IMG/VR virus record: IMGVR_UViG_3300027734_003164 | Span: 64,001 to 128,000 of that record | DNA: 64,000 bases | Reading direction: 5' to 3' (one strand) | Origin: a virus | Lineage: Duplodnaviria; Caudoviricetes | Part shown: in pieces, positions 1 through 64,000 of the stretch | Layout: each line of letters starts with the position of its first letter | Position numbering within the stretch: the stretch's first letter is position 1 | Notes under the pieces: generated by a model | The model's input: the letters and a program-made list of their open reading frames with translations, nothing else | Database searches by the model: none | Told to the model about the DNA's origin: nothing | Translations under genes and position numbers: made by a program

Positions 1-27
1 CTTTCATTGTAAATAAAACAATAACTT

Positions 28-369
28 TCATATATTATCTATTGTAAAAAATTTATTTAAACCAACCAAAAGAATATCTATTCTTGATAAATCATCAGTC
101 AGAATGTTTATTTTGTATGTTGATTCATTTTCAACTTTTTGGAAATAAATTAGTACTTGGTTTTTACTCCATCTAATAACTCCCTCTAAATAATAATGTT
201 TTTGGTCAAATAAGGAATTGGACCATACCACAGTACCTTTTTCCATTAAAGTTATTAATCCTTGAGAAGTTATATTTCTAGTTTTTACGGAGTTGGGTCT
301 TATACCGCTCTCAAATAAACTATTGAAAGTATCGTATACATAAGAAGGTACAAACTCTATTTTATCCAT
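28..369 (-). CDS. hypothetical protein (113 aa)
   Basis: Clean ORF; TATTTAT motif at 380-386 just upstream; no recognised motif. Confidence 0.75.
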   Translation of the reverse strand: MDKIEFVPSYVYDTFNSLFESGIRPNSVKTRNITSQGLITLMEKGTVVWSNSLFDQKHYYLEGVIRWSKNQVLIYFQKVENESTYKINILTDDLSRIDILLVGLNKFFTIDNI

Positions 370-391
370 AGTAAATAAAATAAATATATTA

Positions 392-2131
392 TTATGGAAG
401 TAAATCTTCTACAAAGTCCAAATACTGATAATCTTGATGGTATAAAATATCATTTTGCCAATTCTGTAGTTCAGGTGTTGGGTAATTCCAATGTGGAGTC
501 ATCGCAATTACTCTAGTCCCTTCGTGTTCCAAACTTTTGAATGTCGACTCTTGCTCAACAGTTTTACCATTACGATACTTTTTAACCATTTTTGGTAATT
601 TTAAAGTTCCGAGTTTGTAAAGTAAGTTAATATTTGCAAGTTGAATTTTAGCGACTTGTGAAAACTCTAACGATGGTGTTTCATTAAATCTAGCTCTTTC
701 TTGAACATTCAATATTTCATCTATTTTGTATCTATATTCCACAGTTATTCTATCGTCACCATCTGTTGAGTCTTTACGAATTGAGAATATTAAACAATCT
801 GGTCTTTCTGAATACCCTCGAACACAATTTCGTTGGTGTTGTGATTCTTTTTCATAGTCCGCAGTTTTTCTTAAAAGAACAGGATAATATGTTTCACCTT
901 CGTGTTCGATTGGTGTTTCTAAACTATCTACATCACCATAGAATCTTTCAACTTCACCTTTTCTGTACGATTGTAAAAGGCGACTGAACTCTTCATGTTC
1001 TAAATTAAAACTACTAATGTTTGTGAATTTGAATTTAACATCTTCTCCAAGATTCATTAAATTTTTTTTCATCTCTAAATGGTCAATTAAAGTTCTCCAT
1101 TTATAATGGTCAAAATATGGCATCAAATCTAAAATTCTATCTTTTTCTTTTGGAGTTAAAGGAACTAATGTTCTACTCAAGAAATATTGATTAAATTGTT
1201 CTTTATCTGAATAAAAACATTCAAAAGACCCACCCATTTGATTCATTTCCATTGGCATTGTCTCATCACCATAGTATGATTGAAATACTTTGTTTTCAAT
1301 TTTGTTAAACCTATCAATTCCCAAAAGATTATATGTTAGATACAATCTATCAAAATCAATCCATTCCATTTCATTAAAAATCTGTTTAACTTTTGACCCT
1401 TTTAAATTTAGTTTTTTCATTATTGAATCAACCAAATTCATATTTGATGATTTTAAATCTTTCTTTGGAATAAAAAAATAAGTGAATTTTTTCCAACTGT
1501 TTGGAATTTTAATTCCATTGACCAAATAATATGTTAAACTATAAAATGACTCCGGTGAATCCCACTTAAAATCCTGTGGATTTTCAATTCCTAATTTATC
1601 CCATATTTTTTCTAAAAAGAAAATAAAATGATTTTCAGGTTTTACGCTTTCATCAACATGAACACTTCTTAAAAAACTTCGAACCGCAACATAAGTTGGA
1701 TTAACTTTCATGCGAGCTCCCATTTTTTGTTTTTTCTTTGTGATAAATGTTCCTGAGTAGAACAATTTAGTTTTGAAATTAAATGAAAAATATTCTGTTG
1801 TTTTTCTTTCAACAAAAAACTTACCTCCGACTCTTCTTTGCTTTGTATATAATTGATACTTTAAGGAAATTTTATTTTCACTTTCTTCGATAAAAAATCT
1901 ATATCTTATTCTAAATACCGACGCGCAAGGGTTCCCGTAATGTTTAACAAAATCATCCTCAGAAAATAGTTGGGTGTCGGTATAAAACTTTTCTTTGTTT
2001 TTTGTAAAATGAACTGACTCATAACTGTTATTATGTTTTGAGTCAATATCACAGAAGTTTTTATAAAGTTCAACTCTGTAATTCTTTTTTTCAATAAACT
2101 TATGAAATGTTTTTCCTTCTACTTCTAACAT
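392..2131 (-). CDS. PcfJ-like domain protein
   Basis: C-terminal LLRKTADYEKESQHQRNCVRGY...IFSIR...RITVEY...QERARFNETP matches the PcfJ pattern (L..E...M/Q.HCV..Y...IFSIR...TIE...Q...N..P). Confidence 0.7.
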   Translation of the reverse strand: MLEVEGKTFHKFIEKKNYRVELYKNFCDIDSKHNNSYESVHFTKNKEKFYTDTQLFSEDDFVKHYGNPCASVFRIRYRFFIEESENKISLKYQLYTKQRRVGGKFFVERKTTEYFSFNFKTKLFYSGTFITKKKQKMGARMKVNPTYVAVRSFLRSVHVDESVKPENHFIFFLEKIWDKLGIENPQDFKWDSPESFYSLTYYLVNGIKIPNSWKKFTYFFIPKKDLKSSNMNLVDSIMKKLNLKGSKVKQIFNEMEWIDFDRLYLTYNLLGIDRFNKIENKVFQSYYGDETMPMEMNQMGGSFECFYSDKEQFNQYFLSRTLVPLTPKEKDRILDLMPYFDHYKWRTLIDHLEMKKNLMNLGEDVKFKFTNISSFNLEHEEFSRLLQSYRKGEVERFYGDVDSLETPIEHEGETYYPVLLRKTADYEKESQHQRNCVRGYSERPDCLIFSIRKDSTDGDDRITVEYRYKIDEILNVQERARFNETPSLEFSQVAKIQLANINLLYKLGTLKLPKMVKKYRNGKTVEQESTFKSLEHEGTRVIAMTPHWNYPTPELQNWQNDILYHQDYQYLDFVEDLLP

Positions 2132-2135
2132 AGTA

Positions 2136-2143
2136 CAAAGATA
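2136..2143 (-). promoter_or_regulatory. Bacteroidota-type -7 promoter element TATCTTTG
   Basis: Exact TAnnTTTG 4 nt upstream of the ATG at 2131; no clear -33 element. Confidence 0.5.
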
Positions 2144-2166
2144 AATAAATTTTGGAAATTAAAAAA

Positions 2167-2454
2167 CTAATTCAATGAAATTTTTCCCATATGGTGGTCC
2201 ATAAAATTGGAAACCACATTATTTAAGGTGTTTTTTTTAACCTTATTTTGAATTTCTAAAATCACCTGAATCATCTGATTTCTTGTTGGTGCTATTTCTT
2301 TTTCTTCTTTTTGGTTTTTTTCGGCAATTTCTCTAATTTTTTGATAAAACTTTGAGCCGTCATTGTCACCAATTAATAGCTTGAGTTGGTCAGGGTTTTG
2401 TGTAAAAAACTTGACAAGGGTTGTCATGTAAATTTCTATATCGACATTATTCAT
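2167..2454 (-). CDS. hypothetical protein (95 aa)
   Basis: ORF fills the gap in the minus-strand gene run. Confidence 0.75.
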   Translation of the reverse strand: MNNVDIEIYMTTLVKFFTQNPDQLKLLIGDNDGSKFYQKIREIAEKNQKEEKEIAPTRNQMIQVILEIQNKVKKNTLNNVVSNFMDHHMGKISLN

Positions 2455-2493
2455 ATGACAAATTTAATAAAAATAATTTATTCAGTAAAATTA

Positions 2494-3858
2494 TTAAAGA
2501 AAAATATGTAAGTCAGATTCTTCAGGTAAATCTTTTAAGTCTTCAGGTAATGCGTTTGAATTACTATTTTTTAAATTAATAATAGACAACTTAGGAAGGT
2601 CTTTGATACAGTCTGGTAATCTCTGTAAATTAGGATTGTCAGGTAGTGATAAAAACTGTAACTTATTTAAATTACATACCGATGGTGGTATTGTGGCAAC
2701 ACAACCAACAAAGTGAATTGCTGTTAAATCTGTAAAATTACCAATTGTATCAGGTATATTTAAATCCAATTTTGAACTTTTAGCAATAAACTCAAGTCTT
2801 GTTATGTTTTTAGGTAATGTTGTGAAAAATTCATCAAACCCATAAAGTGCAATAAATTTAGATGCTGAATCACTTGGATATTGTACAGAAACTTTTGTTC
2901 CTCCTGCAGTAGATAAACCTTTCATAAACTCAAATTTAAAGTATTCTTTCAAACCTTCTTCATTAGTATTTAAAAAGTCAACTAAATCAATTTGTCTATC
3001 TGCTGGGTCCATAAATTGATTAGATGGGAAGTGGAATTGGTACCTATACGCCGGAAGTCCAGAAACTTCACCATATTCTTTATCGGCGGTATACTTCATT
3101 CCTGAATTTGGTATAACCACATATAAAGGTCCATCCTTGATGTATCTATCAAACCAAGTAAGACCTGGTGATGATGTACACCATCTTGTTTCACCTTTAC
3201 CAGGTTCTTGATATGAACCTCCGTAGAAACATGCGGCATCTTTACCTAATTTACCGGTGTCTGAAATTCTTGCAACTGTCCAATTTTGACCTCTATAAAC
3301 AATATCAGCTCCAGGGTGAGCGTAAGTTTTAGAAGCTTCTTTCTTTTCAGTCGCACTTGCTTTAGTTTTTTCTAAACTAAAATCTTTAACATAATCATAT
3401 AATGTCTCAGGTGTTAATTTATTAATATCTCTTGCTTCTTGAGGTAGTCTATTTTTAAATCTTTCAAACTTTTGTAAGTCTCCAGTTACTTTATACAAGT
3501 CTTCTAAGAATAAATCTTGGTATTGTTTAAGTGCTGATTTATATTGTCCTGATTGTGGGTCAGAAACCATTAGTGGGTGGTCTGATGGTAATTTAGGTGT
3601 CACAAAGTTTTTCAACAACCACTGAGCGTACTTACCAATTTTTACCTTTTCCATATCTTCAGGTTTCACTGAATCAATATCCATACCTTCAGGAACTCTT
3701 GTTGTTGGGTCGGCAGCAATTAATGCAAATAAAGTTTCAAAAGGCATAATACCTTTTTGCCCCCTTTCTTTTGGTTTAACAAATTTGTCAAATAAAACTT
3801 GAAATCTTGAACTTTCAACTATTATGTCTCGTAATATATTAGTAAATCTAATCGCCAT
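2494..3858 (-). CDS. leucine-rich-repeat protein with N-terminal phage 'WCT' domain
   Basis: C-terminal LRRs (IPDTIGNFTDLTAIHF, IPPSVCNLNKLQFLSL, LPDCIKDLPKLSIINL, LPEDLKDL); central AACFYGG...TRWCTS...WFDRY segment. Confidence 0.75.
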   Translation of the reverse strand: MAIRFTNILRDIIVESSRFQVLFDKFVKPKERGQKGIMPFETLFALIAADPTTRVPEGMDIDSVKPEDMEKVKIGKYAQWLLKNFVTPKLPSDHPLMVSDPQSGQYKSALKQYQDLFLEDLYKVTGDLQKFERFKNRLPQEARDINKLTPETLYDYVKDFSLEKTKASATEKKEASKTYAHPGADIVYRGQNWTVARISDTGKLGKDAACFYGGSYQEPGKGETRWCTSSPGLTWFDRYIKDGPLYVVIPNSGMKYTADKEYGEVSGLPAYRYQFHFPSNQFMDPADRQIDLVDFLNTNEEGLKEYFKFEFMKGLSTAGGTKVSVQYPSDSASKFIALYGFDEFFTTLPKNITRLEFIAKSSKLDLNIPDTIGNFTDLTAIHFVGCVATIPPSVCNLNKLQFLSLPDNPNLQRLPDCIKDLPKLSIINLKNSNSNALPEDLKDLPEESDLHIFL

Positions 3859-3906
3859 CTTTTTAATTTTATATATAAATATTGCAAATTTTAAAAAAAA
3901 TAAAAC

Positions 3907-4746
3907 TTAGTAGTTCATAATGAGTAATTCTTCACCCATATTTTGTTTTTCTCCTTTCTTGGCGGCGGCAGCTTTTGCAAACTCTTTTTTAACCCAATTG
4001 TATTGGTCTTCAGGAAACCACTGATGTAATAAGTCAAAATCGTAATATGATAATGAAAATTTACCCTGAACATTATGTAAAACATTTGCCAATCTTTCGT
4101 GGTCTTGTCTATCAAAATCATGATTAGAGTAGTAATTCTCAGTTTTCCAATAAGGTGGGTCCAAATAGATGTAAGTGGATGGTGAGTCGTATTTATTAAT
4201 AACGTCAGCAAAATCCATATTTTCTACATCTGTAATCTTTAAAAAATGGTCTACCCAATCAGGTTTTGATAACTTATCTCTAAAGGTAAGATATTTTGAT
4301 TTATACTTCCCTTTAAGGTCAATAAAGTTAGATGTTTCAGGTTTTGACCCACTAAATACTTGTGTTAGAATATAAACGTATTTGGCTGCAACCTCGTAAT
4401 CGCCAGGTTCTACGCTGAAACCTTCATTAAAAACTTCAGCCTGAAAGCTTACAAATTGATTTCTATAAATCTCAGGAGTGATGTCCACACCTTGTTTTTG
4501 ACAATCAATAGAGTTAATTGCTCGTAACAATTCAGTTGGGTTTTGAACACACTTGAATAGATTATAGTTCAGTGGATTAAAATCATTATAAACCACTTTT
4601 TTAAGATTCGGGAACTGTTTTAGGTCCATATTATAGAAACACCAAAACATTCCTCCAAAAGTCTCTAAATAGACCTCCATATTTTTATCGTAGAAAGGGA
4701 CTATCCACTTTCCAATTTTACTCTTACCGCCAATGTATGAAACCAA
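3907..4746 (-). CDS. DNA adenine methyltransferase, Dam/D12 class
   Basis: N-terminal SYIGGKSK, motif I ETFGG, YNDFNP, catalytic YLDPPY, FSLSY near the C-terminus. Confidence 0.9.
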   Translation of the reverse strand: MVSYIGGKSKIGKWIVPFYDKNMEVYLETFGGMFWCFYNMDLKQFPNLKKVVYNDFNPLNYNLFKCVQNPTELLRAINSIDCQKQGVDITPEIYRNQFVSFQAEVFNEGFSVEPGDYEVAAKYVYILTQVFSGSKPETSNFIDLKGKYKSKYLTFRDKLSKPDWVDHFLKITDVENMDFADVINKYDSPSTYIYLDPPYWKTENYYSNHDFDRQDHERLANVLHNVQGKFSLSYYDFDLLHQWFPEDQYNWVKKEFAKAAAAKKGEKQNMGEELLIMNY

Positions 4747-4751
4747 AACTA

Positions 4752-5435
4752 TTATTTTTTTCTATATTTATTTTTACTACTAATTATATTAATAACCTCA
4801 TCAAAGATAATCTTTTTTCTATTTAAAAACAAGTCCGTTTCAGAATAAAACCCATTGTAAATCTTTTCAATATCTGACATACCTGCCCACCCAACAAATT
4901 TATATTCTTTATTTTTTGGTCCGTAAAGTTTATTAACATTAACTCCAAATAATTTACCCATCCTTTCATTTAAAGTATTTATGAAATTAACTGACCCACC
5001 AACAATTCTCAAGTCCCCTCGTTTAGAATTATCTTTTTTGTCTTCATTTATTCTAATACACCCATCACCATCAAAATATCCTCGTAAAAAATGTCTTTCA
5101 AGATTTTCATCAATTTTAGGGTAACTTATTGTATAAGTTTTGTTTGGGTGTAATCCAATCTTTTTTAAGTCATTTATCATTTTCTTACTTGAAAACCCGA
5201 TTTCAGAAATTTCTCTATGATTACTTCTCCATATTTCAACTTCACTATCTAATAAGGATATAAACTTTTTTAATATATCTTCATCTTTATTATGAATTTT
5301 AATATTTAATTTATATCTATATTCTTTTGGATTGTCAATTAAACATCCATCAGCATAGATAAAACCAAGAAAATAAGCCTTATCTGGAGTATCAATCGTC
5401 TTAAAATAATCTTCATTAAATTTTTTTCTTATCAT
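4752..5435 (-). CDS. free-standing LAGLIDADG homing endonuclease
   Basis: Two LAGLIDADG-like helices: FLGFIYADGC and FLRGYFDGDGCI. Confidence 0.9.
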   Translation of the reverse strand: MIRKKFNEDYFKTIDTPDKAYFLGFIYADGCLIDNPKEYRYKLNIKIHNKDEDILKKFISLLDSEVEIWRSNHREISEIGFSSKKMINDLKKIGLHPNKTYTISYPKIDENLERHFLRGYFDGDGCIRINEDKKDNSKRGDLRIVGGSVNFINTLNERMGKLFGVNVNKLYGPKNKEYKFVGWAGMSDIEKIYNGFYSETDLFLNRKKIIFDEVINIISSKNKYRKK

Positions 5436-5580
5436 AATATTCCTTTACTAAATCTTGAATGAATTTAGATATACTAATATTTTCATTTTTCATTTTATCA
5501 AACAAAAATCTATCTATACTAATACCGTATTTAACTTTTTTGTTTTCTTCATTTTTTTTTGGTCTTCCAAGTTTACTCAT
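5416..5580 (-). CDS. small ribbon-helix-helix-like DNA-binding protein (54 aa, not in ORF track)
   Basis: Hand translation MSKLGRPKKNEENKKVKYGISIDRFLFDKMKNENISISKFIQDLVKEYYDKKKI; GRP hook, alternating beta strand, then two helices; overlaps LAGLIDADG start. Confidence 0.65.
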   Translation of the reverse strand: MSKLGRPKKNEENKKVKYGISIDRFLFDKMKNENISISKFIQDLVKEYYDKKKI

Positions 5581-5674
5581 ATATTATAAATATCAATATT
5601 ATAATAAAAGTGCGTTAATAAATAAAAATAATTTTGATATTTATTTTCAAATGATTAATACATAAATTATAGGT

Positions 5675-5830
5675 ATGAAAAAAGAAAAAGCAACAGAAGT
5701 GGAGTGTAGTATTTGTAAAAAGGGTATGTCCAACTCTCAAATTTGGATTACTATTTTGGCGGTTTACATGTTAATCGCGGCGGTCTACGGAACAATAGAA
5801 ATCGTTAAAAATATAATGTCTTTATTTTAA
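5675..5830 (+). CDS. small CxxC + transmembrane protein (51 aa, not in ORF track)
   Basis: Hand translation MKKEKATEVECSICKKGMSNSQIWITILAVYMLIAAVYGTIEIVKNIMSLF; plus-strand TATTTAT at 5638-5644 upstream. Confidence 0.6.
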   Translation: MKKEKATEVECSICKKGMSNSQIWITILAVYMLIAAVYGTIEIVKNIMSLF

Positions 5831-6784
5831 TATATTATTAATTTGTTCTCTTTGTTCGTTAGTTAAAGTCAGATTATTCTGTATGCTTATTTTTATGTAA
5901 AAATTACCAACAGCACCATCAACTTTATATCCTTTTTTGAAAAGTCTTAATGGTTTTTCAGTATCAAATCCTTCAGGTAGATTTATTTTTATATTACCAT
6001 CAGGGTGAGGTATTTCAACTTGGTCGTTTATTAATAAGTCTTTGAAATTTAATTTTAGATAATAAATCAAATCATTTCCTGATTTTTCAAAATTGTTGTG
6101 TTTCATACACAAAACTTTTAAAATTAAATCGCCCCTACCATATTTAGGTATTTCATCCCCCATACCTCTCATTCTCATAAAGTCACCATTATCTACATTG
6201 TTTGGTATTTGTACATTAAACTTGCTGTGGTTAGAAATAACCCCATTACCATAACAAACCCCACACGCGTCAATTAAATGTTCACCAGTCCCTTTACATT
6301 CGAAACAATTTGATTGCATTTGTGTTTTGAAAAATCCCGTACCAACTGTTTGTATAATAAACCCTCTACCTGCACATCTTGTGCATGTTTTTTTAGTTCC
6401 ACCAGTTCCCGTGCAACTTTCACAAGATTTATTTGTGTCAACTTCGATTGTTTTTTCCACACCTTTATAGGATTCTTCAGGGGTAACTACTATTTCAATA
6501 ATTTTGTCAGCCGGTTTAGGTTGTCTTTGTGAATGTCCCATCATTTCCTCAAAAATTGACCCGAACCCACCATTTCCAAATGGGTTTCTACGTTTCATGT
6601 CGTAATCACTTCTTTTATTGTCGTCCTTTAAAATATCATAAGCTTCAGAGATTTCTTTAAATTTTTCTTCACCGTTTGGGTTTACATCTGGATGGTATTG
6701 CTTACTTAGTTTTTTATATGTTTTTTTTATATCATCTTGTGTTGCATTTTCACTTACACCTAATATTTCGTAATAGTTTTTCAT
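5822..6784 (-). CDS. dnaJ: DnaJ (Hsp40) chaperone
   Basis: J domain with NYYEILGV...YHPD, four CxxCxGxG zinc repeats, C-terminal peptide-binding domain (GDLIL, IEIPHPDG). Confidence 0.93.
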   Translation of the reverse strand: MKNYYEILGVSENATQDDIKKTYKKLSKQYHPDVNPNGEEKFKEISEAYDILKDDNKRSDYDMKRRNPFGNGGFGSIFEEMMGHSQRQPKPADKIIEIVVTPEESYKGVEKTIEVDTNKSCESCTGTGGTKKTCTRCAGRGFIIQTVGTGFFKTQMQSNCFECKGTGEHLIDACGVCYGNGVISNHSKFNVQIPNNVDNGDFMRMRGMGDEIPKYGRGDLILKVLCMKHNNFEKSGNDLIYYLKLNFKDLLINDQVEIPHPDGNIKINLPEGFDTEKPLRLFKKGYKVDGAVGNFYIKISIQNNLTLTNEQREQINNILK

Positions 6785-6785
6785 A

Positions 6786-7427
6786 ATGTCAAATTATATA
6801 ATAGTTCTTTTTAAGAATAGGAAAAAAAGAAAAATTATCAAACGTTATTCTACAGAAAAAAACGCCATGTCTTTTTTTAAAAAACTTGTAAAACAAAATA
6901 AAGAAATAGTTTTTGATAAGAAAATAGAAAATGCAACACCAGTCGATTACCACATTGGTTTACTAACAAATCAATCCAATGTTCAAAATACTTTACATTT
7001 TGTTGATGATTTGGGTAGAAATCATGTTGCAAACTTACAGGATAAGGATTACGTTTTTATTGATATTGAAAAATACAATGTGGAAGAAAAGATATATGAT
7101 TATCAACTTAAAGACAAAATTAGTTTTTCAGATTTTTTAAAGGAGTACTGTAGTAATAATGAGTTGAAAAACATCTTTTCATTAAACAACAAAATATGTA
7201 TACAGATAAATGAAACTATAAGTCTATTTTCATTGAAAGACATTGATGAGTCTTTTAGGTTTTTAAATATTTTAGAAAAACACTTTTATGAAAATTCAAG
7301 GATGGATGCTATTATTGTTAGGGATGTATCAAACGCACAAAGAAAATGGATTTACAGCGTTTTAGAAGAGATGGGTTTTGATAAGAAAAATTTATACAGA
7401 CAAAAAACTACTTTCTCAAAAAGGTAA
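6786..7427 (+). CDS. hypothetical protein (213 aa)
   Basis: Long plus-strand ORF with phage-like composition in an otherwise empty gap. Confidence 0.75.
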   Translation: MSNYIIVLFKNRKKRKIIKRYSTEKNAMSFFKKLVKQNKEIVFDKKIENATPVDYHIGLLTNQSNVQNTLHFVDDLGRNHVANLQDKDYVFIDIEKYNVEEKIYDYQLKDKISFSDFLKEYCSNNELKNIFSLNNKICIQINETISLFSLKDIDESFRFLNILEKHFYENSRMDAIIVRDVSNAQRKWIYSVLEEMGFDKKNLYRQKTTFSKR

Positions 7428-7629
7428 ATTCAACGTTTGAAATTTGTATCGTGCATTTTTTTTCATTTTGATTCAACATCAGATGTTGTAATAGATTAGA
7501 AAAGGTGCCTTCATCCAAAGACACCTTTAATTCAACTTTTTCATTTTTGATAAATGAACTTTCAAGTAAATCTGAAATTTGAGCCAGTTTTTCTAAATCA
7601 CCCCTAAAACTCTCTTGATTCTCTGCCAT
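7408..7629 (-). CDS. hypothetical protein (73 aa)
   Basis: ORF in minus-strand run. Confidence 0.65.
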   Translation of the reverse strand: MAENQESFRGDLEKLAQISDLLESSFIKNEKVELKVSLDEGTFSNLLQHLMLNQNEKKCTIQISNVEFTFLRK

Positions 7630-7805
7630 AAATTCATTTTTTCTTCTTCAAATATTGTATTTCTTATATCTGAAGGTTTAAACATTTTTATTTCAGAAGA
7701 AAACTTTTTTTTCTCTTCTTCGTTAATCTTGTTTGATTTTTTTACTTCCTCCTTCAAGGATTCCATTTCCCTCAGAAGCGGGTGTAAGTTTTTGTTTGGC
7801 TCCAT
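7593..7805 (-). CDS. hypothetical protein (70 aa)
   Basis: ORF in minus-strand run; coiled-coil, ends LWQRIKRVLGVI. Confidence 0.6.
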   Translation of the reverse strand: MEPNKNLHPLLREMESLKEEVKKSNKINEEEKKKFSSEIKMFKPSDIRNTIFEEEKMNLWQRIKRVLGVI

Positions 7806-8187
7806 TAGTATTTAAACTTGTTAATTCATTTGTGTCAAACTTTAATGTTCTTAAAGTATCTATATCCCCATTTTCAAATATACCTTTCAATTCTGAAACT
7901 TTCAACTTAAATAGTCTTTCTTTTTCTTCTCTTTCTAAATTAGTTGATATTACAGCATCGATTGTTTTTTCAACAATATCAATTAACGGTGGATTATTTT
8001 CACAAACAAAAGATGTGATAGTTCTACTATCATTATTTTGATTTTGTAATATTTCAATTCCTTCAGGAGCTCTTTTAAGAGTCGACCATGTCGATGGGAA
8101 AATCATATCAAAAGTTACATAATTTTTTAAAATTCTAACAGAGTTAAGATAAGTTGACGTTTTGTTAATAAATTCACTATAAACCAT
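7723..8187 (-). CDS. hypothetical protein (154 aa)
   Basis: ORF start overlaps the stop of the upstream gene. Confidence 0.7.
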   Translation of the reverse strand: MVYSEFINKTSTYLNSVRILKNYVTFDMIFPSTWSTLKRAPEGIEILQNQNNDSRTITSFVCENNPPLIDIVEKTIDAVISTNLEREEKERLFKLKVSELKGIFENGDIDTLRTLKFDTNELTSLNTNGAKQKLTPASEGNGILEGGSKKIKQD

Positions 8188-8369
8188 TATACCATAATTA
8201 AATAAGTTAATACATATGATATTGCAATACCATAATATAGTTGTTCATATTTTTCAAATTCATAAGGTGCTGGTGGATTTGAATATACTGACCTTACGAA
8301 ACTAAATATAAACTTTGTTAGTAATAATATAGAGAAAATAAAACAAAAAAGTAATAGATAATTAATCAT
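8187..8369 (-). CDS. small two-TM membrane protein
   Basis: Two hydrophobic segments; coupled overlaps with neighbours. Confidence 0.65.
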   Translation of the reverse strand: MINYLLLFCFIFSILLLTKFIFSFVRSVYSNPPAPYEFEKYEQLYYGIAISYVLTYLIMV

Positions 8370-8544
8370 TTTTTTCTTCTTTACTGTGGTTCAAAATTTC
8401 AGTTCTTAACTGTTGTGTTAAACTTTTTAATTGTTGGCAAGTTTTTCTAGCTCTAGTACCTGCAGACTTATTACCGCCATAAAATTTTGTTGTATCAACT
8501 GAAAGTTCTTCAATTAATGTTTTGATTTGTTCTAAAGTTTCCAT
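8362..8544 (-). CDS. histone H1-like protein, Hc1 family
   Basis: KFYGGNKSAGTRARKTCQQLKSLTQQLR matches the Hc1 signature GNKAAGTRARK. Confidence 0.8.
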   Translation of the reverse strand: METLEQIKTLIEELSVDTTKFYGGNKSAGTRARKTCQQLKSLTQQLRTEILNHSKEEKND

Positions 8545-8603
8545 TTAAAAATTTTTATACATTTATTTTTTTTAATTTAAATACGTGGTTTGTAATGTAA
8601 AGA

Positions 8604-9098
8604 CTAATCAATCAGTTTTACAGACCTTTCTAACATCTTATATATTTCGGTAAAAATTTCTACGTCTGATTTACTTTTTGGTGTTTCTAAATCAAACATA
8701 TGATTAAAAAATTTATCTACCGTTTCTTTTATTTTTTTATCGTTTTGGTTATAAAACGTATCAAAAAAGAAATTCTCAAAGAATAAAATATCATTTTGAT
8801 TAATATCAAATTCTATATTTTCTTTTTTAAAATTCTCGATTGTTTTATTTAGACACCAAACAAAATGTTCTTTTTTTTGTTGTTCCGTCATTCCAGTTTT
8901 GGTTTCTAACAAATCAATGTCTTCCTCACCTAAATATGTCATTTTTATTAAACCATAAAAGGAAAAACAAAAGTCTCTAAATAGTTCTGTGTATTCTGGT
9001 ATAATATTGTTTGCTAAATACCAAGCAACAATATCTTCTTTTTCCATAGGTTTTGCCAACCAATCAAAAAAATTCCCCATGTTATTACTAATAGACAT
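8604..9098 (-). CDS. hypothetical protein (164 aa)
   Basis: Clean ORF. Confidence 0.75.
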   Translation of the reverse strand: MSISNNMGNFFDWLAKPMEKEDIVAWYLANNIIPEYTELFRDFCFSFYGLIKMTYLGEEDIDLLETKTGMTEQQKKEHFVWCLNKTIENFKKENIEFDINQNDILFFENFFFDTFYNQNDKKIKETVDKFFNHMFDLETPKSKSDVEIFTEIYKMLERSVKLID

Positions 9099-9138
9099 GG
9101 GGAAAATATAGTATAATTTTATTAGAAATGAATTTTAA

Positions 9139-10722
9139 TTATTGTGTTTTTCTATCATAACCAATTAAACTTTTCATTTTTTCCATTTCGGTCAAAACAT
9201 TTTGTTTGTCAGTGGATTCTAACTTCATCATAATTTTGTCAGCACCTGACTCAGACCCACTCTTGTCAGTAACGACAGGTTGAGGTGCTTTGTTATATGC
9301 TTTCTTTTTTAATTTTGACAAATAATTATTTTTTCTTACTTCATCTCTTTTTGCGTTCACAGGAGTTTCTACTGCATTTGCCCATTTTGGATTATTACCT
9401 GTTTCTGATGAACCTTTTACATATTTAGATACTCTTTCTTCATTTGGTTCAAAAGTATCGTAATCTAAGTTTTCTAAACTTGCCGCTGTGAAGTTAGTTA
9501 TATATTCATCAACCGCCTTAGATGGTACGTAAGCCATTTTATCCATTTTTTCAAGTTCTCCATTCCCTTTGGGAAAATTCTTTGGTGACATTTCGTATTT
9601 ACCTTTAGAACCTGTTTTTAAATAAGATTTCATTTTTTTAACAACACTATCAATATAGTCCTCTTCTTGTTTTTTAGATTGACCTAATGATGATTTCAAA
9701 TATGTATCAGATTTAGTTGCTTTTTTTCTTTTTTCTTCTAAAACAATATTCTCAATTAAACTTATCATTTCATTTTCTGTAAAAATCAATCTTGACTCTT
9801 CAACTTTTGCCTTTCCTTTACCTGGCCAATCTTTTTTTGCTCTCTTAGCAAAGTATAATTGTCCCATTTTTTCTCGACTTGAGCTTGGTACTTTTTTACC
9901 TAATCTTTTTAATTCTGAATTTCTTTTCTTAATTTTTTTAATTTCGGTGTCTATCTCATCAATTGTCATATCTGCATACTCACCAGTACTTTTAACTTCA
10001 ACATCCCCTTTCCATTTTTCAGTTATGTATGACTCTTCAACGGGGTAAGTTTTGTTTCCGACTCTAAAAGTTTTATCTCCTCTTTCTCTTGCTGCTGATA
10101 ATGCACCTGAAAAAGCATTTCCTTCTTCAACATCTTCTTCTTCTAAATCCAACTCATATAAAGTTTCTTCTACTTCTTTTTTCATAGAACGAAGTGCTTT
10201 AAAGTCTGCACCTGTAATTTTACCAAATGGTTTCGCTTTATCTATTTTCCTTCTACCGTCTGTAAATCCACCATATTCTTCATCTAAATAAAATTCATCT
10301 TCATCATCACTATGTCTATATTTAGTTTTGTATGATGGCATGTCACTAGAAATTCTTAGTTCAGGATAATATTCTTCTTCATCATCACCATAGTTTGGGT
10401 CATACATACTTCTGTCTTTATAATCTTCGTCTTCCTCTCTGTTTCTAAAAAATCTTTCTATATCTTTTTTTGGTATATCTCGTAAATTTTTACCTCCAAA
10501 AAAAGGATGCGAATCATCCATTCCTCCTAATTCTTGTATATCACCCTCATACATTCCTCCACATTCCATACATTCTCCTTCATACATTTTACCACCACAT
10601 TCTGAGCAAACTTGTTTTTCCATATTTTTATTTTCAAATATTTTATTTTCTATGTCAAAAATTCTATTATCTATCTCTTCAGATATAATTCTTTTTGTTA
10701 TGTTTTTTATGTAATTTTCCAT
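9139..10722 (-). CDS. acidic low-complexity protein, possible internal head protein
   Basis: Glu-rich; CSECGG/ECMECG motif; N-terminal KRIISEE and internal LIFTENEMISLIENIVLEE motifs; TATTTAT upstream. Confidence 0.6.
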   Translation of the reverse strand: MENYIKNITKRIISEEIDNRIFDIENKIFENKNMEKQVCSECGGKMYEGECMECGGMYEGDIQELGGMDDSHPFFGGKNLRDIPKKDIERFFRNREEDEDYKDRSMYDPNYGDDEEEYYPELRISSDMPSYKTKYRHSDDEDEFYLDEEYGGFTDGRRKIDKAKPFGKITGADFKALRSMKKEVEETLYELDLEEEDVEEGNAFSGALSAARERGDKTFRVGNKTYPVEESYITEKWKGDVEVKSTGEYADMTIDEIDTEIKKIKKRNSELKRLGKKVPSSSREKMGQLYFAKRAKKDWPGKGKAKVEESRLIFTENEMISLIENIVLEEKRKKATKSDTYLKSSLGQSKKQEEDYIDSVVKKMKSYLKTGSKGKYEMSPKNFPKGNGELEKMDKMAYVPSKAVDEYITNFTAASLENLDYDTFEPNEERVSKYVKGSSETGNNPKWANAVETPVNAKRDEVRKNNYLSKLKKKAYNKAPQPVVTDKSGSESGADKIMMKLESTDKQNVLTEMEKMKSLIGYDRKTQ

Positions 10723-10751
10723 AATAATAAATATTACCTTTAATGGAAAAC

Positions 10752-11324
10752 TTAAATATAGTCTATAAGAATTTTTAGAATTTCAGATTCACTTAATCCA
10801 GTTCTATATGATACGTTCTCAATAGCCTCTTTTAATTTTGATTTTTTCTTAGTTTTTTTAGGAGTTGACTTTGTCAATTTAGTATTAAAACCACCCGTTT
10901 TACCAAATTCTAAAGCGTTTATATCTCCCTGATTACAATAAGGGAAAGTTTTACATTTTTCTTTTGGTTTTACAAATAACCCACCAGGTAATTGTGTTTT
11001 TTTAGACGGTCCCCAACTATTTAAGTTTTTAGCCAAAAAAGATGCCCCTTCATATGAACCTGAAGACGCCGAACCAGTTGCTTCAGTTGCTTCTATTTTT
11101 TCAACATCTTCCTCTTCGTTGAAATTCAAAGCGGGGGCAAAACTTCCTGCCGATGCCGCTCCCATACCTTCTTTGGTTTCTTTTTTTGTTTTTTTGTATT
11201 CTTTTTTTGCTTCAGTATCTTTAGAAAACAAACTAAATATTGGTCTACTAATCGTTGAAGATTTTTCTTCTATCAACTCTCTTAGTGCGTTTTCTATTAA
11301 CTTTTGGTGGTCTATATTTTTCAC
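10752..11324 (-). CDS. hypothetical protein (190 aa)
   Basis: Clean ORF; N-terminal LRELIEE; KCKTFPYCNQGD segment. Confidence 0.75.
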   Translation of the reverse strand: MKNIDHQKLIENALRELIEEKSSTISRPIFSLFSKDTEAKKEYKKTKKETKEGMGAASAGSFAPALNFNEEEDVEKIEATEATGSASSGSYEGASFLAKNLNSWGPSKKTQLPGGLFVKPKEKCKTFPYCNQGDINALEFGKTGGFNTKLTKSTPKKTKKKSKLKEAIENVSYRTGLSESEILKILIDYI

Positions 11325-11328
11325 TTAC

Positions 11329-11580
11329 TTATATTTTTAAATTTTTAAATGTGCTGGTCCACATATGTTTTTGTCTATACATCTCATAGTAAAATTCGGT
11401 AAATGCCTTTGTAATATAATCAGTAATGTCCCCTTTTATTTTTCCGTTTCTAATTTCTTTTCTTATCAAATCAATCATTTGATTTTCAAATTGTTTAAGG
11501 GTACTAGAATTGAAAAAGCTTTTGATTTCACTTTTAACAATTTTTTCTATTTCTTTTTTATCTGATTGTGAAAACGGCAT
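11329..11580 (-). CDS. hypothetical protein (83 aa)
   Basis: ORF tightly packed in the operon. Confidence 0.7.
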   Translation of the reverse strand: MPFSQSDKKEIEKIVKSEIKSFFNSSTLKQFENQMIDLIRKEIRNGKIKGDITDYITKAFTEFYYEMYRQKHMWTSTFKNLKI

Positions 11581-11582
11581 GA

Positions 11583-11996
11583 TTAAAAAATTAATAGTCC
11601 TGTTAATGTTAGTATTATAGAACCTCCAACTACCTGTATGAATGTACTTTTTACTTTATGTTTTTTAAATTCTTTTCTTAACCTTTCATTTTCGTCTGAC
11701 ATTATTTTAAACTTTTGTTCGGTATTTGAAACCAATATTTTGTTTGTGGAGTCTAACTTCTGCCAACTTGAAATTGATTTTTCCATATAAAAAACCTTGT
11801 CGTTAAGTTGTATGATTTGTTTTTCGTTAAGTTTATTTATTTCTTTTAACCTATCATAGTCATTTAAATCCAATAACATTTTTTGTGCAACCCCATAAGG
11901 TATGCATATTTCTGAAGTATCTTGAGGTTTTGGTTTTTGAGCTAAACTATTAAACCCAATAAAAAGAATTAATAGTAAAATTGTTATTCTATTCAT
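11583..11996 (-). CDS. signal-peptide, coiled-coil and C-terminal TM protein (possible lysis/spanin-like)
   Basis: Hydrophobic N-terminus, central coiled coil, C-terminal TM; function is inference only. Confidence 0.5.
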   Translation of the reverse strand: MNRITILLLILFIGFNSLAQKPKPQDTSEICIPYGVAQKMLLDLNDYDRLKEINKLNEKQIIQLNDKVFYMEKSISSWQKLDSTNKILVSNTEQKFKIMSDENERLRKEFKKHKVKSTFIQVVGGSIILTLTGLLIF

Positions 11997-11997
11997 C

Positions 11998-12348
11998 TTA
12001 AAAATTATATCTTTTTCTAAGCAAACTATCTACTTGTTTTTTGTCTGCGTTTTTTATCTCTTCTTTTTTTTGAGTGTAGTAGTTATTAACTTCCTTTTTT
12101 TCTATTTTTATATTTGATATTTTTTTATCAATATCTTTTACTTTTTGATTATAAGAATTGATTGAATCATTTAAACTTTTTTGAAGGTTTTTTAGTTCTC
12201 CGATGTGTTTATCCAATTGCTCCAATTTATATTTATCCAACTCAGACATTTCTGGTTTTTTTGTTAAAATCAGTATTAAAAGATAAATGATGGCAAATAC
12301 ACCAACACCTATTAAAATTTTTTGCCAATATTTTTTTAAAAATTCCAT
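11998..12348 (-). CDS. N-terminal TM + coiled-coil protein (possible i-spanin-like)
   Basis: TM ILIGVGVFAIIYLLILIL followed by a long coiled coil; close to the amidase-like gene. Confidence 0.5.
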   Translation of the reverse strand: MEFLKKYWQKILIGVGVFAIIYLLILILTKKPEMSELDKYKLEQLDKHIGELKNLQKSLNDSINSYNQKVKDIDKKISNIKIEKKEVNNYYTQKKEEIKNADKKQVDSLLRKRYNF

Positions 12349-12349
12349 A

Positions 12350-12895
12350 TTATTCTTCTTCTGTAAATTTAGTTTTTTTCCTAACTGAAATTATTTTCGC
12401 CCATTTGCTTTTAAATTTTTCAAAAAAAGATTTTAATTTGTTTGTTAAATCAACAAGCTCTTGGTCCAATTTAATCATATCCCCATTTATATATACACCG
12501 TTGTTTTCGCCAATAGAATAGAAAAACTCAACGTCAGCATCAACTATCTTACCACTCCATTGAACTGAATTACTATAAACATTTAATACTCCAAAGTCTG
12601 AAAGGTCAGATACTTCATTAACAAATTCTTCCATGGTTTCTTGATAAGATTGTTTTTCGTCGTTTGTTAATTCCAACTCTTTTTTATCTTTACCATGAAG
12701 AGTTAAAAGACCTCCCGATATACGATAAGTTTTACTTTTGTCTTTTTTTACTTTATCAACATCAACTTCAGTTTCTTGTTCCTCATCTTGTTCGATGTTG
12801 TCTTCAATACTTTTTGCCATATTAATTGGTCCTACTTGTTCTTGCAAAAGTCTAGACCTTTTCAACAACATTTTTATTTCATCATACTGGTTCAT
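12350..12895 (-). CDS. hypothetical acidic protein (181 aa)
   Basis: Clean ORF; N-terminal MLLKRSRLLQEQ. Confidence 0.75.
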   Translation of the reverse strand: MNQYDEIKMLLKRSRLLQEQVGPINMAKSIEDNIEQDEEQETEVDVDKVKKDKSKTYRISGGLLTLHGKDKKELELTNDEKQSYQETMEEFVNEVSDLSDFGVLNVYSNSVQWSGKIVDADVEFFYSIGENNGVYINGDMIKLDQELVDLTNKLKSFFEKFKSKWAKIISVRKKTKFTEEE

Positions 12896-13490
12896 ATTCT
12901 TCTAATAATTTTTCAAAATTGTTAAAATTGAAAGATGGGTTTATATCTCTACAGTTTGAATTGTAATTGCTTTTTGTTGCAACTCCGTTAAAGTTTTCAA
13001 CTCCCGATAATTTGACATTTGTTTTTGTTGTCTTTTTATCGATGTTAAACTTTTCACACAACTCATGTGTTAAAAAAACCAAACTTTCAATTTGTTTTTG
13101 AGTATATGGGTCCCAAAAAAATTGTTCTCTCCATTTTTTTTCAAAAACTTTCTCTTTATAAATATCACCTATCCAATTTAAATAGTTTGTTTCTATTGGT
13201 ATTTTTTTTAACCAAGTTAAATTCTCTAAAACAATAGTTATAGAGTTTTTGTCAACCGACTCATCACCTATGTAATTTGAATACATATTAGGTTCTGAAA
13301 TCATAAATATTTCACCACTTTTATTAATTAAATAATTAGGTAGATGTGGGTTATTTTGATTGTACCTGTGTAATAATGATTGTATATAAAATCTATAAGG
13401 CCTTTTAGTGTCGGCCAAAATTATTTGACTTTTTTTGTCGTTACGAGACAGAACTTCAGATTCTATTAATTTTGAAATTACCTGTATCAT
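12882..13490 (-). CDS. Amidase_2 / T7-lysozyme-fold protein with apparently substituted Zn ligands
   Basis: Spacing IIL..T / NYLINKSGEI / SITIVLEN / YTQKQIESL..L..ELCEKFNI / DINPSFNF follows N-acetylmuramoyl-L-alanine amidases. Confidence 0.7.
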   Translation of the reverse strand: MIQVISKLIESEVLSRNDKKSQIILADTKRPYRFYIQSLLHRYNQNNPHLPNYLINKSGEIFMISEPNMYSNYIGDESVDKNSITIVLENLTWLKKIPIETNYLNWIGDIYKEKVFEKKWREQFFWDPYTQKQIESLVFLTHELCEKFNIDKKTTKTNVKLSGVENFNGVATKSNYNSNCRDINPSFNFNNFEKLLEEYEPV

Positions 13491-14682
13491 TCTTAGTGTA
13501 TGAAAGTCTTCTATTTGTTATTGTTTGAGTTTCTTCTGTATTATTACTAATAATTTCTTCAGGTGTTTCCTCTACTTGAGGTTCAATTATTTCTTCCATG
13601 CCATCTTCTGTGACATCTTCTGTGACATCTTCTGTGACATCTTCAATCACTGGTTCTGTTTCTTCAGGAATCCATTCCCAACTATCATTAATACTTAATA
13701 AACTATCAGGAACATTGACTTCCTCTTCAACTTGGTGGGTAAGTTCGTGGGGAAGTTCATGGGGAAGTTCGTGGGTAACTTGGGGGGTGACTTGAGGGGT
13801 GACTTGAGGGGTGACTTGAGGGGTAACTTGGGGGGTAACTTGGGGGGTGACTTCTCGTTTTGGGGAATCATCTTCCTCATCTTTTCTATTATTTTTGAAT
13901 GCTTGGTTTGTTGCAATAACTAATGTAATAGCTAATGGGTCAAACACAAAAATTAAAATTAATATAAAGATGTTAGCGGTTTTTTTAACACTCCATCCGG
14001 TAAGTTCACTGATATATTTTATGGTTCCAAGTTCATTACCTGAAATCTCTTTTGATTCTAATTCAAGTACTTTTATATCTAATGCGGTAATACTGTCATT
14101 AAGAGCATCCACTTTACCTGACATTTTGTCACGATTTTCAATCGCCAATTCTAATTGTAATTCAAATGATTTACGATTTGCGTTATTTGCTCTTGTTACA
14201 ACCTGACCTGTTTGTCTATCCACACTTTGAGTTGTGGTGTTAGTTGATAAGGCGTTTCTTAATTTTGAGATGTCTTTATCTAATATTTGTTTTTCTTTTT
14301 GGTACTCGTTTTTAATTTCCTCAAATCTTTGTTTTTTTACTTCAATGTTTTTTACTTCCTTCTGACCGATTTCAAGTTTTGCGATATTGGTTGAAAATCC
14401 TGTACTTAAAAGTCCATATATCCCCAATGATGTAATAAGAGATAAAGTTACAAGAGCGACAGTCATATATAATTTTAATACTCCGTAAGTTTCTTTCCAC
14501 TTGTCGTGAAGATATGTTGCGATGGCAATTTTTGATAATTCTAAAAACCCACCCATAATTATTACAGGTAAAGCAACTCCAACAAACACAACGGATAAAC
14601 CAACAACACTATAATACGCCGCAGTTCCTGATAAACCGAGAGCACAAAACAACAAAAACCAAGGTAGTAATTTTTCTTTCAT
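13456..14682 (-). CDS. multi-pass membrane protein with coiled coil and C-terminal tetrapeptide repeats
   Basis: LSGTAAYYSVVGL...LELSKIA...ITSLGIYGLLS TM cluster, coiled coil, IFVFDPLAI TM, repeat-rich acidic tail. Confidence 0.8.
   Translation of the reverse strand: MKEKLLPWFLLFCALGLSGTAAYYSVVGLSVVFVGVALPVIIMGGFLELSKIAIATYLHDKWKETYGVLKLYMTVALVTLSLITSLGIYGLLSTGFSTNIAKLEIGQKEVKNIEVKKQRFEEIKNEYQKEKQILDKDISKLRNALSTNTTTQSVDRQTGQVVTRANNANRKSFELQLELAIENRDKMSGKVDALNDSITALDIKVLELESKEISGNELGTIKYISELTGWSVKKTANIFILILIFVFDPLAITLVIATNQAFKNNRKDEEDDSPKREVTPQVTPQVTPQVTPQVTPQVTPQVTHELPHELPHELTHQVEEEVNVPDSLLSINDSWEWIPEETEPVIEDVTEDVTEDVTEDGMEEIIEPQVEETPEEIISNNTEETQTITNRRLSYTKNDTGNFKINRI
13598..13645. repeat. 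12-bp tandem repeat (EDVT x3-4 in frame)
   Basis: catcttctgtga repeated. Confidence 0.9.
13735..13852. repeat. 12-bp tandem repeats (VTPQ x6, then HELP/HELT x3)
   Basis: ggggtgacttga / ggggtaacttgg / ggggaagttcgt units visible directly. Confidence 0.9.
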
Positions 14683-14715
14683 ATTAATAACTATAACAGA
14701 TAAATATTAAAGATA

Positions 14716-14744
14716 AATAAAACCCTCACCGGCGCCGATGAGGG
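14716..14744 (-). terminator. intrinsic terminator
   Basis: CCCTCATCGG-CG-CCGGTGAGGG hairpin followed by TTTTATTT on the minus strand. Confidence 0.75.
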
Positions 14745-14846
14745 AGTGTAGTTTCATTCTACCGTATAGATAGAATTGAGGATTCTCACCCAGGGCTCTT
14801 CGTGTCCCATTCCGCCGAGTTGTAAGGGTAATCTCGGTTCAACCCT
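14720..14846 (-). ncRNA. candidate structured ncRNA of unknown class
   Basis: GC-rich non-coding island with stems CCGAG/CTCGG, GGGTTGA/TCAATTC, TTCTATC/GGTAGAA, possible pseudoknot AGGGT/ACCCT, T-loop-like GGTGAGAATCC and a terminal terminator. Confidence 0.55.
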
Positions 14847-15384
14847 ATAAGTAAATAACTAATATGTTATTGCCTTTTATTCCTTCTATTGTAACTCTTT
14901 TTGATTTTTTTTCTTCAACATTAGTCTTTAAAAACTGACCATCATTTGAAAATGCAGATGTTATTATATTGAAAAAATTACCATCTTTATTTAGTAAAAT
15001 TTCAACATAATTAAAATGCTTGTCGTCTTCATTATCCTTTCTTTTTTTAACAAAAATAATTTGATTATTTTCAGGTTTTTCAGTTTCGAATGAATTATAA
15101 ATTTTTTCTAAACTATTTTCAAACAATTTTTTTATCATGGAGTCAGGAACTGCTATTCTTGGTGGTTGTACGTATTTTGAGCGTCTAGTTGCAAGATGGT
15201 CATTATACATATCAACTAAACTATCATAACTTTCTTTACCAAACCTTTCTTTTCTTTGGTGGTAAGTTGATTTTAATTGTATCAATTTATTATCTATGAT
15301 TTTAGAAAATAAAACCGTACCTCTATCTTTTTCTTTTTTAGATTCAACTATGATGATATTTTTTAATACGGATAATAAATTCAT
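14845..15384 (-). CDS. hypothetical protein (likely start MNLLSVLKNIIIVES at 15384)
   Basis: TATTTAT at 15390-15396 immediately precedes this ATG; the track's longer start runs through the terminator. Confidence 0.7.
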   Translation of the reverse strand: MNLLSVLKNIIIVESKKEKDRGTVLFSKIIDNKLIQLKSTYHQRKERFGKESYDSLVDMYNDHLATRRSKYVQPPRIAVPDSMIKKLFENSLEKIYNSFETEKPENNQIIFVKKRKDNEDDKHFNYVEILLNKDGNFFNIITSAFSNDGQFLKTNVEEKKSKRVTIEGIKGNNILVIYL

Positions 15385-15397
15385 ATCATATAAATAC

Positions 15398-15427
15398 AAA
15401 AAGGGTGAGAAAAATCCCACCCTTTTT
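15398..15427. terminator. intrinsic terminator (bidirectional form)
   Basis: AAAAAGGGTG-AGAAAAATCC-CACCCTTTTT inverted repeat. Confidence 0.85.
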
Positions 15428-15429
15428 AA

Positions 15430-15545
15430 TTTTCCCGTACCGATTAGAGGATTTTAAACCCGACACACTAACCGCGGTGTCACGACGACTTACGACCCCA
15501 GGAGTAAGCTTCCCGACAAACACTGATACATGTCTCATTGTTTGT
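15430..15545 (-). other. GC-rich short transcription unit (sRNA or 50-aa ORF 15386-15538)
   Basis: Bounded by a TAnnTTTG promoter and a terminator; hairpins GCTTAC/GTAAGT and GACAC/GTGTC; TGTCGGG occurs twice. Confidence 0.45.
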
Positions 15546-15549
15546 TATA

Positions 15550-15580
15550 CAAAGATAAGTGTTTTTTTTAAACTGCCAAA
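15550..15580 (-). promoter_or_regulatory. Bacteroidota housekeeping-type promoter
   Basis: -33 TTTG (15577-15580) and -7 TATCTTTG (15550-15557) with 19-nt spacing. Confidence 0.7.
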
Positions 15581-15587
15581 ACTTTTA

Positions 15588-16403
15588 TCATAAATATTCA
15601 AATAAATCTGAACATTCGTTTCGTAGTTTACGAAGAGCCTTTTCTTTGATTTGACGAACTCTTTCTTTTGTAAGACCAAAATCTGTACCAATATCTTCCA
15701 AAGTACGAGGTGTGCCGGTAATACCATAGTAATCCTCAATAATTACTTTTTCACGCTCATCCAATACTGACATAATTTCCATCATTTTAAGTTTGAGAGT
15801 GTCCTTTGTTGAAAACATTTCATCAGGTGAAACGATATTTTCATTTTTTATTACATCAATTAATGTGTCTCCGTCTTCATTGATGTGCATATCCAAATCA
15901 ACAATTTTTGGAAGTTGTGCAAACTTTGCGGATAATTCCCCGTTAGTTTTTTCCAAAACCTTTTTTTCTTTTTGCATATCTTGTACAACATTAACCGGAA
16001 GTCTGATTGTTCTTGAATTATCATTTAGTGATTGAAGGATTGATTGTTTAATCCACCAAACAGCATAAGAAATAAAACGGTTGTTTTTGGTCCAATCAAA
16101 ATTCTTAATGGCCTTTAATAGTCCATAGTTTCCTTCAGCAATTAAGTCTGATAGGTCAATACCTTGATTTTGATATTGTTTTGCCACGGTAATAACAAAA
16201 CGTAAGTTACCCTCTAAAAGTTCTTTATAGATTAACTCTTTTTCTCTTTCAGTACAGTTTTCATCTGTAATCATTTTTGAAAGGATTTTTTCCCTTTCAG
16301 GTGTCATTACTTTTAACTTTCGAATGTCTTTTAAATAAAGTTGAATTTCGTCTTGGTTAATCGGGTTTGAAGATTTAATTTCCTCGGTTTTCTCTCTTTC
16401 CAT
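15588..16403 (-). CDS. RNA polymerase sigma-70 factor, short RpoD-like (regions 1.2-4, no 1.1)
   Basis: DEIQLYLKDI, NLRFVITVAKQY, DLIAEGNYGLLKA..FD, RFISYAVWWIKQSI, RTIRLP, TLEDIG..FGLTKERVRQIKEKALRKLR. Confidence 0.93.
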   Translation of the reverse strand: MEREKTEEIKSSNPINQDEIQLYLKDIRKLKVMTPEREKILSKMITDENCTEREKELIYKELLEGNLRFVITVAKQYQNQGIDLSDLIAEGNYGLLKAIKNFDWTKNNRFISYAVWWIKQSILQSLNDNSRTIRLPVNVVQDMQKEKKVLEKTNGELSAKFAQLPKIVDLDMHINEDGDTLIDVIKNENIVSPDEMFSTKDTLKLKMMEIMSVLDEREKVIIEDYYGITGTPRTLEDIGTDFGLTKERVRQIKEKALRKLRNECSDLFEYL

Positions 16404-16965
16404 AATTGTCTAATATTTGTTTTTCTTCCTCTGTTAATGACTCTATACCTTTTTCTGAAATCTTATCCAAAATTTGGTCTACAGTCGGTTTCTCTTTTTT
16501 TTCTTCTTTTAAAAATGGATTTTTAATCATGTCTTCCGTTATTGGAAATATGAACTCCATTATATTGTTCATTCTTTTCTTTTTTTCATCTGATAATTCA
16601 TCTTTTTGTACTCCTTTTGTTTTTGTTTCTTTTTTTACTCCATCTATATTTAAAAAATCTCTCTTCAATTTTCGTTCCATTTTGATGTCCACGTTTTCTG
16701 TTGCCTCCATCAAAAAATATTGTTCGACAGTTCCGTCTAAACACATATCAACGTATTCTTTCAGTTCCATAAAAGGTTCTTTGGTTCTAAAGTGTAAAAC
16801 TATGCCAAACTCACCATAATTAAACTTCAGGTATTCACTAGAAACCACCGTTATTAGCTGATACGAAATGTCCTCAATAAACTTTTCCATTTCTGTGAAA
16901 TCACCGAAAATAAAAAGCATATATCTTTTGTCTTGTGATTTCATTTCTGTTTTCTTCTTTCTCAT
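16375..16965 (-). CDS. hypothetical protein with C-terminal DUF6576-like helical motif
   Basis: VDQILDKISEKGIESLTEEEKQIL; true start may be M at 16944, which has TATTTAT 20 nt upstream. Confidence 0.65.
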   Translation of the reverse strand: MRKKKTEMKSQDKRYMLFIFGDFTEMEKFIEDISYQLITVVSSEYLKFNYGEFGIVLHFRTKEPFMELKEYVDMCLDGTVEQYFLMEATENVDIKMERKLKRDFLNIDGVKKETKTKGVQKDELSDEKKKRMNNIMEFIFPITEDMIKNPFLKEEKKEKPTVDQILDKISEKGIESLTEEEKQILDNYGKRENRGN

Positions 16966-16974
16966 AAATATCTT

Positions 16975-17523
16975 TTAAACTCGTTTTGAATATGATACAA
17001 TTTGGTAAAAATCCTTTTTTCCTTCACAATATTCTAACACCAAAGTTAATAATGTTTTGAACATGTAAGCGTCTTTTGTTTGTTTTTCGCAGATGGTAAA
17101 TAACTCAATAAAACTCACAAGGGTGTCCATCTTATAATACCCATGATTGTCTAAAACATCGAACTCATATAAATGTTTTTTGTAAAAATTAAGTTCGTAA
17201 CTATTTCTTTCTTCTGTGTTGTTGAATGGTTCCGTTGTTTCATACAAAGATAATACTTTTTTTACAAACTTACCAACAATCACTTTATTATATTCACATT
17301 TTACTAAAAGGTCAGTAATCCAGTGCGTATGACTTGGTGTTCTTAAACGTTTGTTAGTTTCTTTGTATTTTACAATAAAGTCAAGTTCAGGATTTTCACC
17401 TCTTGAACCTTGGTATGTCGCAACCATAGTTCCGTCTACCATTGTATACGTAGAAATTGGTGAAAAGGTTACACCTTTTTTAGTATAAGTTAGGGTCATA
17501 ATTTTATTTTTTTTATAAATCAA
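16975..17523 (-). CDS. hypothetical protein coupled to the EcoRI-like gene
   Basis: 11-nt overlap with the endonuclease stop; FIVKYKETNKRLRTPSHTHWITDLLVK motif. Confidence 0.75.
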   Translation of the reverse strand: MIYKKNKIMTLTYTKKGVTFSPISTYTMVDGTMVATYQGSRGENPELDFIVKYKETNKRLRTPSHTHWITDLLVKCEYNKVIVGKFVKKVLSLYETTEPFNNTEERNSYELNFYKKHLYEFDVLDNHGYYKMDTLVSFIELFTICEKQTKDAYMFKTLLTLVLEYCEGKKDFYQIVSYSKRV

Positions 17524-18331
17524 TACTTAATATTTCAAGGGAAGTTTTTGAAACTTCTAACATAATATCCAACATTTCAATATTGTTCCACTTATCACCA
17601 TTTCCTTTTGTGTAAATAGATGCGCTTTGTAAAACACGTAATACCGTACCATTTTTAGTTATGGATTTGTTTTTACACAAATTAGTATTTATTGGCATTC
17701 CATAATTTAAAGCAGTCAACCTATCCAATCTGTTTAATGTACCAGAGTTTGATGATAGAGTTACGTCTCTACCATCAGGTCTTGTTATGGAAATTGTTTC
17801 TGTCAAAAAATTTGAACCTTCTAAAAACAAAATATATGGAAAATGTGATTCAGAAATCATTAAGTTACGAGTTTCAATTATATTTTTTGGAGCTCTTTCA
17901 ATTGCGTTTCCAGCCACCATTAAGTCTTGATTGGATAATTTACCAACTAAAACCCCCTTTTTTATATTTTCAATATCCTTTCCTTGAAACTTTGCTTCCG
18001 TAATTAAAACTATCCTCCAATCACCATTTTTATCTTTTACTTCAATTATTCCACCGTCTGGTTTAATACATGACTTAGACACAAAAAGGGTTTGACCTAA
18101 TTCGGAGTCCATTTTTTTTAAAGAGTCATTTATTTCTTTTTTAGATACGCTTTTTCTATATCTAAAAGTAAGATGGGGGTATTCCTCTTTTATTTTTTTT
18201 AATACGTGAGTTGTAGTATTATCAACACTCGATTCGTGGATTTTTGCATCATCTCCAAAAATACCATCAACACCTTGAGTCTTTTTATGTTGGTCCGTTA
18301 ATCTTTTTGATTGTTTATTTTTGATGGTCAT
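17513..18331 (-). CDS. type II restriction endonuclease, EcoRI family
   Basis: Colinear with EcoRI as recalled: QGVDGIFGD, IKPDGG (D91), TEAK (E111/K113), GNAIER (N141/E144/R145), HFPYILFLEGSNF, LNRLDRL (R200/R203), NYGMPIN. Confidence 0.93.
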   Translation of the reverse strand: MTIKNKQSKRLTDQHKKTQGVDGIFGDDAKIHESSVDNTTTHVLKKIKEEYPHLTFRYRKSVSKKEINDSLKKMDSELGQTLFVSKSCIKPDGGIIEVKDKNGDWRIVLITEAKFQGKDIENIKKGVLVGKLSNQDLMVAGNAIERAPKNIIETRNLMISESHFPYILFLEGSNFLTETISITRPDGRDVTLSSNSGTLNRLDRLTALNYGMPINTNLCKNKSITKNGTVLRVLQSASIYTKGNGDKWNNIEMLDIMLEVSKTSLEILSIDL

Positions 18332-18362
18332 ATTTTTATGATTTAAATATATCCTTAGAATA

Positions 18363-18392
18363 CAAATATATAAAAAAGTTAATTACTACAAA
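18363..18392 (-). promoter_or_regulatory. Bacteroidota-type promoter upstream of the EcoRI-like gene
   Basis: -7 TATATTTG (18363-18370) and -33 TTTG (18389-18392), 18-nt spacing. Confidence 0.55.
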
Positions 18393-20758
18393 ACTTTTGA
18401 CACATTATTTTCTTTTTTAATTTTTACAATACTGTCCGACCATTGCGAAACTAAGGGAGAATGTGTTATGACAAAAATCTTGTCAAAATATTCTTTAATT
18501 TTGATGAAAAACTCGGCAACCATTTCTAAATTATCATTACTTATTTTACCAAACACCTCATCGAAGACAATTATGTTGGGCTTAGGGGTACTAGCCACCT
18601 TACTTAGTACTGAACGTAGAGCCAATGAAGCGATTGTTTTTTCATATCCTGAACCTGAAACCATCAATTTTTCAATACCAGTACTATTATCAATCATAAC
18701 AAATTCCACCTCATTTTTATCGTTGATTCTAATCTCCAATTTGAAGTATGAACTATCCTCCATCAATCTTTGAAGTTCTGAATTGATTAGTGGCATCATG
18801 GTCTTCATAATCATTTTTGATATTCCATTTTTACCAAACAACTCCAAGTAAATTTTAAAGTTCTTTTCTTTTTCCTCTTCTTTTTTGATTTGTTCAATTA
18901 GTTTAAGGTTATTTTCAATTTTTTCTTGGTTGTTAGTATTACCCACCTCAAGTGTTGTGATTTCAGATTTCTTTGATGTTTTTTGTGTTTCAAGTTCATC
19001 AAGTCTCATATCCGCTTTAATCAACATCGTTTCAATTTGTTGATTGTCTTTAATCTTATCCTGTATCTCAAAATATCTTTTAAGTTTTGAATTAAAACTT
19101 TCAATTTTCAAATCACAACTTTCAACTGATAATTCGTATTTTTCCTTGATAAGTTTGTTTTTTTCATATTCATCAAACTCTTTTTTAAGTTGTACAAATG
19201 ATTGTTCTTTGTTGGATAAATCATTCATAAGTGTCGTTTTTGTGTTTTTTTGCACAATAAGCCCATCTAATTCTGCAATTTTTGAATTGGTGATTGCGGC
19301 ATTCATTAACTCAATCCCACAATGTTCACATTTAATACCACCTTCAACTGAAGACTTCAATTTGTTAATTGAAGAAATTTCCGTGTCAATTTGAACAATC
19401 TCTTTATAAACACTATTATATTGTTCTTTAACTTCATCATGTTTATCTTCATGATAAAACTCACTTGGTTCGACAACTTTAAGTTCATTTATTTTTGATA
19501 TGAATGTGCTTTTTTCGTAGTTGATTGTGTTGATTTCTTCTTGTGTTTTTTCAGGATTCAATACAGAGATTTCTTGGTCAATATCAGAATGTTTTTTCTT
19601 TAACATATCATCCCGATAATCTTTTCCTTTTTTAATTTTCTCCTCAATATCTTTCAACTCAATTTTAACTTCTTCAATTTTTTTCAAATTAGTAGAAATT
19701 GTATTTTTCAACTCTTCGTTGTTGTCTTTAAGTTGTTGTGAAGAATATACATTTGACATCTTTGATTTTGAAAAATCTCCATATACTTCTTTTGCAACTT
19801 CTTCTTTTCTTTTTAAGAACTCCAATCCCATAAATCTTGACAATACCTGACCACGAGCAGTTGGTTTTGCTTCCAACAATTCTTCAAGGTTTGATGCTGT
19901 TGTAAGAATGGTCATTAAAAAGTCTTCTTTTGTGCCAATAGAAGTTTTAATAAACGCTTCAGTTTCACGTCTTTGTTCACCGGTAAAGTTTTGTAAACTA
20001 CCATCAGATAATTTTTTAAAGAAGTCCAATTCTGTTTTTACGTTCCATTCACCTTTCTTGGACAACTTTCTTTCAATGTTTCTAACAATAATGTAATCTT
20101 CACCATCGATTGATACTTCACCTTTTACATAAACTTTATCTTTATTTGTAAATCGGTTGAATATTTCTTCAGCCTTTGTTGTTTTGGTTGTTTCATTAAA
20201 AAACAAGAACATCAAAAGGTCTACCGATAAAACCGTTTTACCTCCAAAGTTTGGTGGGTCCGATTCGACAACAACAATACCATTAAGTTTTTCAAAATCT
20301 AATCTTTGATTTTCACCATAAGATAAAAAGTTTGAAAACTCAATGTTTTTGATATACCACTTTTTAAATTGTGTGGTTTCTTCGTGTTTTTCTAAAATCT
20401 TATTTTCAACTATTTTATTAATTGAAAGGATTTCATCGGTATGACCTGTAAGACCTTTACCTTCCAAATATTGTCTCATCAGCCCCAACTGGTAGTTCGC
20501 ATCAGTTATATTTACTGACACATCTATCGTTTGAACTTCATCTGTGTTTGTAATTTTAGCCTTTGTTAAAACATTGACGTTGGTAGTGTTATACTTTTTG
20601 GAAAAGTAATGTTTAACACTTTTAATTTTGTCTTGTGTAAAATTTTCAGGCAAATCTTCCCAAACAACTTGTATGGTCGGGTTTATAAACTTTGAAAAAT
20701 CAAGGTCTTTAATCATAATATTGTAATTAAATTTTTTTGGTGGATTAAATAAATCCAT
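18386..20758 (-). CDS. SbcC/Rad50/gp46-like ATPase with ~130-aa N-terminal extension
   Basis: IKNIEFSNFLSYG, Walker A PNFGGKT, coiled coil with CEHC zinc hook, degenerate signature SGSGYE, Walker B IVFDEVFG, ITH. Confidence 0.9.
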   Translation of the reverse strand: MDLFNPPKKFNYNIMIKDLDFSKFINPTIQVVWEDLPENFTQDKIKSVKHYFSKKYNTTNVNVLTKAKITNTDEVQTIDVSVNITDANYQLGLMRQYLEGKGLTGHTDEILSINKIVENKILEKHEETTQFKKWYIKNIEFSNFLSYGENQRLDFEKLNGIVVVESDPPNFGGKTVLSVDLLMFLFFNETTKTTKAEEIFNRFTNKDKVYVKGEVSIDGEDYIIVRNIERKLSKKGEWNVKTELDFFKKLSDGSLQNFTGEQRRETEAFIKTSIGTKEDFLMTILTTASNLEELLEAKPTARGQVLSRFMGLEFLKRKEEVAKEVYGDFSKSKMSNVYSSQQLKDNNEELKNTISTNLKKIEEVKIELKDIEEKIKKGKDYRDDMLKKKHSDIDQEISVLNPEKTQEEINTINYEKSTFISKINELKVVEPSEFYHEDKHDEVKEQYNSVYKEIVQIDTEISSINKLKSSVEGGIKCEHCGIELMNAAITNSKIAELDGLIVQKNTKTTLMNDLSNKEQSFVQLKKEFDEYEKNKLIKEKYELSVESCDLKIESFNSKLKRYFEIQDKIKDNQQIETMLIKADMRLDELETQKTSKKSEITTLEVGNTNNQEKIENNLKLIEQIKKEEEKEKNFKIYLELFGKNGISKMIMKTMMPLINSELQRLMEDSSYFKLEIRINDKNEVEFVMIDNSTGIEKLMVSGSGYEKTIASLALRSVLSKVASTPKPNIIVFDEVFGKISNDNLEMVAEFFIKIKEYFDKIFVITHSPLVSQWSDSIVKIKKENNVSKVL

Positions 20759-20763
20759 AGTGA

Positions 20764-21051
20764 TTAATCGTTTTCACCAACATTGTGAAAACCTGCAATT
20801 TGCACTTTTGTTCCGTCTTCTAATATTGTGTCATAATTGGGTGTTTCCGTAGTATCATTATCTGTACCTTCAGAAACAACATCTTCAATATTTTCAGTGT
20901 CTCCTGACATTTGTGCAAACTTTTCTTTCAATTCTTCCATTTGTTTTTGAAACGCCTCATTCCATTTCTTTCTAAGAGTATATTCTTCTTGTTTAACTTT
21001 TTTGTTTCTCTTTTGAACTTTTGCTCTATGTGCTTTTGCCGCTTTACCCAT
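20764..21051 (-). CDS. hypothetical protein (basic N-terminus, acidic C-terminus)
   Basis: Clean ORF. Confidence 0.7.
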   Translation of the reverse strand: MGKAAKAHRAKVQKRNKKVKQEEYTLRKKWNEAFQKQMEELKEKFAQMSGDTENIEDVVSEGTDNDTTETPNYDTILEDGTKVQIAGFHNVGEND

Positions 21052-21062
21052 TTTTATTTAAT

Positions 21063-21413
21063 TTAAAATTTATTACTTGGTCTGTTTTGTTCGTACCATT
21101 CGATTACCGAATTGATTGCCCAAACTGCACCTGATGACAAAACACCATCAAAGAACCATGAGCCCCAAATCGGTGTATTAAACATATCATTTGTTGGTGA
21201 ATAAATCAACAAGGATAATACGAACCCAGCCCATGTTGAAAAACACATTGGGCAAGATAATATCCCTGAAATAAACTCACCTAAAAAATGAAGTGGCATG
21301 AATTTATTTTCACCCCAATTTTTAAAAAAGTTTCTTAAACCCTGAAATATGGACCCATAAACCATAATGTTCATTAATCCATAACTTAAAATAAACCATA
21401 CTAAAATTTCCAT
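21063..21413 (-). CDS. membrane protein with CxxC (DUF1360-like)
   Basis: GILSCPMCFSTWAG between hydrophobic helices. Confidence 0.6.
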   Translation of the reverse strand: MEILVWFILSYGLMNIMVYGSIFQGLRNFFKNWGENKFMPLHFLGEFISGILSCPMCFSTWAGFVLSLLIYSPTNDMFNTPIWGSWFFDGVLSSGAVWAINSVIEWYEQNRPSNKF

Positions 21414-21423
21414 ATATTTTTTT

Positions 21424-22209
21424 TTAACCGTTTAAATTGGAGCTTCCGTGAAATTTTGCGTTGATGAACGAATTATTTTTTGGTTGCTCTAATATTTTTT
21501 TTTCTAATTCTTTGTTTTTATTTTTTAAATCCCTTATTTCTGAATTTAAATTTTGGATGGTTTGTTGTAACATCTTCAACTTACCATCATCTACAGAAAT
21601 GTCTAAATTACGTCTAAGTTCGTCTAACTCTTCATCCTTTTTAGACATTTCATTTTGGAAAATATTTTCCATTTCTTTTGTTTTAATTGAAAATTCTTGT
21701 CTAATATTGTCAATTTCTGTGGTCTTAATCGAAATTTCTCCGTTCAACTGTTGTATTTTTAACAACAGTTCATCCAACTGTTCGGAATTTCTTGACAGTT
21801 CGATTTCCAACTGTTGTATTTTTAACAACAGTTCATTTTCAGTTGTTTTGTCACTAATATATTCTATTTTTGTGACAATTTTTTCAACCTCTTTAATAAC
21901 CTCAACAGGTATTTCTTTAATAACCTCAACTATTTTTTCAACCTCTTTGATTACTTCAACAGGAACTTCCACCAGTTTTTCAACAATTATCTCTTTTATT
22001 AATTGTTTTTCTTCAACTCCAACCGTTTTTAAGTCTTTTTCACCTTCATTAAGTGTTTTTCCCAAAAACCCATATTTTTTAATATCAAATCCTTGTTTAA
22101 AACATAGATAAATAAAATTATCAACGTCTTTTATTTCTTTAGATTCGCAAAATGCAGACACTGCCTGCATCATTTCTTTACTAAATATTTTGGAGTCTTT
22201 CTGTTCCAT
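21424..22209 (-). CDS. coiled-coil protein with VEVIKEV repeats
   Basis: Repeated VEVIKEVEKI units, then a long heptad region. Confidence 0.75.
   Translation of the reverse strand: MEQKDSKIFSKEMMQAVSAFCESKEIKDVDNFIYLCFKQGFDIKKYGFLGKTLNEGEKDLKTVGVEEKQLIKEIIVEKLVEVPVEVIKEVEKIVEVIKEIPVEVIKEVEKIVTKIEYISDKTTENELLLKIQQLEIELSRNSEQLDELLLKIQQLNGEISIKTTEIDNIRQEFSIKTKEMENIFQNEMSKKDEELDELRRNLDISVDDGKLKMLQQTIQNLNSEIRDLKNKNKELEKKILEQPKNNSFINAKFHGSSNLNG
21745..21836. repeat. two identical 29-bp palindromic direct repeats, 34-bp spacer, in frame
   Basis: CAACTGTTGTATTTTTAACAACAGTTCAT at 21745 and 21808; internal inverted repeat AACTGTTGT/ACAACAGTT. Confidence 0.85.
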
Positions 22210-22840
22210 TTATTTTATTTCTTTTTTCTAAATTTTCATACCACCATAATGGTTGTAGATTGGTAAAATGACAAAGTTTATAAATTTCTTCTTCTGTTTT
22301 AGCTGATATTAATGGTATAATATGGTCTATGTGCCAACCATTTAATCCATAATTTTCCCAACACATACCATCTTTAAATTGTTTTTCTATATGTTCTTTT
22401 AATTTTTTAGGTTCACACCCAACAATTTTAAAAGTTTCGTTATCTTGTCTTATATTTTTACTTTTTAAAAAATTTTTTACCCTACTCCGAACATTACACC
22501 TTATTTTAAATTCAATGTCATTTTTTTTTCTATTTTTTGTGTAATTATTTATTTTTTCTTTGTTATTATCTCTGTATTTTTTTGCACGTTTTTTTTGTTC
22601 CTCTTTAGTTCTATCTCTATATTTTTTTTTAGTTTCTTTATGTTTTTCAACATTTCTAAAATAAGTTTCTCTATTCCAACTATTAGTTTTTTCTTTATTT
22701 ATCTTTCGGTAATTATTTACCCTATTTCTAGTGCAATTTTTGCACTCATTTCTTAAACCGTCTTTTGAATCGGACCTTGAGTGGAAGTCGTTTATAACTT
22801 TTTCAGTATGACAAATATTACAAATTTTTGTATTTTTCAT
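22181..22840 (-). CDS. HNH homing endonuclease with N-terminal Cys zinc finger
   Basis: CNIC...ECKNC; WHIDHIIPL...LCHFTNLQPLWWYENLEKRNK. Confidence 0.88.
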   Translation of the reverse strand: MKNTKICNICHTEKVINDFHSRSDSKDGLRNECKNCTRNRVNNYRKINKEKTNSWNRETYFRNVEKHKETKKKYRDRTKEEQKKRAKKYRDNNKEKINNYTKNRKKNDIEFKIRCNVRSRVKNFLKSKNIRQDNETFKIVGCEPKKLKEHIEKQFKDGMCWENYGLNGWHIDHIIPLISAKTEEEIYKLCHFTNLQPLWWYENLEKRNKINGTERLQNI

Positions 22841-22979
22841 CTTTATAATCTTTAAGTAATTTATTAACTAAAGAAGATAAATTGATGTGTAATGTTCGAT
22901 AAAATTTTAATAATTCTGGTTCAAGAGCAACAGAAACTTTGGTCTTTTTATCTTCATCTTTTATTTTTAATCTTCCCAT
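22818..22979 (-). CDS. small ribbon-helix-helix-like protein (53 aa, not in ORF track)
   Basis: Hand translation MGRLKIKDEDKKTKVSVALEPELLKFYRTLHINLSSLVNKLLKDYKDEKYKNL; overlaps the HNH start. Confidence 0.65.
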   Translation of the reverse strand: MGRLKIKDEDKKTKVSVALEPELLKFYRTLHINLSSLVNKLLKDYKDEKYKNL

Positions 22980-23024
22980 ATATTATAAATATCTTAATCT
23001 ATCAAAAAGTGTGAATAATATTAA

Positions 23025-23804
23025 TTAAATATTAATTAATTTTTCTGTTCCATTTTCTACGTCTTCAAAGGACTTGATTGAAAATTTTAACAGTGGTCTT
23101 GGATTGAACAAATCAACATATTTATATTCTTTAGTTTGAACGTCATAAATACCGTATCCGTGTTTTCCTATACTTTCCCCTACATTCTGCTGAATTGTAG
23201 ACCCAATCATATAACCCTTTCCCGTATTGAATTTAAACTCTTGTCTTTTATGAATATCTCCACATAAGACGGTTTCAAGTCCATCAAACTTTTCAACATC
23301 GTATGCCTCTTCACCAAAGTCAAAACCAAGGTCTGTTTTCATTCCTTGAATTGGTCCGTGAAACAATCCAATTCTTTTACCCTTCGCTTCTGTAATGTCA
23401 GGTGGTATATTTCCCTGTAGTTGCGAATAAACACACCAACTAATGTTTTCATCTTCATATACACCTCTATCTTTGAGGTATAAAATATTTTCATTATGTA
23501 AGGTATTTACAATAGGTGTAATGGAATCTAGCCTGTCTTGATTGTTTAAATTTGTATCATGGTTTCCAAGTATAATAATTGTTTTTGAAATATTAGAACA
23601 TTCAGTCAATAACCATCTAACCATCTCAATAAGTTCAGGTGTCATTTGGTTTTTAGAATGAACTAAGTCTCCAGTGAATACAATCCTATCTGGGTTTAAT
23701 TCTTTCCATTGTTCAATGGCAGTTTCCAAAATTGATTTATACAAATCGTGGTCTTTGAAAAGACGGATGTGTAAGTCAGAAAAATGTATTAACTTTTTAA
23801 TCAT
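23025..23804 (-). CDS. SbcD/Mre11/gp47-like metallophosphoesterase nuclease (short)
   Basis: SDLH, FTGD, LGNHD, LFHG, CGDIH motifs; YMIGSTIQQNVGE. Confidence 0.9.
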   Translation of the reverse strand: MIKKLIHFSDLHIRLFKDHDLYKSILETAIEQWKELNPDRIVFTGDLVHSKNQMTPELIEMVRWLLTECSNISKTIIILGNHDTNLNNQDRLDSITPIVNTLHNENILYLKDRGVYEDENISWCVYSQLQGNIPPDITEAKGKRIGLFHGPIQGMKTDLGFDFGEEAYDVEKFDGLETVLCGDIHKRQEFKFNTGKGYMIGSTIQQNVGESIGKHGYGIYDVQTKEYKYVDLFNPRPLLKFSIKSFEDVENGTEKLINI

Positions 23805-23980
23805 TTTTTAAATCTATCAAATGGTTCTTTTTTAAAAAAGTATCCTGAGATATCTAAATAACGAAGTAACTCTATGTCTCCTTCAACCGTAGTTGTACCT
23901 TTTACTGATTTTAATAATGTAATTTTGTATCCAAAACGGTTAGCCAACCATTTAATGAATAATGCGGGGTATCTTTTCAT
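23801..23980 (-). CDS. hypothetical protein (59 aa, not in ORF track)
   Basis: MKRYPALFIKWLANRFGYKITLLK...; its TGA overlaps the ATG of the nuclease (ATGA). Confidence 0.6.
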   Translation of the reverse strand: MKRYPALFIKWLANRFGYKITLLKSVKGTTTVEGDIELLRYLDISGYFFKKEPFDRFKK

Positions 23981-23983
23981 AAT

Positions 23984-24178
23984 TTAATTGTTAGGTTTAA
24001 CCGTTATTGTATATTTTCTAGTATAACTTGAATCTTCGTTTTTTACTAATACACCTAACACAGGATTAAATGCGTCGGGGTCAAACATAATCGGTGTAAC
24101 AACAACATCTAAGTTGGAGTTTTCTAATGCAATTTTTACTTGTTGAGTAATTGCCATCTCATTAATTTCTGTTTTCAT
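23984..24178 (-). CDS. hypothetical protein (64 aa)
   Basis: Tightly packed ORF. Confidence 0.65.
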   Translation of the reverse strand: MKTEINEMAITQQVKIALENSNLDVVVTPIMFDPDAFNPVLGVLVKNEDSSYTRKYTITVKPNN

Positions 24179-24182
24179 AATT

Positions 24183-24425
24183 TTAATCGTTTAATTGTGT
24201 TTTATCTCCGCAATATACTTCGAATGGTGGTTGGTATGGGTCGTTTTGAATTGGAAAAGGATTCACCGGTATTGGTATTCTAAATGGTTCAGAAATATCA
24301 ATCTTGCTACTTTCTTTCACCAAATCCATCTTTTCCACAATTGGTGCAATATCAATGTTCTTATCTTCTAATTTTCCATGAAGGTAACCTTGTAACCAAA
24401 TATAAAATTCTTTATAACTTAACAT
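24183..24425 (-). CDS. hypothetical protein (80 aa)
   Basis: EFYIWLQGY N-terminus; tightly packed. Confidence 0.7.
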   Translation of the reverse strand: MLSYKEFYIWLQGYLHGKLEDKNIDIAPIVEKMDLVKESSKIDISEPFRIPIPVNPFPIQNDPYQPPFEVYCGDKTQLND

Positions 24426-24550
24426 AATTCTCTACAATAAAGATTAATTAAAATAGCCCTTGCCAACTTAAATTCTTTTACTCTATTAAGTTTTAAACCA
24501 TAAAGATTTGCAATACTTTTCAAATGTGGAAAAGCTTCCGTAATTGTCAT
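24419..24550 (-). CDS. hypothetical protein (43 aa, not in ORF track)
   Basis: MTITEAFPHLKSIANLYGLKLNRVKEFKLARAILINLYCRELC; overlaps the next start. Confidence 0.55.
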   Translation of the reverse strand: MTITEAFPHLKSIANLYGLKLNRVKEFKLARAILINLYCRELC

Positions 24551-24564
24551 TTTACTTACTTCCA

Positions 24565-24783
24565 TTACTTGTCAAATAGTTGTAAATCTTTATTCACATT
24601 ACCACAATCATTACACATGTAAGTAGGGAATGGTACAATAGTGTCTTCGTGACTACCTGTCAAAAGTTTTGGTACTTTTTTTAACATAGTCACTTCTTTA
24701 AAATAAATTGATTCACATTTTTCACATTTAATAGTTTCTTGTTGTCTTAAATCAATTTTTGGTCTAATAATATCGTCGCTCAT
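24565..24783 (-). CDS. small zinc-ribbon protein
   Basis: CEKC...CNDC pairs. Confidence 0.75.
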   Translation of the reverse strand: MSDDIIRPKIDLRQQETIKCEKCESIYFKEVTMLKKVPKLLTGSHEDTIVPFPTYMCNDCGNVNKDLQLFDK

Positions 24784-24869
24784 TTTATTATATAATTTAT
24801 GTTTATTTTAATTGTTGAATTGTCCCAACTGGTATTTATGTACCAAACAGGTGTAATTGTAGTTTCCAT
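24780..24869 (-). CDS. 29-aa peptide (not in ORF track)
   Basis: METTITPVWYINTSWDNSTIKININYIIK; stop overlaps the next ATG (ATGA). Confidence 0.45.
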   Translation of the reverse strand: METTITPVWYINTSWDNSTIKININYIIK

Positions 24870-24891
24870 AGTGAAATATAGTTTATTAGTT

Positions 24892-25752
24892 TTATTTAGT
24901 CAAATATTCGGACATATCCATTTTCAAAATAGTGTCGACGACATCTCTTGGTATTCGGTATTCTTTGAACTCTACGTTTTCTGTTAAATGAACAATTACA
25001 CCGCCCATAAGTGGAATATTTTCATATTTAGTCCCTTCTAACATTTTTAACAATAGTTTACCATAAAAAGGTAATTGCGTGTTATAGTGACCAAGAGCAT
25101 TATTTGGAAGTTTTTCAAAAGGTTTTTTCATGGGTTTTGTGTAGTCATTTACTTCCATGTTTTTTTCCTTGTTGGTTTTCCAATCGGTTATTACAATACC
25201 AAATCCGGTTTTTTGTTTATTTAACATTAACCAAACTTTATCGGGCTGACCAGTATATCCTAATTCAGGATGACCCAAAACAATCTCCGTATCAAGTAAA
25301 ACGGCTCCTCGTTCTTCCATGAGTGACAAAAACTTTTTACCCGCCTTTATCATTCTATCACCCTTCATTACAAGGTCCAAATCACATTCAAATAATGGTT
25401 GTCGAACCTCTTTATCTATTTTAAATTTGTTAATAGTTTCTAATTCAAGTTCATAGTGAACCCTACTACCCATATTTGTTGAAAGTATACCTGATTGTTT
25501 CCACTCTTCTAAATAAGTGTGCATTACATATGGACTACCTTTCGCCAATTTTCTTGCAACATCCTCAGCTGGAAATTCATCATAAAATAACTTCATCACT
25601 TTTGATACAGATGGAAAATCGTCTCTAACAACACCATTCACATCTAACATTGTGTACTTGTGTTTATCTTCCTCAAAAGTTAATTGAAACTCTTTTTGTT
25701 TTTCAGAAATAATCTCTCGTATTTCTTTTGCAACTTGTTTTAAATCTATCAT
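24892..25752 (-). CDS. PD-(D/E)XK exonuclease (RecB/Cas4-like fold)
   Basis: GSRVHYELE, DTEIVL...YTGQPD...ITDWKT, HYNTQLPFY. Confidence 0.85.
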   Translation of the reverse strand: MIDLKQVAKEIREIISEKQKEFQLTFEEDKHKYTMLDVNGVVRDDFPSVSKVMKLFYDEFPAEDVARKLAKGSPYVMHTYLEEWKQSGILSTNMGSRVHYELELETINKFKIDKEVRQPLFECDLDLVMKGDRMIKAGKKFLSLMEERGAVLLDTEIVLGHPELGYTGQPDKVWLMLNKQKTGFGIVITDWKTNKEKNMEVNDYTKPMKKPFEKLPNNALGHYNTQLPFYGKLLLKMLEGTKYENIPLMGGVIVHLTENVEFKEYRIPRDVVDTILKMDMSEYLTK

Positions 25753-26666
25753 TTAAATTCTACGTAATATTTTTCGATGTCACCTTTAAGGTCACATACA
25801 TCTTTATCTTTTGGCAACTTCACTAACTTAACTCTATTATATAAAGCCCCTCCGTTTAGTTTGTCATATAGGTTTTTAGCATCGGTATAGGCATCACCAT
25901 CTAAACAAACTATAATATTTTTCTTTGCCTTTGAGTATAGTTTTTCCCAAAGGTTGTCTGTTAAAAACTTCCCTAATAAACAAATTGAATTGTCCAAGAA
26001 AAAACTATCAAAAACTCCTTCAACAAGGTATATATCTTTTTTCCAATCAATTAAACTCTCATTGAAAATTAAAAAGTCTTTTGATGCTTCAGGGTTTTTG
26101 TATTTTAATTTACTTCGTGGGTTCCACGACCTTGATACGAAAAAGTTTAATTCTCCTTTTTTATCAAAAGATGGAACAATGATTCTACCGGAATATTCAC
26201 CCTCTAAACATAGACCAATTTGATACTTTTCTATAATCTCATCAGTGATTCCTCTTTTTTTCAAATAATTAAAAGCCTCTTTTCTTGGAATATGAAGTGG
26301 GTGTATCTCGTCAAACTTTTTGTATTCTTTTGGTAATTCAAGTTTCTTGTAAACCTTTTCTTTTTTTTCAAACTCATCAGGTCTAATTAACTTATAGATT
26401 TTCTTATCTTTTTTTGAACCAAACTTATCTATAAGTTTTCCTAAGTGTCCGTGAGTACCATGCGTCTCAGCACACCCCCAACACTTGTAAACATGTTGTT
26501 GGTAATTAATCTCAAGGTTTCCTTTTCCATCTAACTTGTCAAGACCTTTAATTGTATATGAACACACAGGGCAATCAACCGATATTTGACCTCTTAGTTC
26601 ATTTACTGATTTTGGTTCCCCAAAAATATTACCAATAAGGTCTATGATTAATTCTTCTGCGTCCAC
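25749..26666 (-). CDS. DNA primase (zinc finger + TOPRIM)
   Basis: CPVC...CWGC, YLKKRGI, RIIVPSF, KYKNP, LVEGVFD, CLDGD, KDVCD; GTG start; TTG...TATCTTTT promoter-like element upstream. Confidence 0.9.
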   Translation of the reverse strand: MDAEELIIDLIGNIFGEPKSVNELRGQISVDCPVCSYTIKGLDKLDGKGNLEINYQQHVYKCWGCAETHGTHGHLGKLIDKFGSKKDKKIYKLIRPDEFEKKEKVYKKLELPKEYKKFDEIHPLHIPRKEAFNYLKKRGITDEIIEKYQIGLCLEGEYSGRIIVPSFDKKGELNFFVSRSWNPRSKLKYKNPEASKDFLIFNESLIDWKKDIYLVEGVFDSFFLDNSICLLGKFLTDNLWEKLYSKAKKNIIVCLDGDAYTDAKNLYDKLNGGALYNRVKLVKLPKDKDVCDLKGDIEKYYVEFK

Positions 26667-26707
26667 ATATAAAAGATAAGAATTTTATATGGATTGTCAA
26701 TTAACAA

Positions 26708-26734
26708 AAAACCCACCTTTGTGGGGTGGGTTTT
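26708..26734. terminator. intrinsic terminator (bidirectional form)
   Basis: AAAACCCACC-TTTGTGG-GGTGGGTTTT. Confidence 0.85.
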
Positions 26735-26751
26735 AATATTTAAATATTTTT

Positions 26752-27222
26752 TTATCTAAAAGACAAATTTTGACGACAATATAATTGGTAGTTTTGTTTT
26801 TTTCCGTCAGTCTCTACCCTAATTATCCCTTCAAATTCGACTAAACCTTCTTCGTTCACTTTTTCTAATGAAGTACCACCTCTTACTAATCTTTGTTTTG
26901 CTCTAAGCTCAAAAGTTTCACCAGGGTTTACGGTAAAAGGAACTTGTTTATCAATTCTCATACCGCTATTCATAGGAAGAATCTTTTTTATGGTGATTGG
27001 TGCACTTCCAGAATTTTTAATACCTCTAAATGTAAATTCAATATCTTGTCCAAATCTAACTTCAGCATCTGGATTTCTCACAACCAATGTTCCTGTTAAA
27101 GGTCCTCCCATCCCTTTAGATGTTGCTGGGTTAGGCATCCCAATTGGTCCTTCTTGCTCATTAACAACTTGTCTAACAAGTTGAGTTAGTTCAGATTCCG
27201 TAAGTCTAACAATTCTTTTCAT
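26752..27222 (-). CDS. hypothetical protein with LTESEL N-terminal motif and Ig-like (ASH/DUF1573-like) domain
   Basis: MKRIVRLTESELTQLVRQVVNEQ; FTFRGIKNSGSAPITI...FTVNPGETFEL. Confidence 0.7.
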   Translation of the reverse strand: MKRIVRLTESELTQLVRQVVNEQEGPIGMPNPATSKGMGGPLTGTLVVRNPDAEVRFGQDIEFTFRGIKNSGSAPITIKKILPMNSGMRIDKQVPFTVNPGETFELRAKQRLVRGGTSLEKVNEEGLVEFEGIIRVETDGKKQNYQLYCRQNLSFR

Positions 27223-27250
27223 AATATTTTAATTTATTTATAAATATGTT
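27216..27250 (-). promoter_or_regulatory. 35-bp start/upstream element duplicated at 27922-27956, containing palindrome TATTTATAAATA
   Basis: Identical TTTTCATAATATTTTAATTTATTTATAAATATGTT (plus-strand text) at both loci. Confidence 0.8.
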
Positions 27251-27274
27251 GTTTTTTTATAAAATTAAATTTTT

Positions 27275-27928
27275 TTATCCCAAATTATTATTCATTCTTG
27301 ACCCCAAAGACGCAAAATCTGCTTTTGGTACAGCATTCCCTTTAAAATTATATGAACACATTTCATCAGTTATTAATGTTATCATTTGTTTTCCAACGGA
27401 ATCTATTCCTCCACTAACAAATGGTCTTTTATAGTTACTAATCAACATTCTATAATAATCTTTTCGTTCTTTTACATCCATTTCATAATCATTTTCAAAT
27501 TTAAAGTCAGAAAATCTTCTTAAAAACATTTTCCAAGCATTAGGTATACCTGAATCAAAAAGTTTATATATATCATTCCAATCTGAATATTCTTCTTTAA
27601 ATTCATCAATTTCCACTCTAAAAGTATTTTTTGAATTACAAGTATATTGTAATTTAATATTGCCAGGATAATCATCACCGTTTGGTTTTTTTCCTTTTCC
27701 GATTAATGTTAAGGTATTGGAGTCTTCACTAATTTCTATTTTATCTACCATAAATTGTCTTATAATTGGGTCGGTATAGTCATTTGGTAAATAAAAATTC
27801 ATAGTTTTATCTTGAAATAAATCGTAAAATTTATTTATAAGTTGTATTCTTCTTTCATCATCTTCTAAAATAATTCGTTTTACAATTCGAGTTAAATCAG
27901 ACTCAGTTAATCTAACAATTTTTTTCAT
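27275..27928 (-). CDS. hypothetical protein with LTESDL N-terminal motif
   Basis: MKKIVRLTESDLTRIVKRIILED. Confidence 0.75.
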   Translation of the reverse strand: MKKIVRLTESDLTRIVKRIILEDDERRIQLINKFYDLFQDKTMNFYLPNDYTDPIIRQFMVDKIEISEDSNTLTLIGKGKKPNGDDYPGNIKLQYTCNSKNTFRVEIDEFKEEYSDWNDIYKLFDSGIPNAWKMFLRRFSDFKFENDYEMDVKERKDYYRMLISNYKRPFVSGGIDSVGKQMITLITDEMCSYNFKGNAVPKADFASLGSRMNNNLG

Positions 27929-27978
27929 AATATTTTAATTTATTTATAAATATGTTATTTTTTTAAAAATTTAATTTT

Positions 27979-28581
27979 TCACCAAATTTTTTCTTGTTTC
28001 ATGTAACCAAGAACACAAGTATAAGAATCTGCCATATCAAAACATTCTTTCTTTAATGTGTTGTTTTTGGTATAGTGCCATGTAATTTGAGGTTCTTTGT
28101 CAGATACTTTTCTCCAAATAATTTCTTTTTTATCTGTGTCTTTTGGTAATCCACCAAATAATACAAATTTATCTTTATCATTTTTTTGAAGTAAATCAGG
28201 CCAAGCATACTTTCTTGAGTTATATGTAGATATATAATCGGGAACAATACCTAATATGTCATAAATTGATTTTGTAATCATTGAATTATATCTCAATAGG
28301 GTTCCTACTGTCCAAACATTATTTGAATTTAATAGTGGTTCTTCTATTACCACTTTTGTAATCCCCAAATTTTTATATCCCTCAAGTTTTAACTCAAAGG
28401 CATCTACTTTCATTAGTAATTCTTGAATTTTATTTTCAACTTTTGGTTTGATTACTGGTGAGAAGTGTGTTAATTCTAATAATTCTCGTGATTTAATGTC
28501 AAATAATGCCCATCCGATAGTTCTAGTTGACACATCTAAACCTAAAACTTTAGGGTTATTTTTTAATTTATTATTACTCAT
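27979..28581 (-). CDS. RuvC-like Holliday junction resolvase
   Basis: VLGLDVSTRTIGWA, VVIEEP, DMADSY; likely start MSNNKLK at 28581. Confidence 0.85.
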   Translation of the reverse strand: MSNNKLKNNPKVLGLDVSTRTIGWALFDIKSRELLELTHFSPVIKPKVENKIQELLMKVDAFELKLEGYKNLGITKVVIEEPLLNSNNVWTVGTLLRYNSMITKSIYDILGIVPDYISTYNSRKYAWPDLLQKNDKDKFVLFGGLPKDTDKKEIIWRKVSDKEPQITWHYTKNNTLKKECFDMADSYTCVLGYMKQEKIW

Positions 28582-28585
28582 TTTT

Positions 28586-30799
28586 TTAAAAATCGTACTT
28601 AATCGGATACTGTTGGACACCTTGTCTTTTTTCAGGTGATTGTATCTTAGATATAACCATAAGTTCTTTATTTGCATTGTAAAGTGCAACTTCTGTGACA
28701 TAAGGTGGTGTTGTTCCGTCCCATGTTGGGTTTGATGAATCAAAAAATTGTGTTTGTCCCAAATTACATAAGAAATTCATAACATATATTGTTGCTTGAA
28801 TATCCGTTTCAATTGTTCCAAAAAAGAAAAACTCACCTCCAAAATTTAAAGTTATTCCAGTCTGATTTAATACAGGTAGGGTTATATAATCGTTCAAATC
28901 ATATATTGGTGCCGTATCATACATGTTTTTTGTCAACTGAATAGTTGTTCCTGTCAATCCTGATATGGTTAAGTATCCACCAACCGTGGTTGCAGAAAGT
29001 TGTGACAATACATTAATTTCTCTCCATTGTGTCACATCAGGTCTTGTTGTGGCACTTGATACTTTTTGAGCTAAAAGTTTTATATCTGTGGCGGTAAATC
29101 CTGACGGTAGTCCTGAAACAGGAACTTTCAAAAACGGAAACTCATTTCCAAACCTTACAAGAATATCAGACGCCCCCGGTAATAAACTTTGGTCGTTTCC
29201 TGTTATAGTCTGATAGTAATTACAATGTAATGAATTTGTAAATGCTGAGTTATTTAATCTGTATGTTAAAAATAAAGTTTCAGTATCTCCTGTCAATAAT
29301 CCTTGTGTCCCACCTAATACACCACTAAATGTGTTTGGTGTTACAAGACCTAATTTTGGTGCCGGTAATGTCCAACTTCTATTTGATTTGTAATTCAACG
29401 CCGCAACTATTTCGTCATCATCAAATACAATTATTTTTAAATCAGGAAAAACTTTACCAATTCTATTTGGGAAACCATTTGTGTTTGCGTGTGTGTCCCA
29501 AAGGTGATAGTATCTTAATCCCGGTGCGTTGAAATTGATACTCTTTCTTGATTCAATATAATGTGGTTTAAATAAATTAAGGTTTGTAAATCCTGAAGGG
29601 TCTGTATAAAATACTTCACCAACTTTCGCATTAGGATTTTTATGCCACATTAACCAAGGAATAGATAATTTAAAATTTCTAGCCTGACCTGTGTTTCCAG
29701 GGTTAGTACTATCATAATCTTGCATTGCAAACTTTTCACCATAATAATTGTCAATGGCTTGATTTGTATAATGAACTATCGCAATAGCCTTTTGGTCTGA
29801 TGGTTTAACAGTTATTTTTTCTGAAAATGAATTATAAAAATAAACAGAGTCAGTATCTGTTTGACCACTATCTGAATAGTAACCCAAATATTCTTTACTA
29901 CCCGTATATCCTGTTGATTGAAAATAATTAAAATCTTGATTTACGGTGTTAAAAATACCAGCTGGTGATTCAGTCCATGGAATATTCATATTCCAAACTT
30001 TAACATCTTTTTGTGAAACATCACAATTTGTTTCAAAATTAAAAACGTTTGGATTCCAATACGGTTCAGGAGTAAATGAGTCATAAATGACAGTCATGCC
30101 TGATGGGTAGAAAACAACTCGAGAGTCTCCCGTATAACCCATACTACTAAAGTTTGGTAATTGTCTATCTACTTTTATAGTTACTGTTGTTGCTGTGGAA
30201 GTATTTCCCGTAACACCTACCACAACATAACTAAATAATGGTGATGCTCCTGTAAATGGTTTGATATTATTCGTCCCAAATAAAAACAAAAACATTCCGT
30301 TAGTCACTGTACCAGAAACTGTTGGGTCTAAACTTGAATATTTAAGTGTTAAAACATTACCTGAAGTTACACCTGTGTTAGATACAACAAAATTTGGATT
30401 TATAGTATATGCTGATGAGGTATACGCACTAAATACAACAGGAGTTCCTGTGGAACCTGTGAAAAAACCTCTTGGGGCTGCACTATTAAAAACATTATCG
30501 ATATATGACCCATCAAAAGGGACACCTAATGTGCTTCCTGATGTTGAATCCACAAATAAAGGATATTTGACTTGCATTCTATTTTTTTCAGGAATTGGTG
30601 CTAAATTTTGAGCGTTATATTGTGGCATCAAAACGTTTAGTTGAACGTAATCCGTGTTACTTGTTGCGTTATAACAAACTTCACTATCTCCAACTTCAAA
30701 ATACGCAATATCAAATTTACCTTGCGATATTTTTTTCCTTGCCGCGTCGGTTATTATAGTGTTGATTAACGCTGAGGTATTTTTGATTATGTATGACAT
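28586..30799 (-). CDS. putative virion structural protein (737 aa)
   Basis: T/G/S-rich, in the structural block; C-terminal SSNPTW...YVTEVALYN...ELMVISK. Confidence 0.65.
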   Translation of the reverse strand: MSYIIKNTSALINTIITDAARKKISQGKFDIAYFEVGDSEVCYNATSNTDYVQLNVLMPQYNAQNLAPIPEKNRMQVKYPLFVDSTSGSTLGVPFDGSYIDNVFNSAAPRGFFTGSTGTPVVFSAYTSSAYTINPNFVVSNTGVTSGNVLTLKYSSLDPTVSGTVTNGMFLFLFGTNNIKPFTGASPLFSYVVVGVTGNTSTATTVTIKVDRQLPNFSSMGYTGDSRVVFYPSGMTVIYDSFTPEPYWNPNVFNFETNCDVSQKDVKVWNMNIPWTESPAGIFNTVNQDFNYFQSTGYTGSKEYLGYYSDSGQTDTDSVYFYNSFSEKITVKPSDQKAIAIVHYTNQAIDNYYGEKFAMQDYDSTNPGNTGQARNFKLSIPWLMWHKNPNAKVGEVFYTDPSGFTNLNLFKPHYIESRKSINFNAPGLRYYHLWDTHANTNGFPNRIGKVFPDLKIIVFDDDEIVAALNYKSNRSWTLPAPKLGLVTPNTFSGVLGGTQGLLTGDTETLFLTYRLNNSAFTNSLHCNYYQTITGNDQSLLPGASDILVRFGNEFPFLKVPVSGLPSGFTATDIKLLAQKVSSATTRPDVTQWREINVLSQLSATTVGGYLTISGLTGTTIQLTKNMYDTAPIYDLNDYITLPVLNQTGITLNFGGEFFFFGTIETDIQATIYVMNFLCNLGQTQFFDSSNPTWDGTTPPYVTEVALYNANKELMVISKIQSPEKRQGVQQYPIKYDF

Positions 30800-30829
30800 A
30801 TTTTATAAATATATTTTTATAAATTTATT

Positions 30830-32404
30830 TTAAGATAAACCTATTTTTTGTAAAGGCATATACTTTGGTGACCCGTTTACACTTATACCGTTACATGTTG
30901 ATGGGGTTATGGTTACATTTGTTATTGTTACAGTATCTAAAATATAACCTTCAAGTTGACAACCGTTAAATTCTATACTTGGAGTATTAATAAACTGAGT
31001 GATGGTTCCGTTTATAATTCCTCCCGATGAAATACTTGCAGTGTATGTGTTTGTAAATGAACTATAATTTATATTAGATAAATTACAAGAAGGTCTACTT
31101 TGTGAACTAGTAGTAACCACCGAGTTTGTCGGTGTACTTAAAGTTGCATTACCTGATGTTGTTGCGGTTATAGAATTTGTAATAACAGGTACGTTTGTTA
31201 CAAAAGTTTTTCCTGTAAATCCAACGGCAGTATTAATTGTAAAGTTTACTGTTTTTCCTGCTGGTAATGTTGGTGTAACGTTTATTTGATAATACCAAGT
31301 TTTGGTAGTTGTAGTACCAACATTAGTTTGATTTGCCAACGGAGTTAAACTTAAATTAAGTGTATAGTTTGTATAAGAATTTTGTGGTGTAAGTGTTACT
31401 GACTGAGTTGTTACTGTGTTATTAGTATCTTTTATATAAATTGTATAATTGCCGGCAGCCAAACCTAAAAATGTATTTGACATTTGATAATTAACACCAT
31501 TGATAGAATAGGTGTAAGATGGAACTCCTCCATATCCGGTGACATTAATTACACCATTAGATGTGTTAGAACAAGTTGGTTGTGTTGTTGAAACTGATAA
31601 TGTTAATGGTGGTGTTGTACATACACCTGTTGATACAAATACAGTACCTTGATATGTTCCAAGTAAAGACCAATTACCTGTAGGTGGTGTTGTTGGTTGT
31701 AATAAAGCGGGAACACCAGGATTAGTCCATCCACTAACCTCCCATCTTGTATTTCCTGTACTATATAATACCGTATAAGTTGAACTTGTCCAAGACGGGT
31801 AACCATTGATTGTTGAACCGCTAGTTAAAGTAGTTAAATACGTTGTATTAAAAGAAGGTGTATATTCAAAACATAAGTTTTGTGGGTATACAGGTGCTGG
31901 TGTCGGTGGAGGTAAACAATCTGAACAAGTGTCAAATGGTCCTGTAGATATTACCGCAAAATTATTAATATAACTTTGTCCTGTATATAATGTTTGACCG
32001 CTATGGGTCCAACAACCAACTTGACTTGTTAAACTATACACTTTACCATCGACGAATTTTGAAGGTAAATCTGCAACATAATAAACAAAAGTTCCTGAAT
32101 TTTCACAGTCTTCAAATTGTTCCAAATAGAAACTATCATAATCAACCGAACAAGTTGTTTGTCCTGTAAAATCACCATAATAATCTATAACTGTTGCCGT
32201 ATAATTACCAGGTAGTAAATTAGTAAGTAAAGAACCTTGTGCCCCGTTACTCCAATTTATAGTATATGGTGGTGTTCCTCCTGTTACATATAAGGTTATT
32301 AGACCATTAGTTGAATCAGGTGTTGACGCATTAATACTATCACAATCTAAACCTAATGGTAGAAGTGTTATTATATTACAACTATTTCCACTTAATAACC
32401 CCAT
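30830..32404 (-). CDS. SprB-repeat virion/adhesin protein
   Basis: VTGGTPPYTINWSNG...LLPGNYTATVID and GGVPSYTYSING...GLAAGNYTIYIKD. Confidence 0.75.
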   Translation of the reverse strand: MGLLSGNSCNIITLLPLGLDCDSINASTPDSTNGLITLYVTGGTPPYTINWSNGAQGSLLTNLLPGNYTATVIDYYGDFTGQTTCSVDYDSFYLEQFEDCENSGTFVYYVADLPSKFVDGKVYSLTSQVGCWTHSGQTLYTGQSYINNFAVISTGPFDTCSDCLPPPTPAPVYPQNLCFEYTPSFNTTYLTTLTSGSTINGYPSWTSSTYTVLYSTGNTRWEVSGWTNPGVPALLQPTTPPTGNWSLLGTYQGTVFVSTGVCTTPPLTLSVSTTQPTCSNTSNGVINVTGYGGVPSYTYSINGVNYQMSNTFLGLAAGNYTIYIKDTNNTVTTQSVTLTPQNSYTNYTLNLSLTPLANQTNVGTTTTKTWYYQINVTPTLPAGKTVNFTINTAVGFTGKTFVTNVPVITNSITATTSGNATLSTPTNSVVTTSSQSRPSCNLSNINYSSFTNTYTASISSGGIINGTITQFINTPSIEFNGCQLEGYILDTVTITNVTITPSTCNGISVNGSPKYMPLQKIGLS

Positions 32405-32405
32405 C

Positions 32406-33983
32406 TTACCAAGTTGCCCCGCTTAATCTTTTCCAACCACCAGACCCCCTAAAATAAAGGTATGTTGCGTCGTATGTTATTTGACCTACTTCACCAGTTG
32501 GGTCTGTTGTTCCTGATGGTGTAAAACTTGTTTTAATTACAAATTTAGGAACATATGCCGTTTCAGACTGAGTTCCTGAAATTGAAATTCCTCCTAAAAT
32601 AACTGAGTGGTCTGCGACTAATGTTGAATTTTCGCTACCAACTATTGCTGAATTAAAATATTTAACAGCGTTTCCTGTACCACCTAATATAGATGAATTA
32701 TAACATGGGTCAGATGGTGTTACTCCTGATATTACGTTAAGTTCTCCACCTAATATTGTACAGTTTTCAGTAGTACCCGATTGGATAGTATTCAAAGCCC
32801 CTCCCAAAATTACTCCTAATTCGCCGTATATTGTATGTTGTTGACCAAATCCAAAACTTCTGTCCCCATTTGAAATACAGTTCGCGCCACCAAGAAAACT
32901 TTTATCTCCATATATTTCATTGCTATTACCCAAAGAAAAACTTGTGTTTGATTCTACTTTATTGCTGTCTCCGAATGATGCTGAACTAGTTCCATAAACT
33001 CTATTTGCATTTCCAAATGCAGAAGACGAGTTTCCAAAAACTTTATTACTTTTATTTGTTGTAAATGTGTTCCAACCAAAAGAATAGTTTCCTTGTCCTC
33101 CTGCAAATGAGTTGGTCCCAATTGCTCCAGATGCGAAACCTTTTACAGATGCACTTCTACCCCCTGCGGTTTGATTACCACCCCAAAGTTCAGGTGTATT
33201 TGTATCACCAACATATAGATTGTTAGTTGCTGAAAGTGTATTATCATAAAGGTATACAATAGTCCTACCTCCACTAAATGTTGTTCCTGAAACTTTTTTG
33301 AAATTATCTGTCAAAGAACCACCAAAAGGTGAATCATGAATCCAAATAAATTCATTATTAGTGTAATTTGCCGTTACGTTTCCATATACGCCACTTAAAT
33401 AAAGTACTCCCGATGTTAATCCTGTTGCTAAATATGCAGTATTTGTCCCTGTTCTTGTATTAGTTCCTTCGGAGTGTGAAGATTCACCAAAAGATTTTGT
33501 GTTAGTCCCTTCGGCATGTGATGTGGTTCCCGAAGCAATTGTATCTACACCTTCAGCATGACTGTAATTACTTAATGCTTGTACATTATTTCCAAAAGCA
33601 AAACTCAATGTATTTTGAGCGTCAGAACCTGTAGATTGAACTCTATTGTGTACTGTAATTTCGTTCGTACAAGCATAAATGTTATTTGTATAAAAACTTG
33701 TAATACAATTACCTGAACCACCTGTAAATGGTGTTGTTAGTCCTGATACAGTAAAGGTTCCTCCCGTTGTATTTCTAAAAGTTATAGTTCCTCCTGAAGA
33801 TACCGCAGTACCTCCCGTTACAAATACATCAGGTGAACCCCCGAATAAAGGAACCAATTGTCTTAAGGTTGCTTTATATGATGAGCCACTTGGACTTTGT
33901 GATGTGTCCCCTGTGATTACAATGTGTATAAGGTCATTAAGTGTTGCTCCTGTTGCTAATGTCCTTGATGTTAAAGTTGCCAT
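32406..33983 (-). CDS. tail fibre/spike with YadA-head-like beta-roll repeats
   Basis: SHAEG.T repeats, then ~14-residue S.AFG..N repeats and ILGG..N repeats. Confidence 0.75.
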   Translation of the reverse strand: MATLTSRTLATGATLNDLIHIVITGDTSQSPSGSSYKATLRQLVPLFGGSPDVFVTGGTAVSSGGTITFRNTTGGTFTVSGLTTPFTGGSGNCITSFYTNNIYACTNEITVHNRVQSTGSDAQNTLSFAFGNNVQALSNYSHAEGVDTIASGTTSHAEGTNTKSFGESSHSEGTNTRTGTNTAYLATGLTSGVLYLSGVYGNVTANYTNNEFIWIHDSPFGGSLTDNFKKVSGTTFSGGRTIVYLYDNTLSATNNLYVGDTNTPELWGGNQTAGGRSASVKGFASGAIGTNSFAGGQGNYSFGWNTFTTNKSNKVFGNSSSAFGNANRVYGTSSASFGDSNKVESNTSFSLGNSNEIYGDKSFLGGANCISNGDRSFGFGQQHTIYGELGVILGGALNTIQSGTTENCTILGGELNVISGVTPSDPCYNSSILGGTGNAVKYFNSAIVGSENSTLVADHSVILGGISISGTQSETAYVPKFVIKTSFTPSGTTDPTGEVGQITYDATYLYFRGSGGWKRLSGATW

Positions 33984-34007
33984 TTTTTATTTTATATATA
34001 TCAAAGT

Positions 34008-34298
34008 TTATTGAAAGTTATATGGTATTCCATCTTGAAATTCAAAACATATTAGGTCTTGAAACTGTTTATAGTTACATAAACTATCAGAACAGAACTC
34101 GCAACCATTGTTGCCTATTATTTTAACAACATAACTATCCATCGATTCAAAGGAAACAGGTAATGTAAATGAATATGGAACTGAAGAAATTGTTGCAATA
34201 TATTGACAAGTTCCGTATATCCCACATTCGTCACAAACCCAAATATCGTATGGACTTGTTCCTGAAGTTATTGTATTTAGTGTTACTATTGTTGCCAT
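34008..34298 (-). CDS. small Cys-rich SprB-like domain protein
   Basis: ITSGTSPYDIWVCD...VKIIGNNGC; paralog of 38844 and 39135. Confidence 0.65.
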   Translation of the reverse strand: MATIVTLNTITSGTSPYDIWVCDECGIYGTCQYIATISSVPYSFTLPVSFESMDSYVVKIIGNNGCEFCSDSLCNYKQFQDLICFEFQDGIPYNFQ

Positions 34299-34302
34299 AT
34301 TA

Positions 34303-35910
34303 TTAACATACTCCGTTTACTGTGCAAAACTCGGTGATTACACCACTGTTGTCGACACTATAAATTTTATTTCCGTATCTAATATAATCAATCGTTAATG
34401 GATATAATAACGATGAATTACTATATACTGTCACTCCTGTTTGTATTTGATTAACTGATGGATGGGTGTAGAATATTGTTTGTACTCCAAAATTAGTCAA
34501 CTGACATCCAGGACAATTTACTGAATACGCCCCACTACCAATCCATTCGTTAAATGTACCAACTAATGGTTCAACTTGTAGACACTCGGCACAATCAACA
34601 TAAGTTGTGGTGGTAGTCGCTGTAAATCTATTTTCATTTACCACAATATAACCTGAAGGTGGAACATAATTTATAAAGTATCCTACATAACTATAACAAT
34701 TTCCAGAATAATCTCTAATTACTTCTCCTGGGTCTAAATTAGTTGGTGGGGTTGCTGTTTGTGTAATCATCGATGTTGTCGTACAAGATGTAAACACAAA
34801 GTAAGTACCAGGTGCGTAAGTAGGTGTTGGGGTTGGTGTTGGTGTAGGTGTCGGAGTCGGTGTAGGTGTCGGAGTCGGTGTAGGTGTAGGTGTTGGGCAA
34901 ATCGTACAAGCGGTATATGCTGAAACCACTAACTTAACTGTTGCATTAGGACTTGCTGTTGTATCTTGTATATATGTTGCACATTTTAATTGGTCATTAA
35001 TAACCCCTAAGAATGTTTGTCCTGTTGATATTGGTGTGCCTGATAATTCCAAAGGACCTGAAACGTAATAAGAAACGTTTTCGTTACAATCTCTTAATTC
35101 CTTAACTCTAAAACATATAAAGTTTCCATCGTCTATTGTAAATGTTACAGTTTCACCAGTCAAATTGATTGTTGGTGTAGGAGTGGGTGTTGGGGTTGGG
35201 GTCGGTGTTGGTGTTGGTGTTGATGCACTAACACTAATGTTTACTGTAAAAGCACTACATATATTTGGAGTGGGTGTTGGTGTAGGAGTCGGGGTTGGTG
35301 TTGGTGTAGGAGTCGGGGTTGGTGTTGGTGTCGGCGCATCACAATCAACATCATATGAAAAATCAAAAGTATCACATACAGGAGTTGGTGTTGGTGTTGG
35401 GGGAACACAATCACCAGGATAAAATAAGTCGGTAAAAAGGTTTGGACAAACAGAAGTCGTTGGGTTTTGTCCGTAGAAGAAACAATTTGTACCAGGTGCT
35501 GTGCCTAAACACCATTTTGTAGCTCCTTTATAGATATACCCCGGTTGTGTTCCACCTGTGAAAAAGGGGAATCCGTTATATCCTCCCGCAACAACATATG
35601 TTCCAGTATATGCAGAATATTCATCTTTATTTATTACAACACAATATTTATTAGAACAACATTCTCCTGTTGCACAACTTGAGGCGGTACATCCTGTTTG
35701 TAGTCCATATGTTCCATTAGGCACATAACTTGTTGCAGTAAACCCTGACGTAAACGCAGATACAATCGAATAACACCCACTTACAACAGACGTATCATAA
35801 GTAATAAGATAAACAGAAGTGACGGCCGATGTTCCAGCAGTCCAATTAGTTTGGTTTGTAAAATATCGTAAACCGGGGTAACAACAACTCTGTAAAAGTA
35901 TATTTGCCAT
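34303..35910 (-). CDS. Cys-rich, Pro-Thr-repeat (mucin-like) virion protein
   Basis: Four (PT)n tracts separating Cys-rich domains. Confidence 0.8.
34820..35403. repeat. (Pro-Thr)n coding tracts at ~34820-34897, 35171-35220, 35266-35334, 35380-35403
   Basis: ggtgtt/ggagtc/ggtgta hexamer runs. Confidence 0.92.
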
Positions 35911-35954
35911 TAAATTTTCTTTTTATATAAATAACCCAAAGTTTTTTTTTGCAT

Positions 35955-36752
35955 TTAAAACTCCAAATTTATTTCTTCAGGTTTATAACTGTAAAAATGT
36001 TTGTATGCATGAATAAATGCAACATTTTTTTGTTCTTCCATAGGTACTGACCATCCTGTTTTATCCCACCAATTTCCTATATTTTTGTCTTCGTATTGTG
36101 ACCAATCATCCCATGGCCCCCAAGTAAATCCAAAAAATTGAAATAAAAATGAAAGAGTTGCATCGCACCATTCCACAGGTCTTGAGTCTAATTTATATAT
36201 TTCGTCCCAAGGTACTTCATCTAATCTATTATATATTTCTATAAACTTTTCTCTATTAAAAATTGCACCGCCGCAAGCTCCGTAATTTTCCAAAGACCCT
36301 AATTCACTCCATACATGTCTTGAATTGTCTTTAACATTAAATTTATTTTTTAGATATTCATATAATTCTTTTGTGTAGTAAGGTCCATGTGCCCCTGATA
36401 TATCAAACTTTGGTGGTCTTGTTATTTCACATTTACACCAAACATCATCTTCATAATGAATAACCCAATCAACATCTTTAAGTGTTGTTTTACAAGCATC
36501 ATATATTCTTGTCAACCACCGATATAACCCATCTTTATCCACAAAAACTCTACCTGAATGTAGGTTATTAACTCCTTGTTGTTCAATCCAAGTGTAGTCA
36601 CAATTAAATTTTTTAGCCACAGGTTCTAATAACTCTGAACCATCTTCAAATAAAGAAATAGGCACGTTTGGATAAAATTTTCTAAGCCGTTCAATTGCTT
36701 TATAACACGCAACTAATTTATGACCTGATTGGTAAAAAACCCCTATATTCAT
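35955..36752 (-). CDS. glycosyltransferase, GT-A fold
   Basis: ISLFEDG, WVIHYEDDVW (DxD-like), GACGGAIFNR, WCDATLSFL; overlaps the GT60 gene stop. Confidence 0.65.
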   Translation of the reverse strand: MNIGVFYQSGHKLVACYKAIERLRKFYPNVPISLFEDGSELLEPVAKKFNCDYTWIEQQGVNNLHSGRVFVDKDGLYRWLTRIYDACKTTLKDVDWVIHYEDDVWCKCEITRPPKFDISGAHGPYYTKELYEYLKNKFNVKDNSRHVWSELGSLENYGACGGAIFNREKFIEIYNRLDEVPWDEIYKLDSRPVEWCDATLSFLFQFFGFTWGPWDDWSQYEDKNIGNWWDKTGWSVPMEEQKNVAFIHAYKHFYSYKPEEINLEF

Positions 36753-37990
36753 ATTTCACCTGTAATTTGTTTAACCCAACCATTTTGTCTATGGTGTATC
36801 CAAATTGACCAACTTTTTGTTGTTCTATCCACCAAGAATGTTCTTTTTATATTTACGTAATCACTTTTTACTTCATATAATTCTTTGATTTCATCACTAT
36901 TGGCATCTTGTCTATAAATTTCATTTCCTAAATCGTCCAAAAATGAAATTGCCCAAAAATCATAATCATCTTCAGGAGCCTCTAATCTTGGAACAATTAT
37001 ATTATATGTAAACATAAAACTTTCTGACTTATACCATTCAGAACTATCATTAACAGGTGGATTTTCACCTTTCAATGTCTTTGGATGTAATTTTCTATCT
37101 AAAAAATTAATACCCGCATACAATTCATAATCACGATGAGTTCTTACATTACCTAATCCATATTCCCCCAAGTCAATACCATGGTCTTCTTCTTGTAACA
37201 TGTGTCTAAGTCTTATTTTGGACTTAGTATCCATTTCCCACCATGGTTCTTCAACTACCCCACTTTGTTTGTTTTCCTCATTAAAATCCGTCCAATGTTT
37301 TGTTCTACCTTCTCTTGTGTATTCATGCCAAACAACTGTTTTATGTGGGTGAAATAAATCATAACCTAATGTGTATGACCTAATAGATAAACTGATTTCA
37401 TCACCAGCAAAGTAAATATTTGGGTCGTACTTATACTCTTCACAATGTTTTCCAATCGTAAAGAAAAAGTGACCGCTAACAAATCTTGCAGGAATTGGTT
37501 TATCTAACTCTTTCCAATTTGGGATTTCGTGAGGTCTAAAAAGTATTGTTCCTCCCGGTGTAAAATTAGATGCAACCATTTTGTATGGTTCAACATTTAA
37601 TAATTTATTAGTTTTTGGTTCATACATACCCGCATATGCGGTAATGATTGGTTTTTTTGAACCTGTCATTTTCATCATTTCAATTAACTCAACATCCCAA
37701 TTCTGTAAGAATCTATGGTGTGAATCTAATTGTAATGTGTATTCTTCTCCGTTCCATAATTTTTGAATTTCTGAACGAGCCCAACACAGTCCTTTACTTT
37801 TTGACCAATGATAATCTAATATTTTGAATCTTTCGTCATTTGCAAATTCTCCCATAGATTCATTTTCATCTCGTTGCCAACAAATACCAAAGGTTAAATT
37901 CTCAGGGTTTTTTGCCTTTGAAATGCAGTCTCTGATTGTCGGTAAAAGTTCGGGGTCTCTATAAGACGCAATTTGGACAAATATTTTCAT
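36749..37990 (-). CDS. GT60-family GlcNAc transferase (Skp1 Gnt1 / trypanosomatid polypeptide GlcNAc-T-like)
   Basis: IFVQIASYRDPEL, SKGLCWARSEIQKLWNGEEYTLQLDSHHRF..WD, FVSGHFFF, FAGDEISLSIRSYTLGYDLFHP. Confidence 0.85.
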   Translation of the reverse strand: MKIFVQIASYRDPELLPTIRDCISKAKNPENLTFGICWQRDENESMGEFANDERFKILDYHWSKSKGLCWARSEIQKLWNGEEYTLQLDSHHRFLQNWDVELIEMMKMTGSKKPIITAYAGMYEPKTNKLLNVEPYKMVASNFTPGGTILFRPHEIPNWKELDKPIPARFVSGHFFFTIGKHCEEYKYDPNIYFAGDEISLSIRSYTLGYDLFHPHKTVVWHEYTREGRTKHWTDFNEENKQSGVVEEPWWEMDTKSKIRLRHMLQEEDHGIDLGEYGLGNVRTHRDYELYAGINFLDRKLHPKTLKGENPPVNDSSEWYKSESFMFTYNIIVPRLEAPEDDYDFWAISFLDDLGNEIYRQDANSDEIKELYEVKSDYVNIKRTFLVDRTTKSWSIWIHHRQNGWVKQITGEI

Positions 37991-38037
37991 ATTATCATTT
38001 TAAACAAAAATAATACCTCAAGACTAAAAATAAATAA

Positions 38038-38820
38038 TTAAACTTGTGTGATTGTAACAATCAAAGATGGAATGGCCGGTCTAGTGGGTGATGTAAAAGG
38101 TCCTGCGTCATATTGTAAACCTAATCGTGTGTCATCTACTCTAAATTTTAATTCTAAAAATTCATTGGCCGAAAGGTCCATTACAAAATTCCAAGCGGCC
38201 ACAGCTCTACCATTATTAGAATTTACTACAATTTGCGTATTTGAGTTAGTAACATTACTACCATTTTTAGCCAACCATATATCCATAGTTTGTGCTGAAC
38301 CACCACCTGTTGATTCTAATTGAGCAGAAAATTGTAAATTATAAACACCAGCACTTGCAACAACAAATTTTGTATTTGCCGATAATGTTACACCATTAGA
38401 ACCAGTATTGGTGTCTGCACTCATAGAAAACGCGCTAGTGGTGCTTGAAACATATTGGTCCGTTGTGGACAAAAAAGACCCCCATGCTCTACCACTACCA
38501 TTAACACCACTAGTTCCGTTAGTTCCGCTAGTCCCATTTGTACCACTTGTACCGTTAGTTCCGCTAGTTCCATTTGTACCACTTGTGCCGTTAGTTCCCG
38601 AGGACCCGCTAGTTCCATTTGTACCACTGGTTCCTCTAGTTCCTGACGACCCATTAGTACCATTTGTTCCTGAAGTTCCAGCAATTGATGCAGTTATAGC
38701 ACTAAATCGTACAGCTTCAGTTCTACCCGATGTTATTGGGTTGTAATTAACAATTACCAATAATGAATTAGAGTAACCTGTTGATGCTAAGGGTAAGGAT
38801 GATATTGGTAAATCTGGCAT
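38038..38820 (-). CDS. collagen-like (Gly-Thr-Ser/Asn) fibre protein with C-terminal beta-sandwich
   Basis: About 19 Gly-X-Y triplets GTS/GTN at ~38510-38682; C-terminus FVVASAGVYNLQFSAQL resembles BclA-C/C1q-type domains. Confidence 0.75.
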   Translation of the reverse strand: MPDLPISSLPLASTGYSNSLLVIVNYNPITSGRTEAVRFSAITASIAGTSGTNGTNGSSGTRGTSGTNGTSGSSGTNGTSGTNGTSGTNGTSGTNGTSGTNGTSGVNGSGRAWGSFLSTTDQYVSSTTSAFSMSADTNTGSNGVTLSANTKFVVASAGVYNLQFSAQLESTGGGSAQTMDIWLAKNGSNVTNSNTQIVVNSNNGRAVAAWNFVMDLSANEFLELKFRVDDTRLGLQYDAGPFTSPTRPAIPSLIVTITQV

Positions 38821-38843
38821 AGTCTTTTATAGATAAATATTAT

Positions 38844-39131
38844 TTAAGTTATTTTGATTCTAAAACCATCTTCCTGTAATATATAAAAACCAGTTTCTTG
38901 TAATAAATAACTTCCACAATCCACTTCTATTTCCATGATACAACCGTTCGCATCAATAATTTTTATATATATAACATCTTCATTTGGAAAAAAAGATTCT
39001 GAATTAATAACTACATTTGGTGGTATTGAAGTAACTCCTGACACATAAAAACAATAGGTATTTGATGGGTCACAAATGAAAACATCATAAGGACTTAATC
39101 CGCTAGTTACTCCTGTTATTTGTATATTCAT
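38844..39131 (-). CDS. small Cys-rich SprB-like domain protein
   Basis: VTSGLSPYDVFICD...IKIIDANGC; C-terminal LLQETGFYILQEDG. Confidence 0.65.
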   Translation of the reverse strand: MNIQITGVTSGLSPYDVFICDPSNTYCFYVSGVTSIPPNVVINSESFFPNEDVIYIKIIDANGCIMEIEVDCGSYLLQETGFYILQEDGFRIKIT

Positions 39132-39134
39132 ATA

Positions 39135-39344
39135 TTAACAATTTATTTCATAAAAAGTTTCACAACCATTACCATTAATCGCTTTTATTATTAAGGTATT
39201 TGCTGCAGAATAAAATGCAGATAAAACATAAACGGTAAGTGTTGTACCAAGTAATGAACAATTATTTCCGTTTTCATCACAAACGTAATAACTAACGGGT
39301 GGTGTTCCTCCTGTCAATCCTGTTATGTCAACTGAGTACGGCAT
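39135..39344 (-). CDS. small Cys-rich SprB-like domain protein
   Basis: LTGGTPPVSYYVCD...IKAINGNGC. Confidence 0.6.
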   Translation of the reverse strand: MPYSVDITGLTGGTPPVSYYVCDENGNNCSLLGTTLTVYVLSAFYSAANTLIIKAINGNGCETFYEINC

Positions 39345-41648
39345 CTATGTATAACAAGTTACATCGTAGTCTATTGTTAATTCTAAAGTGAAATTAGCGT
39401 CAGCCAGTGGGTCAGTATCACCCTCACAATTTGACTCAATGTGAATTGTATTATCCGTCAAACTTATAGTATAACTACTAATATCAGTAACACCACTTAA
39501 TATTCCTTCTATTGTTGATTGCCAAATTGTGTCTTGTGGAATATCATTCAATGTTGTTGCGGTATAGAATGTTTGAGTAAATGCACTTCCGTTAATATTC
39601 ATTTCAAGTATAAATTCTGCGGTATTTAAACTACATCCCGTATATCCACTTGTAACATCAATATACCCCTCATTTAACATTTCTAAAAATCCACGTTTAG
39701 CCCCAACTGTTGTTGCAAATTCATTTTGACACAATTCAACAACAGAGTATGTTGTTACATTATTTCCTGAACATGTGATTGTAAAATTGTGAATTTGTGA
39801 ACACCCACTACTATCTGTAACTTCAACAGAATACGTACCGGCGGTTAAACCGGATATAGTTGAACCCGTTTGTCCTGACGGAACATTATCTGACCAATCA
39901 TAACTAAATGTTGGTTCTCCGTCGTATATTAATACTTGCGCGGTTCCATTTTGACCACCATAACATTGTGTTGTTGATATTGCACTAATTAAACTACCTC
40001 CCGTTGATATTGTTACTTGTTCATCAATTTGACATCCATCCGCATCAACAACTGTGAGAGTATAACTACCAGCCACTAAATTATTAAAGGTATATGAAGA
40101 TAATGATGTATCTAAAACTGATTGTCCATCACTTAATATATAATCCAAAGGTGATGTATAACCAGTTCCGACTTGGACTTGTAAAACACCATCATTTTGT
40201 GAACATGTTGAACCTGTTGTTGTTGTATTTATTTCAAATTTATCGGTTGATGATAATGTAACAGTTGTTCTGTACTCACAATTTGTTCCTGTTGCAGATA
40301 TTATTAAATCATACGTGTCATTTGTCAACCCTAAAAAGGTGTTGGTTAAACTTTGCGTTGTGTTAGTGTATACTAATCCGTTTGTTTGACCCGATAAAAT
40401 ATAACTATAAAAATTATTTGAACCTTGTAATGAAACAGTTAATGAACCAAGTTGTTGGCTACAATTAGAGTTTGTCACCACTGTATCAACTATGAAAAAT
40501 GAATTTTCAGCATTAATAAACGCACTTAATATTTGTTTACAAAAGTTTGCATCTGTTATTTCTAAATTGTAATTTCCACTTGATAATCCTGATAAGGTTA
40601 ATGTATCACTTAATGTATACCCTACTTGTGATGTACTGGCGGAATAATAATAAGGAACACTACCTCCTGTAATTGTAAATGTAATACTACCGTCCGATGA
40701 AAAACAAGAAGGATTTATAGAAGTGACAATACCAACTCCAAGTGGGTCGGCTTCACCTATAGTATCACTTTTAGTTACTACGCATCCATTTCCGTCCGTT
40801 ACTGTACAACTATAAGTTCCAATTGTTAAACCTGTTATTGTTTGACCCGTTTGACCGTCATTCCAAAGATATGTGTAAGGTGGTGTTCCTGTAAGACCTG
40901 TGATTGAAAGTTTTCCCTGATTAATGACACAAGTAGACGTATTTACTTTCCAAAAACCAAAATCAAAATTTGAAGAGGATGAAATAATTGCGTTAGATGT
41001 TGTTGCGGTTGACAATCCATAATCTACAACTTTAACAAAATAAGTGTCTGCGGATAAATTTGTGAATGTATATGGGAATAAAGTGGTAACTTGTGATTGT
41101 ATAGAACCTCCTGATGTGGATAATATTAAAGTATATGGCGACATTTTAGAGTCGGCACTTACGGTCAGTGTTCCGTTATTATTTCCACATGTGGTTGGTG
41201 TTACGTCAATAATATCGGTATAAAAACAACCTGTTATTATAACATTTATATATAATTCGTTATTTTCAAACCCTTCAGAATCATTCAATCTAAACACATA
41301 GGTGTCGGCGGTTAGTCCTGAAAAGGTTATTGGGCTTGAAGATGTTTTAGCGCTTATTCCACCAGGTTGTATATTATCTATTGTATATGGTGGTATTCCA
41401 CCATATGGTGAAAATGTTACAGAACCTGTTGGGGATGAGCAAGTACCTGTAATTGTAAATGTTAGTCCTAATGGTTGGTCGTCACAAGTTGGTGTACAAG
41501 CGGACATTGTGTTATAAACACCAAATGTTGATGCCGAATACGCACTATCAAAACAAATAGTTTCCCCTAAAGAAACTCCAACTACAAAGTTACCACAACA
41601 ATCATAGTACCTATATACCCCATCCGTTAAACCTGAATAACAAGCCAT
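39345..41648 (-). CDS. multi-SprB-repeat virion protein
   Basis: About 7 repeats such as TGTPPYTYLWNDGQTGQTITGLTIGTYSCTVTDGNGC. Confidence 0.8.
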   Translation of the reverse strand: MACYSGLTDGVYRYYDCCGNFVVGVSLGETICFDSAYSASTFGVYNTMSACTPTCDDQPLGLTFTITGTCSSPTGSVTFSPYGGIPPYTIDNIQPGGISAKTSSSPITFSGLTADTYVFRLNDSEGFENNELYINVIITGCFYTDIIDVTPTTCGNNNGTLTVSADSKMSPYTLILSTSGGSIQSQVTTLFPYTFTNLSADTYFVKVVDYGLSTATTSNAIISSSSNFDFGFWKVNTSTCVINQGKLSITGLTGTPPYTYLWNDGQTGQTITGLTIGTYSCTVTDGNGCVVTKSDTIGEADPLGVGIVTSINPSCFSSDGSITFTITGGSVPYYYSASTSQVGYTLSDTLTLSGLSSGNYNLEITDANFCKQILSAFINAENSFFIVDTVVTNSNCSQQLGSLTVSLQGSNNFYSYILSGQTNGLVYTNTTQSLTNTFLGLTNDTYDLIISATGTNCEYRTTVTLSSTDKFEINTTTTGSTCSQNDGVLQVQVGTGYTSPLDYILSDGQSVLDTSLSSYTFNNLVAGSYTLTVVDADGCQIDEQVTISTGGSLISAISTTQCYGGQNGTAQVLIYDGEPTFSYDWSDNVPSGQTGSTISGLTAGTYSVEVTDSSGCSQIHNFTITCSGNNVTTYSVVELCQNEFATTVGAKRGFLEMLNEGYIDVTSGYTGCSLNTAEFILEMNINGSAFTQTFYTATTLNDIPQDTIWQSTIEGILSGVTDISSYTISLTDNTIHIESNCEGDTDPLADANFTLELTIDYDVTCYT

Positions 41649-44596
41649 TAATTACAATTTATACTAGCGTTTATACCTATATTTAAGTACAGTTTTTTAT
41701 TTGTGAAGTCATCATAACAAGTTGAATTGCTTATTACTAAAGTTTTACCCGCAAAATAATAATTTAATCCATGATTATATAATTCTTGTAATTTGTCATC
41801 AATTGATGCGGTTATTTGGGCAACCGTTGGAACATCATAAAAACCATATCCTGTGTAGAATTGTTCTTGAACTAAAATCGTACTGTCTAATCTACAATCC
41901 ACAAACCACTCCGACACTATACTTGTTAAATCACAATTGGCTTGAGTGTATCCACTCTGTTTTACAACCGCACTTAAAACTTGTGTTAGATAAGTTTGTG
42001 GACTGTCAAAGTTTAATTCACATCTTAAAGTTTGGTCTATACAATCATATCCAAATAACTGACCGTCAAATGTGCAAGGTACACATTCAACTTGTATAAA
42101 CTGACATCCTCTTTGTCTTCTCCATACAAACTTTTGTCTATGGAAAATTGAGTTTTCCATTTTTTGACCCGTGAGCCAAAGTGTTGTTGCAGGAACCAAC
42201 TGTTCCAATAATCTTTGCCAATAATCACCAATACCCAACGTATAGTCTATCATTTTTTGATAGGTAAATTGATTAGAAGGTATACCTACTGTTTGTTGTG
42301 ACTGTAAGTATTTCCAATATATCGATTGAAGTGTGGGGTAACCTCCTGTCTTACCGTCAAAAATTGTTTGTCTATTTCTAACATTAATCATGTTGGTAAA
42401 GAAAGATTGGGCAAATTCAAAAAATGTTTTTTGTTTTGGTTGTGGGTTTACAAAAGTCCAATCTATCGCTCCTGGGTACGGATAAGGTGACGTTAAACCA
42501 GTATTTGGAATTGGGTAATCGTACTTAACACACATATCCCACACATCATAAACTAACCCTTGACCCATATTGATATTTAATTCAATATTTTTTGAGTTTA
42601 TAAGTTGTTTGTCGTTTGTAATAGTGTAATCAACCCCATTAAAGTTTGAATTATTTTTTCTGTTTCCTATGTCGTCAACGGACCAAGACTTTTGGTTGTC
42701 GTAAATTTTTGTTATTGTATAACCTTCATTCAAAAAAGGAAATTTAGTAAACCTGTCTAAGTATTCTTGACCATATGAAAAAGGTTGTAATTGTGTTACT
42801 ACACTTGGTACGTTTTGGTCAAGTTGTGAATTTTCTAAATCGACAACTTGTGGTGACCTGTGTTTTGGGCTAGATTCAAACCAACCTGAACCTTTTTGAA
42901 AAAAGTAATCATCTGTCTGTGTTGGTGACTTAGGGTAACCATCGTCAGAAATACCATAATCATTTCTTGATGTTGTTACAGTTTGCACTTCTCCGTTTGT
43001 TGTAAATCCTGTATAAGTTACTCCTTGAATAGAAAATGTATTTGTTGGGTCTAATGCTGGTTTTTCAACATAAACCGTACCTCCACTTATTTTAGCATAA
43101 TTTTCTTTAAATTGGTCCACATTAATTTTTGAATCGACTAAATAAACAACTTCATTAAATTCTGTTATAGCTTCAGGAGCACCTATCAATCTCATTATGT
43201 ATTCCAAAGATGTTCTTGTTCCTTTGGATTTAAACATATATGCTGAGTTTAGAATTACATTTCTAAAGTATTGGTAGTTTAACTCTGAAGGTGTTTTTTC
43301 TTGTGCTTGACCTGAATAAATTTGGTCGTTTGTTGTGCTAAAAACCGCATCTAATAATTGGTCATTATTAATTGGCGATATATTTGTATTTACCCCCAAT
43401 GTTTGAGCTAAATTAGTTAGTAACTGTGATGGTATATCATTTCCAACAACATAGTTCACTGAGTTCATGTTCGCTAAGGCGTCAATAAACTTTTTAACCT
43501 CATCAAAACTTCTACCATATATTTGTAGAATTTTTTCCATCTTTTGGTCCTGAGTGTCAAAGTCCTTGAATGCACCTGTTGTTAAAAATCTTGAAATCAA
43601 ATTGGTTTTGTAATCGTCAAGATTAAGTGCGATTTCACTTAAAGTTGTTAAATACGTGTCAAAGTTAGATGTTACAATATCTAAATTCCATAAACCGTCC
43701 AATACCCATGTTACACTTTGTACTTTTAATGTAAAAATCCCATCTGAATCGTAGTATGGGTACTCAAAAGTTGCGGTATACTTTGGTTGGCTATTTCTAT
43801 TTAATATAAAATCTTCAACCTCATCAAAATCATCCTGAAAGATTTCAGCGGTTTTTTGTGTATTTGGTTTTACTATAAACGTGTCTGTTGAAATTGTTTG
43901 TCCTGAAAAAGGGTCTCCTTCAACCGTAAATGTAATTGTTCCTGCCGTTAAAGTTGTTGAAGGTATAAAATCAACTACAGGGTATTCTGTTGTAAGTTCA
44001 GAAAAATATAGACTAAAATTTTCGTAGTTATTAGTTAAATCACGGTATTTTGAAACTTTTATAGGTCTAACTTGAATGTTTCTTGCCGCATTCACAGAGA
44101 AGTCAATGTCAAAAGGATTCACTATCCATGGGACATTAACATCAAACGTTGTTAAATTTTCAATAGGGTCAAAAACAATATTTGTGGCGGTATAACCAGT
44201 TGTAAATGACAAAGTCGTTCCTCTTACTTCTAAGGCTGCCGGAAAATAACTTATTATTTTTGTTACGGATGCCGATAATCTTTTTTGAAGTGAACCATAC
44301 AGTGTAAAACTTGTTATTTGTGATATATCAAAATTAGGATATACTGAAAAGTTTTTTTGTATGATTTTTTTTGTTTGTTCAACATCTTCAATATTTAGAT
44401 TTTCTAAATTATAAAGTTGTGAGAAAACACCTAAATCAAAATTACGATTTACCTTTTCATAAATGGCAGTTGTAAATTGAAAGTTCCCTTGTGTTAATCC
44501 ACCGCCCGTGACCAACTGTAATCCAACTATGTTGTTAAACGTAGTTAAAGTTCCTACAGGTGGAGCAGGTGGATATTTAAATATTTGTTTTGCCAT
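41648..44596 (-). CDS. large putative virion/baseplate protein (982 aa)
   Basis: Coupled within the structural operon; YMFKSKGTRTSLE resembles the baseplate/tail 'KGT' motif. Confidence 0.6.
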   Translation of the reverse strand: MAKQIFKYPPAPPVGTLTTFNNIVGLQLVTGGGLTQGNFQFTTAIYEKVNRNFDLGVFSQLYNLENLNIEDVEQTKKIIQKNFSVYPNFDISQITSFTLYGSLQKRLSASVTKIISYFPAALEVRGTTLSFTTGYTATNIVFDPIENLTTFDVNVPWIVNPFDIDFSVNAARNIQVRPIKVSKYRDLTNNYENFSLYFSELTTEYPVVDFIPSTTLTAGTITFTVEGDPFSGQTISTDTFIVKPNTQKTAEIFQDDFDEVEDFILNRNSQPKYTATFEYPYYDSDGIFTLKVQSVTWVLDGLWNLDIVTSNFDTYLTTLSEIALNLDDYKTNLISRFLTTGAFKDFDTQDQKMEKILQIYGRSFDEVKKFIDALANMNSVNYVVGNDIPSQLLTNLAQTLGVNTNISPINNDQLLDAVFSTTNDQIYSGQAQEKTPSELNYQYFRNVILNSAYMFKSKGTRTSLEYIMRLIGAPEAITEFNEVVYLVDSKINVDQFKENYAKISGGTVYVEKPALDPTNTFSIQGVTYTGFTTNGEVQTVTTSRNDYGISDDGYPKSPTQTDDYFFQKGSGWFESSPKHRSPQVVDLENSQLDQNVPSVVTQLQPFSYGQEYLDRFTKFPFLNEGYTITKIYDNQKSWSVDDIGNRKNNSNFNGVDYTITNDKQLINSKNIELNINMGQGLVYDVWDMCVKYDYPIPNTGLTSPYPYPGAIDWTFVNPQPKQKTFFEFAQSFFTNMINVRNRQTIFDGKTGGYPTLQSIYWKYLQSQQTVGIPSNQFTYQKMIDYTLGIGDYWQRLLEQLVPATTLWLTGQKMENSIFHRQKFVWRRQRGCQFIQVECVPCTFDGQLFGYDCIDQTLRCELNFDSPQTYLTQVLSAVVKQSGYTQANCDLTSIVSEWFVDCRLDSTILVQEQFYTGYGFYDVPTVAQITASIDDKLQELYNHGLNYYFAGKTLVISNSTCYDDFTNKKLYLNIGINASINCN

Positions 44597-45504
44597 TATT
44601 CAATAATATTGGTAAAGTTTTTACTATAATCAATGTTATTATTCCTATCTTGTCTAACTTCAAATAGAAGTTCACTAAAGTTGTTTCTAATTTCAAATAG
44701 GTTGTATTGTTTGTAAATGTTTCCTGCAGTATCGTAAAGAGTGTAAATACCATCCTCAATACTTTTGGTTTGATTACCATAAAGAGCAATTGCTAAAGTG
44801 TCAATGTCGTATTCTGCCATTTGAACATCAATAGTAATAGGGTTAAAGAAAGTATTTGTTATTATAATATTTTGGTTTGGTTGACCTATAAAAGGAATCG
44901 CACTTGGTTTATTAGATGGAGATGAAGAAGGTGAAAGTGTACAGAAAATTAAATCTGTTGGGTTGTCTACATATCTATATCTAATAGACTTTTGTGTTGT
45001 GTTGACCTGTTCTGTAATTACAGGTTCACAATAAAATGATGACGTAACAAGTCTATAAAAGTTTGGTATTTTTGTTCCGTTATTATTTAAGTATTCAACT
45101 CTAAACCCAACAAGTCCTTGATTAACAAATTTATTTCTAAACTGTGAAGGAACATTATTAATATCAATAATAATACCTTTTACATTTGGTAGCGCCGATA
45201 AAACACCACAGTCAGTTATTGTTGTTCTAATTTCAGCAGGTCTAATCATTAAAGTATAAATCCCCAACTTGCTAAACTCAGTTGCCGGTAATCTTAAATT
45301 ATATAAACCACCTAAAATTTCCACGTTATTATTACCACCAGTATCTGAATTATGAAAATATGGTGTTAATATATTTGCGGCATTTAATTTTTTTAATGTG
45401 AAATTATTTGTAACATCCCTTGAAGGTGTATAGTGTAAGATAATTTCAACATCATCAGGTGATACATCAGCGGGTCTTGTTATTCCATATGTGCCAAGTG
45501 CCAT
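44596..45504 (-). CDS. putative structural protein (302 aa)
   Basis: Structural operon context; TATTTAT upstream. Confidence 0.6.
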   Translation of the reverse strand: MALGTYGITRPADVSPDDVEIILHYTPSRDVTNNFTLKKLNAANILTPYFHNSDTGGNNNVEILGGLYNLRLPATEFSKLGIYTLMIRPAEIRTTITDCGVLSALPNVKGIIIDINNVPSQFRNKFVNQGLVGFRVEYLNNNGTKIPNFYRLVTSSFYCEPVITEQVNTTQKSIRYRYVDNPTDLIFCTLSPSSSPSNKPSAIPFIGQPNQNIIITNTFFNPITIDVQMAEYDIDTLAIALYGNQTKSIEDGIYTLYDTAGNIYKQYNLFEIRNNFSELLFEVRQDRNNNIDYSKNFTNIIE

Positions 45505-45536
45505 TTTTTTATTTTATAAATAGTTTATGTCTTTTT

Positions 45537-46625
45537 TTATGTTGTATTAATTTTATAATATCCGTAACCATATCTCACCATATCACCAATATTATCAACT
45601 TCACCTAATCTTTGTAATGGTTCAAACGCACTATATTTACCTCTTTCAATATAAACATCGCTTTGAACTTCAGGGTCCATAACAAAATCTAACAAATATT
45701 CATTTTTTGTAATCGCTGAAAACAATAAATCATTTTGGGTAAATCCTGAACTTTGTAATAAGTACAAAGTTTGTCCATTTGGAAAGTCGTAATAAGTGAT
45801 GTCATTTAATGTGTATGAAGTATAATCTGGTGTTATAGAATTTATTTGTCCGTATGGTACTCCATTTTTTATAAAAGTATAACCAACAGTGTATGGGTTA
45901 GGACCCCATCTTTTTACGTCCGTAAGTTTAGATTTAGTATAACCTGAAACAGGAAAAGGGATGGTTGTGTATGAACTTGATATTTGTGATGATACATTAT
46001 TTTGTGAATCTCCTGTTGCTATAAAATCGTAACTTATAGGTATACCCGACCAATATCCACCTTGTGGTGTAAAGGTAAAGTTTCCTTGTAAATTTGTTAT
46101 TGTAGTACCAGTTAAAGGAAGTACAATTGGTTTTTCAATTATATTTAGACCCCAATTGTTTTGACCAGAAAAAGTTATGGTATATATGCTTGGTGTGGTG
46201 GGGTAAGTATGTGTCAATGGTTGGGTTCCAACCTGTTGAGTTGGGGTCCCATCACCCCAATCAACAAAGAAACTTGATAGTTTTAAAAATGATATTTCTA
46301 TATCACCCGACGTATTATAAAAATTAACATCGTAAGGTGTTAATGTATCGGCAGAAAATAAAAAATTAGACAACACATCTTTTTGTAACATAAGACCATC
46401 AAACTCACTATAAAAACCAATGTCGTTCATAGTTTGAGTAAGCATAATTGGTATTGTTAAACCTGTTAAAAGTGATGTGCCTCCTGTTCCTCCACTCAAT
46501 ATGTAAGACATACCTGAATACACACCAAAGGTTTGTGACCCACTGTCACCACTATAAGATTCTCTAAAAATATCTGTAGAAATATTTTCAGGGGATACTA
46601 TTAAAGAATATTTTTCAGCTTCCAT
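45537..46625 (-). CDS. putative structural protein with PKD-like motif
   Basis: FVDWGDGT...LTHTY. Confidence 0.6.
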   Translation of the reverse strand: MEAEKYSLIVSPENISTDIFRESYSGDSGSQTFGVYSGMSYILSGGTGGTSLLTGLTIPIMLTQTMNDIGFYSEFDGLMLQKDVLSNFLFSADTLTPYDVNFYNTSGDIEISFLKLSSFFVDWGDGTPTQQVGTQPLTHTYPTTPSIYTITFSGQNNWGLNIIEKPIVLPLTGTTITNLQGNFTFTPQGGYWSGIPISYDFIATGDSQNNVSSQISSSYTTIPFPVSGYTKSKLTDVKRWGPNPYTVGYTFIKNGVPYGQINSITPDYTSYTLNDITYYDFPNGQTLYLLQSSGFTQNDLLFSAITKNEYLLDFVMDPEVQSDVYIERGKYSAFEPLQRLGEVDNIGDMVRYGYGYYKINTT

Positions 46626-47467
46626 TATGGGTTTCCGTATTCATACCATTTTATAACATTAACCGAATCACCAACTCTTTGAAGAACAGGTGCTTGGTTT
46701 TGTTGTGGGATTTCTTTGTAAACTTGATATTCAAAGTTTGTAAAATCCATTTCAACTTTATAATAAAAATATTGTGATTTGTTAAAATTAAATTTGTTGT
46801 TTGCAGAAAATGTAGATTGTGGCTCATTCATAAACCTTACAAATTGACCTGTCTTTGCGTTAAAAAACTTGGCGGTCATATAAAACTCTGTAATATTTAT
46901 AAAATCCGTTTCTTTTAACCAATATATAAAAAATCCTTCTTTGTCGGAACCTGTATAATCAAGTTTAAATTTTGGTTTTTTAACATTCACTTGTGTTTGA
47001 TTATTCAACGGACCTAAAAAACCAACTCTTGTTTGTCCTTGTTGTGTCGGTAATATTACACTAAAATACGCCTTTTGATTTTCATTTGTTTTTGTATCAT
47101 AAAAATCTAATTTGAAAAAACTACCTTTGAATGAATTTGCAAAATAATATAATTCAGGGTCGGTAAATGTTGCATTATCATAGTCAACTGCCCAATCATT
47201 AGATGTCGCGGCAGTAACTGAAACGGTAGAATCTAAAAAATAAAATTCATAATTTATGTCTGTAACATTTGGTGTTTGGGTATATTCTTTATTTGCAAAT
47301 CTTGTAGTTTCAAAATCATCAATACCATTTATTAAATCTTGTAAAACATCAGTTTCAAATTGAACGATTCCATCATTTCTACCTCCCATGTCAAAAGTTA
47401 TTTCAACTGGTATGTTAAAAGCCGTGTCTTCAGAAGTTACACTAAACCTATAATAATTATTATTCAC
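46625..47467 (-). CDS. putative structural protein (280 aa)
   Basis: Coupled operon context. Confidence 0.6.
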   Translation of the reverse strand: MNNNYYRFSVTSEDTAFNIPVEITFDMGGRNDGIVQFETDVLQDLINGIDDFETTRFANKEYTQTPNVTDINYEFYFLDSTVSVTAATSNDWAVDYDNATFTDPELYYFANSFKGSFFKLDFYDTKTNENQKAYFSVILPTQQGQTRVGFLGPLNNQTQVNVKKPKFKLDYTGSDKEGFFIYWLKETDFINITEFYMTAKFFNAKTGQFVRFMNEPQSTFSANNKFNFNKSQYFYYKVEMDFTNFEYQVYKEIPQQNQAPVLQRVGDSVNVIKWYEYGNP

Positions 47468-49175
47468 AATCGTCGTTAGTTATTTGTTGATATTCGTTTG
47501 AGAATACATTGTTATTTCTTCGAATAGGATATTGTAAAAATATACAATTTAAAAACGGATAATGAGCTCCGTTGATGAACGGGTTATTCACCCCAATCCC
47601 ATCGCTATCTATATATCCATAAGTATATAAATCTCTCCAATACCATTTGTTATTATATTCACTAAACCAAGAATATCCCGGTATATTGTCTACAGTATCT
47701 TTTGTTCCATTTTCAATATAATCACTAAAAGCTCTAATAGGTATTGAGTAATGTGGGTTATACAAATAACCGTCAGGGTAGTTTTGATTACCTGTTGTTT
47801 GAAACAAAATATCGTTAAATGAATATTTGTGAATAGCTCTAGATAAAACATACTCTCTTTGTTCCATATAGTTATATTCACAAAAATCCCCTAAAATCAC
47901 GTCACCTTGATTTAATATTTCATTATAATAAAATGTTTGTCCATTTAACGAATATGAATTTGTTGGTATATTATCTTTATTTAAACTATTGTTATGATTC
48001 CACCATGTGTCTACTGAATTTTCTAAAAAATTAAAATTCCAACCTATATCAATTGCAGTTTGTAGACCATTTTGATTAACAAATGGTTTATTAAACCAAC
48101 CCATATATCCTCTGTTTATAATTGTTAAAAACAATTCAGTTATTGGTTTTCCGTTGTTGTCTATATAACCACCTATTTTTACATCTTTATCAAACGTGAA
48201 TGAAAATGTCTGTGCATTATTTTTTACGGAAACTCTTTGTACTTGATTGGGCGTTAATGCAGAATACTCTAATTTTTTATCTATCGCAAATGGGTTATTT
48301 TCAAACCCTACTTTACTAATATTACATTGTTCACTGTTTTTGATAATCTTGTGTAATCTAACATAGTATATGGATTTTGTTTCTGCAGAATTAGCAGGTT
48401 CAGTTATTCTTTTAAGATTTCCAAAAACACCCGTTTGTATATCTAATGCTGGGTATTTTAAATCATAAATTGTAAAAACTTTATTTTCTGAATCGATTGT
48501 TCCATCACCCAAAGAATAAACCTGAAATATAGTTTTATTGTTAATTGGTGTTGATAATTCAACATATTGTCCGATTTGTAAGTTATGATTTGTACCGCAA
48601 TAAAAATAAACTAAAGATTTTCCGTTAAACTTACCTGTTGTCAAAACATAAGGTATTCCGTCACCCGCAAGAAAACCTCCATTGGTTACTCCAAACTTTT
48701 CATCAGTATATGACATTGTTTGGGCGGTTGTACTTGAAAATGTATAACTAACATAAAAAGACCAATTATATGTTGAGGCACTTTTAGGGACAAATGGTAC
48801 ATGTCCTGTAATACCACTAAATCTTTGAATTGAAAACTCATCAAACTGAGGGTTTCCTTCCCAAAAGTTTGAATTATTGGTTGCATTACTTATTGCATTT
48901 GTGTAATATAAATTATTTTTGAATGGCGTGTAAGATGTTTTACCCGTTACTGTATTATCAAATACATTCGTAATTTTACCGGCAAGTCTAAATTTATCAC
49001 TTTCTTGTCTTTCTGTTTCAAAGAGTGTTTGTTGATTTACTAAGATACTTCTATCCCCTTCAATTAACTCTCTTCTGTCACCAATTAATGGTGGTTGGAG
49101 CCAAACATCTTTATCTGTATTTCCAGCGTACCTTTTGGACCCAATAACAATTCTTATTTCATTTTCGTTACTCAT
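47460..49175 (-). CDS. putative structural protein (571 aa)
   Basis: Coupled operon context. Confidence 0.6.
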   Translation of the reverse strand: MSNENEIRIVIGSKRYAGNTDKDVWLQPPLIGDRRELIEGDRSILVNQQTLFETERQESDKFRLAGKITNVFDNTVTGKTSYTPFKNNLYYTNAISNATNNSNFWEGNPQFDEFSIQRFSGITGHVPFVPKSASTYNWSFYVSYTFSSTTAQTMSYTDEKFGVTNGGFLAGDGIPYVLTTGKFNGKSLVYFYCGTNHNLQIGQYVELSTPINNKTIFQVYSLGDGTIDSENKVFTIYDLKYPALDIQTGVFGNLKRITEPANSAETKSIYYVRLHKIIKNSEQCNISKVGFENNPFAIDKKLEYSALTPNQVQRVSVKNNAQTFSFTFDKDVKIGGYIDNNGKPITELFLTIINRGYMGWFNKPFVNQNGLQTAIDIGWNFNFLENSVDTWWNHNNSLNKDNIPTNSYSLNGQTFYYNEILNQGDVILGDFCEYNYMEQREYVLSRAIHKYSFNDILFQTTGNQNYPDGYLYNPHYSIPIRAFSDYIENGTKDTVDNIPGYSWFSEYNNKWYWRDLYTYGYIDSDGIGVNNPFINGAHYPFLNCIFLQYPIRRNNNVFSNEYQQITNDDCE

Positions 49176-52100
49176 CTTGGTTCAATATATATGCTTTGAT
49201 GTATCTGTTGATTGCACTTTTACCTTTGTTTAATCCAAAATAAAAATGATTAGGTCCTCCCACAATAAATGATTGTTGAGTACCTGCCGGCCAATTTGGA
49301 TTTGATAAACCTTGTGGTGTTTGATTAAATATATAACCTCTTCTTCCTGTTGTTGATGGATTAAAGTATGGTGTAGTTGGAGGGTTAAAACTAAAGTTTT
49401 GGTATTTTTGATAATAAAAACTACCATTAGCCAAAACATCAGTAACCCAATCATTTGTGTCAGAACCAAAAATAGTTGAAGTTGTTGAAGATGACCACTG
49501 ATATGTTGGGACTACTTGGGTGTTAGGGTAACCAAAATAATTTGTAAGGTTTGGCGCAAAGGTTTGAATACCAGGACTTAGTGTTAATCTATTAATAGTA
49601 TTTGAACTAAAGAAGATTCCCATTAAAGCGTCTCCCGTACCAATATACAACTCATTATCAGTGTAATTATCTTCATCAAACTCTTCAATTCCATACTCAG
49701 AGTTTATTGAAAACATTTGAGCTACATCACCATCTATTCTGTCTTCACTTCTTGAAAACATTCTGTTTATTGATGAATCACCCAAACCTAAAACTTGACC
49801 CCAAAAATTAGAGTTAATAAGTCTTGAAATAATAAACAACTGTAAAATTTCAGAAGTATCATTGTATGAAGTACTTTTGATTGTTTCAATCAAGTACCCT
49901 TCAAAATTAGGGTTAGTACATATTTCTTTTGTAAACTCATCTCTTGGTCCTAAGTCCATAATGGTGGTCGGGAAAAACAAATTTCTAACATTCATCCCTT
50001 TGAAGTTCGCGTCTTCAAATGTTGAACTTGTGATATTTAATTTTCTTGGTTTTTGTCCAATAAATTTACTTCCGTCATAAATAGCGCCTCTATAAAACAA
50101 TGAATTTGTGGTTCCTCTTGTATAAAATATAGGTCCTTGATATGGTCTTAATGTACTATCAGGACTACCACAAAACTTATATTTTTTTGGTTGTCCTGCA
50201 ATGTTAAAAATTGTTTGTTTTTTCAATGAGAACATATATAAAGAACCATTGACCCAATTGTTTTGAAACACATGTGAAAATATTCCTCTACATGCGGCAA
50301 ACACCATTCTAAATCTTGTTTTCCATTCAAAGAAATATGTAACATCTTTTGGTATTGAAACAAGTAATGGATTGTCAACAAATTTGTAACAACCCCCTGA
50401 CATTCTTTTTCCATTCGGATTTTCACTACATGGGTTTTGAACTGAAAAAGATGTTCCACCACCTTGGTAACATTTTAATACTGTCATGTTTTCACAGGAA
50501 AGAGATGCTAAAACTGTACTTGATATTTGACTTGGAGTATCTCCTGTTATATCTTGAGCATTATTTGTAGTGTCATTAGGACCATTTGTTGATGGTGCCA
50601 ATGAAGTACCACCATCTTTGTCTACTGTGTAGACCGCAAAGTTGTCGTTTAAAAATAAACTAAACGAGTTATTACCGCTTAATTCTGTTGCACTTGATGT
50701 GGGTAGTCTATCAGACCTAAATACAATGTTAGAAGAGTTTGAAATAGAAATGTTCGATACTACCGAAGTGTGGTATGCAGGTGAATAAACTCTTGTGGTT
50801 GTTGTTGCAATGTTTATACTTGTTCCCGGAGTTGCGTTTGAAGCAATTAAAGTTCCACCTTCAATATTACCTTGAGCACTTAATACCCCATTTGTCCATT
50901 GGAACGCCAATTTATTATTACCAACACTTGGTTGTATATTTGAATACACACCATGTGTGGAAGTAAAATATGATAAAGTCACAGCGTCTGATGAATAAGC
51001 TTTAAATGTTTGTTGTGACTTATCTGTAGAGTTATAAAAGTAAGGTGAGTTGTTTGTAAATGCACTAAACAATGTACTATCAGGAGTAAAACCAAAAGGT
51101 GGGTGATATAATGATACATTCGTATTATTTGAAACTAAATGCGATTCAGGCGTTTTATAATCATTAAACCAAGCTCCACTTCCTGAGTTTTGTTGTATTG
51201 GTACATTAAGATAATAACTACCTTCAACAACGGGACCCGAACCTAAGTTAAATCCAAATAATTTCGATAGGTCATATCTTATATTTTGTTTGTCGGTGTA
51301 TGGGTCCGTACCTCTTGTTAAAAATATAATTTCATAGTTTGCAAAATTATCAATAAATTTGATTGGGAATACGTAGTCACATTGTTGAGCCGGTGTACCA
51401 TAACAGAATCTTTGTGTTTTTTTAAACAAATATTTGTTAAGTAATCCTCCCGTTGTGTTTGTTAAACCAGAAAACTGTGATACAGTACCTCCTGTGATAA
51501 CTTGAAAATATTCAACCCCCGCAGGATATTTGTAATCTTTTCCATCTTCAGATATATTCAATTTCAAGTTTACAGTTTGTTGTAAACCTGCTTGATTAAT
51601 GTAATTGACAGGAACTGTCACTAAACTTATTGCGTTGTATGGTGTAGTTCCCGTAATACTATTAGTATTAAACTGATTGGAATTAGTTATACCCGTTAAG
51701 TTGGGGTCATTTATTAAGTTGATGTCTTGGAATGTTAAAAGTTGTCCAGGTTGTAACCCGTTGAAAGTTCCACTATCAACAAATAACATCATAACACTAT
51801 CGGTAAACGGTTGTGATGCGTCTAATGTTGTTGTATTTGGAATGTTGTTTCTAACAGTTGTTTGAATTAAATTATCACCTTCAAAATATCTTTGTCTAAT
51901 ATTTGCTAAATTCAAAGATTGTGATAGTGTAACGTCATTCGCCAATACTTTTATTCCCCCTTGTGCCGGATATTCGGCAATTGGAGTTTTAACTAACTTA
52001 TCATTATCATTTCCAAGATTTTGGAATTGGTAACCCGCCATCGCTTGGACAACTCCATTGTTAAAAGCGTCAGGGTCATTTGCCGAAGATGCTTGCGATG

Positions 52101-54021
52101 AGTTGTAAACACTATAAGAAGTTGTGGAATTTGTATTCGCTAAAGGACTATTATTTTCTGATGAAATTGCAACATTTGCACTTTGAGCGAATGAACTTTG
52201 ACTACTATCTTCAGGAAGTGTTTCATCAGTACATGGACAGGCTTCACAATCAGGATAAGACAACATGGGTAAAGAAATTCTTTTGAATGGGTTTTCTTTA
52301 CCTAATGGTTTAATTGATTGGGTTTTACAACCACCTTTAGGTCTTGCTCCAAATGTAATTGCACTAATAGCTAAACAAATACCATATATAACAACATTTA
52401 TTACCCATATTAAAAGATTTATCACTATTCTTAATATTGGATATATAAATGCAACAAAGTGTAAAATTATTATTAAAGTTATAAACGTAGGTGTAAGTAG
52501 TATTAAAAGTAGACTTAGTAAAAAGAATAAAAAGTCAAAATTTCTTACACCATCATTAACCGGAAATCTGTTTGTGGTAGTAGTACATCGTCTATCTGTA
52601 ATTTCTTTTATACCTAAATGTCTACTTCTATTAAATCCCCATTTCCATCTATCTATAAAATTTGCAACCGTATAAACTTTATTGAAATTAAATTGATAAA
52701 ACTTATCATCACAGTTTACGGCCTCTTGAATCATTTGTTGACCTATTGTCGTATTCACATCCCCATAATCATCCCAATCTAAACTAAATGCATATGATTT
52801 TAATTGTGCGGTTGTGTCTGTAGGTGTATTGATGTTAGATGTGGTCCATCCCCATTCTTTAACGTTTGGGACCAAATAATCTGCTCTTAATACACTTGAT
52901 TCCATTCCATCTTCATTCTGATATTGGATTCTAAATCTATATTTTCCTTTTGTAGGTATGCCGACATTCGGGTCTGTTGATAGTACTTGTTCACCAAACT
53001 CGTTTGTTGTGACATAGTCTAAATTCATTGGAACGTTTACTAACCAAGTACCGTTGTCATCAATTATTTTACCTCCTTCAGGTAGTGAGTATTGTTCTAA
53101 TGCTGGTCTACCGTTTACATCATAATTTATTGTTTGTCTAATTGCCAATATTCTCCCTTGTCCTGTGACTAAATCACATAAATTACCAGAGTCTTTTTTA
53201 GGTTTACAATTTGATTTTAAAAAGTCTTCTTCACTTGTTGAAAACAACGAACCCATAAAAACGGCTTGTGGTGTAATTTCAATTCCTAAATCTCTTAAAT
53301 CAAAATCGACTCTTGTTATACCAACATTACAAATGTTTTCTTCACCCCAAAAAGATGCAACATCTATATCTTTTTTTTGATTTACTATTTGAGGTAGTGA
53401 GTCTAAATCTGTTGATGATTTGAATTGGTCCCCATCAAATTGTTCTGTGGTTCCCCGACCTAATCTTATTAAGTCTGAAGGTCTAAGTGAAAAACAACCG
53501 ATGTTTGATAAGTCTAAATCTAGTATTGCAGTTTGAATACCTAACGGTACTCCAATAATCATAAAGTCACCACTTTCATTAGTTTTTACAGTGTATTTAT
53601 AATACTTTTCATAAACTTCTAAGACTTCATTTCTTGTTAAAACATCCTCCACATCAGGAAATGTACCAGTTGGACTATGACCACCATACTCTTTAACATA
53701 AGGTAATAAGTTATATCTATAACCATCTTCGTTTTTTTGGTCAGGTCTTTTATAAGGGTATAATGTGGATATAATTGGGTCGTTTTCGTCAATAGCATCC
53801 AATGGAACAAAAATAGATACATTTGCGTTTGGAACACCGTACCCACCATTAACAACAACTCTACCTGCAACAACACCGTAGTCGGCACAAAATCTTGTAT
53901 ATACATCTTCTTGTCTTAACTTTAAAGATAGTATCTCTAAAAAGTCAAAATCTTGTGTTACGTTAATTCTTAGATTTTGGTCTTTTGTTGGTTGAGCCTT
54001 TAGTCTGTATGTTTTGGTCAT
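49168..54021 (-). CDS. very large putative virion protein (1617 aa)
   Basis: N-terminal carboxypeptidase-regulatory/Ig-like VAGRVVVNGGYGVPNANVSIF; one TM-like hydrophobic stretch; adjacent to baseplate genes. Confidence 0.6.
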   Translation of the reverse strand: MTKTYRLKAQPTKDQNLRINVTQDFDFLEILSLKLRQEDVYTRFCADYGVVAGRVVVNGGYGVPNANVSIFVPLDAIDENDPIISTLYPYKRPDQKNEDGYRYNLLPYVKEYGGHSPTGTFPDVEDVLTRNEVLEVYEKYYKYTVKTNESGDFMIIGVPLGIQTAILDLDLSNIGCFSLRPSDLIRLGRGTTEQFDGDQFKSSTDLDSLPQIVNQKKDIDVASFWGEENICNVGITRVDFDLRDLGIEITPQAVFMGSLFSTSEEDFLKSNCKPKKDSGNLCDLVTGQGRILAIRQTINYDVNGRPALEQYSLPEGGKIIDDNGTWLVNVPMNLDYVTTNEFGEQVLSTDPNVGIPTKGKYRFRIQYQNEDGMESSVLRADYLVPNVKEWGWTTSNINTPTDTTAQLKSYAFSLDWDDYGDVNTTIGQQMIQEAVNCDDKFYQFNFNKVYTVANFIDRWKWGFNRSRHLGIKEITDRRCTTTTNRFPVNDGVRNFDFLFFLLSLLLILLTPTFITLIIILHFVAFIYPILRIVINLLIWVINVVIYGICLAISAITFGARPKGGCKTQSIKPLGKENPFKRISLPMLSYPDCEACPCTDETLPEDSSQSSFAQSANVAISSENNSPLANTNSTTSYSVYNSSQASSANDPDAFNNGVVQAMAGYQFQNLGNDNDKLVKTPIAEYPAQGGIKVLANDVTLSQSLNLANIRQRYFEGDNLIQTTVRNNIPNTTTLDASQPFTDSVMMLFVDSGTFNGLQPGQLLTFQDINLINDPNLTGITNSNQFNTNSITGTTPYNAISLVTVPVNYINQAGLQQTVNLKLNISEDGKDYKYPAGVEYFQVITGGTVSQFSGLTNTTGGLLNKYLFKKTQRFCYGTPAQQCDYVFPIKFIDNFANYEIIFLTRGTDPYTDKQNIRYDLSKLFGFNLGSGPVVEGSYYLNVPIQQNSGSGAWFNDYKTPESHLVSNNTNVSLYHPPFGFTPDSTLFSAFTNNSPYFYNSTDKSQQTFKAYSSDAVTLSYFTSTHGVYSNIQPSVGNNKLAFQWTNGVLSAQGNIEGGTLIASNATPGTSINIATTTTRVYSPAYHTSVVSNISISNSSNIVFRSDRLPTSSATELSGNNSFSLFLNDNFAVYTVDKDGGTSLAPSTNGPNDTTNNAQDITGDTPSQISSTVLASLSCENMTVLKCYQGGGTSFSVQNPCSENPNGKRMSGGCYKFVDNPLLVSIPKDVTYFFEWKTRFRMVFAACRGIFSHVFQNNWVNGSLYMFSLKKQTIFNIAGQPKKYKFCGSPDSTLRPYQGPIFYTRGTTNSLFYRGAIYDGSKFIGQKPRKLNITSSTFEDANFKGMNVRNLFFPTTIMDLGPRDEFTKEICTNPNFEGYLIETIKSTSYNDTSEILQLFIISRLINSNFWGQVLGLGDSSINRMFSRSEDRIDGDVAQMFSINSEYGIEEFDEDNYTDNELYIGTGDALMGIFFSSNTINRLTLSPGIQTFAPNLTNYFGYPNTQVVPTYQWSSSTTSTIFGSDTNDWVTDVLANGSFYYQKYQNFSFNPPTTPYFNPSTTGRRGYIFNQTPQGLSNPNWPAGTQQSFIVGGPNHFYFGLNKGKSAINRYIKAYILNQDE

Positions 54022-54095
54022 TTACTGTTTTAAAATAAATAGATAATTTAGGTTTTTTATTTAAAACTAATAACCTTAAAAATAAAATAAATGAT

Positions 54096-55934
54096 TTAGT
54101 AGAAGTCTACAGTTCTAAGTTGTTTCACCCTTACATTAATATCTCTAGAATCAAATCTGATTTGATATATTTGGTCTGGTTCGGCAAATAAGGTGTTGTC
54201 AATTAATAAAATTTCTTTGGTTTCCGCATCGGCGTACCTTTGAGATGTTTCAGATGACGAATATTGACCACCTGTTCTGTTATATATTTTCAAATCTGTT
54301 AATGTATTAACACCAGCAACGTCTTGTATTAATCTTCTAATATCAGAAACGTTTACATTTTGACCTAAATCTCTGTTTTGTGGATTCATGTAAGTGGATA
54401 CTTGGTCAATAATTTGAGTAATTATTTGACTTTGAGCGGTATTATTTTCGATTACAACAGATATTTCAAACTCTAAATCTATTACCTTTGCGACATCAAT
54501 TGATATGTAGTCATTTATCATTCTATACTTAGACAAATAAGTTGCCAAGTTTGTTTTAATTGCGTTTGGAACTGTTTGTGTTAGATTCCCGTCTGAATCA
54601 TATGATAAAATTTGTACAGTAACTTTGTTATTATTTTCTGTAATCGCGACTTTGGCAGGTGCCCCAAATTTACCTGGCATTGTATCGATTAAAGATTTAT
54701 AGTCATTAACTGTCACCGCTCTTTTTTGTGCCGCAAAGTTAAAACTAACCATGTTTCTTGCCTCTTCAATTGTTGGTTGGTTTGCTCCTCCAACCGCACT
54801 TGTTACATTATTAATTTTTAATGATTGTACAACACTTTGATTGATTTGTGATGATGGTCCGTTTACCGCTAAATTAACTAATCCAACTTGGTTGATTGAA
54901 CCAACACCAACATTTGATGCGGTTCCTCCCCCTACTCGGTACTGTACAAATAGTGTTGAGTTAGGTGTTACTGTAAGTCCCAATCCGATATTATTTTGAT
55001 AATTTTGTATTTTTAATGGGGTTCCAAGATTTGCAAATTGTTGAAGTTGTTGATTTGGTGTTGTTGTTGCCGCCCCAAATTGTACCTTCATATAACTTTC
55101 GGGTGTGTATTCTGTTATAAATCTGTTGTCTGTTTTTATATATTGACCAACTTTAACCCCTGCGTTGTCTATTGGTTTTGTTGGGTCCTCAATAAAAACT
55201 GTATCTTCCGCCAATGCGTCAACTTCATACCATTTATTCTGTGACGTTATAAATTCAGCGTTTGTTGGGGTTGATTGGTATTGTGTTCCGTCTTTTTGTA
55301 TGATTGTTGTAACAGACAAAACATTCTTTTCAGGTAAAAAGAAACTATAGAAAGGAACTACGTCTGCGGCATTTACAACTTGTTTATATATTTTAGTAAC
55401 ACCATTAACAACAACTTCTCTTTTAGTTATTATATAACTTGTTATTTTATTATTGTTGTCAAAAACAGGGGTTTTGGTTCTATTATTTACCCCTTCGTTG
55501 TTATATTGTGTAGAAAAATCAACATCATAGACTGTTTCAAATGTTTGCCCTCCACCATTAAACTGAGCCCCCGCTCTTAAAATACCTAAGTATCTTGAAT
55601 CTTCATTGTCACCAAATGCCGGAACTTGTATTGATATTTCCACAAGGGCAACTGAAGGTCTAAATCCTGGTATTTTTAAACCATAAGTTCTTGCGATATT
55701 GAAAATAGAAGACCTTTGTTGCGCATATTGTAAGACAGTTTCTTGAATACTTCTATCGATATGAAAATGTAAATTATCTCCAATTGCGGCATTTAAATCC
55801 ATCAAAACTGAAAAGATTGAAGCGTCATTAAAGTTTTGAATTATTTCAGGATAATACTGTTGGGTATAATTAATTAAGTCATTTCTTAGACTTTCAAAAT
55901 CCCTACTAGTATAATTAATTTTTTGAGTTGCCAT
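54096..55934 (-). CDS. baseplate wedge subunit (T4 gp6 / baseplate-J-like)
   Basis: YTSRDFESLRNDL, SIFNIARTYG, YRVGGG, GGANQPTIEE, AQKRAVTVNDY. Confidence 0.88.
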   Translation of the reverse strand: MATQKINYTSRDFESLRNDLINYTQQYYPEIIQNFNDASIFSVLMDLNAAIGDNLHFHIDRSIQETVLQYAQQRSSIFNIARTYGLKIPGFRPSVALVEISIQVPAFGDNEDSRYLGILRAGAQFNGGGQTFETVYDVDFSTQYNNEGVNNRTKTPVFDNNNKITSYIITKREVVVNGVTKIYKQVVNAADVVPFYSFFLPEKNVLSVTTIIQKDGTQYQSTPTNAEFITSQNKWYEVDALAEDTVFIEDPTKPIDNAGVKVGQYIKTDNRFITEYTPESYMKVQFGAATTTPNQQLQQFANLGTPLKIQNYQNNIGLGLTVTPNSTLFVQYRVGGGTASNVGVGSINQVGLVNLAVNGPSSQINQSVVQSLKINNVTSAVGGANQPTIEEARNMVSFNFAAQKRAVTVNDYKSLIDTMPGKFGAPAKVAITENNNKVTVQILSYDSDGNLTQTVPNAIKTNLATYLSKYRMINDYISIDVAKVIDLEFEISVVIENNTAQSQIITQIIDQVSTYMNPQNRDLGQNVNVSDIRRLIQDVAGVNTLTDLKIYNRTGGQYSSSETSQRYADAETKEILLIDNTLFAEPDQIYQIRFDSRDINVRVKQLRTVDFY

Positions 55935-55936
55935 AA

Positions 55937-56401
55937 TTATATGTTAATTATTATAAATTCACTTGAACCAAACGAATTGTTGTCGTCCGTATAATCTATT
56001 GTAAGTTTAGCTGTGTATTCTTGAGTTGACCTACCAGGTATTCTATATATATCACTTGTTCCTAATAACTCTTGGTTAATGTCACCTGGAGCCTCATCTG
56101 ATTGTAAATATGGAACCACTTTAATTTCATTTATAGTTAAATTTGGTATGTACTTGTCAACCTGTTGTTGTATTTCAGATTTGATTCCGTCAAACGTTTC
56201 ACCATCCAAAGGGTCAAAAATAAATTCATATATACGTGTTCCAAAATCAGGATTATAGTATCTACTACCTCTTGCGGTTAATATCAAATGTAAAAGGTCT
56301 GCCCGTATCTCATCACCAGCATTTTCGGTTAAATCAAAATAATAAGATTTTGGACTATCCCTAAAAGGGAAATTAATACCATAAGTTCTTCCATCTGCCA
56401 T
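55937..56401 (-). CDS. baseplate wedge subunit (T4 gp25 / GPW family)
   Basis: GINFPF, LLHLILTARGSRYYNPDFGTRIYEFIFDP. Confidence 0.88.
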   Translation of the reverse strand: MADGRTYGINFPFRDSPKSYYFDLTENAGDEIRADLLHLILTARGSRYYNPDFGTRIYEFIFDPLDGETFDGIKSEIQQQVDKYIPNLTINEIKVVPYLQSDEAPGDINQELLGTSDIYRIPGRSTQEYTAKLTIDYTDDNNSFGSSEFIIINI

Positions 56402-56452
56402 ATTACATAAATATAATATCCAACATTTTTAGTTAAATAGATATAAATAAAA

Positions 56453-56473
56453 AATCCGAGTATAACTCGGATT
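56453..56473 (-). terminator. intrinsic terminator after nrdA
   Basis: AATCCGAG-TATAA-CTCGGATT with a T-run on the minus strand. Confidence 0.8.
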
Positions 56474-56478
56474 AATTT

Positions 56479-58881
56479 TTAAGAAGAACAACCAAAACAA
56501 TCAAAGTCTGAATTAGTTGGTTTTGGTGGAAGATTCGTGTATGAATATTCTACCTTTGGTTTTTCCTTTTTTGTAACATCTAAAGCTAAGTGTTTTGCCC
56601 CTGTTGAAATGGCTTTTGTTCTTACGTAATAACAAAGAGTCTTTAAACCTTTTTCCCATCCATAAAAATGTGAAGATGTTATTTTAGAAAGTGTTGGATT
56701 TGACATGTAAATGTTCATAGATTGTGATTGGTCGATAAACGGAGCCCTTTCGGCTGACATGTCAATCAGTTCTTTTTGTGAAATTTCCCAAATAGTTTTG
56801 TATTTCGGAATCAAATGTTCAATTCTTTTAACCTTTCTATTATAACCTTTTTCTTCAGTATCTAAGTAATTGTTGAAATTAATATTTTGAATTGAACCTT
56901 CGTTCATAATAATTTCATTTTTTAAATCCTCAGACCAAATTCCAATTTTTTCAAAGTCGTTGATTAGATATTTGTTTACAATCATAATTTCTCCCCCAAC
57001 AACTCGTCTATTAAATAAAGCCGAATGTGCGGGTTCTGTCATTTCAAATGAACCTGTGATTTTGGCGGAAGACGCCACAGGCATTTGAGCGGTGAATAAT
57101 GAATTACATACACCATAAGTCATAACATCTTTTTTCAAGGTTTTCCAATCCATAAACAAATCTTCTTCAGAAAGTCCCCACATGTCAAATTGAAAAATCC
57201 CTTGTGACATAGGTGAACCTTTAAAAAACTCATATGGAGTTCTTATCCCTTTTTTACACAAGTCATTACTTTCAAGAATAGCCGCGTAATAGATTGTTTC
57301 AAAAATATTTTTATTTAATTTTTTAGCCTCAGGTGAGGTAAATATATAATCCATTAAATAAAATACATCCGCCAATCCTTGTGTTCCAATTGCAATCGCT
57401 CTTTGTTCTAATCCACCTCTATGACCTTTTTCGGTAGAGTAGGTATTTTTATCAATAACATTGTTTAATGCTTTAACAATTTTTCTAACTTCACTTATTA
57501 ATAAATGATAATTGAACTGACCGTCTTTTATATAATTTTTTAACACTACCGACGACAAAGTACAAATTGCAGTGGTTTTTTCATCTGTGTATTGGTAAAT
57601 CTCATTACATAGGTTAGATTGTTTAATTACTCCAATATTTTGATGGTTAGTTTTTTTGTTCGCGCTATCTTTAGAACATAAATAAGGAACACCCGTTTCT
57701 ACTTGAGACTCGACAATTTTACTCCAAATGTCTTGTGCTTTAACTTTTTTACCAATACCCATGTTAACTGCCGTGTTATATACTTCTTCGTATTCATCTC
57801 CAAAACATTCTTGTAATGCTTTTAGTCCTGCCTTTTTAATATCATTAGGACAGAATAAATACCAATCGGTGTTGTTCTTAACTGCATTCATAAAGTTGTC
57901 AGGAATCCAAAGCGCGGTAAACAAATCACGAGCTCTTAACTCTTCGGCTCCTGTGTTCTTTTTAATATCTAATAAATCAAATATGTCTTTGTGCCAAGGT
58001 TCAAGATATATAGCAGCACTACCCGGTCTTCTACCTTGTTGATTAAAAAATCTTAAAGACTCATTAACGATTTTTAAATATTTCAACAATCCACCCGCAT
58101 AACCACCTGAACTTGAAATTCTACTTTCTTTACTTCTTATGTTAGACATTGAAAGACCAATTCCTGCCGCGTCCGATGAATAAGTTGAAATATCATTCAT
58201 TGTATTTAACAAACCTTCTCTTGAGTCTGAATCGTTGTAGTGTAAAACACAAGATGCTAGTTGTGGTGTTTTGGTACCAGAGTTAATCATAATTGGTGTT
58301 GCCGGTGAAATAAGTTGTGCCGATAAAGAGTTATAATATTCTAATGCCTCCTCTAAAGTATTAGTAACCCATATAGCAACTCTCATATACATGTGTTGTG
58401 GTCGTTCAACAACTTTCCCATTTGGTCTTTTTAACAAATACATTTCTTGTAATGACCTCCAAGCAAAATAATCAAAGTTATAATCGTTGTCATGTTTAAT
58501 TGCAACATCAACAACATCTTCACCATAGTATTCAATTTGTTTAATTAACTCTTCATTAACTACCCCATCCTCGTAAAGCAATCTCATAGTTTTTGAAAAA
58601 CTTTCATCAGTTTCTTTATGGTATGAGGATATTGCAACCGACGAAGCCATTCTTGAATAGTCGTGATGACTTCCCGTATATGCTGCGGCAATCTCATAAA
58701 TTAACTTATCAAGTTCTTTTGTTGTTACTTCTCCCTCAGTCGGAACTGATGTAATTACTTTAATAAAAATTTCATCTGAGTTTACGTTCAAACCTTTTGA
58801 TGAACGTTTTACTCTGTTATAAATTTTTTGCGGATTGAACGCGACGTTTTCTCCGTTTCTTTTGGTTATTTTTAATGACAT
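56479..58881 (-). CDS. nrdA: ribonucleotide reductase class Ia alpha subunit with ATP cone
   Basis: ITKRNGE ATP cone, ATPIMINSG, QLASC, QQGRRPGSAAIY, SNLCNEI, TAQMPVASS, LKTLCYYVR, terminal CFGC. Confidence 0.97.
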   Translation of the reverse strand: MSLKITKRNGENVAFNPQKIYNRVKRSSKGLNVNSDEIFIKVITSVPTEGEVTTKELDKLIYEIAAAYTGSHHDYSRMASSVAISSYHKETDESFSKTMRLLYEDGVVNEELIKQIEYYGEDVVDVAIKHDNDYNFDYFAWRSLQEMYLLKRPNGKVVERPQHMYMRVAIWVTNTLEEALEYYNSLSAQLISPATPIMINSGTKTPQLASCVLHYNDSDSREGLLNTMNDISTYSSDAAGIGLSMSNIRSKESRISSSGGYAGGLLKYLKIVNESLRFFNQQGRRPGSAAIYLEPWHKDIFDLLDIKKNTGAEELRARDLFTALWIPDNFMNAVKNNTDWYLFCPNDIKKAGLKALQECFGDEYEEVYNTAVNMGIGKKVKAQDIWSKIVESQVETGVPYLCSKDSANKKTNHQNIGVIKQSNLCNEIYQYTDEKTTAICTLSSVVLKNYIKDGQFNYHLLISEVRKIVKALNNVIDKNTYSTEKGHRGGLEQRAIAIGTQGLADVFYLMDYIFTSPEAKKLNKNIFETIYYAAILESNDLCKKGIRTPYEFFKGSPMSQGIFQFDMWGLSEEDLFMDWKTLKKDVMTYGVCNSLFTAQMPVASSAKITGSFEMTEPAHSALFNRRVVGGEIMIVNKYLINDFEKIGIWSEDLKNEIIMNEGSIQNINFNNYLDTEEKGYNRKVKRIEHLIPKYKTIWEISQKELIDMSAERAPFIDQSQSMNIYMSNPTLSKITSSHFYGWEKGLKTLCYYVRTKAISTGAKHLALDVTKKEKPKVEYSYTNLPPKPTNSDFDCFGCSS

Positions 58882-58891
58882 ATTAATAAAT

Positions 58892-59839
58892 TTAAAAATC
58901 TTCTGTGAATGTTATAGTTTCGTTTAATTTCGCTTTTTGGTATTCCATTGTTCTTGATTCAAAGAAATTTCCTTTTGTTTCAACTGCAATTTGTTCCATA
59001 AACTTGAATGGTTGTTCAACATTAAATTCTTTACTACAACCCATTTTCACTAACAAACCATCAACAACAAACTCTAAGTATTGTTTCATTAAATTTGAGT
59101 TCATACCAATTAATGATACTGGAAGTGATTCGGTGATAAATTCTTTTTCAATTTCTAATGCTGAAAGTAAAATTTCTTTAATTCTTTTTTCTGATGGTCT
59201 TTCTTCTAAGTGGTTATTTAATAAATGAATTGCAAAATCACAATGTAAGTTTTCATCTTTAAAGATAAGTGAATTAGCGTTACATAATCCTTGCATAATT
59301 CCTCTTGATTTCATCCAAAAAATAGAACAAAAAGAACCTGAAAAGAAAATACCTTCAACGGCAGCAAACGCAACTAACCTTTCGGCGAATGATGATTTTT
59401 CAATCCATTCCAACGCCCATTTAGCTTTCTTTTGAACTGCAGGTAGTCTGTCAATTGCATTGAAACACTCGTCTTTTTCTTTTGAATTTGAGATGTAAGT
59501 ATCTATTAACAATGAATACATTAATGAATGAATATTTTCCATCGCCAACTGAAATCCATAGAAAAACTTAGCCTCAGGATATTGAACTTCTCGATAAAAG
59601 TTTTCCGCTAAATTTTCATTTACAATACCATCTGAAGCTGCGAAAAATGACAGTACATTCTTGATAAAGTATTTTTCGTTTTCTGTTAAATTTTCCCAAT
59701 CTCTGATGTCATTTGTTAAATCGACTTCTTCTGCGGTCCAAAACGCAGCTTGGTGTTGTTTGTAAAATTCCCATATATCATTGTGTTCAATTGGGAAGAT
59801 GACAAACCTACCAGGATTTTCTGTTAATAATTTTTCCAT
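58892..59839 (-). CDS. nrdB: ribonucleotide reductase class Ia beta subunit
   Basis: [51 protein letters not shown]. Confidence 0.97.
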
Positions 59840-59853
59840 AATTTTTAATTAAT

Positions 59854-61233
59854 TTAAGATTGTTGTTCTTTTTGCTTTTTCTTTTCTAAAAGCTCTTTGA
59901 TTCTATTTTTATTTTTTTCTTCTTTTTGTTCTTCCAAACCTAAGAAAGTCATACTTTGTTCTGTGTCTATTTCTAACATTCCGTTGTCAAATTTACAGTT
60001 TTCAAAAACAACTCCGTCTTTACCAATTCTTGATTTGGTAATGGCAATTGTTGCCAAGTTCATTTCTTTCTGTTGTAGACTCTTAGCTACAGTAATGATT
60101 ACGTGACCAACTTGAGCCTTTTTAATTGACCCGCCCATTTGGTCTGTTGTAACCACTTCTGACGAAATCGAATTACGATTTCCTTGTGTTGCTGTCCAAC
60201 CTGCGATGTCCAACTCATGACACATTGATTCAAACCCTCTCATTACTGAACCTTCACTTTTCCATTCATCACCCATCATTTTGTCAGGAACAACACAGTC
60301 AATATAATCTAAAATAATCATATCAATTCTAATTCCTTCAGCCATCATCTTTCTAACTTGATTTTTGATTTGATTCATAGTTACGGTGTCGGATGGAAGT
60401 TTTTTTATAATCAACTTATTTTTCATAGTTTCCTTAATGTGTTTTACCTTCGCCATAACTTCATCTTTATTTTCAGACATGTCATCAGGGTGGATTCCCG
60501 TCCAAAGTGTATAATGTTTTCTTTGGATAATTTTTGGGTTGTCTTCAAAAAATATTTGAAGAACATTATATCCCAAGTTGAATGCGTGGTTTGCAATTTT
60601 AGTAGTAAATGTGGATTTACCTACCCCCGTCGGTGCTAAAATAACACCAATCTCACCCTTGGCTAAACCACCTTTCAATAGGTTATCAATACCTGCAACT
60701 CCAATTGGAATTGGGTGTCTGTAATCGTCGTTTAAAACCTCATCAAGGTTGAAGAAAACGTCGGTTGTTCCTTTATCGACCTCACCAACTTGTAACGCTC
60801 CTCTTACCATTTCTTCTAAGTGGTCATAACTTTCAAAATCACCCTTATCAATGATTGATTGAGCTTTGGTCATAACCTTCTGTAATTCTTGTTGTTTACA
60901 GAATTTTAATGACTTTTCTTGAACAAATAATGAACCGTCATCAGATACATCTTTTACTTGTTGTAATGTATCCAAAACACTCTTTTGAGCCATTGGAGAA
61001 GATATTTCTGACTTTGTAAGTTGTTCTAATGTATCAAATGTTGGAGTATGTTCATAGTTTGAATAAAACTCCTTAATCATTTGACAAATAATACGAAAAT
61101 ATTGGTTGTCAAAATAGTGTGGGTCAATAACTTCAAGAATGGAATTTGAGAAATCTTTATATAAAATAATATTGTTTAATAATTGAATTTGAAAAGTATT
61201 TCCTAAGTATCCGAAGTTTTTTTTGTCTGACAT
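59854..61233 (-). CDS. dnaB: DnaB-like replicative helicase
   Basis: Walker A APTGVGKST, FFED, IILDYID, WTATQGNR, KSRIG. Confidence 0.9.
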   Translation of the reverse strand: MSDKKNFGYLGNTFQIQLLNNIILYKDFSNSILEVIDPHYFDNQYFRIICQMIKEFYSNYEHTPTFDTLEQLTKSEISSPMAQKSVLDTLQQVKDVSDDGSLFVQEKSLKFCKQQELQKVMTKAQSIIDKGDFESYDHLEEMVRGALQVGEVDKGTTDVFFNLDEVLNDDYRHPIPIGVAGIDNLLKGGLAKGEIGVILAPTGVGKSTFTTKIANHAFNLGYNVLQIFFEDNPKIIQRKHYTLWTGIHPDDMSENKDEVMAKVKHIKETMKNKLIIKKLPSDTVTMNQIKNQVRKMMAEGIRIDMIILDYIDCVVPDKMMGDEWKSEGSVMRGFESMCHELDIAGWTATQGNRNSISSEVVTTDQMGGSIKKAQVGHVIITVAKSLQQKEMNLATIAITKSRIGKDGVVFENCKFDNGMLEIDTEQSMTFLGLEEQKEEKNKNRIKELLEKKKQKEQQS

Positions 61234-61270
61234 ATTCTGTATTTTTTTTATTTCTATATGATAAATATGA

Positions 61271-61723
61271 TTAAGCCAACGAATAATTAAGGTAATTATA
61301 AGATAAATTTTTATCTGAAAAAATGTCAGTTAAATCTTTTAATATCGTTTTTATTGTTGGTCGTATATCCAGGGTATATCTAGCCTTTGGTGGGTATACT
61401 TTAGCGTCGATGATGGTATGACAAATTGTCTCATTTCCAATTCGAATAATCAAATTAAAAACTTCCGGACCATCAGTATTTGATGTATCTAAGATAGATG
61501 AGTCTTCTTCAATTTGGAACCGATTTTCCAACATATAGAAAACTGTTTTGTTTCTTAGTTTTGTTTTTAACTCTTCTGACAATGATTTCATGTAGTCCAA
61601 TAACTCAATACTATTTTTAGCCTTTTGGTTAATGTTTCTTACATTGAAAAAACGTTGTACGACGAAGTTGTCATTTAATGTAATTAGAAATTCAACTTTA
61701 GTAATGTCCTGATTTTCTTTCAT
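61271..61723 (-). CDS. hypothetical protein (150 aa)
   Basis: Clean ORF in the replication cluster. Confidence 0.75.
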   Translation of the reverse strand: MKENQDITKVEFLITLNDNFVVQRFFNVRNINQKAKNSIELLDYMKSLSEELKTKLRNKTVFYMLENRFQIEEDSSILDTSNTDGPEVFNLIIRIGNETICHTIIDAKVYPPKARYTLDIRPTIKTILKDLTDIFSDKNLSYNYLNYSLA

Positions 61724-61727
61724 AATT

Positions 61728-62735
61728 TTAGTTTTTTGTTTTAAATTTTGTTTTTTCTTTTCTTGTTAACTTTAAAAACGGTTTTAAAAAATAAATCCAA
61801 TTATCATCTGTTTTTGGTAGGTATTTAAATATCCCGTCTTCCATCATCATTCGAATTAGGTTTTTATACCCTCTACCATCAGGGTCTAATGATTCTGAAT
61901 AGTACGAACTAACTAACTCTTTACCTTCTTGATTTATTAGTGGTTCATCTAAATCAATTAGTTTTTTATTAATTGCATAATACTCATCGCCAAATATACC
62001 TTCTTTTGTTTTACCAGACAAAAGATTTTGTAATGATTTGTTGTCTTTATTTTCTTTAAGGAGTTTTTCCCCTTTTGATAAAATATCGGATAATTCCACT
62101 TCTTTTTCAAGTATCTCAGGAAAAAACTTAATTAAAGTCTTTTCACCTAAATAAAAAATACCGTCGATATTATCGGATGAATCACCTGTAAGGATTTTAA
62201 TTATTTTGACATTATAATGGGGAACTTCAAAATCGCTCATTTTGATAGTGTCCCCCATCTTATAATATCTTTTTGTGGATGGTGAATAAATAGTTACCTT
62301 TTCAGAAATAAGTTGTGTAAGGTCTCTATCGCTTGAGAAAATTGTTTTATTCTCGTCTTCAGAAATTTGACAGTAATACGCAATTAAATCATCCGCTTCT
62401 GAATTTTCAACTTCAAGTTGTCTAACAAACATCTCTTCAAGATATTGCTTAACTCGTTGTTTTTGTTCATCATAAGAGTCTTGTTTAATCTCATTAGAAA
62501 GGTCTCTACGGTTTAATTTATACTTGGGGTATATCAACCTTCTCTGTGATGAGTTCGTGTCGCTATCCCAAAATACTACAACTTTATTATAGTTGTTCTC
62601 CTCTAAAAACTTTCTTAAAGTATTCAAAAAGTGCCAAATGGCCCCAATATGTTTTCCTTTGTGGAAATAATCTTTCACACCATGAAAACCAATTTTCATC
62701 AAATTGTTTCCATCAACCAATAAGGTTTTTGTCAC
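61728..62735 (-). CDS. 5'-3' exonuclease / RNase H (FEN family)
   Basis: LLVDGNNL, VFWD, RRLIYPKYK.NR, EADDLIA, SSDRDL, ILTGDSSDNIDG..GEKT. Confidence 0.92.
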   Translation of the reverse strand: MTKTLLVDGNNLMKIGFHGVKDYFHKGKHIGAIWHFLNTLRKFLEENNYNKVVVFWDSDTNSSQRRLIYPKYKLNRRDLSNEIKQDSYDEQKQRVKQYLEEMFVRQLEVENSEADDLIAYYCQISEDENKTIFSSDRDLTQLISEKVTIYSPSTKRYYKMGDTIKMSDFEVPHYNVKIIKILTGDSSDNIDGIFYLGEKTLIKFFPEILEKEVELSDILSKGEKLLKENKDNKSLQNLLSGKTKEGIFGDEYYAINKKLIDLDEPLINQEGKELVSSYYSESLDPDGRGYKNLIRMMMEDGIFKYLPKTDDNWIYFLKPFLKLTRKEKTKFKTKN

Positions 62736-62756
62736 TTTTTTTGTTTTTAATTGTTA

Positions 62757-63764
62757 CTACTCTACTTCTTCTTTTTCTGCTTTCAAATCAAAGTCACCAT
62801 CAACTCCGATTATTTCCTTCCAATACTCGGCATATTCTTTTTTGTATTGTTCGATTGATGCCTTTTCTTCGGAAGCTTCTTTTCCTGGTAAGAAACCGTG
62901 TGGTGTTACGATAATCTTTCCATCTTCAAAACCAAGTCCGTTGATGTGATTTTTCATAACAGACACCTTAGTTCTTGATGCAAACTTAACAGTTCTCTTA
63001 TCTTTAGTTGCTGTAATTTTTGTTGTACCAGCTCCTTTTTGATTTCCAAATAAGAATACTAATGAAGAGTTCAACCAAATAGCCTCACCACCTTTTGCTT
63101 TAATTTTAGGTTGTCCGAATGGATTGTCAGGTAATTCAACCCAAGGTTGATTAACAATGATTAAGGTATTTTCGTATTTAGAGTCAGCTTTACGTGAACC
63201 TGAAATACGTTGGTTAATACCCATACCAATCTTGTCGGCCAAAACACTTGCGTTGTGTTGTTTACCTCCTTTACCTTCGTAAGTCATTTTACAAGGAACA
63301 GAACCAACTGAGTCCCACATAATACACAATGAATAATCAATATCACCCTTTTCTTGAGCGTCTAATAAATCATTAATGTAATCTGTGATTTGTTCAATAT
63401 AATCAAAGTTATTATTGAATATATAAAAACCATCCCACTCTAATTCTCCTGTTTCTGTGTCAACAACTTCTTCACATTCAAACCCCATTAACTTAGCGTG
63501 GTCAAACGACCATTTTTGTTCAGTGATGATAAATACAGGTAAAATACCTTTCTTCTGAGCATCAACCGCAGTCTTAACTAATGCCGTTGTCTTACCCGTA
63601 TCTGAATGTCCTAAGAACATATTAATGTGTCCCATAGCAGGACCAGGTAAACCAACCGCATCCAAAAACGGAGAGCCAAGGTCAAAGAATCTTTGTGGTT
63701 TATATTTTGCAGAGGTAGAAAACTTTTTTTTCAAAGACCCAAAGTCGTTCTTTTTAATAGCCAT
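62757..63764 (-). CDS. RecA/UvsX-like recombinase
   Basis: Walker A GHSDTGKTT, ITEQ, WDSVG, IVNQ, KAKGGEA, KNHI. Confidence 0.9.
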   Translation of the reverse strand: MAIKKNDFGSLKKKFSTSAKYKPQRFFDLGSPFLDAVGLPGPAMGHINMFLGHSDTGKTTALVKTAVDAQKKGILPVFIITEQKWSFDHAKLMGFECEEVVDTETGELEWDGFYIFNNNFDYIEQITDYINDLLDAQEKGDIDYSLCIMWDSVGSVPCKMTYEGKGGKQHNASVLADKIGMGINQRISGSRKADSKYENTLIIVNQPWVELPDNPFGQPKIKAKGGEAIWLNSSLVFLFGNQKGAGTTKITATKDKRTVKFASRTKVSVMKNHINGLGFEDGKIIVTPHGFLPGKEASEEKASIEQYKKEYAEYWKEIIGVDGDFDLKAEKEEVE

Positions 63765-63985
63765 TATTGTTCGTAAATTTTAAAATTTTTTATAGTTTCC
63801 AACTTATCTTTTGCGTCTGTAAGTTGTGTGACTAAATTATCCATTTCTTCGGTGTGTTGTGGATGCTCACCAATACCAACAGGGTTTGTGAAATACACAT
63901 ATAATCTTGCTTCTGCATCTGCAATTTCAGACTCGTATTTTTTCACAAGAGCATCTTTTAATTTTTCTGCTAAAAATATGTTCAT
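63764..63985 (-). CDS. conserved phage hypothetical protein (73 aa)
   Basis: LVKKYESEI..A...VYFTNPVGIGEHP motif; stop overlaps the recA-like start. Confidence 0.7.
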   Translation of the reverse strand: MNIFLAEKLKDALVKKYESEIADAEARLYVYFTNPVGIGEHPQHTEEMDNLVTQLTDAKDKLETIKNFKIYEQ

Positions 63986-64000
63986 TTTTTTAATTTTTTA

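Follow-up and report, generated by a model that had tools for sequence, protein, structure and literature searches.

Absence of GATC across a lineage of giant freshwater phages and its probable origin in restriction-site avoidance

Results

GATC is absent from the window

The stretch of phage DNA analysed here, 64,000 nt in length and referred to throughout as the window, contains no GATC, and neither do genomes of up to 309 kb from the same lineage. On balance, this absence probably reflects restriction-site avoidance, with the nucleases of Bacteroidota-type hosts being the most likely selecting agents. The window belongs to a giant freshwater phage and comprises replication/early and structural regions, with almost all of its genes on the minus strand. 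The features relevant to this work are as follows.

1..64000, no strand assigned: GATC-free phage DNA (exact counts, codon context, phage gene content)
3907..4746, minus strand: core D12-class DNA methyltransferase of the lineage (PF02086, 72 bits)
16975..17523, minus strand: 182-aa protein, fold not recognised, of a family linked to GATC enzymes (homolog contexts, association with GATC-free genomes)
17513..18331, minus strand: lone EcoRI-family restriction endonuclease (PF02963, 416 bits; PADLOC REase_II, 396 bits)

An exact search of the window returned 0 GATC, where 133 (sd 13) would be expected from 100 dinucleotide-preserving shuffles, 140 from a maximal-order Markov model and 180 from base composition, giving a Poisson probability for zero of ~1e-58. 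The absence claimed in an earlier note on this DNA is confirmed by these exact and Markov-corrected counts, and its estimate of 150–200 expected sites was reasonable given the computed 133–180. Among the 256 tetramers GATC has the lowest observed to expected ratio in the window, followed by CTGG and CTAG (both 0.41), while the counts of CCWGG and GANTC are normal. The earlier note had also described the depletion as specific to GATC, which holds in part. The palindromes that it named as present do occur in the window, but GAATTC, CCTAG, GTTAAC and GATANC are also erased in the strain formed by the window and its relative G001.

GATC is avoided at the level of the DNA

The means by which GATC is avoided can be read from codon usage. 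Asp preceding a codon that starts with C was never encoded by GAT (0/89), compared with about 70% GAT elsewhere. Ile following a G-ending codon was never encoded by ATC (0/144), and Ser following an xGA codon never by TCN (0/24, against 74%), with a switch to AGY in the GATC-forming context. Ile is found after G-ending codons as frequently as in GATC-bearing relatives (144/1417 vs 445/3823) and is encoded by ATT or ATA. The non-coding DNA of the window also contains no GATC, against 8 expected. Because synonymous avoidance is present in all three frames and the non-coding DNA is clean, selection is acting on the DNA itself, and the strong selection proposed in the earlier note is in this way established at the DNA level. 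The same codon-context pattern is present in G001 and in the more distant relative G005.

The GATC-free state extends across the lineage

G001, which spans positions 1714–64000 of the window at 95.5% identity, contains 0 of 206 expected GATC. Zero counts were also obtained for G005 (270 kb, 766 expected), G036 (complete, 309 kb, 845 expected), G009 (complete, 294 kb, 745 expected) and G010 (223 kb, 602 expected). These GATC-free relatives, with genomes of 223–309 kb, were assembled from independent samples, and independent contigs, well over 100 in number and drawn from many samples, show the same absence. Some close relatives have normal GATC counts. In a helicase tree the outer clades are all GATC-free and the clade of the window is a mosaic with at least 7–8 state changes, and freedom from GATC looks like the ancestral condition of the wider lineage. 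Relaxation appears to have followed on several occasions, allowing new GATC sites to return by drift. In nearly GATC-free contigs the rare sites are scattered and are one-step gains from words common to all relatives. No cultured relative above 28% helicase identity was found.

A recent re-purge of the window was first read from the fact that G002, G003 and G004 share GATC sites at a normal rate, together with the retention of 0/20 in the window. This reading was withdrawn because synonymous sites are probably saturated at ~73% identity, and conserved amino-acid context together with codon bias can give such sharing.

Sister strains have erased different words

In the window, GAATTC (0 vs 16–22 expected) and CCTAG/CTAGG (0 vs 32) are missing, and GTTAAC (2 vs 19–26), GATATC (1 vs 11–17), which belongs to the depleted GATANC family, and GGTACC (2 vs about 10) are rare. 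CATG is absent from G036 (0/766 expected) and CCGG from G009 (0/200), ACGT is reduced to 7/198 in G004, and GACGTC is missing from several genomes. Such strain-specific sets of erased short, mostly palindromic words fit the signature of restriction avoidance, and given the variety of words erased strain by strain, one intrinsic factor is hardly the explanation.

Candidate selecting nucleases

Under restriction-site avoidance, every GATC would have been lost, largely through exchange of synonymous codons, leaving GATC-reading nucleases without a target. The candidate agents are enzymes like MboI, DpnII and Sau3AI, which cut unmethylated GATC, enzymes like DpnI, which cut methylated GATC, or both; erasure of the word would be the sole defence working against both classes. 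No alternative protection was found, as the 7-deazaguanine route is missing from the lineage. Two cultured Flavobacteriia phages with this route have normal GATC counts. Six-frame searches gave no match to DpnII/MboI (PF04556) or MutH/Sau3AI (PF02976) in G001–G005, nor to DpnI (PF06044) in G001, G005, G009, G010 and G036.

We infer that the nuclease belongs to the host. To gauge the supply of such enzymes, 301 genomes were sampled from Bacteroidota, the phylum of Flavobacterium covae, which serves here as a candidate host phylum. The DpnII, Sau3AI/MutH and DpnI families were each found at full length in 3 genomes (about 1%), and, when every hit over cut-off is counted, in 11, 6 and 4 genomes, respectively (up to 2–4%). 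Such frequencies are low for a pressure able to keep an abundant and broad lineage entirely free of sites. The host agent like Sau3AI/MboI or DpnI put forward in the earlier note remains a candidate, its families being rare in the Bacteroidota genomes surveyed.

A 182-aa protein family is linked to GATC enzymes

The 182-aa protein has no match in Pfam, PHROGs, NCBIfam or PADLOC, and the ESM Atlas, a Foldseek search of the PDB, a wide VIA-align search and PDB sequence profiles likewise gave nothing. Its AF2 model (pLDDT 84) has no structural relative, the best Z of 5.8 being to generic helical bundles. Viral loci that carry the gene are GATC-free in 80 of 80 cases, covering 51–98% identity, 27–37% GC and at least five neighbourhood types. 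Where 3,780 GATC would be expected, their combined 1.35 Mb holds 1, and a further 13 lie past a chimeric junction in L249. L249 was rejected as an exception given that the contig is chimeric or recombinant. The gene is present in the GATC-free genomes G005, G008, G009, G016 and G035–G039 and in none of the 19 GATC-bearing records tested, including G003 (99% complete) and G011 (96%). The ORFs in the same slot of G003 and G001 were considered as homologs and found not to be homologous.

Distant relatives of the protein are found in the company of GATC enzymes. P0276 combines, in a single fusion protein, a domain of the 182-aa type and a bona fide Dam, which scores 283 bits on TIGR00571 (cut-off 115). 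In two Streptococcus-type contigs (L432 and L434), a distant relative, a 333-aa protein, lies 16–18 bp downstream of an ORF for a MutH-family nuclease, and this pair is divergent from DpnM-like and DpnA-like methylases. The family is therefore linked to GATC enzymes, and in phages it occurs only in GATC-free genomes. A homolog from Hyphobacterium sp. CCMP332, P0248 (QNL21090.1), also belongs to the family. No homolog was found in cultured phages or in 401 sampled Bacteroidota genomes.

These observations raise the possibility, less probable than host restriction and put forward tentatively, that the constraint is self-imposed. The 182-aa protein would be the phage's own GATC reader or nuclease, directed against host or competitor DNA, and its own genome would be immune only by holding no GATC; a new GATC would harm the phage, and loss of the gene would let GATC drift back. 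The association across 80 gene-bearing loci and 19 GATC-bearing records is what such a constraint predicts, and host restriction alone does not predict a perfect one-way association with a GATC-linked protein. G013 and G014, which lack the gene and show 1–2 scattered GATC, are in keeping with it, as are the Dam fusion and the MutH-family, DpnM- and DpnA-type context. The charged residues D48, K52, H65, D71, E146 and K147 are invariant or near-invariant in the family and may resemble an active site, although at the level of sequence this is only suggestive. On the other side, the fold matches no known nuclease, the other erased words are left unexplained, and phylogenetically independent contrasts are few, as the GATC-bearing genomes perhaps represent just one to three losses. 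The bacterial-type relatives accompany a MutH-like nuclease, and the phages carry no such partner. G010 is GATC-free over 223 kb without the gene and with no remnant at the syntenic slot, and the gene is therefore not required for the GATC-free state, a point in favour of restriction-site avoidance.

It is possible, if rather unlikely, that the 182-aa protein founds a hitherto undescribed family of modules that read GATC, acting as a nuclease or as a targeting or binding subunit. In bacteria it would work with Dam and MutH-type enzymes, and in giant phages it would be methylase-free and used against host or rival DNA, with a genome of ~300 kb protected solely by GATC erasure. The 'other GATC-dependent toxicity' that the earlier note had offered as an alternative draws some support from this phage protein family, given its link to GATC enzymes and its confinement to GATC-free genomes.

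The neighbouring EcoRI-family gene does not provide a general rule

The EcoRI-family gene shares its last 11 nt with the start of the 182-aa gene and sits in a hypervariable cassette slot whose content differs in every relative. No EcoRI-type methylase was found among the 30 window ORFs scanned with Pfam, the sole methylase among them being the D12 enzyme 13 kb away. By parallel with EcoRI, it was considered whether a nuclease gene means an erased site as a general rule. This was ruled out because GAATTC is mostly retained in ten further viral contigs that carry EcoRI-family genes, and G001 is without GAATTC and without the gene. Assignment of a host from the closest bacterial EcoRI-family homologs was also rejected, as these are mostly from Bacteroidota, yet spread over many phyla.

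The D12-class methylase and methylation as a liability

A third explanation is that GATC is methylated by the D12 enzyme of the phage or by a host Dam, and is purged owing to MutH-type nicking or SeqA-like sequestration and not to classical restriction. Dam/MutH counter-selection of GATC has been proposed for enterobacterial phages, and the D12 enzyme is a conserved core gene with a full-length PF02086 match and a DPPY motif. Its TIGR00571 score of 52.4 bits falls well below the curated Dam cut-off of 114.85, and it was consequently rejected as a GATC Dam. When the profile of the D12 lineage was compared with solved structures, only 7M6B (M.CbeI, an N4-cytosine methyltransferase) was matched (E 6e-7), and EcoDam, T4 Dam and DpnM were not among the matches at E<=1. 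Judged by the TIGR00571 cut-off, the D12 methylase is not a bona fide Dam. It is conserved at 70–97% identity in GATC-free and GATC-bearing relatives alike, the latter with hundreds of GATC sites, and MutH-domain proteins occur in only 6/301 sampled genomes of the phylum, which together make methylation liability very improbable.

An artefact of sequencing, in which methylated GATC is miscalled, or a neutral mutational bias can be practically dismissed: although 12/20 positions with GATC in relatives read GGTC or GACC in the window, the change expected from a miscalled methyl-adenine, the absence recurs in independent contigs from many samples, the replacements are synonymous and follow the reading frame, and close relatives as well as CCWGG and GANTC are normal.

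Discussion

Restriction-site avoidance, the reading favoured here, is itself a known phage phenomenon. GATC has been eliminated from Staphylococcus phage K, avoiding Sau3A restriction (PMC6532042), and is under-represented in 46/46 phages whose hosts encode a matching enzyme (Rusinov et al. 2018, PMC6286503). As in phage K, a large virulent phage genome has lost GATC totally and needs no protective modification. The genomes described here, however, reach 309 kb (with 845 sites expected), two to three times the size of phage K, and the loss extends over a whole abundant uncultured freshwater lineage in which it is repeatedly relaxed and individual strains have also lost other words. A shortage of short type II palindromes is shared with phages in general (PMC6286503), whereas the depletion seen here is absolute and not partial, and in the window strain it also includes the non-palindromic CCTAG and GATANC.

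The locus that holds distant relatives of the 182-aa protein resembles DpnII-type cassettes, composed of DpnM, DpnA and a nuclease, and the Sau3AI/MutH type, to which the one Dam fusion can be added. In contrast to such cassettes, the phage copy stands alone, with neither a MutH-like partner nor a demonstrated GATC methylase, and has no known nuclease fold. The T4 nucleases EndoII and EndoIV attack host DNA and spare T4's own modified DNA. If the 182-aa protein does read GATC, the phages described here would similarly attack a feature missing from their own genome; the immunity of T4 rests on base modification, whereas here it would rest on sequence erasure, and the nuclease activity is hypothetical.

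As a case of restriction avoidance, the complete loss of GATC from genomes as large as 309 kb is extreme. Given that the erased words differ between sister strains (GATC, CATG, CCGG, ACGT and GAATTC), this group of lake phages resembles a record of host restriction enzymes, which could be of use in assigning hosts and in predicting host range. Of greater value as a lead is the 182-aa family, which is tied to GATC enzymes by three independent contexts (a Dam fusion, a MutH-type operon and as a stand-alone gene in GATC-free phages) and has no name in any database. If it is true that the family reads or cuts GATC, it would represent a new family of enzymes or DNA readers, and a phage exploiting the site that it has erased from its own genome.

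GATC is absent from the window and avoided through codon choice

An exact search found no GATC in the 64,000 bases, where 133 +/- 13 sites were expected from dinucleotide-preserving shuffles, 140 from a maximal-order Markov model and 180 from base composition. The absence across positions 1-64000 reported in the earlier note was thus borne out; the Poisson probability of zero sites is ~1e-58, and a chance origin is excluded. Ranking all 256 tetramers by observed/expected ratio placed GATC lowest, with CTGG and CTAG next (0.41).

GATC is avoided by choice of codon, without exception in any of the three frames. Asp was never encoded as GAT before a C-starting codon (0/89, vs ~70% elsewhere in the window), Ile never as ATC after a G-ending codon (0/144) and Ser never as TCN after an xGA codon (0/24, vs 74% elsewhere in the window). 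Non-ORF DNA contained no GATC in either the window (8 expected) or the related genome G005 (60 expected). CCWGG and GANTC were at normal levels. Because Ile after G-ending codons was as frequent as in GATC-bearing relatives, base-calling error at methylated sites was ruled out and the loss represents real evolution; an artefact of any kind is given small weight.

Other words are erased strain by strain

The depletion is not specific to GATC, contrary to the earlier note. The strain comprising the window and the nearest record, G001 (95.5% identity from window position 1714 on), also lacked GAATTC (0 vs 16-22 expected) and CCTAG/CTAGG (0 vs 32), and was depleted in GTTAAC (2 vs 19-26), GGTACC (2 vs ~10) and, about tenfold, non-palindromic GATANC (observed/expected GATAAC 5/38, GATACC 2/25, GATATC 1/14). 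These words were normal in relatives, although CCTAG, listed among them, had an observed/expected ratio of 0.2-0.3 in every relative. Other strains had instead lost CATG (G036, L281-L296), CCGG (G009, L401-L415), ACGT (G004, L120-L128) or GACGTC, the last being close to zero in several genomes. Changing restriction enzymes would be expected to leave just such shifting sets of short, mostly palindromic words. The CCTAG/CTAGG and GATANC losses may point to enzymes with non-palindromic sites, type IIS and type III among the candidates, or to a repair bias.

Word counts (observed/expected) in related viral genome records
G001, 96 kb: GATC 0/206; GAATTC, GTTAAC and GATANC erased as in the window
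G005, 270 kb, 88% complete: GATC 0/766
G036, 309 kb, complete, terminal repeats: GATC 0/845; CATG 0/766
G009, 294 kb, complete: GATC 0/745; CCGG 0/200
G010, 223 kb, 76% complete: GATC 0/602
G003, 292 kb, 99% complete: GATC 232/775; GACGTC 0/20
G002, 214 kb, 71% complete: GATC 389/625; GACGTC 0/16
G004, 166 kb, 57% complete: GATC 443/566; ACGT 7/198
G011, 281 kb, 96% complete: GATC 538/1007

Among 80 helicase-anchored loci, 53 were GATC-free, 11 low and 16 near expectation. Every outer clade of the helicase tree was GATC-free, and the window's 33-member clade formed a mosaic requiring at least 7-8 state changes. The rare GATCs of nearly-free contigs were scattered, each one substitution from a word common to all relatives, and are therefore new gains. 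We read the GATC-free state as probably ancestral and repeatedly relaxed; shared-site tests leave the direction undecided, since at ~73% identity synonymous sites have probably reached saturation. One contig (L249:8839-12039) is GATC-free and 99.6% identical to L246 up to ~8.9 kb, where it gives way to 72%-identical DNA of normal GATC density. Either the assembly is chimeric, or a GATC-free and a GATC-bearing phage have recombined naturally.

Gene content and candidate agents

Window genes lie nearly all on the minus strand, tightly packed, and encode a DnaB-type helicase, UvsX-like recombinase, 5'-3' exonuclease, primase, SbcC-like protein, class I ribonucleotide reductase, sigma-70 factor, DnaJ, baseplate and fibre proteins and glycosyltransferases. 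Top protein matches were to Cellulophaga and Tenacibaculum phages at ~40% identity, and no close cultured relative was found. Features considered here are:

392-2131 (-): 579-aa protein, borderline match to a PcfJ-like domain, equal to the cut-off at 25 bits
3907-4746 (-): D12-class methyltransferase
4752-5435 (-): LAGLIDADG homing endonuclease, directly adjoining the D12 gene
16975-17523 (-): 182-aa protein, adjoining the cassette slot
17513-18385: hypervariable cassette slot between sbcC and the 182-aa/DUF6576/sigma genes (also L115:14793-16359, L134:9966-11590, L102:3379-5310)
22181-22840 (-): 219-aa protein, endonuclease VII/HNH family matches

The LAGLIDADG gene is missing from G001 and all other relatives and so looks like a recent mobile insertion. 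The N-terminus of the 219-aa protein matches a Lar-like restriction-alleviation family in PHROGs; its counterpart in G003 is partial (46.8% identity over 94/219 residues) and differently placed, and no other relative gave a match. In the window, the cassette slot is occupied by a lone EcoRI-family nuclease. G001, G002 and G003 have a beta-class N6/N4 methylase and a small unknown ORF there, G005 has PRPP synthetase with unknown genes, and in G004 and G010 the slot is empty.

Methylation-dependent processes are given small weight. The D12 methyltransferase is 70-97% identical in relatives, GATC-bearing or GATC-free; it was not classed as a GATC Dam, its score of 52 bits falling short of the Dam subfamily cut-off (115), and among solved proteins it is related only to M.CbeI, an N4-cytosine methyltransferase. 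The DpdA/TGT gene for 7-deazaguanine DNA is absent from the lineage, and two cultured Flavobacteriia phages with queuosine-pathway genes, one of which (immuto) also has DpdA, carry normal GATC (158/195 and 287/301).

Genes of the DpnII/MboI, MutH/Sau3AI and DpnI families were absent from the phage genomes searched. The host-side survey covered 301 genomes sampled from the phylum that includes Flavobacterium covae; full-length members of each family occurred in 3/301, and all matches over cut-off in 11, 6 and 4 genomes, respectively. GATC restriction by the host is therefore possible, and is not common at the level of this phylum.

A protein family linked to GATC enzymes

Among the window ORFs, the 182-aa gene alone had homologs that were confined to GATC-free genomes. 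It occurs at 80 viral loci, which span 51-98% identity, 27-37% GC and five or more types of gene neighbourhood, and every one of them was GATC-free; L249 is only an apparent exception, turning GATC-bearing at its chimeric junction. Of the GATC-free records, G005, G008, G009, G016 and G035-G039 carry the gene; it is absent from 19 GATC-bearing records, two near-complete genomes among them. It is dispensable for the GATC-free state, because G010 is GATC-free over 223 kb without it or any remnant at the syntenic slot.

None of the databases searched names the protein, and its confident model (pLDDT 84) matched no known fold. Distant relatives came from an exhaustive profile search; D48, K52, H65, D71, E146 and K147 are invariant or near-invariant in 20 diverse members. 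In the homologous protein P0276, a domain of this family is fused to a genuine Dam (283 bits on TIGR00571). In two Streptococcus-type contigs (L432:5512-9002, L434:70-3553) a short MutH-family nuclease (223 aa) is followed, 16-18 bp downstream, by a 333-aa member, and DpnM-like and DpnA-like methylases are encoded divergently from them. Together these genes form a GATC restriction-modification locus, in which the nuclease may consist of two proteins. Two HNH nucleases adjoin it. Three independent lines, namely phage distribution, Dam fusion and the Streptococcus-type locus, tie the family to GATC enzymes, the phage association resting on few phylogenetically independent contrasts. That a phage-borne GATC-directed factor keeps the genome GATC-free, as a self-imposed constraint, is considered rather unlikely.

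The absence of GATC is best explained by classical restriction-site avoidance, which host nucleases would drive in the window phage; that they do so is modestly favoured. Such avoidance is a known adaptation (Rusinov et al. 2018, PMC6286503), of the same kind as in phage K (PMC6532042). The interest beyond it lies in an undescribed GATC-linked protein family and a strain-by-strain catalogue of erased words.

Follow-up and report, generated by a model that had tools for sequence, protein, structure and literature searches.

The window analysed in this study, a 64-kb stretch of phage DNA whose nearest virus record is 99% identical, carries on its minus strand a conserved small RNA, designated nc2. 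This RNA occupies a variable slot between a gene for a phage sigma-70-family factor and genes for a membrane protein and an amidase. In the window, an orphan ORF (C8) and, directly upstream of C8, a second conserved small RNA (nc1) are also present at this place (Table 1).

Table 1. Features of the nc2 locus, in window coordinates
Feature	Position	Strand	Remarks
408-aa membrane protein	13456..14682	-	Usual downstream neighbour of nc2
nc2, whole structured small RNA	14719..14846	-	cmsearch with model R1, 153.5 bits at 14717-14853
Intrinsic terminator	14719..14744	-	9-bp stem, 4-nt loop, TTTT; placed by the consensus scan at 14744-14723
Single-stranded segment GAAACUACACU	14745..14755	-	Between P5 and terminator; near-invariant in the main clade
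P5 hairpin AUUCUAU...GUAGAAU	14756..14776	-	14776-14770 with 14762-14756
P4 hairpin GGG-UGAGAAU-CCU	14779..14791	-	14791-14789 with 14781-14779
P3 hairpin GGGA...GCCC	14793..14808	-	14808-14805 with 14796-14793; conserved loop motif ACGA
P2 3' strand CUCGG	14815..14819	-	
Pseudoknot stem 3' strand ACCCU	14825..14829	-	Within the P2 loop
P2 5' strand CCGAG	14833..14837	-	Pairs with 14815-14819
Pseudoknot stem 5' strand AGGGU	14842..14846	-	Pairs with 14825-14829
C8, 180-aa orphan ORF	14845..15387	-	
nc1, small RNA	15397..15545	-	Promoter-like site 15552-15579; terminator 15397-15428
Phage sigma-70-family factor	15588..16403	-	Pfam Sigma70_r2, Sigma70_r4

An earlier note on this DNA had proposed a novel structured non-coding RNA, resembling no known riboswitch or ribozyme, in a GC-rich stretch; the sequence that it quoted was located at 14716-14848 on the minus strand. 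Both points held. G+C content is 0.45 across 14740-14859 and 0.48 over the element, compared with 0.22-0.33 in the flanks. Across the whole window Rfam 15 gave zero matches at gathering score; with E values up to 10 the region 14600-14950 yielded only noise well below the gathering score, while about 90 covarying homologues could be collected (see below). Counted from the nucleotide that opens the pseudoknot through the last T of the terminator tract, nc2 is ~128 nt long, and its true 5' end may lie a few nucleotides upstream of 14846. Its single-sequence fold was no better than that of shuffled sequences (z = -1.08); thus, the case for nc2 rests on the comparison between copies and not on thermodynamics. 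A likeness to a tRNA D-loop had also been suggested. This feature is not conserved, and ARAGORN detected no tRNA, tmRNA or tRNA-like gene in the whole window. As for the claim that the element immediately follows a stop codon, the TAG of C8 does overlap the first G of nc2, but this arrangement is incidental: in other phages nc2 is preceded by another gene or is free-standing.

Two further readings were considered and rejected. A stop-codon readthrough or frameshift signal does not fit the second stop found one codon further on in the window, nor the variable spacing to the upstream stop among phages. A group I intron with an inserted ORF was also considered, as GC-rich islands flank C8. It was dismissed because each island comes with a promoter-like site and a terminator of its own and the flanking genes are complete.

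To sample the locus independently of the RNA, we used the downstream membrane protein as bait and obtained 80 related IMG/VR loci. A blastn search found nc2 in 63 of 88 loci at 78-98% identity, and a scan of the collection, using a pattern in which the P2 stem was unconstrained, matched 90 viral contigs. The covariance model R1, built on an alignment of 39 distinct copies (A1), confirmed the scan matches, including divergent members scoring 59-81 bits. In all, about 90 IMG/VR phage contigs carry nc2, in 64 distinct copies, as does one contig of a lake metagenome-assembled genome (MAG). No match to the nc2 region was found by blastn among 50,697 cultured phage records. The core pattern occurred at 12 places in 185,579 species genomes, approximately the number expected by chance, and only one of the 12 was genuine; it lies on a 5.7-kb contig assigned to a Crocinitomicaceae MAG from Lake Mendota. 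Host origin or mimicry was therefore rejected: the pattern is at chance level in these genomes, a model search of 150 further Bacteroidia genomes revealed no nc2, and the neighbouring protein C4 (described below) was absent from all 401 Bacteroidia genomes in which it was sought. As far as sampled, nc2 is phage-specific, and its carriers are large uncultured freshwater phages, probably of Bacteroidota.

The fold of nc2 was derived from 64 distinct sequences (alignment A5). Covariation among the collected homologues, a check that the earlier note had proposed, was strong: 98.2% of the cells were paired, 18 pairs had changed on both sides (214 such cells), none of 500 shuffles was equal or comparable, and no slid register came close. 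G-U pairs are abundant, which fixes the strand. The H-type pseudoknot AGGGU/ACCCU, mentioned earlier as an alternative, is the supported fold. All four of its inner pairs are invariant, and the terminal pair, the only variable one, flips between A-U (34 copies) and U-A (22 copies), with 8 copies having other combinations. This switch was also seen among copies that differ at 3-6 other positions, including the window copy compared with that of locus L114; thus, it arose several times.

The other helices are supported to different degrees. P2 (CCGAG/CUCGG with a 13-nt loop, as had been predicted) is present and invariant in all 64 distinct copies, and therefore covariation cannot be shown for it. 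In P3, the GGG/CCC hairpin of the earlier note, all four pairs have changed on both sides (for example, GC in 39, UA in 17 and AU in 7 copies). P4 has one covarying pair, the outer one (AU 33, GU 21, GC 9). This element had been described as T-loop-like; the hairpin itself stands and shows compensatory changes, but its loop is swapped out in divergent copies for CUGACAA, GUGGUAA or a GGAA tetraloop. P5, previously noted as a further hairpin, has four pairs changed on both sides; divergent copies such as L182 and L128 have a shortened P5 or lack it. The predicted terminator is present, was also picked up by the consensus scan, and covaries in 8 of its 9 pairs. A closing stem GGGTTGA/TCAATTC around a multi-way junction did not survive the comparison: it shows no compensatory change, and the columns of its outer three pairs covary within P5. 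We also rejected a long-range stem GGUU/AACU proposed by RNAalifold, in which the only change is from G-C to G-U, which excludes the covarying pseudoknot and which is absent in divergent copies. Other pairings are available to the 5' GGG, whose partners could be pyrimidines at alignment columns 79-81 or AAACU.

The most conserved part of nc2 is a 32-nt core, GGGUUGAACCGAGAUUACCCnnACAACUCGG, which barely varies. The inner pseudoknot pairs and P2 never vary, even though the collection scan had left the five bases of P2 free; thus, the core is under sequence constraint beyond that of structure alone. The single-stranded segment GAAACUACACU is also conserved, and a search for its complement in the 64-kb window returned only its own antisense site. 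We conclude that nc2 is a real and conserved family of structured RNAs that has not been catalogued.

In many copies of nc2 the GGG is preceded, at a distance of 19-31 nt, by the motif TAnnTTTG, which we take to be the -7 promoter motif of Bacteroidota, and in many of these a TTTG box is located further upstream. In copies that abut the sigma-factor gene, TATTTAT is found 11-13 nt upstream, and the window copy has a weaker promoter-like sequence, TTATTTAC. A second promoter-like motif is located between the nc2 terminator and the membrane-protein gene. These motifs suggest that nc2 is usually a transcription unit of its own and is independently expressed. The gene context is variable. In many relatives nc2 begins 2-5 nt past the stop codon of the sigma-factor gene, and in about half of the loci nc2 is followed within 35-70 nt by the membrane-protein gene in the same orientation. 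The next gene has the opposite orientation (convergent) in 29 of 63 contexts, which means that nc2 is not a leader or riboswitch there. In divergent neighborhoods, which have an upstream gene on the other strand and a convergent gene downstream, nc2 stands alone, and this argues against a leader, a riboswitch or a recoding signal as its general role. The interval between the sigma-factor and membrane-protein genes is a hot-spot of variable genes, and part of the adjacency seen there could be positional.

One neighbor of nc2 is C4, a family of orphan proteins of 125-151 aa (alignment A3). C4 is located tail-to-tail with nc2 in 29 of the 63 distinct contexts, three of which are divergent, rearranged neighborhoods that were found via the RNA alone; convergence is the usual arrangement of the two genes, and L014 and L154 have them divergent. 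Among the 80 bait loci, 25 had nc2 and C4, 21 had nc2 alone, 9 had nc2 with nc1 and C8, 2 had nc1 and C8, 1 had C8 alone, 10 had C4 without nc2 and 12 had none of the four. C4 was thus present in 35 of the 80. In the 10 loci with C4 but not nc2, the protein is accompanied by nc3, a different small RNA preceded by a promoter motif (6 loci), or by a fourth small RNA, nc4 (2 loci), or is located at a contig end (2 loci); one of the latter retains the 3' part of nc2, and the other could not be assessed. Therefore, every assessable C4 in the bait loci adjoins a small-RNA gene, mostly nc2, and three unrelated RNA types are involved. In a maximum-likelihood tree of C4, each of the two deep halves contains proteins partnered by nc2, those with nc3 or nc4 are nested within, and the partner labels require 4 changes, compared with a mean of 8.6 after shuffling. 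The linkage of C4 with small-RNA genes is strong, and C8 is probably linked with such genes as well.

A C4 homolog (40% identity) in a 635-kb uncultured megaphage (LR745206.1) has no RNA alongside; in place of the RNA, a 63-aa acidic ORF overlaps its start. The gene that this homolog faces encodes S1 RNA-binding domains. In the lake phages C4 is separated by ~50 nt from a divergent membrane-protein gene, which leaves no room for a protein antitoxin there. Conversely, nc2 occurs nearly unchanged with neither C4 nor C8 alongside in 21 of the 55 bait loci that bear it. In a 292-kb genome that is 99% complete (G404), nc2 is an orphan at 41.8 kb and C4 is absent; a C8 homolog is located at 267 kb in this genome and is followed by a different small RNA, which has both a promoter and a terminator.

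C4 showed no match to Pfam, PHROG or PADLOC families or to PDB sequences. A set of 5.8 billion proteins contained 183 C4 clusters, none with a recorded Pfam domain, whose source names were 'hypothetical protein' or, in a few cases, 'P2-related tail formation protein'; the nearest Atlas clusters were all viral. In the sampled sets C4, like nc2, was seen only in phage DNA. The AF2 model of C4 is confident, with a pLDDT of 83.7. With this model Foldseek gave no significant match (E 0.1 or worse), nor did sequence-profile searches with C4. An exhaustive VIA-align comparison gave weak matches (Z 3.1-5.7, the reliable range being Z >= 8), many of which were RNase toxins: CdiA-CT, RelE, ParE, HigB, YafQ, YoeB, BrnT and T4 RegB. 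The superposition with RegB had Z 4.0 and an rmsd of 4.6 over 97 residues. Ribonucleases of the RelE/ParE/RegB kind share the BECR fold, in which helices pack on a four-stranded antiparallel sheet. RegB adds a helix at the start of its RelE/YoeB fold, and the C4 model also has such an additional first helix. In all C4 copies compared, whatever the partner, Glu15, His38 and Gln134 are invariant and Thr118 is nearly so (Ser in one copy). In a non-significant hhalign alignment (probability 0.2%), Glu15 and His38-x3-Arg42 fell onto Glu19 and His48-x3-Arg52 of RegB, of which His48 is catalytic (PMC3014915). We treat C4 as a likely RegB/RelE-like RNase.

C4 was not detected in the 64-kb window or in the nearest records, and here the position next to nc2 is taken by C8. 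We found no family for C8 in Pfam, PHROG or PADLOC and nothing in the Atlas, and its AF2 model is unusable (pLDDT 38). A deeper alignment (A7) revealed invariant His43 and Arg48, a conserved Thr-Ser and a conserved N-terminal helix, 'LL..LK..ILE', which resembles that of C4. When C8 and C4 were compared by hhalign, the probability was 32% (E 5e-4) over the N-terminal helix and the His/Arg motif. This suggestive similarity raises the possibility that C8 is distantly related to the RNase-like C4 proteins. In the 80 bait loci nc1 occurred beside C8 only (11 of 11), and the order in the window (promoter-like site, nc1, terminator, C8) matches the layout of type III toxin-antitoxin loci except that the repeats are missing (PMC5086642).

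The linkage of C4, and probably of C8, with small-RNA genes and the swapping of partners, including one protein partner, are best explained by a toxin-antidote or enzyme-regulator pair. We therefore favor the explanation that nc2 is an RNA partner or inhibitor of phage RNases, which is similar to the RNA of type III toxin-antitoxin systems but is not a member of them; this is a tentative proposal, to which we would give a little less than an even chance. According to this model, nc2 would be an independently expressed, trans-acting structured small RNA and the cognate partner of small endoribonuclease-like proteins, namely C4 and possibly C8. It would bind these proteins and hold their activity in check in the way the RNA antitoxin of a type III pair does, and the invariant pseudoknot would be the surface recognized by the protein, perhaps as a substrate mimic. 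C4 proteins diverge to 27% identity while the nc2 core is invariant, a situation that is unusual for a co-evolving pair.

The orphan copies, both in the 21 of 55 loci and in G404, imply that nc2 has a use even where no RNase gene adjoins it. It may have a second, C4-independent role or, more speculatively, orphan copies provide immunity against the RNases of co-infecting related phages. The window copy may be such an 'orphan' antidote or may serve C8. A more far-reaching version of the proposal is that nc2 represents a new class of RNA antidotes, in which a single-copy, non-repeat pseudoknot binds and silences RNases of the RegB/RelE fold carried by large phages, and orphan copies such as that of the window confer immunity against the RNases of competing related phages. 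We consider this version possible, though doubtful.

Among the other explanations, the one that survives best is that nc2 acts in trans on something else; candidates are the ribosome, a host protein, mRNAs of host or phage, and RNA polymerase together with the phage sigma factor. The RNase-like genes would then lie next to it only because the site is a recombination hot-spot and small-RNA genes offer a convenient two-way terminator. The persistence of nc2 in loci without adjacent C4 or C8, and in the nearly complete genome that lacks C4, would be expected in this case. A core of 32 nt that stays fixed while the neighboring proteins diverge would suit a fixed target such as a host machine, and the location of nc2 just past the sigma-factor gene in many phages points in the same direction. 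Position alone, however, hardly explains why all assessable C4 genes adjoin a small RNA of one of three unrelated types or, once, a small protein, and the conserved single-stranded segment has no complement in the window other than its own antisense site. We regard this explanation as unlikely.

The same linkage between the C4 and nc2 genes would be seen if nc2 were a substrate or guide of the RNase, that is, if C4 processed nc2 to its active form or found its targets through nc2; type III toxins do process their RNA partner (PMC5086642). Yet nc2 contains neither repeats nor obvious processing sites, no complementarity was detected elsewhere in the window, and the orphan copies would have no enzyme acting on them, which makes this possibility improbable. 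A cis-acting role appears quite improbable as well. nc2 could be a riboswitch-like leader that controls the membrane-protein gene via the terminator or, as a 3'-UTR element, could stabilize the message of the gene upstream (sigma factor; C8 in the window). A compact, conserved, pseudoknotted core followed by a terminator does resemble an aptamer with its expression platform, the 5' GGG has alternative pairings open to it, the sigma-factor or C8 stop codon abuts nc2, and the membrane-protein gene is close by on the same strand in about half of the loci. These features have to be weighed against the convergent next gene in the 29 contexts and the divergent ones in which nc2 is alone, separate promoter-like motifs in front of nc2 and of the membrane-protein gene, the absence of a conserved anti-terminator pairing on inspection by eye, and the absence of a riboswitch match in Rfam. 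Finally, a self-cleaving ribozyme or other catalytic RNA, which an invariant pseudoknotted core with many conserved unpaired nucleotides might suggest, is highly improbable, as no Rfam ribozyme family matched and nc2 has no repeat or rolling-circle context.

To our knowledge, the RelE/RegB fold has so far been known with protein antitoxins only. If the pairing of nc2 with C4 is real, RNA-mediated toxin control would extend to this fold, and such modules would work inside large phage genomes and not as host defence. The question of an inhibitor for RegB-like phage RNases, raised in the T4 literature, would become testable (PMC3014915), and if nc2 does silence RNases of the RegB/RelE fold, the old question of an anti-RNase partner would be answered. 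Independent of its function, nc2 is a good candidate for structural work and for an Rfam entry, with a core that is nearly constant amid divergence.

Among known systems, the type III toxin-antitoxin systems (ToxIN, CptIN, TenpIN and AbiQ/antiQ) offer an obvious comparison. In these, as here, a pseudoknotted non-coding RNA is located beside a small endoribonuclease-like protein, a Rho-independent terminator separates the RNA and protein genes, the partners look cognate and the context is phage-related. However, a type III antitoxin is a tandem array of 34-40-nt repeats, and promoter, repeats, terminator and toxin form one operon (PMC5086642), whereas nc2 is single-copy, and Tandem Repeats Finder detected no array in nc2 or nc1. 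C4 and nc2 are usually convergent and have separate promoters instead of the single operon (PMC5086642). In its weak fold matches C4 resembles RelE/RegB and not ToxN, CptN or TenpN, no PADLOC defence model matches, and nc2 is carried by large phage genomes, where many of the RNA copies are orphans. Thus, nc2 lacks the features that define type III systems: the repeats, the operon layout and the toxin family.

The type II systems RelBE and ParDE have a toxin fold of the same kind as the weak matches of C4, and the small acidic ORF that overlaps the start of the megaphage C4 homolog is arranged as type II antitoxin genes are. The lake phages differ in that a small-RNA gene takes the place of the protein antitoxin.

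With T4 RegB, C4 shares its phage origin, its small size (125-151 aa), the extra N-terminal helix and the alignment of Glu and His-x3-Arg, which has no statistical support; sequence and profile similarity between the two is not significant (hhalign probability 0.2%). We know of no RNA partner of RegB, and a T4 review merely raises the possibility of an anti-RegB partner (PMC3014915). The S1-domain gene that the megaphage C4 homolog faces provides another parallel, as RegB needs ribosomal protein S1 (PMC1702504).

The closest functional analogs of nc2, as far as the analogy goes, appear to be two systems whose toxin families (Abi_2/AbiD/F and deoxycytidylate deaminase) are unrelated to C4. nc2 does not have the abiF motif, which is presumably in Rfam, and it has no Rfam match. 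In the RCd22/AbiF system, which a C. difficile prophage encodes, the toxin is neutralized through direct binding by one structured, non-repeat small RNA whose gene adjoins that of the toxin (PMC12373285), and the same is described for AvcI/AvcD (PMC10511110).

The window encodes a second small RNA, nc1, in addition to the pseudoknotted small RNA nc2. nc1 has a promoter-like site (TTGGCA-16-TATCTT, with TAtcTTTG within it) and a 14-bp terminator, and it did not match any Rfam family. Directly downstream of nc1 is C8, the ORF beside nc2, with TATTTATA located 4 nt upstream of its ATG. In the 80 loci sampled with the nc2-downstream membrane protein as bait, nc1 was always paired with C8 (11/11 occurrences). 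Among 1.8 billion representatives, relatives of the orphan protein C8 with E up to 1e-10 fell into ~35 clusters (50% identity), and His43, Arg48, Glu129 and Ser144 of C8 were found to be invariant. A C8 homolog is also present in G404, a 292-kb phage genome (99% complete), where yet another small RNA, with TAtcTTTG and a terminator, lies downstream of it in the same orientation. GGUUGAAAAUCC occurs within this RNA.

Coordinates of small RNAs, ORFs and other features in the window and related phages
Feature	Location	Strand	Remarks
G+C island (second), 0.48-0.54	window 13720-13899	-	inside ORF 13456-14682
Spacer, nc2 terminator to membrane-protein ATG	window 14683-14722	-	35 nt
C8 orphan protein	window 14845-15387	-	180 aa
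nc1 with promoter-like site	window 15397-15579	-	~150 nt, highly conserved
EcoRI-family restriction endonuclease	window 17513-18331	-	full-length; Pfam PF02963, E 4e-125
Small RNA 3' of C8 homolog	L195:290-445 = G404:C1 ~266790-266945	-
nc3, third small-RNA type	L015:1930-2110	+	also L050, L059, L060, L061, L062
nc4 small-RNA gene	L047 and L048, ~1950-2035	+	promoter-hairpin-terminator
C4 homolog locus	L193 = LR745206.1 314044-316851		uncultured phage, 635 kb

The membrane-protein gene lies downstream of nc2. Conserved motifs TATCTTTA and TATCTGTT within the short spacer, in the window and in relatives, are probably this gene's own promoter, which would overlap the T-tract of the nc2 terminator. 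The G+C island inside the gene is coding sequence and not an RNA: it encodes seven TPQV peptide repeats followed by HELP/HELT-type repeats. At this place, relatives have other, acidic repeats. In some related phages, cytosine-5 methyltransferase-like ORFs (assigned by sequence motifs) occupy the variable slot adjoining nc2.

C4, a small orphan phage protein family with weak matches to RNase-like folds, may be a distant relative of C8, as judged from sequence profiles (hhalign probability 32%). The small-RNA gene adjoining C4 is usually nc2. In one C4 subclade, nc3 is found in its place, tail-to-tail with C4; this RNA has the promoter motif TAnnTTTG, and compensatory changes can be seen in it. 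Beside another subclade, nc2 is replaced by the short nc4 (~70 nt), and the C4 proteins adjoining it have an acidic C-terminal tail.

A C4 homolog (40% identity) was also detected in a 635-kb phage. Its start is overlapped by an acidic ORF of 63 aa, and convergent to the C4 homolog is a gene for a 363-aa protein with RNA-binding domains of the S1 type (Pfam S1, E 4e-22). T4 RegB depends on ribosomal protein S1, which makes the presence of this facing S1-domain gene suggestive.

Follow-up and report, generated by a model that had tools for sequence, protein, structure and literature searches.

A solitary EcoRI-family endonuclease gene and the absence of GAATTC in a freshwater jumbo-phage group

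The occurrence of a lone EcoRI-type endonuclease gene (R) and the complete absence of GAATTC are tightly linked in the phages investigated here. The window, i.e. the whole analysed stretch of 64,000 nucleotides, derives from a member of a freshwater jumbo-phage group with genomes of ~300 kb and probable Bacteroidota hosts. Our preferred reading, to which we assign a probability of roughly 60%, is that R would encode an active GAATTC-specific endonuclease that is kept without a cognate methylase and tolerated because the phage genome is free of the site. Self-immunity of the phage through the lack of GAATTC is well supported and is seen over 64 kb, about one fifth of the ~300-kb genome; with zero sites in phage DNA there is nothing of the phage's own for R to cut. 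The relevant features of the window are as follows.

3907-4746, minus strand: D12-class N6-adenine DNA methyltransferase, 279 aa (Pfam PF02086, E 8e-20)
16375-16965, minus strand: DUF6576 gene, downstream boundary of the cassette slot (Pfam PF20216, E 3.5e-11; conserved synteny)
16975-17523, minus strand: open reading frame after R, 174/182 aa, function not assigned (no Pfam match)
17513-18331, minus strand: R gene, 272 aa, solitary type IIP restriction endonuclease of the EcoRI family with predicted GAATTC recognition
18363-18392, minus strand: Bacteroidota-type promoter motif with -33 element TTTG (18392-18389), 18-nt spacer and -7 element TATATTTG (18370-18363)
18386-20758, minus strand: SbcC/Rad50-like gene (T4 gp46-like), 790 aa (Pfam SbcC_Walker_B, E 3.9e-5, sub-threshold by the curated cut-off)
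23025-23804, minus strand: metallophosphoesterase (SbcD/Mre11/gp47-like; Pfam Metallophos, E 6.7e-12)

The R protein matches the Pfam family EcoRI (PF02963), whose members have the PD-(D/E)XK fold, from position 2 to 254 of the 257 profile positions (E 4.4e-125) and the EcoRI structure PDB 1ckq over residues 5-272 with ~65% identity (E 1.4e-106). The catalytic residues D91, E111 and K113 of EcoRI are retained as D92, E112 and K114 of the phage protein, and the equivalents of the GAATTC-reading residues (Q115, M137, G140, N141, A142, E144, R145, K148, N149, R200 and R203) are all kept, in agreement with the intact EcoRI homolog described in the first-pass annotation. Both sets of residues are invariant across 11 phage-clade and 111 other homologs, and their identity predicts the same GAATTC specificity for R as for EcoRI. 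The EcoRI positions 114, 138 and 192, which we take to be those of the promiscuous mutants of Heitman and Model, are occupied by F, V and S in the phage protein. Two of these exchanges (H114 to F, A138 to V) are natural variants of the family, with F114 in five and V138 in 21 of the 111 other homologs, and the structures PDB 2oxv and 1ckq have different residues at position 138; H147P is confined to the phage clade in the same comparison. A megablast search of the R region against 50,697 phage records returned zero matches, and the sole EcoRI match in a protein search of known phages is truncated, accompanied by its methylase and located in a Helicobacter prophage record.

Purifying selection acts on the methylase-less R gene, the phage copies without methylase showing a dN/dS of 0.07-0.27 with dS up to 0.82. 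The R-only arrangement is present in two phylogenetically distant phage lineages, between which the synonymous divergence of R amounts to 0.5-0.8 versus 1.7-3.5 for the flanking core genes. This island of elevated identity is limited to R and is indicative of a lateral transfer of the gene between the two lineages.

The slot that harbors R begins directly after the SbcC-like gene, which forms its upstream boundary and is kept at 72-97% in 288 viral contigs. It is a hot spot for restriction-modification cassettes, and all other filled slots tested in the phage group contain a methylase. The open reading frame downstream of R was considered as an inhibitor or dedicated partner and is ruled out by its distribution, as it is missing from the R-only contigs L019-L021 and present in the R-less contigs L033 and L025-L028. 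The metallophosphoesterase is likely the nuclease partner of the SbcC-like protein, and the window also contains genes for NrdAB and a 5'-3' exonuclease.

The promoter motif lies 31 nt upstream of the R start codon (ATG at 18331), its -33 element being placed just ahead of the stop codon of the SbcC-like gene. The host-type promoter previously suggested for this position can be retained as a Bacteroidota-type motif but not as one of the sigma-70 type. A scan with the E. coli-type promoter gave nothing above chance (17 sites versus 24.7 in shuffles) and was set aside as evidence. Full Bacteroidota-type motifs occur five times on the coding and once on the opposite strand, compared with 0.87 in shuffles, and the motif is kept upstream of R in L017, L022 and L007; it presumably serves R as promoter. 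EcoRI-family systems are common in Bacteroidota. A scan for tRNA genes as host clues found zero. The phage itself is met with repeatedly in the freshwater metagenomes of a dozen studies dating from 2017 to 2025, and among the public runs listed as containing the stretch there is no RNA run.

GAATTC is absent from all 64,000 bases of the window, in which 20.8 sites (sd 4.6, dinucleotide shuffles) or 22.8 sites (Markov-2 model) are expected, and the earlier manual count of zero with about 20 expected is thus confirmed. The same is true for the reported abundance of its one-mismatch neighbours (AAATTC 111, TAATTC 87 and CAATTC 58 occurrences, with equally frequent reverse complements). The first-pass annotation had, however, singled out GAATTC as the absent site, and this part does not hold. 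GATC is also missing (0 versus ~146-184 expected), and CTTAAG (1 of 15 expected), GATATC (1 of 15) and GTTAAC (2 of 24) are avoided as well. The avoidance of GATC and GAATTC is uncoupled, given that L019-L021 exhibit normal GATC yet zero GAATTC.

The linkage between R and the missing site is documented by the comparison of relatives. The non-redundant R-only DNA comprises 107 kb and contains no GAATTC versus ~40 expected (P ~1e-15 and 2e-3 for the two lineages), and the whole records of the window clade are free of the site over 96, 56 and 30 kb. The R-less sister lineages exhibit 25 of 53 expected sites and other R-less relatives 187 of 316, i.e. ~0.5-0.6 of expectation; R-less relatives have ~0.2-0.25 GAATTC per kb, and whole outgroup records contain 7 sites in 37 kb, 19 in 74 kb, 16 in 94 kb, 48 in 220 kb and 75 in 304 kb. 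The contig L073, which harbors R together with its methylase (R+M) in the same slot, has three sites in 35 kb. This distribution, with zero GAATTC in both R-alone lineages, few sites in the R+M relative and about half of expectation in outside R-less phages, supports the previously proposed self-protection by site erasure, and the suggested check for equal depletion in gene-less relatives revealed a weaker depletion in the more distant ones than in the R-only clades.

Several R-less phages require separate consideration. The close relatives G001 and L025-L028 are GAATTC-free, and L088/L089 are strongly depleted, with L089 site-free or nearly so. Their depletion fits with the trace of a lost gene and also with outside pressure. 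As a test of equal depletion without the gene G001 carries no information, because at its divergence of 4.15% no more than ~1.4-2.9 GAATTC sites should have arisen anew; the cassette of G001 and L025-L028 was swapped too recently for their site-free status to represent a refutation.

The avoidance of the site is visible at orthologous Glu-Phe codon pairs, which read GAATTC in R-less phages and GAGTTT, GAATTT or GAGTTC in R-bearing ones, and GAATTC is avoided synonymously in all three reading frames. The enrichment of GAG before Phe was dismissed as an R-specific erasure scar, since R-less relatives show the same bias. A relaxed specificity of R was sought in nine classes of star sites and found no reflection there, as R-bearing genomes are no more depleted of them than R-less ones.

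The description of the region as methylase-less in the first-pass annotation is correct insofar as tblastn and profile searches of the 64-kb window detected neither an M.EcoRI-like nor a beta-class methylase, but the D12-class methyltransferase had been overlooked. This enzyme is the only methylase in the window and is located ~13 kb from R. It is encoded in the R-less relatives G001, G009 and G011 as well (85-97% identity) and was rejected as the cognate partner of R because its gene belongs to the core of R-less relatives too, some of which bear GAATTC (48 sites in G009, 75 in G011). The search for a cognate methylase elsewhere, as had been recommended, relied on relatives in place of the window's own full genome and detected no M.EcoRI-type gene in 96 kb of the nearest one, G001, nor in two further relatives of 304 kb (complete) and 220 kb, with the R+M relative as positive control. 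No other viral contig of the phage group has a close M.EcoRI. The contig L111, with a 75%-identical M.EcoRI, was discarded as an unrelated phage of 45% GC with an orphan methylase. The R-only arrangement recurs in L017-L024; among cellular EcoRI homologs M.EcoRI is adjacent at all 71 of 71 informative loci.

An alternative explanation of these observations is that the hosts carry EcoRI-type systems and that the phages purged GAATTC for evasion, so that R would represent the functionless leftover of a mobile cassette. Complete absence of GAATTC is, however, limited to clades that harbor R now or did so very recently, and a useless gene would neither show dN/dS values of 0.07-0.27 over a dS of up to 0.8 nor persist in a second lineage that had received it laterally. 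We therefore regard this scenario as unlikely, even though it is in line with the avoidance of GATC, CTTAAG, GATATC and GTTAAC in the same genomes, the reduction of GAATTC in R-less relatives to ~0.5-0.6 of the expected number and the frequency of EcoRI-family systems in the likely host phylum Bacteroidota. It could also draw on the R-less phages that are site-free or nearly so (G001, L025-L028, L089), but the zero of G001 carries no information with ~1.4-2.9 new sites expected. The half-depleted R-less relatives, together with the other avoided palindromes, nevertheless suggest that part of the GAATTC depletion is older or host-driven.

A GAATTC-protecting methylase in the remaining ~240 kb of the genome, or the core D12-class enzyme at 3907-4746 in that role, would make R one half of a separated restriction-modification system. 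Cases of R and M genes lying apart have been described (PMC3488263), the window covers only about one fifth of the genome, and the D12-class adenine methylase within it has no assigned specificity. Yet a genome with zero GAATTC leaves nothing to methylate, and if the D12-class enzyme were protective, R-bearing lineages would have no need to purge the site; it is moreover part of the core of R-less relatives with 48-75 GAATTC. Considering also that no M.EcoRI-family match was obtained in the window, the 96-kb G001, the complete 304-kb or the 220-kb relative, and that a close M.EcoRI is found in no other viral contig of the group, this arrangement is quite improbable. Even less credence is given to an R that is inactive, attenuated or altered in specificity, for example as a mere DNA binder or a "star" enzyme, with the loss of sites as a coincidence of ancestry. 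The invariance of the catalytic triad and of every base-contact residue, the lack of extra depletion of the nine star-site classes in R-bearing versus R-less genomes and a loss confined precisely to GAATTC, which argues for GAATTC-specific toxicity, render it very improbable. The deviations from EcoRI at positions 114, 138 and 192 and the clade-specific H147P would be its starting point, but F114 is found naturally in five, and V138 in 21, of the 111 homologs outside the clade; the difference between 2oxv and 1ckq at position 138 has been counted on its side.

For the preferred reading, an active R tolerated by a site-free genome, the following history is considered the most likely. A complete EcoRI-type R+M cassette would have arrived in the hot spot behind the SbcC-like gene, the slot in which the living relative L073 still has R+M. 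Orthodox type II systems drive the avoidance of their own site, and this avoidance can outlast the system (PMC4687349). Self-toxicity would then have removed the remaining GAATTC sites by synonymous changes until the methylase became dispensable in a site-free genome and was lost. The loss of sites may have preceded, and permitted, the loss of the methylase, or alternatively it may in part have been host-driven. A probable host-type promoter of its own makes it likely that R is made early in infection, with transcription probably starting from the Bacteroidota-type motif. R would then cut unmethylated GAATTC-bearing DNA, namely that of the host chromosome, of rival phages in the same cell or of both, and the cut ends could be passed on to the SbcCD-like exonuclease encoded nearby and to the genes of nucleotide salvage. 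The interpretation of the first-pass annotation is supported in part, for an intact, conserved R without methylase and for a loss of GAATTC that goes along with the gene, and most of the refutation checks named there speak in its favour. The enzymatic activity, the early expression and the target, be it the host chromosome or rival phages, and with them the offensive use of R proposed there, are what we infer from the genomic data.

A more specific role of the lone R would be that of a phage-phage weapon that acts like a gene drive and cuts R-less relatives in mixed infections. The resulting breaks would be repaired on the site-free R-bearing template, possibly with the help of the adjacent SbcCD-like recombination nuclease, and repair would copy the cassette together with site-free alleles into the rival. 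If true, this would account for why R reached one and the same slot in lineages that are far apart, for the sharp identity island, for the clade-wide loss of sites and for the weaker reduction of GAATTC in the phage group as a whole. We consider such a drive rather unlikely.

A restriction enzyme whose methylase is missing is normally lethal. The closest known counterparts of the phage enzyme are EcoRI and RsrI (R.EcoRI PF02963 with M.EcoRI PF13651), which share ~65% identity over the full length and identical D-E-K and recognition residues with R. These systems are located with their methylase on a plasmid or chromosome, whereas R resides in the site-free DNA of a lytic-type jumbo phage in which a cognate methylase was not found. 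The degradation of host DNA by viral nucleases is known from the T4 endonucleases II and IV (denA, denB) with the gp46/47 exonuclease and from the restriction-modification enzymes of chloroviruses. T4 protects itself by base modification (hmC), chloroviruses by methylation. By analogy, R would share their logic of cutting non-self DNA and passing the products to exonucleases and salvage, and the setting resembles that of T4 in that R adjoins gp46/47-like SbcCD genes with NrdAB in the window; the 5'-3' exonuclease gene and the host-type promoter motif belong to the same context, which may point to a degradation of host DNA. The enzyme families are, however, unrelated, and the protection from R would reside in sequence composition alone.

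The solitary restriction endonuclease PacI of Pseudomonas alcaligenes, cited in PMC3488263 as an enzyme from a genome without its site, resembles R in that the enzyme is kept without a methylase and protection is conferred by the absence of the recognition site. Its 8-bp AT-only site is rare by composition alone in a GC-rich bacterium, whereas the 6-bp site of R, with ~100 occurrences expected per ~300-kb AT-rich genome, was removed; moreover the carrier is viral, and the R+M intermediate and the R-less relatives document the process. A survey of solitary endonuclease genes in phages reported 12 in 831 phages (PMC4176335). Its genes share with R the absence of a linked methylase, and the portion of the survey considered here provides counts only, without function or site statistics; relative to this portion, the phage R stands out by its documented link to a complete loss of the site, by purifying selection and by its lateral transfer.

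The case of R represents a natural escape from the dependence on a methylase that the cellular EcoRI family keeps at 71 of 71 informative loci. Its stages have survived in the R+M relative with few sites, the R-only lineages with none and the R-losing relatives that are still site-free. This suggests that viruses can turn a classical bacterial defence enzyme to their own use, with an immunity that lies in genome composition instead of DNA modification. As near kin of the best-studied restriction enzyme in a phage recurrent in freshwater metagenomes, R is readily testable, and uncharacterised pairs of methylases and nucleases can be drawn from the cassette hot spot that follows the SbcC-like gene.

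The EcoRI-family endonuclease gene (hereafter R, its M.EcoRI-type methylase partner being M) and the motif just upstream of it are located in the window as follows:

17513-18331 (-): EcoRI-family endonuclease ORF, 272 aa, matching PF02963 and EcoRI
18392-18389: TTTG, followed after an 18-nt spacer by TATATTTG at 18370-18363; Bacteroidota-type promoter motif

The 272-aa product matches the Pfam family EcoRI (PF02963) across the whole profile (E 4.4e-125) and EcoRI itself over residues 5-272 with ~65% identity (E 1.4e-106). We aligned the window enzyme with EcoRI, ten close copies from the phage clade and 111 further homologs: the catalytic residues D91, E111 and K113 (EcoRI numbering) are invariant throughout, as are Q115, M137, G140, N141, A142, E144, R145, K148, N149, R200 and R203, which read GAATTC. 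The first-pass annotation had claimed an intact EcoRI homolog with named catalytic and recognition residues, which is thereby confirmed, and because all of these residues are invariant, a specificity for GAATTC is a well-founded prediction. The phage-clade enzyme differs from EcoRI in F at position 114, V at 138 and S at 192 (window residues 115, 139 and 193), the sites of known promiscuous EcoRI mutants. F114 and V138 are natural family variants (5 and 21 of the 111 homologs, respectively), and H147P (window residue 148) is confined to the phage clade, all 111 other homologs having H. The depletion of nine one-off "star" site classes is no greater in R-bearing than in R-less genomes, which argues against a relaxed specificity in vivo.

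The host-type promoter proposed upstream of R is present as a motif of the Bacteroidota type. It is one of five full -33/-7 motifs on the coding strand, compared with 0.87 in shuffles, and is conserved at the relatives' loci L017, L022 and L007; it suggests that R may be transcribed early by the host polymerase.

The reported lack of an M.EcoRI-like gene near R also stands. Searches of the window by tblastn with M.EcoRI from an E. coli plasmid and from Helicobacter and with the methylase of G001, the nearest relative phage record, found none; as a positive control, the same queries matched M.EcoRI beside R on a Staphylococcus plasmid. A search of the 64-kb window, which represents about a fifth of the genome, with profile HMMs made from our own set of methylases gave no match either. 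Among the relatives searched, the EcoRI_methylase family occurs only in G002, which harbors both R and M, and was not found in G001, G011, G009, G007 and G003. The window is nevertheless not free of other DNA methylases, one having been overlooked in the first pass and by the profile HMMs:

3907-4746 (-): D12-class (Dam-like) N6-adenine methyltransferase, from a motif scan and PF02086 (E 8e-20)

The enzyme belongs to the core genes of the entire group (97% identical in G001, 89% in G009, 85% in the complete G011), and we rejected it as the cognate methylase because its distribution does not track R: G009 and G011 carry it, lack R and contain 48 and 75 GAATTC sites, and if it protected GAATTC, the R-bearing lineages need not have lost the site. 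It is kept (85-97%) even in lineages whose genomes have no GATC. The ORF following R (16975-17523) was rejected as a partner as well, being absent from L019-L021, which carry R alone, and present in the R-less L033 and L025-L028. A LAGLIDADG homing endonuclease gene at 4752-5435 (-) lies within a segment (4775-5631) that is absent from the collinear G001 and is a mobile insertion beside the D12 gene.

GAATTC is missing from the 64-kb window, where dinucleotide shuffles predict 20.8 sites (sd 4.6) and a Markov-2 model 22.8, and its single-mismatch neighbours are abundant, as the first reading had stated; among the absent non-GATC hexamers it has the highest expectation. Its absence is real but not singular, since GATC (0 versus about 146-184 expected), CTTAAG (1/15 observed/expected), GATATC (1/15) and GTTAAC (2/24) are also avoided. 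The genome thus shows a broad avoidance of restriction sites, and a GAATTC-specific signal had to be sought by comparing relatives. CTTAAG is low in all relatives examined. The window clade and its sister lineages likewise have no GATC, which has a normal frequency in L019-L021, one of the groups with R alone, where the avoidance of GATC and GAATTC is accordingly uncoupled. These loci harbor a C5 cytosine methyltransferase (PF00145) directly after the sigma-factor gene, and avoidance and methylation look like alternative ways of countering a host system that is specific for GATC.

GAATTC sites in relatives with and without R and M (group; sequence examined; sites observed; sites expected)
R without M, two lineages; 107 kb; 0; ~40
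Cassette-swapped close relatives; 110 kb; 0; 40
R with M, one relative (locus); 21.6 kb; 1; 9
R-less sister lineages; 131 kb; 25; 53
Other R-less relatives; 752 kb; 187; 316

Close homologs of the enzyme (81-96% identical) occupy the same genomic slot in contigs of other samples, always without a methylase. In the tree of the SbcC-like protein the phages with R alone form two distant groups, and the combination of a lone R and no sites holds in both genome backgrounds. Zero sites in 107 kb is far outside chance, even at the group background of 0.59 of expectation. Counts over whole records agree. The window clade has no GAATTC in records of 96, 56 and 30 kb, and the phage with both genes has three in 35 kb; for the outgroups, the numbers of sites over record length (kb) are 7/37, 19/74, 16/94, 48/220 and 75/304. 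The loss is visible at codon level: conserved Glu-Phe pairs of the SbcC-like gene are encoded by GAATTC in R-less phages and by GAGTTT, GAATTT or GAGTTC in all R-bearing ones. In the window genes GAA-TTC is never used for Glu-Phe (9 expected), ATT, the commonest Ile codon, never in NGA-Ile-CNN, and AAT never in NNG-Asn-TCN.

R-less relatives share part of the GAATTC depletion, which may be older or imposed by the host. Right before Phe, 43-63% of Glu codons are the rare GAG, compared with 16-22% overall. This holds throughout the phage group, with or without R, and reflects either a bias in codon pairs or an avoidance of GAATTY that is old and common to the group; only the complete loss of GAATTC is therefore specific to R-bearing phages. 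Equal depletion in relatives lacking R, named at the outset as evidence against purging, is found in G001 and L025-L028, which have neither R nor GAATTC, but more distant R-less relatives keep sites. It is possible that outside pressure rather than a lost R lies behind the absence in G001 and L025-L028. The divergence of G001 from the window (4.15%) predicts only about 1.4-2.9 new sites, as calibrated on all other hexamers of the same composition, so that zero is expected after a recent cassette swap and does not contradict purging by R. A site-free, R-less state also fits the "trace of a lost system" described in PMC4687349.

The slot is a cassette hot spot between two conserved genes, and its content in G001 is as follows:

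18386-20758 (-): SbcC-like gene, window
16375-16965 (-): DUF6576 gene, window
L001:5005-5949 (-): 314-aa beta-class N6/N4 methyltransferase, G001 slot (G001:14803-16376)
L001:5999-6427 (-): 142-aa ORF, G001 slot

G001 and the window are collinear (about 96% identity), but the alignment breaks exactly at the EcoRI ORF, where window positions 17514-18359 correspond to 1.57 kb with the methyltransferase and the orphan ORF. The latter has no Pfam or PDB match and is a candidate for an uncharacterised restriction endonuclease. In the 80 relatives compared, the two genes are separated by an empty gap of about 30-120 bp or by an insert, and every insert tested contains a methyltransferase of the D12, beta or gamma class, mostly together with a partner ORF, usually without family. 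Such cassettes include L101:4675-6996 (+) and those of L025, L035, L039, L043, L067, L069, L087, L088 and L091; one carries an IceA/NlaIII-like nuclease flanked by two beta-class methyltransferases and another a 784-aa gamma-class methylase with a specificity domain. The window cassette with R alone is the exception among the inserts tested. In cellular genomes an M.EcoRI-type gene adjoins the EcoRI homolog at 71 of 71 loci with enough flank (80 loci taken).

Between the two groups with R alone, dS is 0.5-0.8 for R and 1.7-3.5 for the flanking SbcC-like and sigma genes, and nucleotide identity is 0.82-0.89 exactly across R against about 0.72 outside it; the cassette has therefore moved laterally between lineages. 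Within the window clade, identity to L022 is 95-98% but only 74-83% in three places, where the SbcC-like gene ends (3'), where R starts and in the sigma-factor gene (window 18300-18700 and 15600-16400); these are marks of mosaic recombination near the slot.

Pairwise dN/dS among the phage R copies is 0.07-0.27 (dS up to 0.82), hence the methylase-less gene is under purifying selection. Of the initial interpretation, self-immunity through site absence is well supported; offensive use of the enzyme is plausible. We propose that an EcoRI-type cassette with both genes inserted into the hot spot, that own-site avoidance, known from orthodox type II systems (PMC4687349), purged GAATTC, that the then dispensable methylase was lost, the order of the two losses being the presumed one, and that the lone enzyme would have been retained because it cuts GAATTC-bearing DNA foreign to the phage. 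The target could be the host chromosome, with products passing to the adjacent SbcCD-like nuclease and NrdAB, or alternatively rival phages. The EndoII/IV-gp46/47 pathway of T4 is a parallel for such a route from cut host DNA to exonuclease and nucleotides, and virus-encoded nucleases that degrade host DNA are a related idea. PacI, as cited in PMC3488263, is a solitary enzyme with a site-free host and resembles the lone R in a site-free phage. A survey of 831 phages lists 12 solitary restriction endonuclease genes and, in the passages considered, ties no function to them (PMC4176335). Our literature search found no paper on a phage-borne EcoRI without methylase together with purging of its site.

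The full phage should measure about 300 kb, judging from the nearest record, G001, a fragment of 95.9 kb with a completeness rating of 32%; the SbcC-like protein occurs at 72-97% identity in 288 IMG/VR contigs, including a complete 304-kb genome. The window encodes NrdA, NrdB, a DnaB-like helicase, a 5'-3' exonuclease, a primase, the SbcCD-like pair, a sigma factor and two large SprB-repeat proteins, which are probably tail fibres:

30830-32404 (-): SprB-repeat protein
39345-41648 (-): SprB-repeat protein

SprB repeats are a motif of Bacteroidota gliding-motility adhesins. Together with the -33/-7 motif and the fact that the cellular proteins most similar to the enzyme come predominantly from Bacteroidota, they provide three lines that point to a Bacteroidota host. 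The window stretch is present in freshwater metagenome runs of a dozen studies from 2017-2025.

Follow-up and report, generated by a model that had tools for sequence, protein, structure and literature searches.

Comparison with related phages suggests that a jumbo phage glycosylates its own fibres through a GT60-initiated pathway

The occurrence of two overlapping glycosyltransferase (GT) genes among the fibre genes of a phage raises the question of what these enzymes glycosylate, and whether the neighbouring proteins rich in Pro-Thr (PT) or Gly-Thr repeats could be their acceptors.

Gene order and setting of the locus

The window, that is, the whole 64-kb stretch of DNA that was analysed, is a jumbo-phage fragment from freshwater metagenomes, and the GT genes lie in a block downstream of the baseplate genes. 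The source phage is uncultured. On the minus strand the order is collagen-like fibre, GT60, second GT-A enzyme and a 535-aa PT-tract protein, and the features of the block and its surroundings are as follows.

54096-56401: gp25-like and gp6-like baseplate wedge genes
39345-41648, minus strand: SprB-repeat fibre or adhesin-like protein, 767 aa (PF13573; context)
38844-39344, minus strand: two genes for small proteins (95 and 69 aa), each with a Cys-containing domain
38038-38820, minus strand: collagen-like fibre gene, intact ORF, 260 aa
36749-37990, minus strand: GT60/PF11397 GlcNAc-transferase gene, intact ORF, 413 aa
35955-36752, minus strand: second GT-A glycosyltransferase gene, intact ORF, 265 aa
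34303-35910, minus strand: PT-tract protein gene, intact ORF, 535 aa
35380-35403, minus strand: PT tract 1, residues 170-177
35266-35334, minus strand: PT tract 2, residues 193-215, 23 aa
35170-35220, minus strand: PT tract 3, residues 231-247, 17 aa
34819-34896, minus strand: PT tract 4, residues 339-364, 26 aa
34008-34298, minus strand: third of the small Cys-domain paralogues, 96 aa, with a conserved place immediately past the PT-protein gene
30830-32404, minus strand: SprB-repeat virion protein, 524 aa (PF13573 and phrog_26672 virion structural protein; context)

The initial annotation had placed a GT60-like gene overlapping a second GT-A gene inside a structural block, between a protein with four (PT)n tracts and a Gly-Thr-Ser/Asn collagen-like fibre, and each element of this description was recovered. 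The start of the second GT gene overlaps the stop of the GT60 gene by 4 bases (ATGA), a PF11397 match was obtained for the first enzyme and a GT-A fold model for the second, and the baseplate wedge genes, the SprB-repeat proteins and a virion-structural PHROG match were found nearby. All four (PT)n tracts were mapped in the 535-aa translation, a multi-domain protein with 28 Cys and 18.5% Thr in which the tracts, encoded by mixed codons, form the linkers that join the domains. Its gene is the sole ORF of the window with a PT run of at least 8 residues. This protein is a candidate glycan acceptor, and its position among the fibre genes suggests that it is a virion component. The collagen-like protein carries 21 uninterrupted G-X-Y triplets (8 GTS and 8 GTN; residues 48-110, positions 38491-38679) ahead of a globular C-terminal domain, and matched both Pfam Collagen PF01391 (36.3 bits; cut-off 27.2) and tail-fibre PHROGs (down to E 1e-11). 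Among related loci, L016, L022 and L013 have, immediately before GT60, small Cys-domain homologues joined by a PT linker to another Cys-rich domain, and the homologue of the 767-aa SprB-repeat protein in L038 has a 38-aa PT tract.

A conserved GT60 enzyme and a variable second enzyme

The GT60 product matched PF11397 'GlcNAc' (CAZy GT60) with an E value of 2.7e-67 and 228.2 bits against a Pfam cut-off of 21, and phrog_24687 with an E value of 6.6e-106; its homologues in the relatives matched PF11397 too. A catalytic GT-A domain spanning approximately residues 1-321 is followed by an extra beta-rich C-terminal domain (~322-413), and the DxH motif D89-S90-H91 was invariant across 15 diverse sequences (alignment A1). 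The structural model, of moderate confidence (pLDDT 76), fitted best to the catalytic domains of GT27 polypeptide GalNAc-transferases (ppGalNAc-Ts; Z 19.1, rmsd 3.4 Å, 257 aa), which accounted for the best 50 Foldseek matches without exception and, with one exception, for the best ~30 VIA rows, against mostly Z 15-17 for other GT-A enzymes. GT60 enzymes are polypeptide alpha-GlcNAc-transferases that are related to GT27 and start mucin-type O-glycosylation in protists (PMC8724618). The GT60 assignment, offered for checking in the initial annotation, was upheld by Pfam, and the nearest folds proved to be initiators of mucin-type O-glycosylation. No hydrophobic segment or signal peptide was found in the GT60 enzyme, the second GT, the 535-aa PT protein or the collagen-like protein. 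Both glycosyltransferases look soluble and cytoplasmic, and this absence fits cytoplasmic glycosylation preceding assembly.

For the second GT, a model of pLDDT 91.6 indicated a GT-A fold, and the best 50 Foldseek matches were all GT6 ABO or alpha-1,3-GalT enzymes (E 8e-9, probability 1.00, TM ~0.49). Membership of GT6 by sequence was rejected: the protein had no Pfam family match at E values up to 0.1 and no PDB sequence match, its 123 metagenomic homologues are all unnamed, and identity to the GT6 structures was only 12-15% in the structural alignments. It is therefore called GT6-like in fold and is not filed as a GT6 member. The residues E101-D102-D103 were invariant in 30 homologues (alignment A2).

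Of 40 large contigs, 30 have a single copy of GT60, as do all three near-complete related genomes (G002, G018 and G034). The gene that follows it varies among the relatives: there may be none, a GT6-like, HtrL_YibB, GT2, GT32 or GT25 gene, or a cluster comprising GT10, GT11, FkbM methyltransferase, GT25 and GT61. A constant GT60 with swapped downstream enzymes agrees with a conserved initiator and variable extenders, and so with the division that had been envisaged at the outset, in which GT60 would act as the initiator and the second enzyme as the extender.

Linkage of GT60 to PT-tract proteins

Co-occurrence of GT60 with PT-repeat genes had been named as a check on the proposal, and the linkage was borne out within the window's lineage, after relocation of GT60 and in unrelated phages, with some exceptions. 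In ~35 of 46 GT60-anchored loci, a GT60 homologue (48-97% identical) was followed by a homologue of the PT protein. The near-complete genome G002 (292 kb, 99% complete) has all 27 of its (PT)5 pattern matches at 60835-64287, around GT60 at 62747-63943, so that every (PT)5 run lies within ~2 kb of GT60, and the contigs G003, G004 and G006 have a similar distribution. In G018 (98% complete) GT60 lies ~175 kb from the fibre cluster, and a LamG protein of 1313 aa carries one of that genome's only two (PT)4 runs, 760 bp upstream of GT60. Likewise, GT60 adjoins unrelated PT-tract proteins in four loci (L031, L037, L039 and L044) in which no match to any gene of the window's fibre block was found. 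Where GT60 has moved or stands in an unrelated phage, other PT-tract proteins are thus usually still adjacent. The converse test used 80 arbitrary IMG/VR loci picked solely by the presence of a (PT)8 run, and GT60 homologues were found in 6 of them; five of the six were just 28-33% identical to the window's clade, and four lay at most 3.5 kb from the (PT)8 run. Among GenBank phage records, by contrast, only 4 of 50,697 carry a GT60 homologue. Most of the adjacent cases share ancestry and are therefore not independent; the independent contexts number ~8-10. As exceptions, GT60 lies ~75 kb from the PT runs in G019 and G022 and 10 kb from one in L034, the single (PT)5 run of the phage Xoo-sp13 is 136 kb from GT60, the 58-kb fragment L040/L049 has GT60 and no PT run, and the 30-32 kb fragments G014-G016 have the PT protein and no GT60 on the contig.

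Taken together, the comparison with many related phages suggests that the phage glycosylates its own fibres, and we regard it as fairly probable that this locus encodes a mucin-type O-glycosylation module of the phage's own, working in the cytoplasm on virion fibre proteins. The soluble GT60 enzyme would put a first HexNAc, by family precedent alpha-GlcNAc from host UDP-GlcNAc, on hydroxyls in the (PT)n linkers of the neighbouring 535-aa protein, most likely those of Thr, and the translationally coupled GT6-like enzyme would attach a second sugar; donor and acceptor are predicted solely by analogy with the family and from the neighbouring genes. Further Thr-rich fibre proteins of the block may be modified, and the collagen-like fibre is a possible second acceptor. 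Glycosylation is predicted to turn the linkers into stretched-out spacers that resist proteases and display their glycans, and swapping of the extender enzyme may diversify the glycan structure across related phages. An experimental hint comes from the distant GT60-bearing phage XacN1, whose GT60 homologue is 39% identical and in whose virions Schiff staining revealed at least two glycoproteins (PMC5852040). The proposal of a glycosylation module for virion fibres, made from the window's genes, therefore keeps the support of the enzyme families, the folds and the PT co-occurrence, and is qualified by the adjacency exceptions and by a weaker link to the collagen-like fibre; glycosylation itself is predicted. 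Of the two acceptor types named there, the PT tracts retained their linkage, whereas the link to the Gly-Thr repeats is weaker because the collagen-like gene, which immediately precedes GT60 in the window, does so in just a subset of the relatives (~17 of 46 loci).

Alternative acceptors and comparison with known systems

The pair may instead glycosylate other structural proteins rich in Thr and Ser (the GTS/GTN fibre, SprB-repeat proteins, or proteins of the capsid and tail, for example), with the PT tracts being mere linkers that share the fibre module by chance. The position of the collagen-like gene in those ~17 loci speaks for this, as do the Thr/Ser-richness of every protein of the block and the O-glycosylation of Thr-rich collagen-like exosporium fibres (BclA) in bacilli. 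The known mycobacteriophage acceptors, as cited in PMC12619734, are likewise capsid and tail-tube C-termini. Most relatives, however, have no collagen-like gene at that position, PT-tract proteins remain adjacent to GT60 after relocation and in unrelated phages, and PT runs are confined to the surroundings of GT60 within the 292 kb of G002, so that we consider this explanation unlikely, though worth keeping in mind. A further rival concerns the residue modified: the prolines of the PT tracts could be hydroxylated and GlcNAc then added to hydroxyproline (Hyp), which is the route taken for Skp1 in Dictyostelium and Toxoplasma. Gnt1, the founding GT60 enzyme, acts on Hyp (PMC8724618), and in L188, L217, L222 and also L160, which belong to other lineages, a short GT60 lies beside a PF13640 prolyl-4-hydroxylase (P4H)-type oxygenase, a radical SAM/SPASM enzyme and a PT-tract protein. 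This pairing of GT60 with a prolyl hydroxylase in other phages was unforeseen in the initial annotation. Searches with PF13640, PF03171 and phage P4H homologues, however, gave no match in the window, in near-complete G002 and G034 (two of the three such relatives) or in the fragments searched, and the one match in G018 was weak (P4H-type, E 2e-4) and ~210 kb from GT60. With no prolyl hydroxylase found in the window's lineage, Thr is the likelier acceptor, and the Hyp route appears improbable here.

Acceptors other than protein were also weighed. The pair could make or alter a non-protein glycan, namely host lipopolysaccharide (LPS) or capsule, or a free or lipid-linked oligosaccharide; families of the LPS/O-antigen type (GT25, GT11, GT10, HtrL_YibB and FkbM methyltransferase) occur in the related clusters, and GT2-type polysaccharide enzymes were the next-best structural matches (Z 15-17). 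Against this, the enzymes have no membrane segments, a flippase, a polymerase and an initiating phosphoglycosyl transferase are absent from the clusters read, the characterised GT60 enzymes all act on polypeptides (PMC8724618), and such a role would not account for the close linkage to PT-tract genes. We give this possibility a small chance. Glycosylation of phage DNA for restriction evasion, with hypermodified bases as the acceptors, is the classical role of phage GTs and the one usually assumed, and GT60 lies near DNA polymerase genes in XacN1, Xoo-sp13, L034 and L037, adjoining DNA polymerase and RNaseH genes in the first two. Nevertheless, both the family and the nearest folds are polypeptide transferases, GT60 in the window's lineage is located inside the fibre block with fibre genes on both sides, PT-tract linkage has no DNA-based explanation, and the GT60 family goes unmentioned in a 2026 paper on glycosylated hydroxycytosine; DNA as the acceptor is considered very improbable. 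No known DNA glycosyltransferase family appeared among the Pfam, PHROG or fold matches.

The preferred reading, glycosylation of the PT-tract fibre proteins, has parallels in several known systems. The protist GT60 enzymes (Dictyostelium Gnt1 and pp-alphaGlcNAcTs, and the Trypanosoma cruzi mucin O-GlcNAc transferase) share PF11397, the GT-A fold and the DxH motif with the phage enzyme; Gnt1 is soluble and cytoplasmic, as predicted for the phage GT60, and Thr/Pro-rich repeat acceptors, predicted in the case of the phage, and further transferases acting after the initiator are common to both. The phage enzyme differs in being encoded by a bacteriophage, in carrying an additional C-terminal domain (~95 aa) that has been shuffled independently, and in having no prolyl hydroxylase in its lineage. 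The animal GT27 enzymes, whose catalytic domains are its best structural match, act on dense Thr/Ser/Pro repeats and are likewise two-domain proteins in which the C-terminal domain serves in targeting, whereas they are only 12-17% identical, form a separate sequence family, and are membrane proteins of the Golgi that carry a ricin-type lectin domain. The serine-rich-repeat adhesins of Gram-positive bacteria offer another parallel: GtfA/GtfB start cytoplasmic O-GlcNAc modification of a fibrillar surface protein on its repeats rich in Ser and Thr, and the conserved initiator is followed by strain-variable extending transferases, encoded beside the substrate gene; that system is bacterial rather than viral, uses a GT4 GT-B initiator pair and exports its substrate by accessory Sec. 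The PT linkers of bacterial cellulases are well-known sites of O-glycosylation, which extends them and protects them from proteases, but, unlike in the phage proposal, the host's enzymes add these glycans outside the cytoplasm. Mycobacteriophages (Freeman et al. 2023, as cited in PMC12619734) modify their own structural proteins with their own GTs before assembly, as proposed here, in other hosts and on capsid and tail-tube C-termini; their system is experimentally proven, whereas that of the window is predicted from its genes. Large viruses also encode their own glycosylation enzymes, as for the PBCV-1 capsid and the Mimivirus fibrils (see also PMC5852040), with transferase families and acceptors different from those of the phage locus.

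The four-gene locus and its setting

The window has ~30% G+C, carries nearly all its genes on the minus strand and is part of a large phage. Genes for ribonucleotide reductase, DnaB, an exonuclease and a UvsX-like recombinase are found at 56-64 kb and gp25-like and gp6-like baseplate wedge genes at 54096-56401, and downstream of the latter follows a series of big Thr/Ser/Cys-rich proteins, two of which contain SprB repeats (PF13573) and one of which has a virion-structural PHROG match. The initial annotation had described a collagen-like gene, a GT60-like gene, a second GT-A glycosyltransferase gene and a gene with Pro-Thr (PT) tracts, and all four were found to be present, in the following order of transcription:

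38038-38820, minus strand: collagen-like protein, 260 aa; 21 G-X-Y triplets, mostly GTS/GTN; tail-fibre PHROG matches
36749-37990, minus strand: GT60, 413 aa; PF11397 (CAZy GT60), E 2.7e-67
35955-36752, minus strand: second enzyme, 265 aa; its ATG overlaps the GT60 stop codon (ATGA)
34303-35910, minus strand: PT protein, 535 aa; PT tracts of 8, 23, 17 and 26 residues between Cys-rich domains

The PT protein is the sole ORF with such tracts in the 64-kb window, and the tracts are written in mixed codons, which argues that they are kept by selection on the peptide and not by DNA slippage. No signal peptide or membrane segment was detected in any of the four proteins, and the enzymes and candidate acceptors are, as judged from their sequences, cytoplasmic in character. 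A language-model atlas search with the C-terminal domain of the PT protein gave no usable match. Three small paralogous Cys-containing proteins (95, 69 and 96 aa; 38844-39344 and 34008-34298) flank the module; in relatives, a PT linker joins homologues of these small domains to another Cys-rich domain, and in one relative (L142) the domain forms the head of a 1754-aa protein.

The motif TATTTAT is enriched 5′ of starts in the window, with 17 of its 33 minus-strand copies falling within 5% of the sequence, and it stands 11-48 nt before many starts (e.g. in 35911-35954, 38821-38843, 30800-30829 and 45505-45536). Copies stand before the genes for the collagen-like protein, GT60 and the PT protein, and also before the DnaB helicase gene; the motif may be the core of a phage promoter that would not be specific to structural genes, and its occurrence before the helicase gene means that it is no proof of late expression. 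In a late-promoter test, the window showed no enrichment of TATAAATA. The genes at 26752-27222 and 27275-27928 have almost identical upstream regions (27223-27260 and 27929-27966; ACATATTTATAAATAAATTAAAATATT) and first codons, and differ in their bodies.

Megablast with the locus returned no match among GenBank phages; the nearest record found is a 96-kb IMG/VR fragment estimated to be 32% complete, which indicates a genome size of about 300 kb. Freshwater and lake metagenomes of 15 studies contain nearly identical DNA, and no RNA dataset with the window sequence was found among public runs. A 2025 study described jumbo phages from freshwater whose predicted hosts are Bacteroidota and which have four core families of glycosyltransferase genes (PMC12619734).

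GT60 and its exchangeable putative partner enzymes

The PF11397 match bears out the GT60-like assignment, and D89-S90-H91 is invariant among the aligned homologues. The AlphaFold model (pLDDT 76) puts residues 1-321 nearest to polypeptide GalNAc-transferase catalytic domains (Z 19.1; 257 residues superposed at an rmsd of 3.4 A), which make up the best 50 Foldseek matches and, with one exception, about the best 30 rows of a second structure search. PDB sequence searches with GT60 or a GT60 profile gave no meaningful match. The modelled fold agrees with the literature, in which GT60 enzymes are GT27-related polypeptide alpha-GlcNAc-transferases that initiate mucin-type O-glycosylation in protists and usually miss the ricin-like targeting domain of GT27 (PMC8724618).

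The phage enzyme carries an extra beta-rich C-terminal domain of ~95 residues (about 322-413; window 36749-37030), for which an atlas search of the same kind as above gave no usable match. This domain is of either of two types, unrelated in sequence, whose recombination is independent of the catalytic domain: relative to the window enzyme, identity in loci L013 and L014 is 86-88% for the catalytic part and about 20% for the tail (L013, 19%), and in L045 it is 50% for the catalytic part and 61% for the tail. Such independent evolution looks like module shuffling, which would suit a targeting domain, and the domain may therefore be a targeting module. In metagenomes, the GT60 family comprises at least 7,496 protein clusters, all unnamed. 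Entries P0125-P0136, metagenomic proteins of ~780-870 aa, score about twice as high as single GT60s, and in some of them a GT2 domain is annotated as well; these proteins could be GT60 enzymes in tandem or fused form.

The second gene had been read as a GT-A glycosyltransferase, and a high-confidence model upheld this fold, nearest to the GT6 ABO/alpha-1,3-Gal transferases, for a putative enzyme of an unnamed metagenomic family whose homologues share an invariant E-D-D motif. GT6 membership was rejected at the sequence level, the likeness being one of fold, and a PDB sequence search gave no meaningful match. These searches and models establish the enzyme families and folds of GT60 and the second enzyme; the latter would presumably act in sugar addition.

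GT60 is single-copy and was found in all three near-complete related genomes and in 30 of 40 large contigs, the GT60-negative contigs all being fragments (10-56% complete) in which its absence holds at the contig level only. The gene content after GT60 differs even among close relatives: nothing, a GT6-like gene, HtrL_YibB, GT2, GT32 or GT25, or a DUF3431 protein with two unknowns. In L045, the fibre genes are ~90% identical to those of the window, and the GT60 catalytic domain and the gene after it have both been exchanged. Judged from these gene arrangements, the constant first enzyme and the exchangeable ones after it look like a glycan pathway under diversifying selection.

In the 98%-complete genome G018 (72000-79970; L141:1-7970), GT60 heads at least eight glycan-building genes, which include GT10 and GT11 (fucosyltransferase-like), an FkbM methyltransferase, GT25, GT61 and unknowns. 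These families are typical of eukaryotic or blood-group-type glycans.

GT60 is linked to PT tracts within and across phage lineages

The initial annotation had proposed co-occurrence of GT60 with PT-repeat genes as a test, and on public data the two were linked across relatives and unrelated phages, with exceptions. A homologue of the PT protein is the next or next-but-one gene in ~35 of 46 IMG/VR loci anchored on GT60 (48-97% identity in GT60). In the 99%-complete, 292-kb genome G002, all 27 DNA-pattern matches to (PT)5 fall at 60.8-64.3 kb, in the two genes flanking GT60 (62.7-63.9 kb), and the larger contigs G003, G004 and G006 have the same pattern around GT60. The linkers reside in varied fibre proteins of relatives, including small Cys-domain proteins directly 5′ of GT60 (L013, L016, L022), a SprB-repeat protein (L038) and a 982-aa protein (L013, L016). 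In G018, GT60 has moved out of the fibre block and still follows a 1313-aa LamG-domain protein; the 295-kb genome has just two (PT)4 runs, and this protein holds one of them. Furthermore, in four loci with no other match to the fibre block (L031, L037, L039, L044), GT60 adjoins unrelated PT-tract proteins, one of them on the opposite strand.

Reciprocally, 80 IMG/VR loci (734 kb in total) were selected solely for a (PT)8 run, and a GT60 homologue was found in six of them, five being only 28-33% identical to the window clade and four lying within 3.5 kb of the run; among GenBank phage genomes, 4 of 50,697 have a GT60 homologue. The exceptions are G019 and G022, with GT60 ~75 kb from PT runs, L034, with a distance of 10 kb, a 58-kb fragment (L040/L049) with GT60 and no PT run, and three ~30-kb fragments with the PT protein and no GT60 on the contig. 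In one of these three (L144:8669-9256, minus), the slot directly before the PT protein gene is taken by a 194-aa homologue of GT29, a sialyltransferase family, which lies on the opposite strand. Collectively, these comparisons demonstrated a lineage-wide and cross-lineage linkage of GT60 to PT tracts.

Among cultured phages, ORF334 of Xanthomonas phage XacN1 is a GT60 homologue (39% identical) in an operon with a carbamoyltransferase, two unknowns and a 546-aa HtrL_YibB protein (L002; AP018399.1 216551-223508). The sole (PT)5 run of its 385-kb genome is in a 3313-aa protein that adjoins baseplate wedge genes ~9 kb from ORF334. XacN1 virions contain at least two Schiff-stained glycoproteins, and the authors proposed phage transferases as their makers (PMC5852040). 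In the XacN1-related phage Xoo-sp13, the single PT run is far from the GT60 gene. Further cultured phages with GT60 are the Stenotrophomonas phages CM1 and RAS14. The GT60-HtrL_YibB pairing of XacN1 recurs in distant phages (L045, L048, L199, L142, L143), and a carbamoyltransferase adjoins GT60 in L160 also.

Acceptor residue and wider reading

In four unrelated lineages of the (PT)8 sample, a short GT60 (~290-320 aa, lacking the C-terminal domain) occurs with a PF13640 P4H-type oxygenase, either adjacent (L188:838-5744, L217:2-4099, L222:1-4208) or ~4 kb apart (L160:56-5495), and in three of the four loci a radical SAM/SPASM enzyme and a nearby PT-tract protein are present. The Skp1 Hyp-GlcNAc pathway has this gene set, and these loci could, by their gene content, encode a phage version of it. 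No homologue of prolyl hydroxylase, radical SAM enzyme or carbamoyltransferase was found in the window; likewise, no P4H-type oxygenase was found in the window, in two of the three near-complete relatives or in the fragments searched, and the third, G018, has one weak match only, far from GT60. Since the oxygenase is missing from the window and most near-complete relatives, we favour Thr as the acceptor residue in the window phage.

Fibre O-glycosylation by the GT60 module is the best available reading, and on balance we consider it probable, the donor sugar, the acceptor residue, the second enzyme's role, the presence of the PT protein in virions and the advantage that the glycan would confer being the parts of it that we infer. 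To our knowledge, glycosylation of phage-particle proteins has been demonstrated only for mycobacteriophages and is suspected in a few other phages; our literature search found no paper connecting GT60 with phages.

More tentatively, and with clearly less confidence, mucin-type protein O-glycosylation initiated by GT60 on fibre Pro-Thr linkers could be common among environmental phages and have gone unrecognised. Extender sets of 'eukaryote-like' families (GT6-like, GT10, GT11, GT25, GT29-like, GT32, GT61) would be swapped like cassettes, giving mucin-like or blood-group-like fibre coats that diversify under selection. Should the proposed function of the module hold, numerous abundant phages of freshwater would put self-made glycans on their host-recognition fibres, affecting adsorption, host range, protease resistance and recognition by defence or immune systems; a glycosyltransferase family thought to be protist-specific would stand at the centre of a viral system, raising questions on the origin of mucin-type glycosylation. 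Both enzymes, small and soluble and with a simple repeat as predicted substrate, would lend themselves to testing and could become tools for glycosylating PT-tagged proteins in bacteria.

The Thr acceptor proposed for the window phage would liken its enzyme to the T. cruzi mucin enzyme. A second flavour of the trait would combine a short GT60, a prolyl hydroxylase and a radical SAM enzyme to give Hyp-linked glycans, resembling the Skp1 pathway or plant cell-wall proteins.
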